Notes under the pieces: generated by a model
Told to the model about the DNA's origin: nothing
Database searches by the model: none
The model's input: the letters and a program-made list of their open reading frames with translations, nothing else
Made by a program: the position numbers and the translations under genes
Source of the DNA: Selaginella moellendorffii
Lineage: Eukaryota > Plantae > Lycopodiophyta
Assembly (NCBI RefSeq): GCF_000143415.4
Contig: NW_003314310.1
Location: forward strand, 347,904 to 411,903
Length of the DNA stretch: 64,000 nucleotides
Reading direction: 5' to 3'
Shown here: positions 1 through 64,000 of the stretch, piece after piece
How the letters are laid out: every line of letters begins with the position of its first letter
Numbering within the stretch: the stretch's first letter is position 1

Positions 1-615
1 TCGGACTCCATCTCGGGTCCTTCTTGGACTCCATCTCGGATTCCATCTCGGGTCCATCTCGGACTCCATCTCAGACTCTGTCTCGGTCCACCTCGAACTC
101 CATCTCAGACTCCATCTCGGACTCCATCTTGGTCCATCTTGGACTCCATCTCAGACTCCATCTTGGACTCCGTCTCAGTCCATCTTGGACTCCATCTCGG
201 ACTCCGTCTTGGTCCATCTCGAACTCCATCTCGGACTCCGTCTCGGTCCACCTCGGACTCCGTCTCAGACTCCATCTCGGACTCCGTCTCGGTCCATCTT
301 GGACTCCGTCTTGGTCCATCTCGAACTCCATCTCGGACTCCATATCAGACTCCATCTCGTCCATCTTGGAGTTCATCTCGGACACTTCCACGTGTCATGT
401 GTTGGTCCTTTTTGGGTCCCTTTTTGGAGCCTTGCTTATTGGTTGCCTCGTGCTCACTCCTCGAGCACTTTGTTGGGAGTTCCACTCCCGCTCTCGACCT
501 TCCAAGTCGGAGCTTTTATTCCAAACGTGTTACGCTCGTTTGGCTTTCACTTCAACCACTACTACGTGGCACCCTTCTAGCTCCACTTTGGGGCCTAGGG
601 ATTTTGTGTCTCACA
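1..615 (-). mobile_element. Partial LTR of family A (runs off window start)
   Basis: Reverse complement of the start of LTR 4744-6484: (TCGGACTCCATC)n array ending ...TGTGTCTCACA at 615, the same end as the solo LTR at 40121. Confidence 0.9.
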
Positions 616-961
616 ATGTGGTATTAGAGCAAAATGGCATGGGTTTGATTTCTATTGATTAGTGGCTACATAAAAATATATAATATATCTTTGAGTAAGG
701 TAAATTCCTACCTCTAAAATTTGAAATCGTATGTATTGAGCATCCATGTGTATGTCTTTCCTCTTGTGGAGCATCCGNNNNNNNNNNNNNNNNNNNNNNN
801 NNNNNNNNNNNNNNNNNNNNNNNNNNNNNNNNNNNNNNNNNNNNNNNNNNNNNNNNNNNNNNNNNNNNNNNNNNNNNAATAAAATAACTACTAAGGGTTC
901 TCTCATCAATCAATTACTCTATTTTCAGTTGGCTTAAAAGAGAGAAATAATGTGTGTTACA
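616..961 (+). mobile_element. TRIM family B copy (PBS, internal region, part of 3' LTR), spanning an assembly gap
   Basis: TGGTATTAGAGC (PBS-like) at 619-630. 616-777 is homologous to the reverse complement of 23425-23585. 878-961 matches the B LTR and ends TGTGTTACA. Confidence 0.75.
778..877. other. Assembly gap (100 N)
   Basis: Run of n. Confidence 1.
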
Positions 962-1836
962 TGGGACCAAATAGAACTAATACATGGGGCATGATAGCAA
1001 AGGTGTTTAATAGATACAATAAGTTATCATTTGACAAATATTGAGAGATCAAACTCAATATTACGGGGGTTTCCAACATTAACAAATTCAACTCAACAAA
1101 ATGATTTTTTCTAACCAAGTCAAGTATGTTTGACTAATAGCACTTAAGAATTCTGTCTTTATGCTCATTTGGTCAAGTGCACATGCGAAGATCAGTTTCT
1201 AAACTAACTTAGGTGAAGATTAAAAATTAGTTTAACAATACTAACCTCTTGTTGTTATAATAGTAAGGAAAGAATATTCAAAAACATTCGTCAACATGTA
1301 ACTTTAATATTCGCAATCACATTTATGACAGTTCCCCCCCCCCGTCCTCCTAGAGAAGATCAACATCCTCATTGATGCACACTCTATTCTAAACACCGTC
1401 AAGGAAACAACTCTAGAAAATATTTATGGTGTTCACACTTTATAAAAAATGCATCAACTTAAATGAGTTAGGCTAATCTCTCTATGTAACATAAATACAC
1501 TACAACTTAGACACATTTCGATTGTCAATGACAATAAAATGACTAATAGAGTCAACCACTATAGCGCACTTTATCTCTCTCCCCTTAAGCCAACTGGAAA
1601 AAGGGCATTTGCTTGATGAGAGAGCCCTTAGTGGCTATTTTATCCCCATTTATCCCCTAAGGTTCTAAGGATCCATGGTGACAGTATATTCATATTAGTC
1701 AACCACTGTAATACACCTTATCTCTCTCCCTTTAAACTAACTGGAAAAAGGGCATTTGCTTGATGAGAGCCCTTAGTGGCTATTTTATCCCCATTTATCC
1801 CCCAAGGTTCCAAGAATCCACAATGACAGTATATAT

Positions 1837-1858
1837 GCTCTATTTCGTTAAAGTGGGA
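1837..1858 (+). repeat. Left terminal inverted repeat
   Basis: Exact reverse complement of 23173-23194. Confidence 0.92.
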
Positions 1859-2959
1859 TTTATTCAGTAAAATGGGACTAGGTACAAATTTTCAAGTATT
1901 TGAAAATGACGTGAAATTATATGTTTTTTGTCCAGGGGCTAGACATATCTAGGGCATGGTGACTAGCGCGGTGACTTTATGTCCAGACTGAGTCCATCTG
2001 GTTGTATAATAAATCTCATTGTCAAGGTGAACAAGCTGAATCTGAAGCTAAAGAAGAGCGATGGCATGCGCGCACACACTATTTGTTTGTTCATTGAGCG
2101 TGTGGTGAGCTTTCCAAGATGAACGTCATTCTTATTAGCCAGACATATCACTTAATGGTGAGAACATTTAGATATTATTCAATGTTATCTTTTTCTAACG
2201 AATCTAATTGTGAAGGTGTAGCAAGAGGCATTGCTAGTCTGGAGAAGTCATTTAACTCATTTGACCCTTAGTGTATTTTCATGAAACTAAATAACATTCA
2301 TATTATTAAGGAATTTCTCTAGTACCTTTTTTTTACGACATAGAGGCTTGCATTTCTTTCAAAGGTGATTTAGTAAAAGGCCTGAGGGCACATGCCATTC
2401 TATTTCTCAGACTGGTATTAAGATATACTAGTGCAAAGGGAAAAAGGTATTTGGTGATCAAGTAAATGGCATGAAGGCACACGCCATTATAAGCCTAAGC
2501 GCTAGTGGACACCTCCTTTTTGGTACTCTCAGCGGTACTATCATCCTTCTCCGGGTCAGTTGTTTTGCTTTGGATTGTTGTCTCTGACGTTACTGGGGCG
2601 TTCTCAATAGTTGTTAATGTTGCCGTTTGTTCAGAAAAATGATCACCTGGAGTATAGTACGGGGAGTTTGGAAGACTTATATATTCTACATCTTCACCTA
2701 TCTCCTTCTCCGTCTCCTTTTCTGCCTCACTTACAGATTTTGTGCTTGCCATGAGAACGCTCTTCACCCTAAAATATGGAGTTCGTTGTGTTATAAAAGG
2801 AAACCAACACATACGCTGCAAGGGAATGATGGTACATAAAGCATGTAAGCCCACAATATGGGTTTATGTGCCATTAATATGGGCCACACGCCATATTATT
2901 AGATTTATGCATGTGTGATTGGTAAATGCATATGTCACATCATCTCAGGCCACATGCCA

Positions 2960-4743
2960 TCACGCCTCCTCTGATTCAGATTCGGATTGTTCACCTTGAA
3001 ATAAAATATATTAGAAACTTAGTAAAGGAATATTAATGAATCTCACCTTGAACCCGGGTTATGAATGCTCTTGCTGCATCTCTTGCATGGTCTGGCAAGG
3101 TGATGGTGGCACTCTGCTTCCGCATCCAACCATGCACAACATTATCCACCGATATGCTCATGCTGGGATCCCTTGGATTCAGCACCCATCTCTTTTCTAG
3201 GCAATCCTTCGTATATCCGGAACTTGGCTTGAACCACTCCACAGTTACATTGAAGGAGTTAGTTTCCGCGTCCTCCTCTGCATCAGTGATGCAGCGCCCC
3301 ACCCATATCATTTCTTTTTTATTACTGGGTCTGACAAGCACGACCATTCCTTTGCAGACCTGTACTGGATTGAATGCTGAATCCGGCCTCTTGTTCCTCG
3401 GCCCACAATAGTGATCCTCAACATCGTTATCTGTCACTGCATTTCCAGAGGACATTGTTCCGCTACTATCTGGTGCTCTGGGTTCTGGCCAAAAGGACTC
3501 TTCCAATTCTTCATATACAACCGGCCCATTTTGGATAGCAGATATAATCTTCTCCCAGTATTCGAGCAAAGGCTTGCACCTCTGAAAATAGGATTCTCCA
3601 CTAAACACCAACCCCCTCTTCCAGAAGGCAATATGCTGTCTAATCCCGGCCACTATACTTTCCTGGTCTTTGAGTCCATCCGGGTGCATCGGCCGTGGGG
3701 AACCCTGAGGAATCATAGGTTCCCCAGTTATGGGATCTCTCTTGAAGAGTTCAATGCCGTCCACTGGCAGCCACACTGTGTCCCATTCTCTCATCTTGTA
3801 CCTCATCACTGGAGCACCGTCACACATGCTGAAATGAAACTGAAGAGGCTTGGAGTGGCCAATCAGCGTTTCGGATCCGTCCCTGATGTAGCCTCTTACA
3901 AACCCCTTAAAGTCTGGAACCTCTGTCAGAAGTGCAGCTTCAACAGTGCCTTTGATGCAATTTTGGAATTCATCGTAGAGTTGTGGGAGGGTGAGGACAT
4001 TGGATCGCCGGAGGGACTCTGCCAGGTGACTGAACATGGCATCGATGTCTTCATGAGTGTGCCCAACCATGAGAAAGCCAAGTGTAACCGTTTCAAATAT
4101 GCCTTTGGCAACAAGCATCGCCAAGTACGCGAAGACGTACATGTTTTTGTTCTCACTGCCAGCATTGTCTGTTTGGAGCAGAAGATGGGGTGGAAGGCCA
4201 CATCAGCCGCAAGAACTTCCTTGAGATTCTGCTTCGTTTGGATGAGGCTATGCATTCACCGGGCGACCAGCCTCGTCGGAATGGCATGAGGCCTCACGTG
4301 ATAACCCTACAATCTGACGGCCAACATATTCACTGGGATGGCATGGGGCCCCATGCGATACTGCAAGCCTTTGCTCCTCCTCCAGCTGAACCCTGTATGG
4401 GGTTCGATCGACAAGGGCCTTATGCAAGGGTTGGCCGTTCAGCTCAGTCTGCGCACTTTGCAGAGACCTTAAGTGTTTTGCTAGGGACGCAATCATCATG
4501 TTTGCACCCCCGCCACCCCATAGAGGTACAAAGAAGTTCCCATAGTTCTGGGCACCATGCCCATGAGCGATTATGCCAAACAGAGACATAGGCAGCTGCA
4601 TGGATGAAGAGATTGCCTTGGGGGTAGGATTGAGTCGAGGTAAGCACGTCTTTTTCTGGTCCATTTTGTCGTGGATGATGCAGAGGTAAGAGTCAGGTCT
4701 CTCCATGGAGAGAATCCTGTTATGATAATATGCAGTCCTGCAG
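2960..4743 (-). pseudogene. Sola1-like (DUF7869-type) DDD transposase, C-terminal catalytic part
   Basis: One frame joins ORFs 4248-4706 and 3033-4142 through two C>T-type stops. Motifs: IIHDKMDQKKTCLP, LPPHLLLQTDNAGSENKN, FLMVGHTHEDIDAMFS. A probable last intron 2995-3046 gives the C-terminus GEQSESESEEA*. Confidence 0.85.
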
Positions 4744-5325
4744 TGTGAGACACAGAATCCTTAGGCCCCAAAGTGGAGCCGGAAGGGTGCCACGTGGTAG
4801 TGGCCGAAGCGAAAGCCAAACGAGTGTAACACGTTTGGGCCAAAAGCTCCGCCTTGAAAGGTCGAGAGCGGGAGTGGAACTCCTAATGAAGGGCTCGAGG
4901 AACGAGCACGAAGCGAGCAAAAGGCGAGGCTCCAAAAAGGGACCCAAAAGGACCAACACATGACACGTGGGAGTGTCCGAGATGGACTCGAGTTGGAGTC
5001 CGAAGTGGAGTCCGAGATGGACCCGAGTTGGAGTCCGAAGTGGAGTCCAAGATGGACCCGAGATGGAGTCCGAGATGGAGTCCGAAGTGGAGTCCGAGGT
5101 GGACCCGAGATGGACCCGAGTTGGAGTCCGAAGTGGAGTCCGAGATGGAGTCCGAGATGGAGTCCGAGGTGGACCCAAGATGGACCCGAAATGGAGTCCG
5201 AGATGGAGTCCGAGATGGAGTCCGAGATGGAGTCCGAGATGGACCCGAGATGGACCCGAGATGGAGTCCGAGATGGAGTCCGAGATGGAGTCCGAGATGG
5301 AGTCCGAAGTCGAGACCGAGACCGG

Positions 5326-5357
<32 letters not shown>

Positions 5358-6484
5358 TCGGGACCGAGACCGAGACCGAGGCCGAGGCCGAGACCGAGCC
5401 CGAGCCCGAGCCCGAGTCCGAATCCGAGTCCGAGTCCGAGTCCAAGTCCGAGTCCAAGTCCGAGTCCGAGTCCGAGTCCGAAGCCTGAGAGGGTGAAAGC
5501 CCAAAGCGTTCGTCTCCCAGACCCTGGGGGGTTTGGTGAGCTCCAAAAGTATAGTAGGGGGAGGACTGCAGTGGAGCCAGTTTGGCCAGGAAAGGCCAGT
5601 TTGGCCCAGGAAGGCCGGACCCAGTGTTGGGTGATGAGCTGCCCACTGGGAAGTCCAAGACTAGAGTGAATACGGACCGACAAGCGGGGTAGCTTGGTGA
5701 AGTGTTCAAGAGCCGGCTCTAGTTCCCCCGGGAGATCGACTGGCCGATGCTCCCAGTCCAAGTGTGGGTGGCACTACCTACTTGGATACCTGGTGTGGCT
5801 CAACGGAACCCGCTCTAAGCCCATGGCTAGAGCACCCAAGGGCAGAAGGCAAGGAGAGTACCCAGGTGGCTCACGTAAGGCCACGGTGTTCCGAAATGTT
5901 GTCCCAAAAGGCCCAGACTGTGGAAAGGAAGAGGAGCAGTCCTCTGGGGTAGTGACCAAGGACACAGTCGTGTGGTGAGGAAGTCCCAGAGGACCGTGGG
6001 ACTTAGTGGTCGGGCCTGTGGGTCTCGATCCAGTGGCAGTGTTGGCAAACACGGCCAGGGGCAGAAAGGAACTTAGTGGGGACTGACAGAGGGATATTGG
6101 GGAAGGCTATTCCCCTTGTCGGTGGGCATCCTAAGGATGCTAAGGAGTGGATCTGAGATGACCACTCACGGAAGGTTTGCCTAGTCTTGGAGAGCCAAGA
6201 CGGTGATGCAAGTGGTATTGGACTACCAGTGTGGCAAAGGTGATTGGGCATGGCCTTAGCGTAACAGGCTGCTATGTCGGTGGTACCTTTGAGTGTCGGT
6301 CACGGGATCGGACACGTGGAGCACTGGGACCAAGTGCAAATGTTGAGTGGCATGGATGCCATTCTCGGGGCTAGCAAGTCCCAAGTCCTAGATTGGACTT
6401 ATGGAGGTTGCGAATGAGACTCTTCCAAGTGGTTAGAGGTGTGGTTAAGTGACTAAAGTAGAATGGGAAATTTAGTCGCTTACA
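4744..6484 (+). repeat. 5' LTR, family A (contains GATGGAGTCCGA, GACCGA and GTCCGA tandem arrays, ~4975-5481)
   Basis: Direct repeat of 10581-12193; followed by PBS. Confidence 0.93.
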
Positions 6485-9400
6485 ATTTGGTATCGGAGCT
6501 GTTCCTTAGTCCGACTTTTATTGGTGCTCAAGTATATCACCATTGATATTGGCATCGGAAGGTCCGAGGAGTGGGCCTATCCTTGAGGAGTAGCAAGTCG
6601 GGAAGACATAGCTCTCCATTACAGTTCATGTGTGAACTTGTAGACGAGGTGGTGGATAGAAAAGGGCCAATAATGGAACGACTTTGGGATCTTGGGAACA
6701 ATGCAAGGTTTTCCTCATTGAGTTGAGGATGTGATCCGGATGAGCATTTGTCTCGGCAAATTGGCTAAGGTTGTTGTGGTAAACAACTAAAGTTGGGATC
6801 ACGGGAAAGATAGAGACTCCAAAACAATAAAGGAGTCACAAGATTATCCTCATATAGTTGAGGTTGGTGCTCATGAATGTGAGACCAGAGGTAATGACCG
6901 TGGGAGGTCAAATACGGAAGAGGACTCAAGTCCTTGAAATGGTAGCCGGGGCTACCTTTAATAAATGCTGGAAAACCCAAGGAGTTGGGGGGTGTACTTA
7001 GAGATGAGTGGTATTCTCATCGCATGGACAAGTAGTCCTAAGGGGCAAAAGTTGCCCCCAGAGAACAAAATCAAGTGTCGGAGTAACACTTGTGAAAATA
7101 GTCCTTTTGAGTAGGACAGGAATGCCAGAAGTGTATTCCAGTGAGGTAGTGCCTCACAAGTAGGACCTTAAGGGTCTATGGATTAACCAAGTCCAAAACT
7201 GCTGATGACTCAAGTAGAGTCAAGGGATGGTCCTAAAAGGACTGATGGAAGCATTTGGACTGAGGTGTGTTGTACCCCACAAAGGATGGGGGGGGATTAT
7301 AGGATCTAAGGATGAGAACAGAGGGTATCTCATCAATGGCAAAATGTGCCATGCTAAAGTTATGGGAAAGGTGTTCTCAGAAGAAAACAACTTTGACACA
7401 AAGTTGTGTGTGACCTCTATGGTGCAGTGCTAACGGATGGTTGGCATGAGAAAGAGCGGTGTTGGTTTTGGCAAAGATATAAACATGAAGGGGAAGTGTC
7501 ATAGAGGTAGGCTCGTGGAGCCGATGGTGTGGAGACACCAAATGTGCCAAGGTGTGATACCTTGAGGCTATGTTGGTGGGTTCATGAGAACCCCTTGCCA
7601 AAGGAATCCCAATGGAAATGGGAATGGCATAGCCTAAGCTGCAGAGCATGCAGTTGGAGTGTGGTGACCCAGATAATGATGGAGGTGTGAAAGCACCAAG
7701 CAATGAGTTGTGGGACTTGACAACTATGAGGCAACTAAGCAAGAGGTGCTAAATAACTGGTTGAACGGGTAGAAGGTAGCTACCCAAGACTTCTTAATAG
7801 CATAGGGAAGTCGGATACACCCTTACGGGGGATAAGTTGCTTGTGTTGCGATATAGTAAGTCAATGTCATAAAAGGAAATACTCATTGTCAAGAAAGCCA
7901 TCATTGGGACACCCGAACACTCTAGAACACCAGAAGGTGGTGTTTGATGTCGCGAGGGCAATGGATAAAGCCCAAGGGACTAAGTCCCTAGCGAATGATG
8001 GATAAAAGGTGCTATCCAAATGTCCAAGGTTGCGGAGACAGGAGAGGACTGTCTACCCGAGTTGGACAAAGCCAAGAATGGAATTTTGGCAAGGCTAGTG
8101 ATGGGCATGTAAAGGCCCATAAGCAACAATGTAATCCCAGTGTGTGGGATTATAAGGTGAGCATACCCGGATTGAGGAACCACTCCCTAGGCTATTGAGT
8201 AGGTTCATCCCTAAGAATACTTGCTAAAGCATGATAGAAAGTGCAAAGCTATCCTCCTGGTCTGGAGGAGAATGACCAAAGGAAAGGTTTGAAGCCAAAA
8301 AGCAAAAAGTAAGGGGATAGAACCGAACCGTAGGAATAAAAAGGCATAACCAAGGTTGGTTATGCCAGCTGGGAGTGGAGAATCAAGTGGGGGCTCGAGG
8401 GTGTTGCCGCTAGCAACCGTGATGCCATGGAGAGTCTAAAATATAGAATTGTCCATGTTAGACTATGTGGCAATTAGAAAGCTTGCAAAAAGGGAGGCCT
8501 TAGCAAGCTAAGGGACAGAGTTCCTTCAAGGTTCCCAAAGACGATTCTAGGTAGCTTAGTACCTAGAAAGGCCAAGTGTAAATGGTTCAAGGAACGCGCG
8601 AAATCAGAGTGGCGCAGCAGAAGCGTGGTCTTGAAGCTTGCCATGAGGCGAGGCTGTCAAGGTTAGGGAAGTAGTTCCCGAGTGTTCAAAGAGAGGGCTT
8701 TGAACGAAAGTCGATGACCAAGGACTTTCACGCTTATGCAGGAACCATGTTACAGTGGTCGGAGGACTTGCCAAGCGAGACTGGCAAGTCGGGGGAACAA
8801 ATACCCTAGTTGAAGGTGATAACTTCAAAAAGGGTGGGCCATGGGGCCAAGCATGGAGGAGTCCATGCATGATCACAGACTTGTCAAGTGAGAGGACTTG
8901 GCAGTGTGGAGGAACTAGGTTCCTAAGTTGTGATCTGTAGCGCGCTTTAAACATAAGTTGGTGCACCGGCGTGATGAGTCACGCCAGGCATCCTGGGTGA
9001 TGCCGTCCGTAGATGCATATACGGAGGTTGGGTTCGAGTCCCGACCCTCTAGTGCTTGGGTTCGAGTCCCAAATCACTAGGGCGTGGTGATGGTTTGGAA
9101 TATGAGGACACTCATATTTCGGTGGTCATGGACTCTCAGTGGGGAGACTGGTTTGGGCACACCGCCAAGCGAGGGATGCCTCGGAGTCGTGATGCACGGT
9201 TAGATTGCTTAGTGTGAAAGCTTAGCATATCTAACTTGAACGCTTTGGTGCAAGTGGCACCAAGGTCGTGGTGAGTGAGATGGGGACACCTAATCTCAAT
9301 TGTTATGAACCCTTGGCCGTAAAGGCTGGCTTGGGTGCACCGCCAAGTGTGGGGGATGCCCCCGGGGTTATAGTCAACAACTTGGAGGTCTAGAAGACCA

Positions 9401-10580
9401 AGTACCTATTGGCAACTCTGTTAAGGTGCCAAGGTGAAATCACTAGGTGATCTTATGGTCAGATAAGGATAAGGTCCTTGGTTGGCTAAGGAATGAAGTT
9501 CCTGGTTCAAAATGTTGAAATTGAACTGTTTAAGGTGGTGTGGCTTGGTCGTGATGACCAAGTGGGAAGAGCACCTAAGGGAAATAAACTATGTCCGTGC
9601 GATGGCATAGTGAGTCCGAGGAAAGTAGTCTCTATAAAAGACCCATGGGAGGGTCACAAAGTTGGGCCGTGGATAGAGCCCATAGCAGAAGATGCTAAAG
9701 AGACGTACTAGGGGTGAACACCCTCCGGACTTGGCAAAGAAGAGTCTTTGCTATGGAACCGAAACAATACCTCAAGAAGGGAGGTAGAGATTCGATGTTG
9801 CTTGGTGCAACAATCAACGGATAGGAGCAAAAGATGAGTGGCCAAGATAGGGCCGTGGAATCCCTTGGAAGGAATCCAAGTGACAAAGTTAGGCGAGGAA
9901 CACTAATGTGTTAGACGCTAACAAGTTGCGGGAAAGGAAGTGTGTTTCCAATGAGGGATTCCGAAATGCTCCGATTTGGCGATAGTGGAAGCTCCAAGGG
10001 AGGGAGCGGTAAGGTAGCCAAATGATAGGGCCATGAACAGCCCTAGCACAAAGTATGATAACTGAAACTTTGGCACGAAATAGAAGAGAGGATGATGGTG
10101 CCCTCGAGTAGAGAACTTCCTAGGATGGGAAGTGGAGTTGCACAAAAAGGTGCAAGGCAAGGTGTCGGAGACACCTAGGAAATTGACTCCAAGAAGTCAA
10201 AATTCAAAGTTCCAAAGTGCAAAGGTTATATCGATGGAAATCGAGACTACTCGAGAAGGAGTAGTGGGATTGACTTAGAGAAGGGTCTCTAAGAGATTTA
10301 GCGAGAACTAAACCAATAAAAGGAGAGAACCACTACATGTGGTCCAATCAGTCTCTAAGTTGGAGAGACTACCCTCCTTAGAGGATAGGCAAGGCATGGT
10401 GAGCCTTTGGTGTCAAACCATTGAGGAATATGGAGAAGGCATGGTGAGCCTTCAATGTCAAACCATTGACAAATATTGGCTAGGTGCCAAGGATGGAAAT
10501 GGTAACACATGCGAGTGTTACTTTACAAAATGGTTTACCGTTCGATGAGGACATTGAACTTCGTCTATGGATGGTGGAGT

Positions 10581-11034
10581 TGTGAGACATAGAATCCCTA
10601 GGCCCCAAAGTGGAGCCGGAAGGGTGCCACGTGGTAGTGGCCGAAGCAAAAGCCAAACGAGTGTAACACGTTTGGGCCAAAAGCTCTGCCTTGAAAGGTC
10701 GAGAGCGGGAGTGGAACTCCTAACGAAGGGCTCGAGGAACGAGCATGAAGCGAGCAAAAGGCGAGGCTCCAAAAAGGGACCCAAAAGGACCAACACATGA
10801 CACGTGGGAGTGTCCGAGATGGACTCGAGTTGGAGTCCGAAGTGGAGTCCGAGATGGACCTGAGTTGGAGTCCGAAGTGGAGTCCAAGATGGACCCGAGA
10901 TGGAGTCCGAGATGGAGTCCGTAGTGGAGTCCGAGGTGGACCCGAGATGGACCCGAGTTGGAGTCCGAAGTGGAGTCCGAGATGGAGTCCGAGATGGAGT
11001 CCGAGATGGAGTCCGAAGTCGAGACCGAGACTGG

Positions 11035-11066
<32 letters not shown>

Positions 11067-12193
11067 TCGGGACCGAGACCGAGACCGAGGCCGAGGCCGA
11101 GACCGAGCCCGAGCCCGAGTCCGAGTCCGAATCCGAATCCGAGTCCGAGTCCGAGTCCGAGTCCAAGTCCGAGTCCGAGTCCGAGTCCGAAGCCTGAGAG
11201 GGTGAAAGCCCAAAGCGTTCGTCTCCCAGACCCTGGGGGGTTTGGTGAGCTCCAAAAGTATAGTAGGGGGAGGACTGCAGTGGAGCCAGTTTGGCCAGGA
11301 AAGGCCAGTTTGGCCCAGGAAGGCCGGACCCAGTGTTGGGTGATGAGCTGCCCACTGGGAAGTCCAAGACTAGAGTGAATACGGACCGACAAGCGGGGTA
11401 GCTTGGTGAAGTGTTCAAGAGCCGGCTCTAGTTCCCCCGGGAGATCGACTGGCCGATGCTCCCAGTCCAAGTGTGGGTGGCACTACCTACTTGGATACCT
11501 GGTGTGGCTCAACGGAACCCGCTCTAAGCCCATGGCTAGAGCACCCAAGGGCAGAAGGCGAGGAGAGTACCCAGGTGGCTCGCGTAAGGCCACGGTGTTC
11601 CGAAATGTTGTCCCGAAAGGCCCAGACTGTGGAAAGGAAGAGGAGCAGTCCTCTGGGGTAGTGACCAAGGACACAGTCGTGTGGTGAGGAAGTCCCAGAG
11701 GACCGTGGGACTTAGTGGTCGGGCCTGTGGGTCTCGATCCAGTGGCAGTGTTGGCAAACACGGCCAGGGGCAGAAAGGAACTTAGTGGGGACTGACAGAG
11801 GGATATTGGGGAAGGCTATTCCCCTTGTCGGTGGGCATCCTAAGGATGCTAAGGAGTGGATCTGAGATGACCACTCACGGAAGGTTTGCCTAGTCTTGGA
11901 GAGCCAAGACGGTGATGTAAGTGGTATTGGACTACCAGTGTGGCAAAGGTGATTGGGCATGGCCTTAGCGTAACAGGCTGCTATGTCGGTGGTACCTTTG
12001 AGTGTCGGTCACGGGATCGGACACGTGGAGCATTGGGACCAAGTGCAAATGTTGAGTGGCATGGATGCCATTCTCGGGGCTAGCAAGTCCCAAGTCCTAG
12101 ATTGGACTTATGGAGGTTGCGAATGAGACTCTTCCAAGTGGTTAGAGGTGTGGTTAAGTGACTAAAGTAGAATGGAAAATTTAGTCGCTTACA
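10581..12193 (+). repeat. 3' LTR, family A
   Basis: Direct repeat of 4744-6484; preceded by PPT. Confidence 0.93.
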
Positions 12194-12198
12194 TGCAG

Positions 12199-13419
12199 CT
12201 TCTCTGCTCGATGTTGTGGTCGAGCCGCCTTCTAACCAACGTCTCTCGCTCTTGAGCGCTGCAAGAATTCTTCGACAAAGCCATTTTGATAGTAGTGCAC
12301 TCGTCACACTTTGAAAAGCTGGAGTACTTTCCTATACTCACATCCCTGAACCTGTTGCTCCACAATCTACTAAATCTAGATTGGCTCAGCTTCCTTTAGC
12401 CATTACTCTGGAGTTCCCGATTCACATCTTCCAATATGGCCCCCTTGGTATACATGGAAGGGAGAACTCGTTGGGTGTTTCGTGTTCCATCTTCCAAGAG
12501 GCGGGTTTTATGTGGTTGCTGCTCGCTACATGTCTCGAAAAACCTCTTCAAGATTGCCTCTCCATATACAACATGACCCTTGGTTTTGTGTGTACCGTTG
12601 TTCCCATGGACTGCCTGTTGAACCCTTTGTTCCTCGAACTCAATTTTGATTCTGTAGAATGTGGTTCGAGGGACTCCATAAATGATTCTCCATGCCTTCA
12701 TGCAGACCAAACCCCTCTGGAAGACCATGCCCCCCACCTGATGTTCTGAAGCATCAACAGATGACCGTAATGCCTCATACACAAAATTGCGAGCTGCCTT
12801 CCAGGACAATGTCTTGTATCTTGCTCTCTCCTCTTCAATAGCATCACAATCAGCATGTTGACAGCACCTCCTCTTGCAACAAGCAACTGTCGAGACCATT
12901 CGAACCTCCATCGCCATTTTCTGCCTTTTCGGTTCGTTGCTCAGATCCCTTTGGCTGCGCTTTAGGAAGGTGTACTTTCTTTTCCCATGAAGAGATGTTC
13001 TGTCATCAGTTTTAGTGGTGTTTGATTGTGAATCCTTCACATTCTCAAACACTAAGTGCCTCAATTTCCACCGCACAATGCTTCCAATAGTCAGACTGTT
13101 TTCTTCTGTGTCAACAACCTCTAAAATCGCAACTCCAATATCATCCCAGCCCAATTCTTGATTAGCAACCGCATCTTTTGGATCGACAACTGTGGCTAAG
13201 CCCTCAGCTACCACCTCCCCCTCGGGGTTGTTTAGAAACACCTCGTTCAATAGCGACCACATTCCCATCGAAGACAGTCTCTACTGATACAGCAGCATTG
13301 CCTTCCCCAAGCCTTTGACAGTGTATAACAAAGTTCCGATCCATAGATACAAGGGACCCTTTTGCAACTCTCTTCCCACCATTCAAAATGTAAACCTTTT
13401 CCCCAACCCTGAAGGCCAT
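12199..13419 (-). pseudogene. Same transposase, N-terminal part
   Basis: Two Tnp1/En-Spm-like repeats (KRVAKG..IH..LG; EVVAEG..ELG), then CCKRRCC, VCMKAWRIIYGV, an in-frame TAA at 12396, and SQSRFSRLW..FSKCDEC. Rejoins 4743 in frame across the TGCAG TSD (..EQRSCRTAYYHNR..). Frameshift near 13260. Confidence 0.8.
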
Positions 13420-16400
13420 TCTGAAAGTGCAGAAAATAAGTTAAGACCATACAAAAAATGATTGGAGAATGGCCTAAATCATAACATACCAAACAACCTC
13501 AATAGCATGAGGCCACATGCCATTATTCAAACATGCTATTGACACCCACGTGAAATTTTGCATTCACAAAATTGGCATGAGGCCTCATGCCATCTTGATA
13601 TACACACAGCTGCAGGCAAGTAAAAACATACATGACAATACGCTAGCCATGAAATTGCAAGGGCCCAAGATGGCATGTGGCCTCATGCCATTTCTAAATG
13701 TGGTCCTAAGCCATTCCATGGTGAACATACCAGGAAGCACAAGTGCCGAATATCAAGAGGAAGCGGTAGCCACACCAAAGACAGTGCCGCTCGCAACACC
13801 GCAACTACTCGTAGCGCCGCTTGCAACACCGCAACTGCTCGTAGCGCCGCTCGCACAAACTGCCACTCGCATAAACTGCCGCCCGCAATGGCGCTCGCAA
13901 TGCCGCAACCGCTCGTAGACGCATAAACCACAGCCCACAACGCCGCTTACACAAGCAGCGCTCACTGCGCTCAGCGGAACCAAGAACACGGCGCACAAAA
14001 ATGATAGACCTAGGAATAAGTTCGAGAATTCAAAAATAACACACACTTGAATGTCACATCAAATCCTCTGACAAACCAGATCTTATGACTCCTCTGACAA
14101 ATTTCAAACTGAGTAGCTTCTAGACTTTGCTGTCGGAGGTTGAACTTTGCCACATCATGTCCTTGCCTCGATCCAGCTGTGCCATGTCAGTGATTCGAAC
14201 TTTGCCATGCCATGTCAGCGATCCGCGCCAAGATTATTCGCCGTGTAAAGGAATAATTATGCTCTGTGTGTACGTCCATTTATGGCAATATAAGGCCACA
14301 CACCATTCAAAGAATAATGCTAGTCGAGCATTTTTTGGTGCATTTTTGGGTTCAAAATTGCATGAGCCCACACGCTATAAAGTTTACCTGTACCAAAAAT
14401 AGAAACAGCTTTATTTACTTGGGAATTTAAGTGGTTGAGGCATTTTTAAACTTACAAACACATGCCCTACTTACATTCCTTTGGTTGCTTAAAATTCAAA
14501 AATATTATAAAACTTTCTTTTTGCATTTTCAATGTTTTCAATTATGGTTTTTGAAATCTATTTGCATCCCATCATGTTTATAGCTAGCTTTCGTTTGTCC
14601 CCTTCGCTAGCCTGAGATACATCTGCTCGGCATCTGCCTCTTACAGCATTTGCCTAGAAAGGGCATCTTTCTTCAAGCAGCATTTGCCACATGTTTAGGG
14701 TTTAGGGTTTAGCAATTCAGTAGCTTGATAAACATGCAAATACAGAACTTGATGCAAAATCCTTTGATATGTCACAATGCCCCTAGGACCATAAACACAT
14801 TTCAATAGAGAGGGTCCTTTCATTTCATAACTCCTTACGTAGATCTTGGTGAAACCAGAGTTAGTGAAGTTAGTTTCTTGTGATCCCGCATCTGATTATG
14901 ATGTCCCTTTGCAGTGTCGATGGAAAGGTCAATGCACACCAAACTGTAAAATCTTGGAGCAAAATAACGGTCGGATCTATGGCAAATGCCCCTGAAACAT
15001 TGTAAGGCTCGTGTGGTCTCATGTGGTGTCCGATCGAGATGCTTCTTTGCAGGGTCATCAAGAAAGACATTGTATACCATTCTGTAAAATCTAGTTGCGA
15101 TCTAACAGTTGGACAGTTCGGGACGACATCCCGACATAGCGAAGTGTCCACGGTGGATGGACGTGGAAGACACTATGGGCGCATTTTTGGATCTAGTGAT
15201 AGGGAAGTGCTGTCACAAAGGGGGCCAGTGGCGGATGGCCGAGTTGGTTTGCTTGCGGAGGGGATCCCACATGGTTCTTGCTTCAGGGCTAGTCCTTTGA
15301 GGAGGTTCGCGGAGGCTTACAAGTCTTGTGATTGTCGCGATGCCGGCAACGGGGGCTCGTATATCATTGAAGGGGGCCAGCGCACTTGTCTAGTGTGGGA
15401 GGCAAGGTAGCACGCTCTAGTCTAGAGCTGGAGGAGGCTCACACCTTGCTTGTTCTACGCCTTGGAGTTTGTTTGCAATAGGCACCGACTTAGTGCTGGA
15501 AGTACACTGGGGAGCTTGTGCAGTGGAATCACCTTGGAGGCGAGTGACCCATGAGCGACGCCGGGTCATCGTGCTCAAGTTGGACTGCTTGGCTGCGACG
15601 ACATCGAGCTAGATCGACATGGTGTTCGTCCGGCTTGACATCATTGTGACCGAGTGGAGGAGTGGCGAGGCGAAGCAGGTGGCTTCAAGCTCCGCGGTGG
15701 AGTCACCTGGGAGGTGGACGGCCCAAGAGCAGCGCCGGGTGTTCGCGCTCATAGTTTCACTAGTTTCTTCGAGAGTGCGCTCTCAATGTTGTTTTGATCC
15801 CTTTGGGATTGGGGTAATGTACATATATGTTTAGCGATCTAACGGTTGGATCTCCAGAAAACTAAAAACAATCTCGCGCGTGTCAGAATATCCTAGGATG
15901 TCTCATGTGGTGTCCGATCGAGATGCTTCTTTGCAGGGTCATCAAGAAAGACATTGTATACCATTCTGTAAAATCTAGTTGCGATCTAACGGTTGGATCT
16001 CCAGAAAACTCAAAACAATCTCGCGCGTGTCAGAATATCCTAGGAATATACTCCTATGTGCCCCTAAAAATGGCATGCGGCCCCACGCCATTCAAGAGAT
16101 AACGCTAGATGACGCCGAGAATTTTTTGGTGCATTTTTTGGGTTCAAAATTGCATGAGCCCACACGCTATAAAGTTTATCTTTGCCAAATAGAGAAAAGT
16201 TTATCTGTGTCATGTGAGGTAGTTACAGTCCTTTGTGCTCGGCATCTGCCTCTTGCAGCATTTGCACTGAAAGGGAATTTTTCTCCATTCAGCATTTGGC
16301 CCTAAAAATGGCATGCGCCCACACGCCATTCAAGGAATAACGCCACAGGACGCCTGGATTTTTGGGTTTAAAATGTTTAGGGTTTTTTGGGTTTTTTCAA

Positions 16401-17176
16401 AATATTTTGGGTCCAACATTTTTTGGGTTTCTTTGGTTCAAAATTGCATGAGCCCACACGCTATAATATTGATTTGAGAGAAAAATAGAAACAGATAGAA
16501 TTTCTTTATTTAGCTGAACATCTGCCATTTTTGGCAATACAAGATACTTTGAAATATCCAATCATGCATGGTATAAATATAGCGAGGGTATTAAATGATA
16601 TCCCAATCATGATCTTTCTTTTAGATTTTGCGTGCATGCAGTCCGAGGAATGATGACGTTGTGGATTTCTTTTGGATTTTGCGTGCTTGCATGCGCGCGG
16701 CAATCCAGAAATTAATGGTGGCACCCAAGTCCGAGGAATGATGACGTGGCGGGATTACCAACCGTTGTGACATTTCGCGCGTGTGAGGTTAGGTTTTGCA
16801 ATTTGCTTCGTACTCGCGCTCGCACACTCGCGCTCGCGCTCGCATCACACTCGCGCTCCCGCTCGCATCGCGCTCCCACTCGCGATCACGCTCACTTCTC
16901 TATAGGTTTCTCGTGTGCATCGGCGTCCACTCGCGCTCGCATCGCACTCGTATGCATCGGCGTCCACTTCAAGACACACCCAGTTTGTAACTTCGCCGCC
17001 AACTCCGCCGCCCACTCCGCCACCCACACGCAGCCCACTTGGCGTCCCGGGAGATTTCAGCGCCACTCTCCAACTGTAAGTGGCAGAGTAGCCTTGCTGC
17101 TACGATCCGCTGCACACACAGTGCACATTCGCCAGCGAGTCCGGCCTCGATTGTCACGGCCTCCATTCGGATTCAA

Positions 17177-20100
17177 ATGGTAAGTCTTTTAGGCCAAGTA
17201 GAAAATGGCATGAAGCCACAAGCCATTCAGTAGCAACATTGGCATGCACCGATTGGGCTCTCGAGTGCAGTCCGGTTGCAGATGGCGTGTAGCCTCACGC
17301 CATCTTAGGATGCAGCCTCAAGACATCTAATGCAGTGGTGAATGGCGTGTGGCCTCACGTTATTTCCAGCTGCTAGCTTTTCATCTATCAGCTCTAATTG
17401 TTGTGCATTTCTGAACAGGCGAGGAATTGCGTTCTTCTTCCAGCCACTGTCAATGTGGATGCAGAGAAGGGGGAGGAGCTCACCAATTGGACTTTCGGGA
17501 TGGAAGGCGAGGATCTGATGCTGTACAACACAGATGGTGGGAGAAAAGAATGCATGGGGATCCTCATCCAAGTGACAGACACTCCATGCAGTTCCATGCA
17601 AGAATATGGACTGGCACTTGTGGTAGAGACAGCGTCTGCCTTCAAGATCCACCTTGCACATCCTAGCGGCTTCCCGGAGGGGGGCAGCGGCTATGAGGAA
17701 TTCCTAGAGGGAGCTAGGGAGAGGTTGTCCAGGAGGCCCACAATTTCAAAGACGTTGCGGGTCTATGAAGATCACATGGAATCCACGGACCTCACCTACG
17801 GCGATGTTCAAAAACTATATTCCAACATTGAGCCGTTGAGAGTGCCTCCAGTTCGCGAAGCGAAGGGGAAGGGGGTCGATCTGGAAACTACCCCGAAGCA
17901 GAAAAGGGTGGTCAAGCTCAAGCCGACGTCCGACTCTGCTGCTCCAAAAAAGAAGCTACTCGGTGATGCCATTGCCTCGGGTTCGAACACTACACCCACC
18001 AAAAAGAAGAGCCGCAAAGAGCAGAAAGAGCAAGAAGAGGCAGCAAAAATCGTCGCAGATAATAGTACTTGTTACTATTCCAACAAAGTATATACAATCG
18101 ACGTGAGCCGTATCGACATCCAAAGCAAATACAACCACAGGCTAGTATCTGATGAGTGGTTGGAGAAACTGAAGCAGAAGATGCTGGCAAGTCCAGTAAC
18201 ACCTGACATCGCAGACGTGATCCCCTACTACCAAACAATGAAGGGCAAGACGAGGTTTCCAAACTTGATCAATAGGAAGGTGTTGGACGATCAGAACATC
18301 CGGTTCTATGCCGTCTCCGGGCAGCATTCTAGCTTGGCGATGCAAGAGATAGTTCTGGATATTATGGTGGGCGAGGAGGTGAAGAAAGTCTTCAAGACAA
18401 GAGTTGTCCGCCTGATAAAAGGCAACTCGCCCCTCCGATCTATCATATCCATCTCCCACGCGCAGAATGTCAAGCAAGAAACGTGCTACAAATCGGGTCT
18501 GCACGAGACATTGGCACGAACACGGAAGCTCTGGGTTCAACTGAAGAAACCACAAAAACCAGGACAAGGACGTGCACTAGCAACTAGCGCCTGGCAGGTA
18601 AGCCTTGTTGCATGTGGCATAGCATGTGGCCTCACGCCATTTCCATTGCAGGAATTCTCGAGTCTTCTCTCGAAAACACTGGGGGTCAATGACACACTCA
18701 GCATCCATAACATTCTACTCGCGACAAAAGTTGTTTTTGACAAATGGGTAGATGTGTTGAGGAGGTACCATGACGGGGAGTTGCTAAACTCAATGGGTGT
18801 GGAGGACGGCCGGAAGCCCAATGATTTGAAGCTCAACGCCTTGCGTTTCTCGCGGTCTCTAGACGACGACGACCTTCTGACAGTGGCTAATGCTCTTCTA
18901 CGTGGTGAGGTAGTCTTCAACAAGACCAAAATGACTCCCGGCCATATTGTGACATACGAGGACTTGTGCACAACTCTGAGAGCTCGTGCGCTATTGAAGG
19001 ATTGGATCTTCAAGCAAGTGGCCGTGGAGAGGGTGAGCATCGACACCACGCAAGAGATGATGGAAGAGCTGGACTTGTCAAATGAAGACATCGACGAGTA
19101 CGTGAAGGGGGCCCCCAAGTTCATCGATCTGCTGCGGGATGCCACGAAAAGTAAAGCTGAGAAGTTGGATCAGTATCCAAATTTCATTAAGAGGGATGTC
19201 GACCACCGGCTTCAGAAACAGCTCGACCCCGCAACAGAGGCCTATCGAGAACCTTACCGGGTATACGTGAATTCGGATGAGGATCAAAGGTGGAGGAGCA
19301 TCGTTTCCCGCGGAGATGAGCAGGTCAAGAACATCTTTTGTGTGATGGACTTCACAAACGAAGAGATCACTCATGCAGACGAAGTCAGCTCCATCATTGA
19401 CTTAATGGTGGGACTTGCGGAGGTGGAATCCTCAGTCCACTATATGATCTACGACTCCGAATCCTATCACAAGTTCTGGAAGGCCTTGAACGAGGTGAAG
19501 GTTCGGTTGAAAAGCAAGGAGATGCGGGAGATCCATGGGATAATGGCTAAGAAGAAGATACCGACGAATGTCCGCATCTTCACACTCACCCTTGTTATTG
19601 GTCCTGCAGCAGAGTGGGACTGGAGTGACTTCCCAGCTTTGTTCGACAAGGCCGATCGAATTGATCTGAGGGAGGTCAATTTACCCGTGCATGAGGAACT
19701 GAAGACGGCTATGGAGCTTTCGAATCCAAAGAAAGCTCCAGGTGCAGCATGGGAAATGCTCAGCTGGGTCTTCAACGCAATAGCGGGTGACACCAAGGGC
19801 AAATGCGTTGTCGAGTACAACTGCGGCGGACTATTCTTTCGAGCCGCACTACTCAAGGGTGTCCCGTGTGTTGTGGTGACAAACTCCATTGAAGAGGTGA
19901 CTTCAATGGAGCATATAATTACAGTTGCCAAAGAAAAACAGTATCTTCTCTGCGAACCTGGTGAGTACGCACTTTAAGTTTAAATGTTATCTCACAAGCT
20001 CTGTATGCAGGAGTGTGGCCACCCCCAGATGCTGAAATGGCGTTAACAGCTACTGATGTTAGGCCGAGCTCACAACCTGCACAAGGTAAGGTCACGTGAG

Positions 20101-21013
20101 GCCTCACGCCATTTTGATTATAGATCGTTGTGAATATTCAGACACGAGGACTGAAAAGCGCACTGGTGGCGCGTCGAAGAAGGACAAACAGACAAGCAAT
20201 AGGAAAAAAAGAGGTACAAATTATATTTGCAATGGCGTGTGGTCTCATGCCATTCCTTGCAGGAGACACTTCTTCAAAGGCAAAACAGGCAAGCACCAGC
20301 CAAGCTCAAACTGACAGTGGTCATAAAAAGCGAAAGCACGTTGGACAGTCGTCGGGATCAGAGGCGTTTGATTCGAAAAGGAAGAAGGGCAACGAAAAGA
20401 TGATAGGTAATGCCTCACAGTTATGGCGTGTGTGCTCATGCCATTCATTGCAGATCAAGGGCTGAGTGAAAGGAGCCAGTCACCACCTCCTGACTCAGAT
20501 TCCTATGGCAGACTCCCCTTCCCCAATCTCAATGGAGAGGTACAATGGATGAGGGATGCTTTTCAAGTCAGGGCCACGTTTTTCTCATCTCATCGTCTTC
20601 AAAGGGTGCAAGAACGTGTAGAAACCATGTTAAGACAGTTGGGTGAGGATACGGTCCTAGGTCAAGCACTGAAACAGGCTATGGATGTCTTGTATTTTGA
20701 GATGGAGACTCGGCCAGATGATTTTCCCAAGATGGTCCTGGAAAAACAAGCCATCCAGCCTGAGCAGCCTATGGAAGAAATGCAAGAGGGGGATGAGGAG
20801 CCAGAGAAAGATAATGAGCAGGAAGAGCAGAAGGACGAAGAGGAGGACAAAGAAGAGGAGGACGAAGAAGAGGAGGACGAAGAGGACTTGGATGGTCCTC
20901 ACAATGGTGACGATCACAATAACGACGATGACGATGATGACGACGATGGCCAGCCTGAGGTGGCCAAAGAGCAGCAGAGGAAGGTCATACAAGACAAACC
21001 ATCAGCTAAATAA
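17177..21013 (+). CDS. Transposon cargo gene 1: large spliced protein with a ParB/Srx-like region, a degenerate N4/N6 DNA-methyltransferase-like region and an acidic tail
   Basis: Exons (GT-AG, phase-consistent): 17177-17179, 17419-18597, 18652-19960, 20011-20085, 20142-20213, 20263-~20406, ~20453-21013; 859-aa open frame. Motifs NHRLVSDEWLEKLKQKM..FYAVSGQHSSLA (ParB-like) and GKCVVEYNCGGLFFRAALLKGVPCVVV (MTase motif-I-like). Domain calls are by eye. Confidence 0.7.
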
Positions 21014-21235
21014 TAGTACATCCATTCCTAACCTTTTACCATTTCTAACATTGTCCATGTAGGTCGCAGAAGAAATGGTAAGTAGAGATTATTCAGTTGA
21101 ATTAAGATACAAACTCTAGCCTTTAGTGTCGAGGAAGGATAGTGCCAAGCAAGGGTCGAAACGTATGTCCAATCCTTCAGAATCAGCAGTGCGCCCAATA
21201 GCAGTTGATGGTAAATACAGTATAGTTGATTCAAT

Positions 21236-22754
21236 GTGCTAATGAGTTTGTTTTTAGTAGCCAGTAGGGAGGATACCATCTCAATCGAAGGGAGATATTT
21301 GGACATGCATATGGATCCGCCAGTGGACTCTACTTGCCTGCAAGAGTCATCAGAGCTGGTGGAGGCTACTATCCATATCAACGCCAAGCAAGCTGACCAC
21401 GCTCCACTTGATGCTGCCCATACCACTGAGTCAATCTTGTCCACGTATCCAACTGACGGTGACCAGGCGCCATTGGACCCGCATGAGGCCGCCCCAACCG
21501 CCAAGCCGGTCGTATCCTCATTTCCAACGGACTCAACGTGTGCCCAATCGTCTGACTACGCGTCGTTGGAACCTCCCTACACCGCCCTTGCTGCCTGTTC
21601 GGTCATGTCCACTTTGCCAACGGAGGCACCAGCTGAAATGGCGTGTGATCACACGCCATCGGAACCACCCCATGCCACTGTTGAGCCAGTTGTACCAGAG
21701 TCTACAGCTGAAATGGCATGTGCCCACACGCCATCGGATGCGATTGACCCCACATTGCAGAGGAGAGTATTTCCGCCCTTCACGTTTCCTCGACCAAAAC
21801 CCTCTGAACGACCATTGGGAGCACCATTCGCTAATATTGTAGATGGTAAATTGACTTGTACCATTTTTTATGCTGACGCATTTCATTTCAGAGTCACGGC
21901 GAAAGTACTGTATCGTTTTTGATCTGAACGGTGTCCTTTTCTCCCATGAGTGTGGCTCGTCCTCGAATGTCACTGCACCCTCCAAAGCCTGCGGTCGCAA
22001 GTTGGTCAAAAGAGACAGATTCACATTAATCACACGGGAGAAACTGCGGGATCTAATAATGACCATGCGACACTTAATGCAGAGGGCCGGGTTCAATTTG
22101 CAATTGGGAGTTTGGACATCCATGATGTGCCACAATGCATTAACGTTGCTACAGATGATGCACGATCAGACGCGAGTAATATTACCATTTGACTTTCTCC
22201 TAACGCAGGAGGATTGCTTGACTATGGTCCATGTGAGGGGTAGCAAGCCCATCTTCGTTAAGCCAGAGGCTGTAGTGATGAACCGGACTGCTAGGTCAAG
22301 TGAAATCCTCATCATCGATGACTCGCCGATTAAAACTGCAACGAACACGCACACATATGCAGTGCACCCCATCTCTTGCAGTATGGAAACTAGGGAGAAG
22401 AAACCGTATGTTCTGGGGGACCTTGCAAAACGGCTTGAAGCGATGGTGATAGAGAACCGGCCAGTCCAGGAGGTGGCTGCAGAAATCAACCAAATGGCAG
22501 ATGGAACGGTATATCAGAAGCCATTTGATCGGACAGACACCAGTCATCATTTATGCCATGTATATTGTCTAGCCAAGCACTATCCGCATCTCCATAATCT
22601 GCTCAACTGGATGGGTTCTTCGACCACTGAACATGAGCGTGGACGTATTAGAGAAGAGATGGCATTACTATTGGGTTTAAATCCTGATAGTGTGGAGAGT
22701 GATGAAATTCCAAGATTATTGTATAGGCGTTGGAGGCAAAAAATAACAGTCTGA
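21236..22754 (+). CDS. Transposon cargo gene 2: FCP1/NIF-like HAD phosphatase domain after a Pro/Thr/Ala-rich linker (start uncertain)
   Basis: ORFs 21236-21922 and 21870-22754 join through intron 21846-21891. Motifs CIVFDLNGVL, LGVWTSMM, LLTQEDC, KPIFVK, ILIIDDSPIK are typical of the NIF/FCP1-homology family. Confidence 0.75.
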
Positions 22755-23172
22755 GATGGCATGTATTTATTTAAAAATGTAACTTATTATGGCATGGGGT
22801 TCCATGCCATTGTATTAATATTAAAAGACAATTCTTTGAGAGGATTTGCATTATACTAGAAGTGTTACAGCATGTTATTGGAAGTCTACGAAGTTGTTTT
22901 ATTAATAAGGGGAAAGTAAAGATTGAATGGGGACTTGGGCACCACCTAGACTCGGAGCAACTAAGTCAATATTAAAAGGATGGAAAGAAATTGGACGACG
23001 ATGACAAGGAGAAGAGAGAGGTGAAGCAGTGGCAGGGGGAGGAGAAGTGATTGAGTAGACATTTCCTTGTTTAAAATAAAATGGCATGTGCCTCAATGCA
23101 GTTGAATTTTGTTATATTTATATACTATATAAAGGTTTGGAAACCTTATTTTACAAGTGGGATAATGACAAT

Positions 23173-23194
23173 TCCCACTTTAACGAAATAGAGC
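23173..23194 (-). repeat. Right terminal inverted repeat
   Basis: TCCCACTTTAACGAAATAGAGC, exact reverse complement of 1837-1858. Confidence 0.92.
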
Positions 23195-25077
23195 TTATAT
23201 TCAAATCTCATCCCATGATCACATGCGTTACACTCACCCCCCCTTCAAAGATGTCAATGTCCTCATTGACTATTGACTAACAACCCTTACTGAGCCAAGG
23301 GGAACTAGCACCTCCATTTCCGCACTCAATCTACCAATCCTTCCATTATGTAGATTAGCTATTCCATGTGAGGCAACTAATTATCCACCCGTACCGTAGT
23401 CCCATGGTGGATACCTTTGTCTATGGATACTCCACACAAAAGGAATGACGTACGCATGGATATCCAATACATACGATTTCAAATTTAAGAGTAGGAATAT
23501 ACCTTGCTCAAGGGTATATTATATTTTTAAGTAGCCACTAATCAATGGGAATCGAACCCGTGCTATTTGCTCTGATACCACATATAGCACACTTTATCTT
23601 TCTCCCCTTAAACCAACTGAAAAAGGGGTAATTGATGAGAGAGTCTTTAGTGGCTATTTTATCCCCATTTATCCCCTAAAGTTCCAAGGATCCACGGTGA
23701 CAGTATATCTAAATCTCATTCCATGATCACATGCTTTACAACCACCCTTGCTACTTTGGGTGTCACCCAGTTTATAAAAAATGATATACTCTTAACCATA
23801 GATGATATAGAGAGAGAAGCTACTCTATATCCTAAACAAATAAACTAAACCTATCAATAAGGTTTAAATAGATTACTATAAACAGATAATTAGAGTTGTT
23901 TATTTGGTCATAACTTTTTAATAGGATAAGAAAAATGAAGAGAGAGGTGGGTGATGTGACAAATCTATAGTAGTTACCCCATAATTAAAGATTTTATCAT
24001 ACACATGAAGTGTTGAAGCCAATTTCCCTTTACTAACCCAAACCCAAAGATCAAGGGATGGATAATCAAAGACAATGATATCTTAGATACCAAATTATCA
24101 ATAAATAAATCTTAGATTATAATAGAAAAGTATTACAAATAAGTTATCATCCAATAAACTAGTATTAAAAAAACCACCAAGATTATTAAAGGTTAAAATC
24201 ATAAGATTCACTATCTAATAAAATTCAATAGCAAGTATACTATCAAGAAAACTCAATGATAAAACTTAATTACCAAAGATTGTAGATAGCATGCTAAATA
24301 ACTTACATAAAATAACTCAAAGTATCATTGACAGGTAAGTAAAATGCTCTCAAATGTATCACCTAAAGAAAATAGCATCTAATCTATCAAAACCAACTAT
24401 AGTAACAATTAATAAAGAATGAATGCAACAAGACTAACAAACACTCATACATGTCAACTATTATACCACCCAATCTAAATGGATCCTAATCAATAATACT
24501 AATGAATTAAATTTGCTTAAAAAAGTGTCAATAACACCTTACCAATATCTCAAACCTAAAAGATCAAACCAAAGCAAATTACAAAGAATATGTGGTAATA
24601 AGAAAATAACTATCTATCATGAAAGCTCATTAATCATCCCATTAATAAAGAGATATATAATCATCATTAAATAAATAATCCACAATCTCGAATAATGGCA
24701 AATCATTTTATATCAACAACAATCAAGTAAAACCTTGACAAAAATAATCAACTATTTTAAATGATAATCAATCATCACCAATAATTGTTAAATGTTATAC
24801 TAACTTCAGCATTGAAGCTAATGAGCGAAAATTCTTTCCCCAACAACTCCTAAAACATGAATTAATGAGCATAAAATTTAAAGAACCAAAAGCTCGAAAA
24901 AGCCTATAATTAAGTCTCACTTAATAATGATCATGAGTTTCATATGAACTAATGTTAATGCCAAAGAAGAAATTCTGGTACAACCCACAATATCCTCTTC
25001 AATACATCCATAAGCTAAACATCATAATACAAGAGTTAATGAAGAGTATGTTTGCATCAATCCAAAAGCCAAGCAAA

Positions 25078-26225
25078 TGTAGCGCACGTGGTTTTGACCC
25101 TTTATCCTATGGTGATTTACCATAGGATAACACCACGAAGCGGAACCTAAACCCTCTTTGTGCCACGTGACAGATGCCACGTGTCACATGCCACATGTCC
25201 ATGCCACGTGTCCATAGGAACCTGAAGTTCAAGGCCTTGGGCCACTGAACGAAGGAACGGTGCCAAACTCCCAAGCATGGAGCCAAGGAGTGACGGAACC
25301 GAACCACAGAGCAACTCCCGAGCATAAAGCCCAAGGAGCGAAGGGACAGGAGCCCGGAGCGACTTGGAACAGTCCTAGAGTAACCAGCATCCCAATGCCA
25401 GGACCAGCACGCAAAACGGAGCCAAACGGAGTCTGGCGCTATTTCAGCATACCGGTGGCCTAACGCGAGGACATGGGTACTCCACCAACTAGCATGGAAT
25501 GGAACTTGGGCTTAGACCCAAGCCGGACACAGAACAAGGACAGGCACGCAAGCGGGAGCTAGACTATGCCTCAGGTTGGTCGGCCATGCCCGACCTACCC
25601 ACTATCCCTACTATACATTTGGAACCCCCCATAGCCCCCCCCCCCCCTTGAGGAACACACGCTTTGGGCTTTCACCCCAAGCCTCCCTTAGTATCAGGAG
25701 TTAGTCTCTGGGACAAGCTCGAAACTTACTAAATATGGAATGTCCCTAGATTGCGAATTTGGGCACGGGACGAACACCGTTGTGTTCAGGACAATCTCTA
25801 CATTTCGTAGATATGCCAAATGAGCAAATCTGGACACTTTCCATAAATAGCATTTGGGACCGAAATGAGACTAACACAAAGGGCATGATAGCGAGGGTGT
25901 TTGGCAGACACGGTAAACTATCATCTAGCGATATTGAGGGACCAATCTCAATATTGCGGGGGTTCTTGATACTAGCAAGTGCAAGCCAATGACTCACGTT
26001 TCTCAAACCAGGCCGAGTATGCTCAGCAAGAAACACATAGGGTTCCTACCTTATGTTTATCCAATCTAAGTTCATGGTCATTGACCAGTTTCTCAACTAG
26101 CTCAAGTGGGAAACTGATAACGGGTCCAGCAATACCGACCTCCTGCCATCGTGGCAGTAAGATAAAAGTGTCCATAAGGACTAGCCGACAGGTAACTTTC
26201 GATACCTGAAGTCACATTCGCGACA
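25078..26225 (-). repeat. 3' LTR, family C
   Basis: Direct repeat of 36119-37245. Confidence 0.93.
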
Positions 26226-28013
26226 CTCTCCCCCCCTAGGGAAGATCGACGTCCTCGTCGATGCATACTCGAGTCTAGAATACCGCCAAGGAAACAACTC
26301 CAGAAAAAGTTCACGGTACTCACACTATGTGAGAAATGCACCAACTTAAATGAGTTAGGGGTAACCTCTTTGTCTAACGCGGATGCGCTACCAGCTCAGA
26401 CACCTTCCGGCCGTCGCCGACAAGGAAATGACCAACGGAGTCAGCCACCCTTGCTGCTCTGGGAGTCACCCAGCTTACAAAAGTGTGATATGCCCTGCCC
26501 GCAGGAACATAGAGAGAGAAGCCAGAGGCCCCAACCGTCCTAAGCAAAGAAACCAAACCCGTCGGTAAGGTTTAGATAGACTACTGTAAACAGGCAGTTA
26601 GAGTTGTTTACACGGTCACGCCCTTTTAACGGAATAAGGAACATCGACAGAGAGGCGGGTTATGTGACCAATCTACAGTAGCTACCCCATGACTAGAGAT
26701 TTCAACATGCACACGAAGTGCCGAAGCCAGTCTGCCCATTACTGGCCCAAACTCAAAGATCAATAAATGGACAATATCAAAGTCATAGACAATGATATCT
26801 TAGAAGCTTAATTATCAGTGATTATATCTTAGAGTAGAACACAAAAGTATTCTAAGCAAGTTATCATCCGATAAACCAGTATAAGAGTGCAGGAACCACC
26901 AAGATCATCAAAAATTGGTAAACACAGGATTCACCATCAAACAGAATTCAATAGCAAGAATATCATCAAGGAAACTCAATGATGAAATTGCACTATCGAA
27001 GATAGTAGACAGTAAGCCAACAACTTACTAGAGATAACTCAAAGAACACAAAGTATCATTGACTGGCAAGCAAAATGCTCGCGAATGTATCACCTAAAGG
27101 AAATAACATCCCAATCTATCGGAACTAACTCGAGCAACAATCAACAAAACAGAATGAATGTGGCAAAACCAACAAACACTCATTTATGCCAACTATCACG
27201 CTAGTTAATCCAAATAGATCCCAGCCAACAATACTAAGGAACTCAAGTTGCCTAAGTAAGTGTCCGCAACATCTTATCGATGTCTCAAACCCAAGAGACC
27301 AATCCAGAGCAAACCACAAAGAACATGTGGTATTGCGAAAAGCCAAAAGCTATCAAAGAGAATAACTAACTATCACGAAAGATCATCAATCATCCCATCA
27401 ATAAAGAGATGCATAATCATCGTCTAAGAAAGAATCCACTACCCCGAAGAATAGCGAATCATTCTATATCAACAACAATCAAGCAAAACTTTTTGATAAG
27501 GATAATTAACCATCCTAGATGATAGTCAATCGTCACCAATGATTGCCAGATGCAAATACTAACTTCAATAGCGAAGCTAATGAGCTAAAATGTTTTCCCC
27601 AACAACTTCTAACCAATGGTCCACAAGCACGAAAGTTCAAGGAACCAAAAGCTTGAAGAAGCTTATAGCCAAGTCTTGCCTAATAATGATCACGAGTCTT
27701 GCATGAACTAACCTTAATGCTAAAAAGAAATCATGGTACAACCCACAATATCCTCCTCAACACTTCCATAAGCTAAACTTCATAATGCCAAAGCTAATGA
27801 AGAGTAGATTTGCATCAATCCAAAAGCCAAGCATAACAAAGCTATGCTCAACAAGTGATCATCAAACGATCCTCCATGAATCCATCTATAGCAAGACGTA
27901 ACTCACATCATAACAAGCACAAGAAGAATCATCAATGATCGATATATTCCAACTCAAATCCAATAAGGATTCAAATATTCCAATATCAATCATTAACTCT
28001 TCATCTCGTAAAG

Positions 28014-31000
28014 TGTTAGGCGCCAGCTTTGACTACGTGGTCAACGTCGGTCAAAGGGAGGCTCAAGGGTATATTAAGGCATGTTAGGGTAAGGGACTTA
28101 ACCTACCCTAGGGCTCACAGTGGAGCAGCGGCGCAGTGGAGCTTTTGAGGTAGCTCGGGGGTGGTTGGGTGGTGAGGAACCTCAAGAGGTGGCGTAGCAT
28201 AGTCTAGGGCAACTAGATCTTTGTCTTTTTGCGCCGGATCATAACATTGGTATCAGAGGATTGGTTGCGATGGCCGACCAAGCTGAACGCTGGAATCCTA
28301 TCATCGATGGTGGTGCCGACGGTGGTGCCGACGATGGTGTCAACGAAGCTGCGGAGATTTGGACCATTCAAGATGTGGTTCATGAGCTGCGAGCCCTTAA
28401 TAAAAATCAGCAAGAGATGCAAGACGAGATGCATGGCATGATGGATACCATGCGTGGGCGTGTTGAGGCACTCGAGGCTGGACGGGGTAGCGCTCCAAGT
28501 AAGCCTTCTTTGGTAGATCGACTCAAGATTCCAACCTTTTCCGGTGATGGTGGTGTGGACGAGTGTCTCGCTTGGCTAGCCAATGTGAAGAAGTTCTTGG
28601 CTGCTAGAGGAACTCCAGATGCAGAGGCTTTAGTGGCTATTCCGATGGTTTTGCGTGATGCGGGTCTTCGATGGTGGAATTGGCTTGAGGAGTCCCGTGT
28701 TGCGGATAAGAAACCACCAGTGTCTACCATGGATGAGTTTGAGGCTGCTTTCCGTTTACGTTTTGCCCCTCATTACGACGTGGAGAATGCTCGTACAGAA
28801 CTTCGCCATTTTCAGCAAGGGAAAATGACGCTCGGGGATTATATTGAGAAGCTTACTCGCTTGATTAGTCGTGTTCCAACGAAGGATCCAGATCAGAACA
28901 AGTCCTACTTCATTGATGGCCTCCATAGTGAGAGTATGCGGCAACACTTGCGTCATTCTCAGCCTACAAAGAGTTTGGAGGAGCTCTTTGATGCGGCTCG
29001 TCGCCTTGACAATGACAAGCACAAGTCTCGCAAGCGTTCGCGGAGTCCTTCTGTCGAGAATCGTCGTGATGATCGCCGTGGACACAAGGATGGGAACAAG
29101 CATCACAAGTTGAAGTCGGTGGTGACTACTTCAGATGCAAAGGGGTCCAAGAAGCAGAAGTTCTTTGTGAAGAATTATAGACAGGGTTGTCATCATTGCG
29201 GCGAACTTGGACACTACAAGGCTGATTGTCCGCAGTTGAAGAACAAGCAGCAGGACAAAAAGAATGGCCAATCATCTTCTCACGGTAAGTCAGATACTAA
29301 AAAGTTGCAAGCTTTACAGCGTGAGGATGACGAGAACGACCATTCCGGTCGGAGGAAGAGACTTTCGATCGTTGCTCGTCAACTCAACTGTGTGTGGAAC
29401 AAGATGGAGCTTGAGGATACGCGTGAATCAGCTTTAATGCTAGAGGGCGTGTTCCGTGGCGATCCAGTGCGGATTTTACTGGATAGTGGGAGCGATGACA
29501 ACTTTGTTTCGGCAAAGTTTGTTGCGGAGCATCGCCTGAACACACGTGGAGTTCTTCCATACACAGTGGAAGGTGCAGCTACCTCTGCTCAGCATTTCGA
29601 TGCTTGTGTCGAGGGGCTGGAAGTGTTGGTTGGCAAAACCACACTTGTGGAGACTTTTTATCTCGCGGATATCCATCGTGTGGATCTCATTCTTGGGATG
29701 CCATGGTTGGTGAAGGTGGATCCAGAGATAAAGTGGAGCATTAAGCGTATCTCGCTGGAGTATGGTGGCGTTAAAGATGTGTGGTTTGGCGAGGGCGTTC
29801 AACCACCAGTTGTTATGCTCTCTGCTACATCTTTGAAGCGGGCTTGTCGTAATGGAAAAGCACTTTCAAGTTACTTGCTGTTTGTTCGTGACTTGGGGGA
29901 CCAAGGCACGTGTGGGGGAGAAGCAGCAGTACGGGATGTACTTGATGAGTTTTCTGATGTTTTTCCATCTGAACTTCCTCATGGATTGCCTCCATTACGA
30001 GGTGTGGAGCATGGGATTACATTGGAGCCGGGGACGCGGCCAATTTACCGGCGTCCATTTCGGTTAAGTTATGCGGAGGAGCAAGAAGTTCAGCGACAAG
30101 TCAAGGAGTTACTTGAGTTTGGATTTATTCAGCCAAGTAAGTCTCCGTTTGGTGCTCCGGTCTTGCTTGTGAAGAAGAAGGACGGTTCAATGCGGATGTG
30201 TATTGACTACCGTGCTTTAAACAAGAAGACAGTGAAGGACAAGATGCCGATGCCACGTGTGGATGATATCCTAGACAAGCTTGGTGAAGCACGAGTGTTT
30301 ACCAAGATTGATCTGAGGAGTGGATATCATCAGATTGCAATGGATGATGCATCTATCTCCAAGACGGCATTCAACACAAGCTTCGGACATTTTGAGTTTA
30401 CCGTTATGCCGTTTGGTTTGACGAATGCACCGGCCACATTTACTCGGTTGATGACGGAGGTATTTGGGCGTTATCTTCATGAGTTTGTGGAGATTTTCTT
30501 GGACGATATTCTTGTTTTTAGCAAGAATATGGAGGAGCATAGGGTGCATTTGCGCAAGGTTCTTTTGTTACTTCGAGACAGCAAACTTTATGCGAAGAAG
30601 AGCAAATGTGAATTTGCAAAGTCGGAGGTGGAATATCTAGGCCATATTGTGACATCTAAGGGTGTCAAGACGGATCCAAGGAAGGTGGCTGTGGTGGAAA
30701 ACTGGCCTACACCGACTACAGTGGCCGAGTTGCGCAGTTTTCTTGGTATGGCTAGTTACTACCGACGTTTCCAGCATAAGTTTGCAGAGGTGGCTATTCC
30801 ATTGACGCGGTTGTTACGCAAGAATGTGCCATTCGAGTGGAAGACGCCACAAGAGGAGAGTTTTGTGGCGCTGAAACGATTGTTGATCGAGGCTCCAGTG
30901 CTTCGCATTGCTGATCCATCGAAACCTTACGAGGTGACATGCGATGCGAGTGGTTATGCACTGGGAGGAGTTCTCATGCAAGAGGGACAGCCTATTGCAT

Positions 31001-32941
31001 ATGAGAGTCGAACTTTGAATTCCGCGGAGCAACGCTATTCCACATATGAGCAAGAGTTACTCTCTATTGTTCATGCTTTGCGGACGTGGCGGCACTATCT
31101 TTATGGTGCAGTGTTCGTGGTGTTGACAGATCACAAACCACTTGTGTATCTTTTCACACAGAAGGAGTTGAACACTAGGCAAGCTCGTTGGATGGTCAAA
31201 CTCATGGAGTTTGGGGAGTTTCCTATTGAGCATCGTCCGGGAAAATCAAATGTGGTGGCGGATGCTTTATCTCGTGTTCGTCATGTGACGACGTTACGAA
31301 CACGATTTTGTCATCATTTGAGTAAGGTGGTCAGCGAGTTTGGGCAGTTGGTTGAGCATGCTCAGGCTCAGGATGCTGAGGTGGCCTCTTTGCGAGACCA
31401 GATGGAAGCTCCTTTCTCATTGGTGGATGGGATTCTCTACTACAATGGCCGTGTCTATTTGCCACGGGTGGATGCGTTAATTACTCAAGTTTTATTCCAC
31501 TATCATGATCGTCCAGAGGCCGGTCATTTTGGGGGGAAGAAGACGTATGAGTTGATTAAGCGCAACTTTTATTGGAGGAATATGAAGGCTGATATCCTCA
31601 AGTATTGTAAATCATGCGAGCTTTGTCAGCGGGTTAAGGTGCCACGGGAGAAGCCGGGGGGACTTTTGCAACCTTTACCTATTCCTCAGAGCCGTTGGTG
31701 TAGTATCTCTATGGACTTCATCACTTGTTTGCCACGAACACAGAGGCAAAAGGAGCAAGTATGGGTCATAGTAGATCGGTTGACGAAGTATGTGCGGTTG
31801 TTGGCTCTTCGGAAGACTGTCACTGCCTCAGACTTGGCTGCGGTTTACTTGGAGAAGGTTTTTCCTGATTTTGGTTTGCCGGAGGACATCATTAGTGATC
31901 GAGATTCAAAGTTCACCAGTGGATTTTGGAAAAGTTTTGCAAAGGCTATGCAAGTGACTTTGAAACTCTCGAGTGGAGATCATCCTCAGACGGATGGGCA
32001 AACTGAGCGTGTGAATCAGGTGGTGGAGGATATGCTACGTTGTAGCATTGGTCAAAGGCAAGGACAGTGGGATCTATATCTTCCGTTGGTGCAATTTGCT
32101 TACAACAATAGCCAACACAGTGGAACCAAGCTAAGTCCTTACTTTGCGATGTTTGGAAGGCATCCTCGCACAGCGGTGGAGTTGGGATTGCATTTGAGTA
32201 AGGACGTTCAAGAAAAGCTTGATTCCGAGGCAACTGATCTGGCCACAGAACTTGATGAGATTCTGGTGGTATGCAAACGGAATTTGCAAGCAGCTCAGGA
32301 TAGAGCGGAGAAGTTTGCTAATGAGCATCGCCAATTCCGGGAATATAAGGTGGGTGATCTCGTCTTTGTGCGAGTGATCTTTCCGTCAAGTGAGCGGCGG
32401 AACACCTTGGTGCCTTTACGGACAGGGAAGAGTGATAAACTTTCCCATCGATATGCTGGTCCATATGAAGTGCTGGAGCGCATTGGTAAAGCGGCTTATC
32501 GGGTGCGGCTGCCAGCTGGGGTGAAAATTCATCCAGTATTTTATGTCAGCCAATTGAAAGGTGTACTATCTCGGAGTGACGGGCCCAATGCCTCCTTGAT
32601 GTATACGGCTGTGGAAGATGGACCAGGAGCTTGAGCAGGATTCCCCAGAAAGGGTGATCACCGGTACAACTCGTCCTTGGGACAAGGACTTTGTTGGGGG
32701 GGAAGAATTGTTAGGCGCCAGCTTTGACTACGTGGTCAACGTCGGTCAAAGGGAGGCTCAAGGGTATATTAAGGCATGTTAGGGTAAGGGACTTAACCTA
32801 CCCTAGGGCTCACAGTGGAGCAGCGGCGCAGTGGAGCTTTTGAGGTAGCTCGGGGGTGGTTGGGTGGTGAGGAACCTCAAGAGGTGGCGTAGCATAGTCT
32901 AGGGCAACTAGATCTTTGTCTTTTTGCGCCGGATCATAACA
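28014..32941 (+). mobile_element. Intact Ty3/gypsy LTR retrotransposon (element D, 4.9 kb)
   Basis: Identical 233-bp LTRs 28014-28246 and 32709-32941; PBS TGGTATCAGAG 28248-28258; PPT ~32696-32707; TSD TAAAG at 28009-28013 and 32942-32946. Confidence 0.97.
28270..32634 (+). CDS. Gag-Pol polyprotein (Gag, CCHC, protease, RT, RNase H, integrase)
   Basis: Single open ORF: CHHCGELGHYKADC, LLDSGS, RMCIDYRALN, MPFGLTNAP, FLDD, CDAS, HH..CC zinc finger, SMDF..ISDRD..HPQTDGQTERVN, RYAGPY; gypsy domain order. Confidence 0.97.
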   Translation: MADQAERWNPIIDGGADGGADDGVNEAAEIWTIQDVVHELRALNKNQQEMQDEMHGMMDTMRGRVEALEAGRGSAPSKPSLVDRLKIPTFSGDGGVDECLAWLANVKKFLAARGTPDAEALVAIPMVLRDAGLRWWNWLEESRVADKKPPVSTMDEFEAAFRLRFAPHYDVENARTELRHFQQGKMTLGDYIEKLTRLISRVPTKDPDQNKSYFIDGLHSESMRQHLRHSQPTKSLEELFDAARRLDNDKHKSRKRSRSPSVENRRDDRRGHKDGNKHHKLKSVVTTSDAKGSKKQKFFVKNYRQGCHHCGELGHYKADCPQLKNKQQDKKNGQSSSHGKSDTKKLQALQREDDENDHSGRRKRLSIVARQLNCVWNKMELEDTRESALMLEGVFRGDPVRILLDSGSDDNFVSAKFVAEHRLNTRGVLPYTVEGAATSAQHFDACVEGLEVLVGKTTLVETFYLADIHRVDLILGMPWLVKVDPEIKWSIKRISLEYGGVKDVWFGEGVQPPVVMLSATSLKRACRNGKALSSYLLFVRDLGDQGTCGGEAAVRDVLDEFSDVFPSELPHGLPPLRGVEHGITLEPGTRPIYRRPFRLSYAEEQEVQRQVKELLEFGFIQPSKSPFGAPVLLVKKKDGSMRMCIDYRALNKKTVKDKMPMPRVDDILDKLGEARVFTKIDLRSGYHQIAMDDASISKTAFNTSFGHFEFTVMPFGLTNAPATFTRLMTEVFGRYLHEFVEIFLDDILVFSKNMEEHRVHLRKVLLLLRDSKLYAKKSKCEFAKSEVEYLGHIVTSKGVKTDPRKVAVVENWPTPTTVAELRSFLGMASYYRRFQHKFAEVAIPLTRLLRKNVPFEWKTPQEESFVALKRLLIEAPVLRIADPSKPYEVTCDASGYALGGVLMQEGQPIAYESRTLNSAEQRYSTYEQELLSIVHALRTWRHYLYGAVFVVLTDHKPLVYLFTQKELNTRQARWMVKLMEFGEFPIEHRPGKSNVVADALSRVRHVTTLRTRFCHHLSKVVSEFGQLVEHAQAQDAEVASLRDQMEAPFSLVDGILYYNGRVYLPRVDALITQVLFHYHDRPEAGHFGGKKTYELIKRNFYWRNMKADILKYCKSCELCQRVKVPREKPGGLLQPLPIPQSRWCSISMDFITCLPRTQRQKEQVWVIVDRLTKYVRLLALRKTVTASDLAAVYLEKVFPDFGLPEDIISDRDSKFTSGFWKSFAKAMQVTLKLSSGDHPQTDGQTERVNQVVEDMLRCSIGQRQGQWDLYLPLVQFAYNNSQHSGTKLSPYFAMFGRHPRTAVELGLHLSKDVQEKLDSEATDLATELDEILVVCKRNLQAAQDRAEKFANEHRQFREYKVGDLVFVRVIFPSSERRNTLVPLRTGKSDKLSHRYAGPYEVLERIGKAAYRVRLPAGVKIHPVFYVSQLKGVLSRSDGPNASLMYTAVEDGPGA

Positions 32942-35900
32942 TAAAGTTAGTGTTATCCACAACTAAATCACTTTTCAAGGAAAAGCTGAAGCTCAACCCC
33001 TACTAAATAACCTCGTTTAGAACACAACTAACTCAAACTTGCCACTCAGTTCATTTGAACGTCAACATAGTTGCGAACTAGCAAATGTACGAATGCCAAT
33101 AACACAAAGCCATAGCCAAATCATCAACACTATCTTCATTAAGACTAATGAAACTCGACATCAATCTTGTGGAGAGACATCTCATTTCACTAAAATCTCA
33201 ACATCAACAATGTCAACGACAAGGCATCACTTCAATGCCATCAACACTAGAACAAAGCTAGAAGAAAGCACAAGTGTATCACCACTCAAAACTCTCTAGC
33301 AACCAAGCTAACCAAAGTCGAAGATACTTTATTTAGTATTCGAGACCAATCTCTCAACAATACTCAGGTACAGATAACACTTCATCAAGGAGTGATTCAC
33401 CACGTCCAAGACTCAATGAAATCCAACACTATGAACTAAACACAACCAAATGATATCAACAGAGGTAGAGTCGACATGCCAATATAGAAAACCCATGTAA
33501 GTCTTCTGACACGATCCTCCGCAACACCATCCGGTAAAGCAAGCCCATCATTGCTAAATCTTCATCAAGTGAAGCAAGTGTCAAACAGTCCTCGACGATG
33601 TCTACAAGCAATCATTAGTTGCAAAGCAACTAACCATCACCCTTCAACTTGCCTTCACAAGACCTAAACACTAAACTTGTGCCATTGAGTTATATACTTA
33701 TCCAACATGAACGTGATACCTCCGGTATGAGATAAAAGTTCATAAACAAGCACAAACCAAATGACCACTCAAATCCAACTCAACCACGATAAGCTCACCA
33801 AAGTATTTAGCCAATAGCTCTGAGCATGCTTTGAAGAGGCTAGCTATACATGATCAACACTTAGCTGAAACTAAAGTGAAGACCATGAGATGGATCCATA
33901 TCGATACACAACCTCTTTATAGACAAAGCTATAGTACAGGTACCAACATCTCAAACTCAAACAACTAAGTTGAACATCACCATCCTCAGCCAAGGCGCAG
34001 GGCCACCAAGACCAAGTCAAGATCAGTGAGAGCTCACTACTCTCATAGAGTCTTACAAAATGCAAAGTGCAACCTGCCACCAAGCATAACGCTAGAAGAA
34101 AGGCACAAGGGTCACCTTTCTAGAAAAGTGCAACAGCCACTTTTCTACACCAACTCCAGACTCTATCCAACTCAATTGTCTTAGCCCCAAAAGTCAGCAT
34201 CCCTTTCGAATTGCATCATACAAACTACATACTAAGGTCTAAGCTAACTGAAGTTGTACTGCCTTACGAAAACGGAAAGGTTTTCGGACAAAGTGATCAA
34301 TAGATCAGCCATTGGAGAAGCCTAAGAAAATTTGTGGAAAATTTCCATCCTAGAGAAAGAATGACTCTCAGTCCAGGAATTCAAACTTTCAAGACTCAAC
34401 CAACTTCCTCCTACTAACAACTTCACATAAGTTCACCTCAACACAAATTCTCAAGACCCATAGTATGCTTAAGCATCGAACATCTTTTTTACCCATTCTT
34501 CCGACATCCAACACTGACAAACGTGAAATGCAAAATGAACATTCAAGGCTTGATCACGAAGACCACATCTTCGGATATCCATATTGCACTAACACTCTTC
34601 TTCAACCACTTTCAAGATCCAATGTGAAGCTAAAACACTAACAAGAAAAATGACATGGAAAATCAAGCTCTAAGGAAAATTCCTTATCACTCGAAGTAAC
34701 AATGCCACTTCCACTAACACAAGTGCTAGTGATGTTAATGCCCCAACTACACATTTTCTCCATCCAACAATCTACTCCAAGTGTTAACGGATCAACTAAT
34801 GAGCTATAGCAACTAAATGCTACAACCCTTTTCCAACACCTTAGTAGGCAAACTCAAGGAAACAAGGAACCAACTTAAGCTTAGCATAATGGACCACCAT
34901 CGAGAATCCAGTCAAAGCTACTACAATGCTACTTCGTGCAAGTAGACTAGCTTCACCATCAACCACTTTGGGGTTGATCATCATTTACCCAAGCAACTTC
35001 GTAAACACATTGCTCATTATCACATGGATATGATATGGAAATCACAATGTCTTGATCATCAATCAAGCAACACCACGAGCAATGCCAATGTTATTACTTC
35101 AAAGGTTTATGTGACCATCAAGTGCCAACTCGATTCAACAAAATGCAACATAAATGCCACACTCCACCAATAGAGACTTACAACACTAAACACCACCAAC
35201 TTTTGTTCACAACACGGACAAGCTCATGCCACTCGCTTTTCGACCAAACTCAAAACTTAACCCAACACCAAGCTACTCAAGGAGCAATAGCTAGGTTCCC
35301 CGGAAAAGAATTGAGCATTGTAACCCAAGTCTTCCAATAGCAAGCCTAGACAAAATGGTTTAGCGCTTCACTGCTATCCATCCCACAACTCACCATTTGT
35401 AAGACCATCATTTCCAATATGCATCAAGGTAGGGACTCTTGATTGCATAATGTGAACACAAGCAATGAGTCACATCTCGTTGCAAATCATCTCTCCAAGA
35501 AGAGAAGATGATTTACATGTTTGATCCTTCGTCCCCGACGACTCTCTTTTCGGTCTCATCTTTGACCAAACCTCAAGCTTGCTTTCGCACTGCCTTCAGT
35601 CTAATCCAAGAAAAGTTTATGAGAGAGCACGACAATGACTACTTGAACCAATAGAGTAATCCCTAAAGTCTTGGTTGATTCACTTGTAATCATGCCTAGG
35701 AAGGATCTACTAGTGCCGTGCTAAACAGCTACGGACCAGCTTATTTGCTATTCATAGCAAACCCAGGGAAAGTTTGCTTTCACTCACGGTACATGGAACA
35801 ACTCATGGAACCACCGATAGGCTAACATTAATCCTGCCAACTCAAAGTGTAACCTTGAGTTGCTAATGTGCCTCACTCACGAGTCCAAGCTTAAACTCGT

Positions 35901-36118
35901 GCAAACGGAACAACTCAATCCCTCTTGTGAGCCCAAGCTCAAGCTCACATCACACGGTACAACAAGGCAACCAAATCCATACCCAAGGAACAAATGTGAA
36001 CCCCTTGCACCAAACGTGTACCCACTCGGTTCATCGTTTTCATCTCTGCGTATGCAACGAGACTAGTTGCCCAATCTCATTGAATAGTACTCGCTGAGAC
36101 TCATCCTCTGATACCAAA

Positions 36119-37245
36119 TGTAGCGTTTGACCCTTTATCCTATGGTGATTTACCATAGGATAACACCACGAAGCGGAACCTAAACCCTCTTTGTGCCACG
36201 TGACAGATGCCACGTGTCACATGCCACGTGTCCATAGGAACCTGAAGTTCAAGGCCTTGGGCCACTGAACAAAGGAACGGTGCCAAACTCCCAAGCATGG
36301 AGCCAAGGAGTGACGGAACCGAACCACGGAGCAACTCCCGAGCATAAAGCCCAAGGAGCGAAGGGACAGGAGCCCGGAGCGACTTGGAACAGTCCTAGAG
36401 TAACCAGCATCCCAATGCCAGGACCAGCACGCAAAACGGAGCCAAACGGAGTCTGGCGCTATTTCAGCATACCGGTGGCCTAACGCGAGGACATGGGTAC
36501 TCCACCAACTAGCATGGAATGGAACTTGGGCTTAGACCCAAGCCGGACACAGAACAAGGACAGGCACGCAAGCGGGAGCTAGACTATGCCTCAGGTTGGT
36601 CGGCCATGCCCGACCTACCCACTATCCCTACTATACATTTGGAACCCCCCATAGCCCCCCCCCCCCCTTGAGGAACACACGCTTTGGGCTTTCACCCCAA
36701 GCCTCCCTTAGTATCAGGAGTTAGTCTCTGGGACAAGCTCGAAACTTACTAAATATGGAATGTCCCTAGATTGCGAATTTGGGCACGGGACGAACACCGT
36801 TGTGTTCAGGACAATCTCTACATTTCGTAGATATGCCAAATGAGCAAATCTGGACACTTTCCATAAATAGCATTTGGGACCGAAATGAGACTAACACAAA
36901 GGGCATGATAGCGAGGGTGTTTGGCAGACACGGTAAGCTATCATCTAGCGATATTGAGGGACCAATCTCAATATTGCGGGGGTTCTTGATACTAGCAAGT
37001 GCAAGCCAATGACTCACGTTTCTCAAACCAGGCCGAGTATGCTCAGCAAGAAACACATAGGGTTCCTACCTTATGTTTATCCAATCTAAGTTCATGGTCA
37101 TTGACCAGTTTCTCAACTAGCTCAAGTGGGAAACTGATAACGGGTCCAGCAATACCGACCTCCTGCCATCGTGGCAGTAAGGTAAGAGTGTCCGTAAGGA
37201 CTAGCCGACAGGTAACTTTCGATACCTGAAGTCACATTCGCGACA
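36119..37245 (-). repeat. 5' LTR, family C
   Basis: Direct repeat of 25078-26225; adjacent PBS. Confidence 0.93.
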
Positions 37246-38379
37246 GCAAAATAAAATTATGTTCAATAAGTGATCATCAAACAATCCTTTATAAATCTAT
37301 TTTCTATATCAAGACATAACTCACTTCCTAGCAAGCACAAGAAAAAATCATCAATGATCGATATATTCTTAACTCAAATCCAATAAGAATTTAATCACTT
37401 CAATATTAGAATGGCAAGTTTAAGTTAATTATATTCTATATGAAATTATTTAGTAGGGTTGAGCTTTGGCTTTTCTTTGAAATGTGATTTATTCATGATT
37501 ATACTAACTTTACGAGAGTAAGTGGTTAATAATAATTCTTTTGAACACTTGCTAAGTAAAAAATGCACAAATGCCAAATAATATAAAGCTATAGACAAAT
37601 CATCAACACTACCTATATCAAGACTAATAAAACTCAATATCAATTCTTGGAGAGACATCTTATTTCACTCGAATCTCAATATCAATAATGTTAATGACAA
37701 AGCATCACTTTAATGCCATCAACACTAAGCTAGAAGAAAACAAAAATAAATCACCACTTAAAACTCTTTAACAACTAAGCTCACTAAAGTCAAAGATACT
37801 TTAGTTAGTATCCAAAAATAATTAAATCCGAAATTGGACATCACTATTCTCAGCCAAGGCATAAGGCTACCAAAACTAAATTAGGGTCAATGATAGCTCA
37901 CTACTCTCATAGAGTCTAATATAATAGATAACACATTATCAAGGAGTGATTCACCACGTCCAAGACTTTATAAAATCCAACACTATGGACTAAATGCAAC
38001 CAAATGACATTGACAAAGGTAAAATCGATATACCAATATGGAACAACCAAAAAAGTTTAACAATAAGATCCTCAACAACACCATTTGGAAAAGCAAGTCT
38101 ATCATTGATAAATCTTCATTGAGCAAAACAAATGTCAAAAGTCTTCAATGAAGTTTATAAGGAATCACTAGTTGTAAAGCAACCAACAATTACTCTTCAA
38201 TTTGTTTTTCACAAGACAGAAACACTAAACTCATACCATTGAGTTATATACTTGTCTAACATGGAGGTAATATTTTAAATACAAGAAATAAGAACATAAA
38301 CAAGCATAAATTAAATGATCTCTTGAATCCAATTGAATTGCAATAAGTTTACCAACATGACTAACTAATATCTCTAAGC

Positions 38380-39362
38380 TGTAAGCGACTAAATTTTCCA
38401 TTCTACTTTAGTCACTTAACCACACCTCTGACCACTTGGAGGAGTTTCATTCACAACCTCCATAAGTCCAATTCAGGACTTGGGACTTGCTAGCCCCGAG
38501 AATGGCATCCATGCCACTCAACTTTGCACTTGGTCCAAGTGCTCCACGTGTCCGATCCCATGACCGACCCTCAAAGGTACCACCGACATGGCAGCGTGTT
38601 ATGCTAAGGCCATGCCCAATCACCTTTGCCACACTGGTAGTCCAATACCACTTGCATCACAGTCTTAGCTCTCCAAGACTAGGCAAACCATTCGTGAGTG
38701 GTCATGGATCGAGGCCCACAGGCCCGACCACTAAGTCCCACGGTCCTCTGGGACTTCCTCACCACACGACTGCGTCCTTGGTCACTGCCCCAGAGGACTG
38801 CTCCTCTTCCTTTCCACAGTCTGGGCCTTTGGGACAACATTTCGGAACACTGTGGCCTTACGCGAGCCACCTGGGTACTCTCCCCGCCTTCTGCCCTTGG
38901 GTGCTCTAGCCATGGGCTTAGAGCGAGGTTCCGTTGAGCCACGCCTGGTATCCAAGTAGGTAGTGCCACCCACACTTGGACTGGGAGCATCGGCCAGTCG
39001 ATCTCCCGGGGGAACTAGAGCCGGCTCTTGAACACTTCACCAAGCTACCCCGCTTGTCGGTCCGTGTTCACTCTAGTCTTGGACTTCCCAGTGGTCAGCT
39101 CCTCACCCAACACTGGGTCTGGCCTTCCTGGGCCAAACTGGCCTTTCCTGGCCAAACTGGCTCCACTGGGCTCCAACCCCCACACTCTCCCTACTATACT
39201 TTTGGAACCCCCCACAGCCCCCCCCCTGGGGGACGATCGCTTTGGGCTTTCACCCAACTGCCTGTATTAGTATTCGGACTCGGACTCGGACTCGGTCTCG
39301 GTCTCGGTCCCGGATTCGGACTCGGACTCGGTCTCGGTCTCGGTCCCGGATTCGGACTCGGA

Positions 39363-39399
<37 letters not shown>

Positions 39400-40121
39400 C
39401 TGGTCTCGGTTCCATCTCGAACTCCATCTCGGACTCCACCTCGGGTCCATTTCGGACTCCATCTCGGACTCCATCTCGGACTCCACCTCGGGTCCATCTC
39501 GGACTCCATCTCGGGTCCATCTCGGACTCCATCTTGGGTCCTTCTCGGACTCCATCTCGGGTCCATCTCGGACTCCATCTCGGACTCCATCTCGGTCCAT
39601 CTCAGACTCCATCTCGGACTCCATATCGGACTCCATCTCGGACTCCATCTCGGACTCCACCTCGGGTCCATCTTGGACTCCATCTCGGGTCCATCTCGGA
39701 CTCCATCTCGGGTCCTTCTCGGACTCCATCTCGGGTCCATCTCGGACTCCATCTCGGACTCCATCTCGGTCCATCTCGGACTCCATATCGGACTCCATCT
39801 CGGACTCCATATCGAACTCCATATCGGACTCCATCTCGGACTCCATCTCAGACTCCAACTCGGGTCCGCCTTGGACTCCATCTCGGACACTTCCACATGT
39901 CATGTGTTAGTCCTTTTTGGGTCCCCTTTTGGAGCCTTGCTTATTGCTCGCTTCGTGCTTGCTCCTTGAGCACTTTGTTGGGAGTTCCACTCCCGCTCTC
40001 GACCTTCCAAGTCAGAGCTTGTAGTCCAAATGTGTTACACTCGTTTGGCTTTCGCTTCGGCCACTACCACGTGGCACCCTTTCCGGCTCCACTTTGGGGC
40101 CTAGGGATTTTGTGTCTCACA
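38380..40121 (-). mobile_element. Solo LTR, family A
   Basis: Reverse complement of the family A LTR, TG..CA ends, TSD TAAGC at 38375-38379 and 40122-40126, no PBS or PPT. Confidence 0.93.
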
Positions 40122-40893
40122 TAAGCATGCCTTGGAGAAGCTAACTATGCATAACCAACACTCTATCAAAACTAATGTGAAGATTATAAGATGAACTCAT
40201 ATAGTACACAACTTCTTTATAGATAAAACTATAGTACAAGTACTAACATCTTAACCTCAAACAATTAAGTTGAACATCACTATCTTCAGCTAAGGCACAA
40301 AGCTACTAATACCACATCAGAATCAATGAGAGCTCACTACTCTTATAAAGTGTAATGAAATGCAAGTGCAATCTACCACTAAGTATAATATTACAAAAGA
40401 AAGACACAAAGGTCACCTTTCTAGAAAAGTGTAACAACTATTTTTCTACACAAACTTTAGACTCTATCCAACTCGATTAGTTTAGCCCCAAAAGTTAGCT
40501 TCCCTTTTAAGTTGTATCACACAAATTAACTACAAAGGTCTAACCCAACTAAACTCAACTTCAACCCCTTCACTAGTTTGTATTAGCTTACAAAATGGCA
40601 TGTTTTTTGAGCAAATGATCAACAAATCAACAATTGGAAAAGTTTAAGAAAAATTTATAGAAAAAAATTTTCATTCTAAAGAAAGAATGACTTTCAGTCT
40701 AAGAATGTAAACTTTCAAGAGTCAACCAACATCGTCCTGTCTCCACTCTTCATCCGACTAAACTTAAAATTAATCCAACACCAAGCTATTCAAGGAACAA
40801 TAATAAGGTTCCCTGGAAAATAATTGAGCATTGCAACTTAAGCCTTCAATAACATGCTTAGATAAAATGGTTTATTGCTTCACCACTATCCAT

Positions 40894-43800
40894 TGTAAGG
40901 AACCAACTCCCCGAGGTGTCGTAGGCTAAAAGATCCCTGAAAGCATGACCGAAATGACAAAGAGTTTATCGGATGGAACCGAGTCGAAGATCAAGTTCAA
41001 GACCAACTTTGAGATCGAGTTCGAGATAGAGTCTAGGATTGAGTCCGAGGCCGAATCGGAGACCGAGTTCAAGACCGAGTTCGAAACCGAGTTCGAGACA
41101 GAGTCCGAGATCTGAATCGGGTCCGAGACTGAGTCCAAGGTCGAGTCCGAGATCGGGTCCGAGATCAAGTCCAAGACCGAGTCCAAGTACTAATATGGGT
41201 CAAGGGGTGAAAGCCCAAAGCGTGCGTTTCCCAGGGCGGGGGGGGGGGGCTGCAGGGGGTTCCAAAAGTATAGTAGGGATAGTGAGGTCCAGGAACCAGT
41301 CTTGTGGTGCTTGGCTTGCCCATGAGAAGAATTGTTTGCGGTGGTCAATGCGCTCAAGGAGTGGCAATACTACCTTGGGAGACACTTCAAGGTTTACACG
41401 GAAAATGTGGCAACGAAACACTTCTTGTCACAGCCCGATCTGGGGGGGAAACAAGGTCAATGGGCCAATGCTTTAGCCGAGTTTGATTGTGAGATTCTGT
41501 ACAAGCCTGGGAAGAGCAACATCGTGGCAGATGCGCTAAGTCGAAAAGCGAGCTTGAAGTTGGCAATATCCAGCGCGACAGTAACCTTTTGGGATGATGT
41601 GCGGACAACATATGAGAACGATGGTCTAGCACAAGAAGTGTTACTAAGGAATCTGGAGGCATAGGAAGCTCACCAGAGATGTGAGCTGCCAACAGAAGAG
41701 AAAATGGGCTATGCAGAACGTAATGGACTCATCTATTATAAACAAACGAGGGTGTATGTTCTAGAAGGGGAACTAAAGAAGGTAGCCTTAGAAGAGTGTC
41801 ATGATGCACCTCTTGCGGGACACGACGGAGTGCCCAAGACAATAGGCTTACTCAAGAGGAAGTACCACTGGCTAGATATGGCTAAAGACGTCCAACACTA
41901 TGTAAAGACATGTCCCACATGTCAGCAGGTCAAAGCCGTGACTAAGGCTAGTGGGGGTTTGTTACAAAGCATCCCAATTCCAGATCGTCCGTGGAAATGT
42001 CTTACGATGAACTTCATCACGGGACTCCCCCCAAGTGAGGGGTTTGATGCGATATTCGTGGTGGTGGATCGATTTTTTAAGATGGCACATTTCATACCCA
42101 CCACAATGGAAGTGGATGCGGAAGGTGTGGCAAAGTTGTTCTTCGAACAAGTGGTTCGAGTGCGGGGAAGGCTAGAAGAGATTATCTCAAATCGAGATAA
42201 GATCTTCACCAGTAGGTTCTAGAGAACTCTTCTGGAACAGTATTGCACCAAATTGAAATTCAGCACAGCCTATCACCCACAGACAGGTATTGGGTATTAA
42301 GTCAAGTTTGACAGCACTAACACTTCTTGGCAGACGGACAAACGGAAAGGGTGAATAGGCAGCTGGAGGATTATTTGCGATGCTATGTCTCGGGAGACTA
42401 AACCGATTGGGTAAGTCATTTGGGACTTGCGGAAATGTGTTATAACAACTCACCACATTTGAATATCAGGGTGAGTCCATGGGAAGTCATCAATGGGTGA
42501 GCTATTGAAAGCTGTGGAACTCGGCGTGGCCGAGTATCATGGAGAGTTACCCGCAGTGGAGGCATTCACGGTGGAAAGACTTAACATTTGGAATCTAGTG
42601 AGGGATTCCTTGGAACGGGCTCAACAAAGGCAAACCAAGTACGCGAACTAGAAGTGCCGGGATGTAGAGTTCCAAGCTAGGGAGAAGGTGTGGCTGAACA
42701 TCAAGAACCTCAGGCTACCAAGTGGGATCAACCGAAAGTTGACCCAAAGGTAAAAATGTATATATTCCTGTAAATGAATTGATCTTGAGTTCCTTAAGCA
42801 GGTTCGCGGGGCCTTATGAGATTAAGGCACGAATCGGTAAAGTGGCTTACCATCTCCGACTTCCTCGAGAGATGGGGAAGATGCACCCAGTGTTCCACGT
42901 GAACTTACTCAAGCCATACTTTGAGGATCCGCTTCGCAAGGACCAAGTAAGACCTTTACCTGAGGTTATCCAAGGGGAATAGGAATATGAAGTCGAGGCC
43001 ATCCTCAATGTGCACAAGAGCAAGCGACAAAGACACGAGATGAGAGAGTTAGTGGAAAGGATTTCCACATTGCGAAGCAACATGGGAACTGGAGGAGAAC
43101 CTAGCGAACGCGCGAGATCTAGTGGAGGAATTTCTGCAAGGCAAAACTCTATGTACTTATGCAAAGTTCAATTAAAATATCAATTTGTTAAGTTAAGCAA
43201 TGGCATATGTTAGGACCTGAAGGCGTGCCAAAGGTAAGCTAATTAGCATGGGTTAGCTAGGTTGACCAAGCATAGAGAACTACACCCGACTCCCCACAGG
43301 GATGTTGAATCCGTAGACGTATTCTATGGAGGTTGAGTTCGAGTCCCAACCCCCTAGTAAAGCAAGGCTGGGTTCAAGTCCCGACCCCATACTAGGGTGT
43401 GGTCAGGTGAGGAGTATAGGGACATCTATATTCTGTTGTCATGAGCTCTTGGCCGGGGAGGCTAACTTAGGCACACCACTAAGTGGGGGGATGCCCCCGG
43501 AGATATGGTCAACAAGTCGTAGGATAAAAAGAGACGTTCGATGTGGGCATTGAACTTCTTCTATGGGTGGTGGAGTTGTAATGAATCAACTCCCCGAGGT
43601 GTCGTAGGCTAATGGATCCCCGAAAGCATGACCGAAATGACAAAAAGTTCATCGGATGGGACCAAGTTGAAGATCGAATCCAAGACCGACTTTGAGACTG
43701 AGTTTGAGATAGAGTCCGGGATCGAGTCCGAGGCCGAATCGGAGACCGAGTTTGAGACCGAGTTTGAGACCGAGTTCGAAACAAAGTCCGAGATCCGAAT

Positions 43801-44695
43801 CGGGTCTGAGACCGAGTCCGAGGTCGAGTCCGAAGTCAAGTCCGAGATCGGGTCCGAGACCGAGTCTGAGACCGAGTCCGAAGTCAGGCCCAAGATCGAG
43901 TCCAAGATCGAGTCCGAGACTGAGTCCGAGTACTAATACAGGTCAAGGGGTGAAAGCCCAAAGCGTGCGTCTCCCGGGGGGGGGGGGCTGCAGTGAGGTC
44001 CAAGAACCAGTCTTGAAAGAACTCTCCAGTGGTGCTTCCAAACTAACTTGAGATTGAGACTGGGGCCGAGGGGCCTTGGGTGGGAGTGAGCATGGACTTG
44101 GGTGGTGCCGGAGGGGCCACCCCAGGAAGTGCTCAAGAGCAGCTCCCACTCCCGAAAGGAAAACCGACTGCAGTGCTCTCGGCTCATGTGGAGTGGTGCC
44201 CCACTTGAGTACCTTGCGGCTCATTGGTCCTTGCCCTTCCTAGGGGCTTGGGCCTTCCCTTCGGGATAGAAGTTGGGGGGTAAAGGTACCCATACCGAGC
44301 TGTTAGGCCACGGTGTTTCGCCCCGGTGTCCCGAAGCAAGTGTTGCACCCAAGGCTTGGGATTTAAAGGGTCCCATGATCAAATCTTGTTGTACCAAAGG
44401 AAGTTAAGAACCTAGAAGCTTGGTGTGCTAGGCTGCTTATGCCTGCGGGGAGTGTAGCCGAACATTAAGTCCAGTCTAACCTAAGGAGGGGGATTGGGAG
44501 AGATTTGGGAATCCGTGGATAGATGGCTAACGCTCCATTGCTCGTGCAACAAGTAGCTGAAACTAAGTAGGACCAAGTAGGAGCTGGTATAATAGGTGGG
44601 AACCTTGGTAAGGGAACTTAGCAAAAGCCAAGGTAGTGTTGGTCAGATAGACGAGGTGAGCTGGCAAATTGGAAAGGAAAAATTTGTGGCTTACA
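40894..44695 (+). mobile_element. Internally deleted chromovirus (Ty3/gypsy) element E
   Basis: Truncated 5' LTR 40894-~41305 fused to pol; PPT 43565-43576; 3' LTR 43577-44695; TSD TCCAT/TCCGT (40889-40893, 44696-44700); removal restores the family C sequence. Confidence 0.88.
41306..43140 (+). pseudogene. Pol remnant: RNase H end, integrase and chromodomain, with short GT-AG introns
   Basis: YKPGKSNIVADALSR, HDAPLAGH..CPTCQ, VVVDRF, YHPQT^DGQTERVN, KLTQR^FAGPY, HPVFHVNLLKPY, EYEVEAIL..ATWE..NL..LVEEF; several stops and frameshifts; introns 42287-42333 and 42750-42801. Confidence 0.9.
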
Positions 44696-47063
44696 TCCGT
44701 CCCATGACTCACCACTTGTAAGACCATTATAACTAATAAGCATCCAAATAGGGACTCTTAATTGCATATTAATATGCAAACTAAACATCTCAATCCATCT
44801 AATGAGCCTAAGTGCAAGCTCATACACTATAGTACAAAAAGGTAACCAAAATCCAAAAACGAATGCGAAGTTATAACATCAAAACATGTACCTACTTGAA
44901 TCATCGTTTTCATCTCTATATATATAACAAAATTAATTGCCCAATCTCATTTAATAGTATTCGCTAAGACTCATCATCTAATACCATTTTACCCTATGGT
45001 GATTAACCATAAAATAACCACATATCACATTTTATATGCCATATGCCATGTGTTTAAAGATAGTGGAGCAAGATCTAAATTTCAAACCCTTAAACCACTG
45101 AATGAAGGAACAAAACCAAACTTCTACACATAGAGCCAAAGAGTGAAAGAACCAGAGCACAGAGCAACTATCAAATGTACAACCCAAAAAAGCGAAGGGA
45201 CAGGAGTATAGAGTGACTTAGAACAGTCTTAAAGCATCTAACATCATAATGTCAAGACTAACATGCAAAATAGAGCTAAATAGAGATTGACACTATTTTG
45301 GCATACTACTAACTAGCATAGTGTGGAATTTGAGCTTAGACTCAATCCAAATGCAAAACAAAGACAGACACACAAGCAAAAGTTAGATTATGCTTTAGAT
45401 TGGTCAACTATCCCAACTTACCCATTATCCCTACTATATATTTAGAACTTTTGAGCTTGAAACTTATTAAATATTGAATAGCACTAAATTGCAAATTTAG
45501 ACACAAGACTAACACCATTGTATTCAAGACAATATTTACATTCTATAGATATGCCAAATTAGCAAATCTAGACACTATCACTAAGACACTTAAGGTTTAA
45601 TACTTAGTAAATTTAAGGGTAAAGGTCAGTGCAAAAGGCTTTAGAAAACTGGCATAGTATAGTTTAGGCAAAGTTAAACATCTTTTATCTTTGTTATTTA
45701 GCTCTAGGTCATGCCTCCTTAGAAAAGGCTTGGTTGATGAAACATTTTGGTTTGTTAGTGATTATTGACAAAGCTTGATGTAACCCTTGTCTATGTGCTA
45801 AATTGTCTTAGCAAGGAACACAAACATGCATTTTTCAGAGTTTAACAATGATTAGATCAAAAGATTCCTAAAAATAACAAGTTTTATTAAGCATAGTTCT
45901 AATTGGTGGTGGTCAGAACAGTCCTGATAGAATATAGCTCAAACAACGAACTACATCATTAGGATGCACTTTCATGTAGCCCTTTTTCTTAAAGAGTAAT
46001 AAAATAAAATATCCTTTCAAAATATGCTTATTCTTTCTTAGGCATTTTACAGATAACAAAATAAAACCTTTAGTTTGCTCTTAACACCTCCAAGGTCTTA
46101 TACTAGCATCCTTTAAGGGAAAAATCAATAACAAATGAGAAATCTTAGAACCACTGCAGTAAGAACTATCCCCATTAGCCAACAAAAGCCACAAATTGTT
46201 GATGATAAAGGAGGAGAGAAGAATTGTTAAAGTTTTTGCATTTCAAATTTTTTTTGTTAGGTTAGCCTTTTAAAAAAAATATCTACCCAAAAATCATTTT
46301 TCACTTGAAAGTTAAACCCCACCTTCCCATGGCAACATTGGTAATGTGAGAAACTACATTTTAGTAATAATACATGTTTTCCAGAGACCCATGAGACCAC
46401 AATGCAATGAATGCATTATGATCTACTCATGTATTTCACCACCTACCTTCCTCAATTGCTATAGGAGGCTGCAAATACCCTTGTTTGGCATTTATGACGC
46501 AGGCAGTCTCGTCAAAAAACTCTCCAAACATCTCATGACAATAAACATTTCTCTTTCTTTCTGTGTCCACCTTTGAAACATTTGTCTTCACTGCAACTGC
46601 CATGAGATGCCAATCCCACCACCACCACCACCACCACTCTGCTGCCAGGCGCAGATTAAATGCTGTTCGTCCATCAATCCATCCATCCATTCCACCGCCA
46701 GGCCTGAGAGGCCTGAGAGACCTGAGAGACCTGCTGAGCGACCAGAGAGAGGACGAGCTCGTCCCTCTTGCCTCTTTATACTTTCATCCCTCGCTTCTTT
46801 CTCTTCCAGCCTTTTCGCACTCTTAGAGAACTGCCACTGCTGCCTGCTTCCTTTGCTCCAAATCCTCTCTGCCTACAAGGACCCCGCGCTGAGCTTTCGA
46901 CCAGATCTCTTCTCTTTCAACCAGACCTCCTCGCTCTCGCATCGCTCTCTGTGGCCCGAGAAGAAAAAGACGAGCGAGCGAGAGCAAATGTCGCGCGTCG
47001 CCTGCTTGCTGCTACTGCCTGAGCCAAAGGAACGAAGAAATTTTAAAAGGCTGACTGGAGAAG

Positions 47064-48584
47064 TTAATACCTGTTGTTCTGTTGTTTTGAAGCGCTGCTG
47101 GTGGTGGTGGTGGTGGTGGTGGCGGTGCCGGCGGCCTTCGCTTTGGCAGGCCGTAGCGGCGTCAAGTAAAAGTTCCAAGTGCTGCTGCCCAGTCGGTGGT
47201 ACGGTGACGACGCAGAGTGAGCGACAACGTCTCGATTCTCCCACGGCTGCTTTCCCCTGGTAGCGCAGTTATTAGCGTTGCCCCACCTGTTGTGCGGTAC
47301 CGGGCTCGACGACAAGCTCCACGCGCCGTAGTCCCTGTAGTAGGCCGTGTAGGCCGGCGTCGCCGCCTGGAGCTTCTTCAGCTCCACCGACGATGGAATG
47401 CTCCAGGAGCTCGGCTCTTCGGAGCTCGAGTGCCTGTCGACGGTGTTTTCCTGCTGGTGTTGTTGGTTTTGTTGGTGGTGGTGAGCGTCGCAAGCTTGCT
47501 GCGAGGAAGACGAGCTGATCCGGTTGGCCGCGTCCTTCTTGGCCTTGCCGTGGTTAGAGCTCGCACCGTGCTTGAAAATTCGCAGTGGCGATGAGATCCA
47601 CGATGGATTGCTGTGTTGCTGCTGCTGTTGTTGTTGTGGGTGCTGCTGCTTCCAGTTTGGGCTATGCTGGGAAGCTCGACCCTTTGCCAAGTTCACATAC
47701 TTGGCTTCTTCTTTCCTCGCCCGGTTGAAATAGCCGGCCAGGCTGCTGCTGCCGGTGCTCGTGGATTTCTTCTTGCTTACTGCTGGCTCGGTCTCGGGAG
47801 AAGGCCTTGGCTTGGATTTCCTGAAAGTTGTCACCAGCGAAGACCACCATGCGGATGACTTACATGACGAAGTCTTCTTGGCGGACGAGGAGTTCCCACT
47901 CTCTAACCCAGCTGCTGCGCTAGAACTAAGACCCTCACCTTGATAGTCTACCTTGGAAGAAGCGAGGCAGCGATGGCCGCCGCCGCCGCCGCCGCCGCCG
48001 CCGCTCCTCATCCCAGACGCGAGCGGTGGAGCGCCGCCATAGAAGCGCTGCGGCGTGCTCCTGTTGTTGCTGGCGCAAGCCGACGACGATTTCTTCTGCT
48101 GGCTCTGGTCCTTGGCGAAGATCGAGAAGAACCTCTGCCGGGTCCAGTCGTCAAGAACGGCATCGGACTTCCTCCCGGCGAATCCATTCCCGTTGCCGAA
48201 GGGAAGGTTGTTCCCCCGGGCGGCGTTGGAGGCGCCGCCCATGACAACGCCGCCGCCGCCGCCGCCGCCGCCGCCGCTACTTCCCTCCCAATGCGACCAA
48301 GATTTGGACCTCCGCAAGTAGGCATCCGAGAGTAGCGGTGAGACGAGCTGCTGCTGGCGCTGGCCTCCATAATCCGCGATCCCTGGCCGGCTAGCCGCGG
48401 CATTCCTCCTATCTAGCGCTACAAACCCGAATGCCGAGCTCCTGTCGCTGTAGGACGCCCTGTGTGGAACCAGCGCCTCCGCCGAGGGGCTCAGCGCCGA
48501 GAGCCGCTCCTTGAGGCAGTCGGCGCACACTCCAGCCGCGCGTTGAGAAGGGTGCCTCCAGCAGGAGCCATCTCTCCTGCTCAT
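47064..48584 (-). CDS. DUF740 (OCTOPUS-like family) protein
   Basis: 506-aa ORF; N-terminal CWRHP..GVCADCLKERLSAL and C-terminal FYLTPLR motif. Confidence 0.8.
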   Translation of the reverse strand: MSRRDGSCWRHPSQRAAGVCADCLKERLSALSPSAEALVPHRASYSDRSSAFGFVALDRRNAAASRPGIADYGGQRQQQLVSPLLSDAYLRRSKSWSHWEGSSGGGGGGGGGVVMGGASNAARGNNLPFGNGNGFAGRKSDAVLDDWTRQRFFSIFAKDQSQQKKSSSACASNNRSTPQRFYGGAPPLASGMRSGGGGGGGGGHRCLASSKVDYQGEGLSSSAAAGLESGNSSSAKKTSSCKSSAWWSSLVTTFRKSKPRPSPETEPAVSKKKSTSTGSSSLAGYFNRARKEEAKYVNLAKGRASQHSPNWKQQHPQQQQQQQHSNPSWISSPLRIFKHGASSNHGKAKKDAANRISSSSSQQACDAHHHQQNQQHQQENTVDRHSSSEEPSSWSIPSSVELKKLQAATPAYTAYYRDYGAWSLSSSPVPHNRWGNANNCATRGKQPWENRDVVAHSASSPYHRLGSSTWNFYLTPLRPAKAKAAGTATTTTTTTSSASKQQNNRY

Positions 48585-48933
48585 GATCCCATGGCAGCTC
48601 CTCGAAATCCTAGATCCCAGACGGCGCGCGATCCAAAATGCCGCGCTCTAGCTCGCAGATCGATCGATCGATCGCTCCCAGGCGTTAAGAGCCCTAAATC
48701 TCTAATCCCCACCAGGATTTGACCGTGAGGAGCACCGACGTGGACGAGTCCGTACGCAAGTACGAACGGCAGGGTGGGAATATTCAGATACCTAGGAAAG
48801 CGCAGGATATACCATTTCTTGCCACGCTCCCCATCCAGTTGTCGACGACCACGTGTAGGCCAGTCCTCGCGTTTTCCTTCCACCGCATGGAGGGTTAGGG
48901 TTCTTTACGTGTAGCTATGAGCTTGGAGGAGCA

Positions 48934-51123
48934 ATGGCGCCCGCTGCTTTGGTGAAGCGGAGTGTCTCGTTCGATCTCCTCAGCCGCGATGTCGCCGGCG
49001 ACGAGGATGATCGAGTGGTGCCGCCCAGGAACGGGCTCGTGGCGGAGAAGAATTCCGGGAGGCGGCGGCGCCGGAGCAAAAAGGGCACGCTCAAGCAGAG
49101 TTTCAGCCTCAGCCCTGGATCCAGCGCCGATCTCGCGGGATTTGCCGATCTGGTAGCGCAGGTCCGCAAAGAGGTACCAAAATTTCCCACAGCGGTGAAT
49201 GGGATACTCCAGCAGAATGGAGCGGAGGAAAAACGTGCTGTTCATGCGGTACAGGAAAATGGAGATGGTCCTGTTCTTCAAGAGAATGGAACCTCCTCTT
49301 TGGTGGCGCATCCCTCTCCTCAAGCTGTCAGTAACGCAGACACCAAAGTTTTCGATCGCTTCGAGGCCGAGAAGCCTGCGAAGCAAGTCGACATTGGCGA
49401 ATCCTGGCAAGCTCGCGGCTTTTTTCACGGGTTGCTTGAAGGGAGCTCTTTGGAGGCAACGGTACGAGCTGGAAATCAGAAAAGTCAGGATTGCGTCTAC
49501 AATACTCTGGTGCACGTCCCCTGGCGATGCGAACTGGTTAGTTGTTTGTTATTCTACTTCGCAAGAGTTTCATGCTTAACATTTTATCTTTGTTTTTGGA
49601 ACTCGTGTTTCAGCTCATCCTCGTTGGTTTTTTCGCCTGCCTAGACTCCTTTCTTTCGCTTCTGGTTGCGACACCGGTCCGAGTTGCAATAGCTCTTTGG
49701 AGGCGTCTGAGGTGAATTTTCTAGGTGTGAAATGATTTTCTTTTACATTGTTTTCTCACTTTCTTCTATCTGACTGGCAGAGAGCGACGAGCATTGGAAG
49801 CCAGTGACTTGTCCGATTTCGGTTGCTTACTTGTCTTGGTTCTCGGGGTTCTTTTTCTTCAGCAAGCAGGTATTTTGATCTATATGTCAGATGATTCTGG
49901 CTTCTTACGTTCTGCACTGTCACCGTTTAGATATCAGCTATATCTATCACTCGATTCGATTTGAGCCGAATATAAAACTTTATGTCATTTACAACATGCT
50001 GGAGGTAAAATTCAAAATTTCCTTGCAGGGCGTGAATTTTATTGTCTTGATTCAGGTCTTCGACAAACTCTTCCAGTCATTTGGCGTGGATGTACTACAG
50101 GTTCTGTATTTCTCAGCGATGAATTACGTTTCAAATGCTGCAGGTTTACAAACTTTTGCTCTCAACTGGCTCATAGCAGTGGGCTGCTTCAATATCCTTC
50201 GAAATTTTCTCTTTTCATCTCGTTCTTTTGTTCCATCCTTAACTGTGCACACCAATCCACTCGTTTATAATTTTGTTCGAAGCGATCAGTCTCTCCGCGG
50301 CGCTCCATTACGCCGCAACAAACAGGTCGCTGCTTGTGCTGCTAATGTCCAACAATTTCGCAGAGATCAAGAGTACCGTTTTCAAGCGGTTTAACAAGCA
50401 GAATATGCATGATCTGGCTCACACTGGTACGAAGCTTGTGTCGCTCGTATTTTTCGCAATAATGTGTTGTGTCACTTCCGCAGACACAGTGGAGCGCTTT
50501 CATCTTCTGACTTGCCTCTTTTTCGCGTTTGCGCAAAACATCATTCTTGTGGAAGGGCCATGGATGCAATTATTTTTCTACGTACGTTGCGTTATCTAGT
50601 TCCCGTATTGCACTGACTTATTGATCCCATATTGTGTTGTGCAGCACGCGGCGATGGTAATGTTTTGCGAATCCTTTGTGGACCTTGTCAAGCATTCCTT
50701 CCTAGCGAAGGTGAACCAAGTCATGCCCGCAGCCTACACGGAGTTCCTGGAGATGCTGTGCGAACAGGTTTATAGAGAAATCTTTCAAGTTCCTTCTCTC
50801 AAGTTTTCATGTTTCAGATTGCAAGCAGCCGCAAGGACTCCTCCAGGAGCAAAGCTCTCAGATTCATACCTCTCGGCCCCGCCTGTGTGGTAAGGCTAGA
50901 ACTTTCTCTCAAATGTTTCCATAACCTTGGATCACAGGTTATCAAAGTCATACTTCCTCTGTATGCTTCATACATCTCGACAAAGTCCGCTTGGAGTTCC
51001 CTGCTAAGATTTGGACTCGTTGCCGGTGGAACTTTCGCAATTTTGGTAGCGTTAAAGATCGTCGTGCGTTGGTCACTCAACAAGTATGCTGCGTGGTATC
51101 TCAAGCGTTGCCACATGGAGTAA
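48934..51123 (+). CDS. POD1: POD1/TAPT1/Emp65 (DUF747) ER membrane protein, ~10 exons
   Basis: Spliced motifs VYNT..VPWRCEL, GFFACLDSFLSLL, DISYIYHSIR..IKLYVIYNMLE, FDKLFQSFGVD, MSNNFAEIKSTVFKRF, DTVERFHL, VKHSFLAK, FIPLGPACVV. Confidence 0.9.
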
Positions 51124-51504
51124 AGCGTATGTACCATTTCAAACGGAGTTAGTTAGCTATAGCGAATATAGTAACTGCGGGCGCGAATATCTGACGGCTA
51201 CAGTGCCAGATATAGAATGAAATCCCTGACCGTCGATTGCTGGGCTATGGTTGCACGTTATAATCGTACGAAAATGTGGTGGACCTTTAGGCCGAATGAA
51301 AAAGAATAATTTCTTTGTTCTCCCTCCCTCACTGTTCTAGGGCTTTTGTACTAGGGTTTGGTGAGCTCCACGAAGTGGGCGGGGGGAATCCAAGGCGCCC
51401 CGAGCGATAGCGATGAGCTGGGGCTGGAAATTTGAGGTCGGAGACATCGCCAGCTCGCATTTCAGCTCCAGTAGATTTTGATCTCCGGATTGTAGCTTGG
51501 GGGC

Positions 51505-53218
51505 ATGGGCAGCGTCTGCGATTGCTGCGTCGCGGCGTATTGCTCGTGTCTAGCGCCCTCTCCCGCGGCCGCGCAGCTCCGCAAGCTCGAGCTTCTTCTC
51601 GCGCAGCAGCAAGGGGGCCTGTTGGAGGTGGATTTCCAAAAGAGCTGGGATGTCTGGAATGGCGGCGATTGCGAAGTACATGGGCGCTGCTCGTTTTGTA
51701 ACCGGCTTCTCTCCCAGTCCGGCAAGAACGAGCGCTCCGTGAAGAGGAAGTTTGCCAAAATCTATCCCGAGGAGGTGTTCTTCTCTTCCGTCGCCCGGGA
51801 GGAGGATGCTGTGATTTCCAACGAGCAAGTCAGGCGCTTGATGGGGGCCTTGGAGGCCGAGAGGGAGATTGTGAGCGCGCTGAGCGTAGAGCTCGAGGAA
51901 GAAAGGAATGCCGCCGCGGTGGCTGCTACCGAGACCTTGGCTATGATCACGAGGTTGCAAGAGGAGAAGGCTGCGGTGCAAATGGAAGCTAGCCAGTACA
52001 AGAGGATGGTGGAGGAGCGCACCCAGTATGATCAAGGCGCCATTGGGATGCTCAACGAGATCCTGGCCAAGCAGGAGGAGGAGAGGATGGCGCTGTCCAA
52101 AGAGGTGGAGATGTACCGGAGCTCTCTCGCTGGTGGGAAGAAGAGGCCTTGCTTTTCCAGTGTGGAGAGTGGGGATGGTGCTTCCATGGCTGCGACTTCA
52201 CAAGCGGGTGGCCAGCAGCGAGGGAAGAACTTGATGGAATCGTTCGAGAGGGTGGAATCTCCTCCGAGAGTTTACAGCCCTTCGCGAGGAGTGGGATCGT
52301 CTAGCATGGACGTCGACGAAGAGGGCAGTGGCTCGTCCGGGATTCACGATCTACGTGAGGTTTCTAGCACAGCAACGACGTCGGGTGGCCGGTCCGAGCA
52401 CGAGTTCATGGAGAAGTATGGTCCGAGATGGAAAAGCCATGGTTCGCCTCTCAAGAACTCGAGAAGCTATGGCTCCGCGTCCAGCTCGTCCGGTTTGTAT
52501 TCGAGTTCCGTGAGCCGGAATGACGAAGACGACGCCGTCGACCACATTGTTCGTGCCTTCGCCCGGCCGCATGGGAAGCTCAGCGAGGAGCTGAGAGAGC
52601 TGAGCGCGAGGCTGAGAGCGCTGGAAGCCGAGAGGGATTACCACGCGTTTGGAGGGCCGAGGAGGGGCGGTGGTGGCAACGGCGAGATGGAGATTCTAGA
52701 GGAGATATCACAGCAGCTGCGGCACATCCAAGCCTTGGACAGGAAGTCGGACGGTATCAAGGAGTTATCAGAGGCATCCTTCGTTTTCTCCTTCAAGGTA
52801 AACAAGCTAGTTCGTAGCATTCCCCAGTTTCCAGTTTTGATTCTTTGTTGTTTCGCAGGGATTCTTCTCGTTCAATGGTTTGCGCCAGTCGCTCAACTCG
52901 AACATCAACAGGTAAAACGTTCTTCACGGTTGTTCTTTCGTCGATGATCGATCGATCTGTTCTTCCAGATTGGCGTGCATGTTTCTCAAACCTACGGAAT
53001 TGAGCTACGGAGACCATCACGTCGGGCTGTCTCACTTGCTCGAGAGCTCGCCCCGCAAGACTCCTCGAGCGGTGCCTTGCCTGACTCGCGGGATCAAAGT
53101 GGAGACTCCGCCGCTCTTCTCAAACTCGTCCTACGCTGTGCTCCATCGCCAGAATCTGGAGTGGCCAATGGACGCGAGGGGGCGATCGGAGACAGCATTT
53201 AGCGGCTGGGACTACTGA
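51505..53218 (+). CDS. Myosin-binding protein (MyoB-like, GTD/zein-binding DUF593), 3 exons
   Basis: ELEEERNAAAVAATETLAMITRLQEEKAAVQMEASQYKRM; exons 51505-52797, 52859-52911, 52969-53218. Confidence 0.88.
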
Positions 53219-53365
53219 GAGATCAACCAAAAAACTAGAACAAGAGAGAAGAGAGAGGTTGTTCTTCGTTTTTGCGTGTACATAATTTTTGCGTTTGTTA
53301 ACGTTTGGAGATTGGAATATGCTTCTGGGTTTAGGGTTTAGAGTTCTTTGGGAGCTAGGGTATGA

Positions 53366-54010
53366 ATGGCGGCTGTGGCTTGGCAGCTGAGAGCCCGTGT
53401 TCTCCGTAGGCATTTCCATCCGGCGCCATCGATCCGGCCGCCGTGCGCTCCTGCCGAGGCGCCAGTGATCGGGAGCGAGGTCGGGCATGGAGCACCTGCA
53501 GCAGAATCGATTTCTGGATCGATGGAGCTCATGGCAGTCCCCAAATCAAAGGTAAAAGTGCTGCATTCTTGGCGCTCTATCTCTCTTTTGTTTCCTAGAT
53601 TTCCAAGTATAAGAAGAAGCTAAGGAACAATCCCAAGAACTTGAAGCCCATTCCAGTGATCGCCCAGTGCTCGTAAGTGCTAAGATTTTCCATTGAGGAG
53701 GGAGAGAGACCGATTGGGTAGTAATTCAGGCAGCCTGCCGCAGCGATCAATCTGCGAGCACGGCGTTCATCTGCCCAGAGATGCAAATTTCTTGCTTTTC
53801 TGACTCGCGGAGAGCTTTTGGCTCAGTGAGGCAAGTCAAGTAACACTCGAAAACATTGATTCTAACGAGAGAAAAAATCTATCCATGGTTTCTTACAATT
53901 GCTGTGGTGTGTTGATCGTTTCTTGTGCCAGGATTTGTGGAAGATACAGACTTCCAATGTACTTTTGCTGTAGTCCATGGTTTCGAGCAAAGAAGGATTT
54001 CAAAGTATAA
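53366..54010 (+). CDS. MRPL32: Mitochondrial ribosomal protein L32 (bL32m), 3 exons
   Basis: Exons 53366-53551, 53599-53672, 53932-54010 give a transit peptide plus MELMAVPKSKISKYKKKLRNNPKNLKPIPVIAQCSICGRYRLPMYFCCS. Confidence 0.88.
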
Positions 54011-54037
54011 ATCAAAGCCACTTTTGTACAGAGCATT

Positions 54038-54068
54038 CTAGGGTTTTAGTGCCACGCCATTAGGGTTT
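54038..54068. promoter_or_regulatory. Telo-box motifs (TAGGGTTT) upstream of NRPA1; similar motif at 53327-53341 upstream of MRPL32
   Basis: AAACCCTA complement just 5' of the start codons; established feature of plant translation and ribosome-biogenesis promoters. Confidence 0.55.
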
Positions 54069-54083
54069 TAGCGAAGAGCGAAA

Positions 54084-57000
54084 ATGGGGCGCCGAGAGGT
54101 AGGCGATGAGAGAAATCGATCGTGGATGTGATTCTTCCTCTTCGATCGATGCAGGAGGCGGCGCATTCGATGGAGGCGATCGGATTCTCGTATTATCAGG
54201 CCGATGAGGTGCGAGCGATGAGTGTGAAGCGGATTACCAGCCCGCGGTTGCTGGATGGATTGGGGAAGCCGGTGCCGAATGGGCTGTATGATCCAGCTCT
54301 TGGTCCTACAGAACAATCGGATGTGTAAGGCTCAATCTTTCAGCATTTTCGTGCTTAAAAGACTGGGTTTTTTTTTTTTTTTTGCGCAGGTGTCCGACTT
54401 GTGGAGATATGCAGCTGTTTTGTCCTGGACATTTCGGGCATATTGAGCTCGTGATGCCAGTTTTCAATCCTCTTCTCTACAGATCTCTCGTGAGAATTTT
54501 CAAGAGCGTTTGTGTTTTTTGCCACCACTTCAAGCACGAGCGCAAGAAAGTAAGTGGAGGAAAACCATTGCTTCTTTAGCGTGAGTTTTCTGACTGACTT
54601 TTTCCAAATTTGTTTCCACAGGTTGAAGACGCTTGCATTGCTCTCACGCAAATCATGAAAGAGAGTGTTGTCGAGAATCCGTCAGGTGGGCGTAAAATGC
54701 TTATAACGTCGGGGCACTTTATCCAAGTGAAGAAGATCATCGAAGATTTCTTTAAACTTCCGCGGACCAAATGTAGTTCTTGCGGTGGGCAGGTTCCAGC
54801 GCTCAGGAGCGAAGGTCACGGGAAGCTGTTCCAGGTAACCTTGGGAGTGTTTCTAGTGGTTATTTACTCAATCATTTTTCTATTTTTTTTTCTCCAGCAA
54901 CCACTGAGTTCTAGGCATATGAGTGCGAACATGGTCAGCGGGCATATTTTTAGAGATCAAAATGCTGCAGCGGCTGCAATGGACGCCAGCGTTCCCGAGT
55001 CGAAGGGCAAAAGGCCCAAAGCGGATAAATTTGCCAAGAACTCGAGTATTCAAGCAGTCGGGTACTTCAGCGCGCCTAAAATTTTACTGCCTTCAGAGGT
55101 GACGTTCTCATGTTCTTCCTTTTTAGAGACTGATACAAGTTTCAGGTAAGAAAACACTTGAGTGCGCTGTGGAGGAACGAGGAGAAGCTCTGCTCTTTGA
55201 TTTGGGGTGGAGTTGGGACTGGAAAGTCACCTTCACCTGCTCGGAAAGATGGTTTATCTCTGTTCTTCTTGGAAGCACTTGCAGTCACACCGAATCGATT
55301 TCGGCCTCCAAACTATGTCAATAATCAGGTAAAACTGCTTCTATACATGTTTTTCAATTGTTAATAAGTTCACTGGCAGCTTCTGGAGCATCCTCAAAAC
55401 AAGCTTTATGAGGTTGTTGTCGAAAAAAATATTCAGCTGTCAGATCTTATTACAGAGAGCGGTGCAAAATCAGAGGATGGTCTGCGGTTATGGCTTGAGT
55501 TGCAAAATGCCGTGAACGAACTTATTGATAGCACTACTGGTATTTTCGTCAGCATGATGAGTTATTTGCAAAGTTTCAGATTCCTCTGTGTTGCAGTTGC
55601 TGGGAAAGATAGAAACGTTGGAATCAGACAACTATTGGAAAAGAAACAAGGTCTCTTTAGGTGGAACATGATGGGGAAGAGGGTAAACCATACCTGCCGT
55701 TCCGTCATTTCACCTGATCCTTTTATTGCGGTCAATGAAATTGGTATTCCACCAAATTTTGCTGTAAAACTGACATATCCAGAGGTATGAAGACGTATTG
55801 CTGACAGTACTTACGTTCTGGTTTTCTGCTTTCAGAAAGTAACAGCGTATAACTTCGAGCGCTTGAGGAGAAATGTTGAAAATGGTCCGAACGTACATCC
55901 TGGGGCTACTCATGTTGAAGACGAGCTGGGTGTTCGGGTGAGCCTTGAGTACCTTAAAGATTGGCAGCGGGTTGCTACGGCAAAGACACTGCTTTCCACG
56001 CCAGGCGCTACAGCGACTGACACTATAAAGAAAGAAAAGCTTATAGGAAAGACAGTTTACCGACACTTGCAAGACGGAGATATATTACTCGCGAATCGTC
56101 AGGTAAAATTCGGTTAATGTTTGTGGTTGCTCATTTGTTTTTGTAGCCAACTCTTCACAAACCTGGAGTGATGGGACACAAAGCTCGTGTGATTAAAGGG
56201 CAACGAGCTTTGCGTTTGCACTACGCAAATTGCAGGTTTAAATCCTAAACTTATCTGGCAGTGCACTGAATGTTGTTTTTCTAGTACGTACAATGCAGAC
56301 TTTGATGGAGATGAGATGAATGTTCATTTTCCACAAGATGAACTAGGACGAGCCGAGGCTTACCTGATTGTCAATGCCAACCAACAGTATATCGTACCGA
56401 CAAGCGGGGAACCGATACGAGGGCTCATTCAAGTAAGAAATTGTAACGATTTGCTGTTTTCTCATCAACTGTATAAACAGGATCATATTATTAGTGCAAC
56501 TCTTCTCACGAAAAAGGATACATTTTTAACGAAGGAGGAATATCATCAACTCGTTTATTCTGCTTGCGTACCTATGCCGACGTTAGAATCTGCCACTTTT
56601 TCGAAGGGTCGCAATGTGAAAACGCTCGACAATCATCCGGCAATTGAAACTGTCCCTCCAGCTATTTGGAAACCTCGTTGCCTGTGGTCCGGAAAGCAAG
56701 TATGTTTATTTGATTTCTTGATTGTTACTGAGAATTGTTGACACTTCGTAGGTTTTAACGACAATCCTCAACTATGTCACCAGAGGGAGACCTCCGTTTT
56801 CAATGGAAAGAGGTATACGTGTCTCGGGAGATTACATTGGGAAGACAAGCGAGGAACTGAAGGTTCTGGTTCGAGGAAACGATTTTCTTTGCGGTATCAT
56901 TGACAAAGCTCAGTTTGGAAAATTTGGCTTGGTGCACACTGTTCAAGAGCTGTATGGTGCTGACGATGCTGGTCATCTTCTATCGGTTTTTAGCAGGCTG

Positions 57001-59907
57001 TTCACCTCCTATTTATTTGTGAGTGGAGTTATTCTGTTAACTCTCAAGTTTTCTAATTTTCTTTTCTTTTTCGTACTGTTCTGCAGATGCATGGGTTTAC
57101 TTGTGGAATCGCCGACATGCTTTTGCTCCCAGGAGCGGAAGAGGAGAGAGCTGCTAAACTCGAGCCAGCGGAGAATGAGCTGGGTGACATTGTGCATGGG
57201 CGTTTTGTGGGTGTTGAGGACAAGCAACTGTCGAGTAAGAGAAAAAAAGTCTACATTGCTTTGGTTCTAACATGCACATCAATAGGCGTGGGAATTGAAG
57301 CAATTAAAGACATGACTGGGAGAATTCTTCAGCTGAGAGCTGATGCCGGCCGAGCTCGTCTCGATATGCTCATGTCAAGTGCTATGAATAAGGTGACTTC
57401 TGAAGTAAACAATGCACTCTTTCCGAAAGGTTTGGTGAAGCCTTTCCCTGAAAATTGCTTATCTCTGATGACGGTAACTGGTGCAAAGGGAGGAATGGTA
57501 CGTAAACGTGTATATTGATGGTATCAGTGAGCTAATTGTAGTGTTACAGGTCAACTTCACGCAAATATCGTCAATGCTTGGCCAGCAGGAATTAGAAGGC
57601 AAACGCGTGCCAAGGATGGTGTCTGGCAAGACGCTTCCCTGTTTTCAACCATACGAACCTGTTGCCAGGTCCGGTGGGTTTATCAAAGATCGTTTCCTGA
57701 CAGGTTTAAGGCCTCAGGAGTACTATTATCATTGCATGGCTGGACGTGACGGGTATGCTGATACTTAAGCGGACTTTCAATAACTCACTATTCGTCTATG
57801 CTTGCAGACTTGTGGATACTGCCGTCAAAACAGCAAAGAGTGGATACTTGCAGAGATGCATAATAAAAAATCTGGAGTGCTTGAAAATCAATTACGACTT
57901 TACAGTACGTGATGCAGATGGATCGGTGATACAATTTTTTTATGGAGAAGATGCCGTGGACGTGACTAAGAGCAGCTGTTTGACGAACTTCGACCTTATG
58001 GCTACAGTTAAGGCATTTGAGGTTTTTCGTTTCCCTCACTGCCTTTTCTTTCAGAACCGCGACCTGATTACTCAAAAGCTTGGCTTAGGAGAACATGCCA
58101 AGGACGTGAAGAATATGAAGGCAATTGTTTCCAAGGACGCTTACATCACAGACATACCTGAGGCCATGGAACAGAAGTTTGAGAAGTTTATGGGTGGGCT
58201 CTCGGAAGAGAAGAAAAAGGCGTACAAATTGTATCGCAGGAGACACATCAAGGAACTCAGAAGCGTGATGACGCACAAGTACTTTGCTAGCCTCGCAGCA
58301 CCTGGTGAGCCAGTCGGTGTTCTTGCTGGCCAATCTATCGGGGAACCATCTACACAAATGACGTAAGTCTTTCTGAGTTCCATCATTAGTTATGACCCTG
58401 GCTGTATACCATTGCGCAGGCTCAATACTTTCCACTTTGCAGGACGTGGTGAGATGAACGTGACGCTGGGTATTCCTAGGCTGCACGAAATCCTTACCGT
58501 TGCCTCCAAGGCTATCAAAACTCCTATAATGACGTGCCCGTTGAAGCCTGGGAAAACAAGGTTGGTAGAAAAGAAATTACTCTCTTTCTTACTATTGAGA
58601 TTTCGTGTTCAGAGACGAAGGCCAGAAGCTTGCCGGCGTGATGACCAAGGTGATGTTACCGGACATCTTGGAAACGGTCGAAGTGAGTGCTGTTCCCTTC
58701 TATGTTCATCACGGTGTACCGTCACGGCTTTACAAAGTGAGACTACGTGTATATCCTGAAGAGCGTTTCCCGCCGCACCTTGATCTCAAAATGAGGAGAT
58801 AGACATGGCCATCAAGTCCGTCTTTGCTAAAGGAGTGAGGAAAGAAATCGAGAGGGAGATAAAGGCACTCACTTCGGCAAAAGACTCCATACAGATACTT
58901 GGAATTTCGGAGGACGAGCCTTCTCCCGCCGGGGAGGGTGAAATCGAAGGTGGGAAGAAGAAGGTGGTCGAGGCTGGGGAAGTAGCTGAAGAAGATGACG
59001 ATGATGATGATCAAGAAGAAGGGGCCGATGCCGAGAAACGGAAAGGGAGAACTACTGACGAGGCTGCTTATGAGACAGATAGCGAGCAAGAGGACGAGCA
59101 AGAGATGGATTTAGATGCTGAAAACGATATTGCCGACGGTGATAACGACGAAGAGAAGGGCGGTGAAGTTGTGGATGACGAGGAAGAGGGGCACGGGAAA
59201 GAGAAAGAGGGGAAGAAGAGCAGTAGCGTTCGGGCTCGTGGGAGAAGCTACGAGATGAAATTCCAAGCGAACCAGAACAGTCCGCAGCTCTTTCTTCCGA
59301 ATGTAAGTATTTTTTTACTGTTTCTTCTTTATGGCTGTTTCATGCTGGCTGTCTCGTGCAGATTGTCGAGAAAGTACTCAAAACCGTGACGGTACGGCGT
59401 ATGAAAAACATCGAGAAGTGTAACACGATTGAGCTTAACGGCAAACCGGAAAACCCCGCGCTCCAGACGGACGGTGTCAACTTCTGGGAACTCTGGTCTC
59501 TGCCGGACGATGTTCTCGACTTAAACAAGCTCACATCCAACGACATTGCCGCCATGCTCAACACTTACGGCGTAGAGGCAGCCAGAGCCACCATCGTGAG
59601 GGAGGTACAGGGCGTCTTCGGCTCCTACGGCATCTCTGTCAACGCCCGCCATCTCAGCCTCATTGCCGATTTCATGACGTTCCAGGGGGGTTACAGGCCA
59701 CTCAACCGGGTCGGCATCGTCTCCAACCCGTCACCTTTCCTCAAGATGAGTTTCGAGACCGCGTCGCAGTTCCTCATAGATGCGTCTCTGCGGCGGCAAG
59801 TCGACGAGCTGGATACCCCGTCTTCACGGATTATTGTTGGGAGAACAGTGGGCCTGGGAACAGGATGCTTTGATTTGCTCCAGAAGACGGACATGCCGCA
59901 GTATTGA
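54084..59907 (+). CDS. NRPA1: DNA-directed RNA polymerase I largest subunit, many short introns (apparent 1-nt frameshift at ~58790)
   Basis: [96 protein letters not shown], acidic insert, KMSFETA; no CTD heptads. Confidence 0.95.
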
Positions 59908-60902
59908 CTTACAGTGTCCGGGTTTGGACGTATTTGATGGAGCACGAGAAGTGGATTCGGGTCTACGTGGTGCTGCCAAGGTGTTTCAATAAAGACGCGC
60001 GCAAGGCGGACGAACAACACGAGATGGCTACCTGGTATTTGAAGCCGCTGGATATTTATAAGGGGGAGCTGTGACAGGTCGGTGATTGCCAGTGCTCGAT
60101 GGCTGCAGCCATTGTTCCTTTTAACTTTAGAGTCGCCACCACACCGATACGAAAGATCAACAACCAGTATAGACGGACAACCTACAGTTGGCGAAGTGTC
60201 CCCGTCGGCGGCCAGGAGGGAAAAGAAAAGCAAAAGAACAAACGGAAAGGAGGAGAATAGGGGATGGAATACTCAAACTTTGCTCGGAAAACCCGTGGCC
60301 TATAGCGGAACAGAGCACCTGGTGCTGGTAAACTAGGAAGCGTATAAAAAGGAGAGTTGTGCCGGTGGCTTGTCCTTCTCGAATCGCCGATAGAAGTCCA
60401 CAAAATCGTTCGTTGAGAGGGGAGGTGCCATCGACTCGTAACTAAATCGGAGGCAAGGAATCTTTAATCTCACTTCTGAGCTTCGAGTCATCCCAAAACT
60501 CACGGTGACATTGTGCCAGACGGACAGAAAACGAGATAGCTACGTCCCGGTTTTATGAGAAGGAAAACAAAGAACGACGGGAGTTCGTTCTCATAATTGG
60601 GACTCGAGAGGAGGAGCTGGAGCTCGATTTCTTTTCGTCGTATTGGTGGTTGCGAGCTACAGTGCCGGTCTCGTCAATCACTCCAAGTTGGTGGACACAG
60701 GTCGGGTGTCGGGAGTATTTTTACTCGCTGCTCCGGGACAAATAGCTGTCCGCATGAGATCCCTGGTCGAAAGATATAGAAATTCGGGCTTCCTAGCCGA
60801 GAGGAAGCTCGGCTAGCCGGGCATGACCAACACCAGGGAGAGAAGTTTGATGAGCAGAGGCGAGCAGCACTGGACTTGATCTCTCTCTTCCGGGAAGAGG
60901 CA

Positions 60903-62938
60903 ATGCAGATGGATGGTTTCTCGGCTTCGAGACACGCAAGGCAATGCTGCTGCCGCTCGGCCGTGCTGTGGATCCTCGTCCTCAATGCATCTTCGGTACT
61001 CGCAGCTGTGACAAGGCAATACAATTTTCTGGTAAGTCGTCACACTCGATTCCCATCGTGCTTCTAAAGGAGAAAAGATGTTCCCATGCAGGTACAACCT
61101 CTTACCGTCTCGAAGCTGTGTAAAACTAAGTCGCTCATTGCCGTGAACAATCTCTTCCCTGGACCAGTTGTCTATGCCGATGAAGAAGATACGGTGGTGG
61201 TGAATGTGACCAACAATTGCCAATACAACATCACTATCCACTGGTTCTTGGATTTCTTCTCGCTTTTCTAGCAATCTCTAGTTACTCAAGATCGAATTTT
61301 GTGGCCAGGCATGGGATACGGCAACTTCGATCCGGCTGGGCTGATGGACCAGTGTATATCACTCAGTGTCCACTGCAAACAGGGGACACATACCAGTATA
61401 AGTTTAAGATCCAAAGGCAGAGTGGAACTCTTTGGTGGCACGCTCACGATACTTGGCTTCGAGCGACCGTGCATGGAGCGATTGTGGTGTTTCCCAAGAC
61501 TGGAGTGCCTTATCCGTTCCACTACCCGAGAGAAGAGCACATTATTCTGATTGGTAAATTCCTTTGATTCTGAAGTTTTCATTCTTGCCTTCTTGTTCTT
61601 GTTCCAGGGGAATGGTGGAACGCAAACGTCGAAGATGTCGAGTCGCAGTCCTTACTGACGGGAGGAGCCCCGCAGCTGTCAGATGCTTACACCATCAATG
61701 GTCATCCTGGGCCACTTTACAATTGCTCGTCCCAAGGCAAGCTTTTTCTTTTTGTTCTTTTCTTCTTCTGGAGCATACTTCTAAACCTCCCAGGCCCCAA
61801 ACACAGACGTGTACGTTCTCAAGGTCTTTCCCAACGAGCACTACCTCCTGCGCATCGTCAACGTTGCTCTCAACCAGGAGCTCTTCTTCACCGTAGCCAA
61901 CCACAACCTCACGGTCGTGGAGATCGACGGCGACTTCACCAAGCCATACACAACCAGCACCATCTTTCTCACCCCGGGCCAGAGCACCACCGCGCTCTTC
62001 ATCACAAACCAACCCACGGCCAAATACTACATGGGAGCCAGTCCATACAGCTCCGCCGCGGGAGTGCCATTCCCGACGACGCCAACTCTAGCAATCGTCG
62101 AGTACCAAGGCTCGTCGAACTCGACCCCGCCAGTAATGCCGACGTTCCCAGCGACCAACGACACTGGCCTCGTCGCAAACTTCTCGGCCAGCCTGAGGAG
62201 CCTGGCGGACACGACTCATCCGGAGCCAGTCCCACAGACAGTGGACAGAAGCTTGCTCTTCACAATCGGCCTCGGGACAAAGCCGTGCGGTGAAAACCGG
62301 GTGTGCCAGGGGATCGCTGGGACCAAGCTCACGGCCTCCATGAACAACATCTCCTTCGTCCTTCCCGACATCGCTCTCCTCCAGGCCTACTACAACAACA
62401 TCTCCGGCGTCTTCACTCGCGACTTCCCGGACACACCGCCGATAGTTTTCAACTACACGGGGACTCCTCCGAACAACACCACCCCGCAGCGAGGGACCCG
62501 ACTTCTCGTCATCCCATACAACGCAAACGTCCAGATGGTTTTCCAGGACACGAGCATCCTCGGCATCGAGAACCATCCCATTCACGTCCATGGATACAGT
62601 TTCTACATTGTCGGGCAGGGAACTGGCAACTTCAACTCGAGCCAGACGAGTACTTTCAACCTGTTTGATCCTCCGCGACGGAACACTGTCGGAGTTCCAG
62701 TTGGAGGGTGGGCTGCTATTAGATTCAAGGCTGACAATCCTGGTGAGCTTCTCTTCTTTCAGAGCTTTTTTTTTTTTGGTGGTTTTTATGTGACAACTGT
62801 TTTTCAGGTGTTTGGTACATCCACTGCCATTTAGAGGTGCACACAATGTGGGGGTTGACGATGGCTTTTATTGTGCTTAACGGTGCTCGGGCTAACGAAA
62901 CTTTGCCGCCTCCACCGCCAGATCTCCCGCGATGCTAG
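60903..62938 (+). CDS. Laccase (multicopper oxidase), 6 exons
   Basis: Signal peptide; Cu motifs TIHW^[31 protein letters not shown]; C-terminus PPPDLPRC; GC-AG intron 61737-61806. Confidence 0.95.
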
Positions 62939-63049
62939 TAAGATTTTTATAGATATGATTCTTTTGATCTTGGGCCAGCCAGCTCGAGATGATAATGTTT
63001 CTACAGGCAAGAAAAAGATGATCTTGAAAAAGAAAAGGAATTTTTCTCG

Positions 63050-64000
63050 TTAGTCTCTCTTGAGTGGGATGGGCTGGACGTTGTCAATCTTGTGAGGGAC
63101 GTTCTTAAACTTGGAGAGGATGAATCTGGGAGACGGAGGATTGGGGTGCATTCGATGGAAGCACGCGTGAGCGGACATAACTGTGGCGTTGTTGGTCTTT
63201 GGAGGAATGAAGCAGATCCTCGGTAGGTTGTATTTGTGCTGGTGGAACATTTGGAGTTTGATCCACTCGTCAGCATAGCCGTTCTTCATCACCTTACCCA
63301 TGTCCTCGTTCCTGTTAAAAGAGAGAACGAGAAAAAAAATCATTGTTTTCGGAAGATCAATCGAAAGAAGCATACTTTTCTCCTCTGCAACCATAGACGT
63401 GATAAGGATTTTTCTCCGAGGGGAGTGGAGGTGGGGTTCCCTGGAACAAATCAAGGGAATCTTAGACGAATTCTCTATCGTTTTCTCCTTTTATTTTTTT
63501 CTGGTTAGAACATACCACTCGTTGGCTCACTGGCAAGGGACAGTAGTGATTCTTCCGGAAGGGTCGAATTCCTGGAGCTTTCACGATGTGGCTGACAGTG
63601 GCACATCAACATCCAACCACAGAAACATGAGAAACAATGGAAATGAATAGAAAAGAGAGTGAAGAACACACGCAATGGTGGCGAGCCTATTCATCTGGAT
63701 CAAATCGGGGCCGTTGATAGCGTCTGGATCTGGGATATGTTCTCGGTGCGTCATCACTGCATCAAGCAAGCTCGCTTTTTTTTTGTTTTCGTTCGTAAAA
63801 AATATCTACCTTCTCTCACTCCCTCGGCCTCCAAATCGTTGCAAACGCCATAGATGTAGTTGGGCTCTGGAAGATCCTGAGTGGGCTTCTTCACCTGGGG
63901 ACGAGAGAGAGAGAGAGAGAGAGATCATAAAAAATGAAGCAAGAAAAGAGAGGGACACTCACCGCTCCAAGTCGAGGCTTGAGCAGCAGTGAATTTGTCT
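63050..64000 (-). CDS. CFAP77: CFAP77/FAP77-like (DUF4483) ciliary protein, 5' part outside window
   Basis: Spliced exons read NSLLLKPRLGA/VKKPTQDLPEPNYIYG..EAEGVRE/..GPDLIQMNRLA/..MGKVMKNGYADEW..FILSKFKNVPHKID, matching the recalled CFAP77 motif order. Confidence 0.7.

What the first reader, a model, noticed from the sequence alone, without database searches (positions are those of the whole stretch)
1835..23196. Giant Sola1-like DNA transposon carrying a ParB-like/MTase-like gene and an FCP1-like phosphatase
Seen: 22-bp perfect TIRs 21.4 kb apart, an ATAT duplication whose removal restores the TRIM LTR, a transposase on the minus strand and two spliced cargo genes on the plus strand, separated by a ~3.7-kb divergent spacer. 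Established: DN..ENKN / GH..D catalytic motifs and 4-bp AWWT TSDs are features of Sola1-type transposons. Inference: cargo gene 1 shares the element-specific palindrome in its introns, and cargo gene 2 has copies in its exon, so both look like integral parts of a ~14-kb multi-gene element rather than recent captures. I know of no description of this gene combination in a plant DNA transposon.
Basis: partly seen in the sequence, partly recalled or inferred. Interest (0 to 1): 0.92.

Follow-up and report, generated by a model that had tools for sequence, protein, structure and literature searches.

The report
Sola1 transposon with ParB-like accessory genes
This is a real but disabled 21-kb cut-and-paste transposon of a non-seed plant that carries, besides its transposase, a ParB-like DNA-binding gene, a phosphatase-like gene and 22 copies of its own palindrome; the design was reported in algae in 2025, so it is a land-plant variant of a known kind.

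Summary
Perfect 22-bp inverted ends (1837-1858 / 23173-23194) are unique in the window. A 4-bp ATAT duplication flanks them, and removing 1835-23196 plus one ATAT restores the interrupted repeat. The minus-strand transposase shares its catalytic motifs with the published Ectocarpus Sola1-1 transposase. In this copy it is split by a nested 7.45-kb LTR retroelement with its own 5-bp duplication; without that insert the element is 13.9 kb.

The plus strand carries two spliced genes. The first encodes about 1,100 aa: a ParB fold (Z 9.9), a weakly supported methyltransferase-like domain lacking the catalytic motif, then basic and acidic tails. The second is NIF/FCP1-like, with DLNG in place of DxDxT.

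A 22-bp palindrome occurs 22 times, only inside the host element (chance 0.05).

A 16.8-kb element in the liverwort Riccia sorocarpa has the same three-gene layout, its own different palindrome (34 copies) and a palindrome-bearing intron at the same position. The cargo is therefore integral, not a recent capture.

A Sola1 element with a ParB-methyltransferase gene was published for Ectocarpus in 2025. This scan has also noted the family several times on other DNA of this genome. Expression could not be tested. Verdict: a new variant of a known kind.

The parts
1831..1834 (.). Left copy of the 4-bp target-site duplication ATAT
   Evidence: removing 1835-23196 plus one ATAT restores the interrupted repeat without a gap at the junction.
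1835..1858 (+). Left terminal inverted repeat. The 22 bp at 1837-1858 are perfect; the 24 bp including the two outer bases have one mismatch. Subterminal AAARTGGGA motifs lie at 1850 and 1869.
3033..4743 (-). Transposase, 3' part. It holds the catalytic core with the HDKMDQ, DNAGSENKN and GHTHEDID motifs. In-frame stops lie at 4250-4248 and 4205-4203 in the variable linker. Two palindromes lie at 4281 and 4338.
   Evidence: Pfam DUF7869 scores 7.5e-40. Homologues P0019-P0029 align in one frame from 4742 to about 3081.
4744..12193 (+). Nested LTR retroelement with LTRs at 4744-6484 and 10581-12193, TG..CA ends and few internal ORFs. Its 5-bp duplication TGCAG lies at 4739-4743 and 12194-12198. 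It splits a transposase exon.
   Evidence: The LTRs are 97.9% identical over 1383 bp. Removing the insert plus one duplication restores one ORF. Homologue P0024 is contiguous across the junction. Few ORFs inside.
12199..13268 (-). Transposase, 5' part: the N-terminal ORF 12396-13268 with a Cys-rich block, plus 12199-12365 with a C..C..H block.
   Evidence: tblastn matches to the Riccia L004 and L007/L008 transposases are.
13269..17176 (.). Divergent spacer between the transposase and cargo gene 1. It holds 8 palindromes and internal 78-nt and 98-nt repeats.
17177..21013 (+). Cargo gene 1. The frame is open from 17398. Proposed introns are 18598-18651, 19961-20010, 20086-20123, 20214-20262 and 20407-20453, and the stop is at 21011-21013. 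A possible start codon (ATG followed by GTAAGT) is at 17177. The model has about 1,100 codons.
   Evidence: Splice sites are read. The joined frame is open over 1125 codons with no stop (a local check only). Homologue alignments break at the first intron.
18085..18948 (+). ParB-like N-terminal domain (18085-18483) followed by a helical, probably HTH DNA-binding region. The conserved motif is ISGQHS, not the ParB GERRxRA.
   Evidence: VIA-align: PadC Z 9.9, KorB Z 9.3, pNOB8 ParB Z 8.5 over residues 1-288, sulfiredoxin Z 7.5. Foldseek finds Noc/ParB/KorB at probability 1.0 and E about 5e-3. The motif is conserved in Riccia and L005.
19252..19960 (+). Methyltransferase-like region. Only the D remains where DPPY would be (reads DFTN). 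A motif-I-like block reads YNCGG.
   Evidence: Whole-model search: CcrM Z 6.6, M.RsrI Z 6.5, MboIIA Z 6.4, PvuII Z 5.7, in a low-confidence part of the model. Alignment A2. No Pfam hit and no PDB sequence hit. The domain-only model has pLDDT 48 and gives only generic matches.
21075..22754 (+). Cargo gene 2 (NIF/FCP1-like). Its exon runs to 21845, the intron is 21846-21891, and the last exon is 21892-22754. The NIF domain is at about 21906-22352. Motif I reads DLNG and motif IV reads IIDDSP. Palindromes at 21638 and 21713 are read in frame.
   Evidence: Pfam NIF scores 25.5 bits against a cut-off of 21.8. The splice keeps the frame open. DLNG is conserved in the Adiantum protein P0017 and in L005.
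2061..22810 (.). 22 copies of the private palindrome ATGGCRTG-N6-CAYGCCAT (up to 2 mismatches). Starts: 2061, 2377, 2466, 4281, 4338, 13502, 13572, 13670, 14357, 16070, 16149, 16308, 16443, 17205, 17282, 17342, 18619, 20232, 20423, 21638, 21713, 22789.
   Evidence: 22 matches against 0.05 expected. All lie in the host element, none in the nested LTR element, none outside.
23173..23196 (-). Right terminal inverted repeat
23197..23200 (.). Right copy of the target-site duplication ATAT

Best explanation
This is one copy of a Sola1-superfamily cut-and-paste DNA transposon, 13.9 kb before an LTR retroelement landed in it. The family's standard equipment is three genes: a transposase on one strand and, divergently on the other, a roughly 1,100-aa ParB-like protein and a NIF/FCP1-like protein.

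Shown here: the ends, the target duplication, the gene order, the folds and motifs, the private palindrome array, and the same design in a liverwort. This copy cannot make transposase, because an LTR element splits the coding exon and there is a probable nonsense codon. It could move only if another copy supplied the enzyme.

Inferred mechanism: the transposase recognises the terminal and subterminal AAARTGGGA-type motifs. The dimeric ParB-like/HTH protein recognises the family-specific palindromes scattered over the whole element. That would mark or compact the element's own DNA. Two uses are conceivable: bringing distant ends together, or, through the inactive methyltransferase-like and NIF-like modules, influencing the element's chromatin or its transcription by RNA polymerase II.

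My odds: about 0.9 that this is a Sola1-family element with integral accessory genes; about 0.4 that the ParB-like protein is what binds the palindromes; under 0.2 for any specific downstream effect.
For: Single insertion event: unique perfect 22-bp inverted ends, an ATAT duplication, and gapless restoration of the target repeat.

Sola1: AWWT targets are described as a Sola1 hallmark (PMC3845634). The catalytic core shares the DN..ENKN and MVGHTH..ID blocks and the intervening residues with the published Sola1-1_Ec32 transposase. Pfam DUF7869 scores 7.5e-40.

Nested LTR: 97.9% identical LTRs, a TGCAG duplication, and a restored ORF.

ParB fold: Z 9.9, 9.3 and 8.5.

NIF: Pfam score above its cut-off.

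Palindromes: 22 in the element, none elsewhere, 0.05 expected, and absent from the inverted ends.

Independent replicate: Riccia sorocarpa locus L004 has 33/36 inverted ends at about 317 and 17126. It has the same gene order and 34 copies of a different palindrome confined to 954-15568. An intron at the homologous position carries that palindrome.

Other relatives: the fern Adiantum encodes a protein joining the middle and methyltransferase-like region to NIF. Contig L005 has the ParB-like, methyltransferase-like and NIF ORFs in a row.

Another copy: P0018 is a 97.6% identical transposase fragment in public data.
Against: No other copy from this genome could be fetched, so the family's ends and target preference rest on one copy here plus one in Riccia.

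The methyltransferase-like assignment is weak. There is no sequence hit, the model confidence is low, and the domain-only model gives only generic Rossmann matches.

The ParB CTP-binding arginine motif is replaced by ISGQHS, and the NIF catalytic DxDxT by DLNG. Neither the ParB clamp activity nor phosphatase activity can be assumed.

Nothing here discriminates between the ParB-like protein and the transposase as the palindrome binder, because both proteins and the palindrome differ between the two families compared.

The Sola1 assignment rests on motif comparison by eye with one published sequence, not on a tree against Repbase.
Confidence: 0.8

Rival explanations
1. The palindromes are internal binding sites of the transposase itself, like the subterminal repeats of En/Spm-type elements. 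The ParB-like protein would then do something unrelated to them.
For: The palindrome, the transposase and the ParB-like protein all differ between the window's family and the Riccia family, so covariation cannot assign the binder. Palindromes also cluster near both ends, at 2061-2466 and 22789.
Against: The inverted ends and the subterminal AAARTGGGA motifs, where a transposase must bind, do not contain the palindrome. Palindromic sites suit a dimeric HTH protein, and the cargo protein has the ParB N-domain plus helical fold of parS-binding proteins. In red algae, inverted-repeat arrays lie next to ParB-domain accessory genes of an unrelated superfamily, Plavaka.
Confidence: 0.2
2. The palindromes are a small self-propagating insertion, foldback or introner-like, that spread inside the element. 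In coding regions they survive because they are spliced out as mini-introns or read in frame. They would have no function for the element.
For: Several copies sit in 47-54-nt introns just before the 3' splice site, with a similar tail (CCATTC..TTGCAG). Two are read in frame within a 75-bp duplicated unit. Some sit inside longer 78-nt repeats.
Against: There are none in the nested LTR element and none in the other 42 kb of the window, so they do not behave as a genome-wide mobile unit. Riccia has a different palindrome with the same element-wide distribution and in the homologous intron, which points to long-term retention.
Confidence: 0.1
3. The plus-strand genes are host genes captured between the ends, as in Pack-type elements, and are not part of the family's design.
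For: A distant homologue in Selaginella (P0001, locus L002) lies among ordinary host genes with no transposase within 10 kb.
Against: The same gene order lies inside inverted ends in a liverwort, at 21-31% protein identity. The private palindrome is shared by cargo introns, exons and the transposase region. The cargo protein has only 17 weak relatives among 1.84 billion representatives, so it is not a widespread host gene.
Confidence: 0.04

Closest known systems
Sola1-1_Ec32 of the brown alga Ectocarpus (Genome Biol 2025, PMC12477816)
   Same: Both are giant Sola1 elements: 21.5 kb there, 21.4 kb here with the nested insert, each with a 4-bp duplication. The transposase shares the same motif blocks. 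On the opposite strand each has one large gene, 1104 aa there and about 1,100 codons here, starting with a ParB-like domain followed by an N4C/N6A methyltransferase-type domain.
   Different: Here the host is a land plant. The ends are 24 bp rather than 282 bp. The methyltransferase-like domain has lost DPPY and has no sequence-level hit. There is a further NIF/FCP1-like gene and an element-wide private palindrome array, neither of which is mentioned for Ectocarpus in the passages I read.
Plavaka accessory gene PAG3 of the red alga Bostrychia (bioRxiv 10.1101/2025.02.11.637652; Curr Biol 2025)
   Same: Both have a ParB-like N-terminal domain in a transposon accessory protein, with arrays of inverted repeats in the element. 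The authors propose that the protein binds its own transposon.
   Different: The superfamily differs (Plavaka/KDZ). The partner domain there is a 2OG oxygenase. The repeats are described as tandem arrays next to the gene, not spread through introns, exons and both ends.
Bacterial and plasmid ParB/KorB/Noc with parS-type palindromes
   Same: The N-terminal ParB fold is followed by a helical DNA-binding region, and there are multiple copies of a 16-22-bp palindrome on the replicon that encodes it.
   Different: The CTP-binding GERRxRA motif is replaced by ISGQHS. There is no ParA partner. The setting is eukaryotic and the gene is spliced. Binding has not been tested.
Physcomitrella Sola1 (Repbase Sola1-1_PPa; Bao et al. 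2009, as cited in PMC9033089)
   Same: A Sola1 element in a non-seed land plant. It is the best Repbase match of the Ectocarpus transposase that this one resembles.
   Different: I could not obtain its sequence or structure, so I do not know whether it carries accessory genes.

Membership tests
Sola1 superfamily of DNA transposons | 4-bp target-site duplication with AWWT preference | tested here: met
   ATAT lies at 1831-1834 and 23197-23200, and the empty site is restored. The hallmark is stated in PMC3845634. This rests on one copy only. The Riccia element's flanks are compatible with ATAT but ambiguous because they lie in a TA run.
Sola1 superfamily of DNA transposons | Transposase catalytic core homologous to Sola1 transposases | tested here: met
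   The blocks HDKMDQ, DNAGSENKN and MVGHTHEDID, and the residues between them, match the published Sola1-1_Ec32 transposase, which its authors classified by best BLASTP hit to Repbase Sola1-1_PPa. The comparison was by eye. Pfam DUF7869 scores 7.5e-40.
Sola1 superfamily of DNA transposons | Placement inside the Sola1 clade, not Sola2 or Sola3, in a transposase tree | not testable with these tools
   Repbase reference proteins are not available here.
Sola1 superfamily of DNA transposons | Terminal inverted repeats bounding the element | tested here: met
   22/22 perfect, or 23/24 with the outer bases, and unique in the window.
ParB/Srx superfamily (ParB N-terminal domain) | ParB N-terminal domain fold | tested here: met
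   Model residues 1-133 (pLDDT mostly 75-94): PadC Z 9.9 (rmsd 2.8, 95 aligned), KorB Z 9.3, sulfiredoxin Z 7.5.
ParB/Srx superfamily (ParB N-terminal domain) | Adjacent HTH DNA-binding domain as in chromosomal and plasmid ParB | tested here: inconclusive
   pNOB8 ParB-N gives Z 8.5 over residues 1-288 at rmsd 5.1. Foldseek finds Noc/ParB/KorB at probability 1.0 but E about 5e-3.
ParB/Srx superfamily (ParB N-terminal domain) | CTP-binding arginine motif GERRxRA | tested here: not met
   The motif reads ISGQHS in this element, in Riccia and in L005.
Beta-class N6A/N4C DNA methyltransferases (Pfam N6_N4_Mtase) | Sequence match to the family | tested here: not met
   No Pfam hit. A profile of six relatives finds no PDB sequence at E up to 10.
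Beta-class N6A/N4C DNA methyltransferases (Pfam N6_N4_Mtase) | Fold similarity | tested here: inconclusive
   CcrM Z 6.6, M.RsrI Z 6.5, MboIIA Z 6.4, PvuII Z 5.7, rotifer N4CMT Z 5.4, on a region with pLDDT 30-65. The domain-only model (pLDDT 48) gives only generic Rossmann methyltransferases at Z up to 6.9.
Beta-class N6A/N4C DNA methyltransferases (Pfam N6_N4_Mtase) | Catalytic motif IV (D/S)PP(Y/F) | tested here: not met
   Only the D is invariant. The slot reads DFTN here and LDTTS, LDAAH, ADLRR, LDATT and CDSAN in five relatives.
FCP1/SCP (NIF) HAD-type phosphatases | NIF domain by Pfam | tested here: met
   PF03031 scores 25.5 bits against a cut-off of 21.8, E 1.2e-5. The Adiantum relative P0017 scores 5.8e-17.
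FCP1/SCP (NIF) HAD-type phosphatases | Catalytic motif I DxDx(T/V) | tested here: not met
   The motif reads DLNGV here and DLNG in Adiantum and L005. The second Asp is Asn in all three. The DD of motif IV is kept (IIDDSP).
Giant algal transposons with ParB-domain accessory genes (Ectocarpus Sola1-1, Bostrychia Plavaka) | Accessory gene with an N-terminal ParB-like domain, inside the element, beside the transposase | tested here: met
   and the gene order in this window.

The most novel reading that the evidence does not exclude
The ParB-like/dead-methyltransferase protein, the NIF-like protein and the family-specific palindromes may together form a self-recognition system of giant DNA transposons, conserved from brown algae to land plants. 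In this reading the element paints its own 14 kb with a sequence-specific protein. The purpose would be either to fold the element so that distant ends can pair, or to steer RNA polymerase II and chromatin on the element. Placing the sites in mini-introns, conserved in position between a liverwort and this plant, would be how sites are kept inside coding sequence.
Probability: 0.25. Interest if true: 0.8.

Novelty: new variant of a known kind. Interest (0 to 1): 0.5.

Why it matters
Transposons that carry their own DNA-binding and chromatin-type accessory genes were reported in brown, red and green algae in 2025 and earlier. No function has been tested. This window, with the Riccia, Adiantum and Selaginella relatives found here, shows that a Sola1 lineage with such a module exists in liverworts, ferns and lycophyte-type genomes.

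Three points go beyond the papers I could search. The methyltransferase and phosphatase motifs are lost in a conserved way, not randomly. Each family has its own palindrome spread over the whole element. The palindromes sit in a positionally conserved intron.

The result is a defined protein and a defined 22-bp site that can be tested for binding directly.

Tried and rejected
- Word-indexed protein search with the 859-aa ORF: nothing. The exhaustive HMMER search gave only 17 weak hits.
- Exact look-up of six ORFs of the window in the protein collection: none present. P0018, the 97.6% identical fragment, has no contig on record, so no second copy from the same family could be fetched.
- Contexts of transposase homologues: P0032 (no DNA), and L007 and L008, which have too little sequence on the relevant side. 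These were uninformative about cargo.
- PDB sequence-profile search with the methyltransferase-like alignment: no hit.
- Domain-only AlphaFold model: too poor to use.
- Nucleotide comparison of the window with all fetched loci: no match, so the host species was not identified. Other notes of the scan call this genome Selaginella moellendorffii; I did not verify that.
- Bao et al. 2009 could not be read.
- A search for papers linking ParB accessory genes to land-plant transposons found none.
Exons were searched by reference only. Joining was done only in a local script to check that the frame stays open.

Full report
**Observation**

The 22-bp sequence at 1837-1858 recurs as its exact reverse complement at 23173-23194. 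It occurs nowhere else in the 64-kb window, even with three mismatches. With the two outer bases the ends are 24 bp with one mismatch.

The element sits in a short repeat that has an uninterrupted paralogue at 23573-23790. The interrupted copy reads ...GACAGTATAT, then the element, then ATAT-TCAAATCTCAT. The paralogue reads ...GACAGTATAT-CTAAATCTCAT. Removing 1835-23196 and one ATAT gives a junction that aligns without a gap. It scores best of four alternative reconstructions, 106 against 100-104, which is a modest margin. So this was one insertion event with a 4-bp ATAT duplication. I did not check that the target repeat is a TRIM LTR.

**A nested retroelement explains the size**

Two direct repeats at 4744-6484 and 10581-12193 are 97.9% identical over 1383 bp. 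They begin TG, end CA, and are flanked by TGCAG on both sides. Deleting this 7,450-bp LTR element and one TGCAG fuses two minus-strand reading frames into one. A homologous transposase (P0024) aligns residues 6-64 to 12374-12195 and residues 64-576 to 4742-3225, so it is contiguous across the junction. The transposase of this copy is broken.

Two in-frame stops also lie in the variable linker, at 4250-4248 and 4205-4203. The first could lie in a mini-intron. The second has no AG between it and the conserved LP..LLLQ.DN block, so it is probably a true nonsense codon.

**Transposase family**

The minus-strand frame carries HDKMDQ, DNAGSENKN and MVGHTHEDID. Pfam gives DUF7869 at 7.5e-40.

The supplement of the Ectocarpus transposon paper prints the transposase of Sola1-1_Ec32, which its authors classified by best BLASTP hit to Repbase Sola1-1_PPa. 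Its core reads DNTVAENKN, then about 25 residues, then MVGHTHIQID. It also shares many intervening residues and has the same upstream C..C, H and MDxxxQ blocks. AWWT targets are called a hallmark of Sola1 in PMC3845634, citing Bao et al. 2009. I accept Sola1 membership on these two criteria. A tree against Repbase could not be made.

Homologues at 30-46% identity are common in environmental assemblies, and more distant ones occur in Heterosigma and Mytilus. One fragment, P0018, is 97.6% identical with six substitutions in 253 residues. At least one other near-identical copy therefore exists in public data.

**Cargo gene 1**

The long frame 17398-19977 does not end the gene. Canonical GT..AG mini-introns lie at 18598-18651 (54 nt), 19961-20010 (50), 20086-20123 (38), 20214-20262 (49) and 20407-20453 (47). 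Removing them keeps one frame open for 1125 codons to the stop at 21011-21013. The 38-nt intron is very short and may be mis-set.

Two results support the first intron independently. Alignments of relatives break exactly there. The AlphaFold model is disordered exactly over the residues it would encode.

The model of 18085-19974 has a confident N-terminal half. Residues 1-133 match ParB-family N-domains: PadC Z 9.9, KorB Z 9.3, sulfiredoxin Z 7.5. pNOB8 ParB matches over residues 1-288 at Z 8.5. Foldseek lists Noc, ParB and KorB at probability 1.0 but E about 5e-3. The ParB arginine motif is replaced by ISGQHS, which is conserved in Riccia and in contig L005.

The C-terminal 240 residues are poorly modelled. 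They match beta-class amino-methyltransferases at Z 5.4-6.6. There is no Pfam hit and no PDB sequence hit, and the domain-only model is unusable. In an alignment of six relatives, only the D is conserved where DPPY would be. A motif-I-like block (YNCGG, YSGGY, YGCGG, followed by a hydrophobic strand) is kept. 'Methyltransferase-like and catalytically dead' is a fair reading, but it is weakly supported.

**Cargo gene 2**

The frame 21236-21845 joins 21892-22754 across a 46-nt GT..AG intron, giving ...ANIVD-ESRRKYCIVFDLNG.... Pfam NIF is above its cut-off. Motif I reads DLNG instead of DxDxT. The same DLNG is found in the Adiantum protein P0017 and in L005, while the DD of motif IV is kept. This is a conserved departure from the catalytic motif, so phosphatase activity should not be assumed. 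The palindromes at 21638 and 21713 are read in frame in the first exon.

Both cargo genes have an ATG followed directly by GTAAGT upstream, at 17177 and 21075. That hints at two separate genes with similar 5' structure. However, annotators fused the methyltransferase-like and NIF parts in Adiantum and in Riccia. Whether there is one transcript or two remains open.

**Palindromes**

ATGGCRTG-N6-CAYGCCAT with up to two mismatches occurs 22 times, against 0.05 expected. All copies lie in the host element, at 2061-4359 and 13502-22810. None lies in the 7.45-kb nested element and none in the 42.6 kb outside. They come in clusters of two or three, 57-135 bp apart. They are absent from the inverted ends, which carry AAARTGGGA-type motifs instead. 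In gene 1 they sit just before the 3' splice site of mini-introns.

**Relatives elsewhere**

The exhaustive search found only 17 weak relatives of the cargo protein among 1.84 billion representatives. Their contexts are informative.

Locus L004 is from Riccia sorocarpa; the accession is identified in PMC11923412. It has 33/36 inverted ends at about 317 and 17126. It carries a Sola1-type transposase on the minus strand (6365 to 3726), a ParB-like gene on the plus strand (10001-12284), then a 702-aa NIF gene (12533-16372). It has 34 copies of a different palindrome, TCGGGAYGCRTCCCGA, all between 954 and 15568.

Its intron at the position homologous to our first intron (11681-11846) carries two or three of those palindromes.

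The Riccia end resembles our subterminal ATTCAGTAAAATGGGA.

The fern Adiantum nelumboides encodes a 701-aa protein joining the middle and methyltransferase-like part to NIF. Contig L005 has the three ORFs in a row. A Selaginella homologue, P0001, lies among host genes without a transposase nearby.

They do not meet it within this genome.

**What is known**

PMC12477816 describes the 21.5-kb Ectocarpus Sola1-1 with an opposite-strand 1104-aa ParB + N4C/N6A methyltransferase gene. [quoted passage not shown]

The Bostrychia paper describes a ParB-domain accessory protein with inverted-repeat arrays in Plavaka elements. It proposes that the protein binds its own transposon.

I found no paper placing such genes in land-plant transposons, and none mentioning a NIF-type partner. 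That search covers open-access text only.

This scan has noted the same family on other DNA of this genome (s1-394622, s1-337352, s1-419143 and others). Those are unchecked notes. I tested one of their claims, that liverwort relatives have the same layout with a different palindrome, and it holds.

**Mechanism**

Shown: structure, gene order, folds, motifs, the site distribution and its conservation. Everything that follows is inferred.

The ParB-like/HTH protein would bind the palindromes as a dimer. The reasons are that the ends use other motifs, palindromes suit a dimeric HTH protein, and each family has its own site. The transposase as binder is not excluded.

What binding would achieve is unknown. 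The two ideas I find most plausible are compaction of a long element so that its ends can pair, and control of the element's chromatin or transcription through the two inactive-looking enzyme-like modules.

**Limits**

There are no reads, so the splice models are supported only by sequence logic and homology. No second copy from this genome was available. The host species was not identified here.

**Verdict**

The finding is a land-plant variant of a kind published for algae in 2025. This copy is dead. Interest is moderate.

Noticed in passing
window 18598-18651, 20214-20262, 20407-20453, about 17180-17231; L004 11681-11846: Mini-introns of 47-54 nt each hold one 22-bp palindrome directly before the 3' splice site, with a shared tail (CCATTC..TTGCAG). 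The homologous intron in the Riccia element holds Riccia's own palindrome.
   Followed up: partly
window 4744-12193; also 1-618 (-) and 38380-40121 (-): An LTR retroelement family with 1.6-1.7-kb LTRs that contain a 12-bp-period tandem array of different length in the two LTRs (4965-5590, 10802-11300). The 4.1-kb internal region has almost no ORFs, so the element is probably non-autonomous.
   Followed up: partly
L002 10001-11425 (Selaginella moellendorffii GL377575.1): A 451-aa homologue of the middle and methyltransferase-like part of cargo gene 1, without the ParB N-domain. It lies between ArfGap and VQ host genes with no transposase within 10 kb. It is either a remnant or a domesticated copy.
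   Followed up: no
window 17177-17185 and 21075-21083: Both cargo genes are preceded by ATG followed immediately by GTAAGT, as if the first exon ended with the start codon.
   Followed up: no
window 14343-14420, 16135-16212, 16429-16506; 15016-15113 and 15900-15997: The spacer contains 78-nt repeats, each carrying a variant, imperfect palindrome (ATTGCATGAGCCCACACGCTAT). It also contains a 98-nt repeat pair that is 99% identical.
   Followed up: no
window 1859-1877 versus L004 317-352: The Riccia element's inverted end resembles the subterminal ATTCAGTAAAATGGGA next to this element's left end (about 16 of 19 bases). This may be a conserved transposase-binding motif.
   Followed up: no
window 778-887: A run of N (an assembly gap) lies inside an inverted copy of the repeat that the transposon interrupted.
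   Followed up: no
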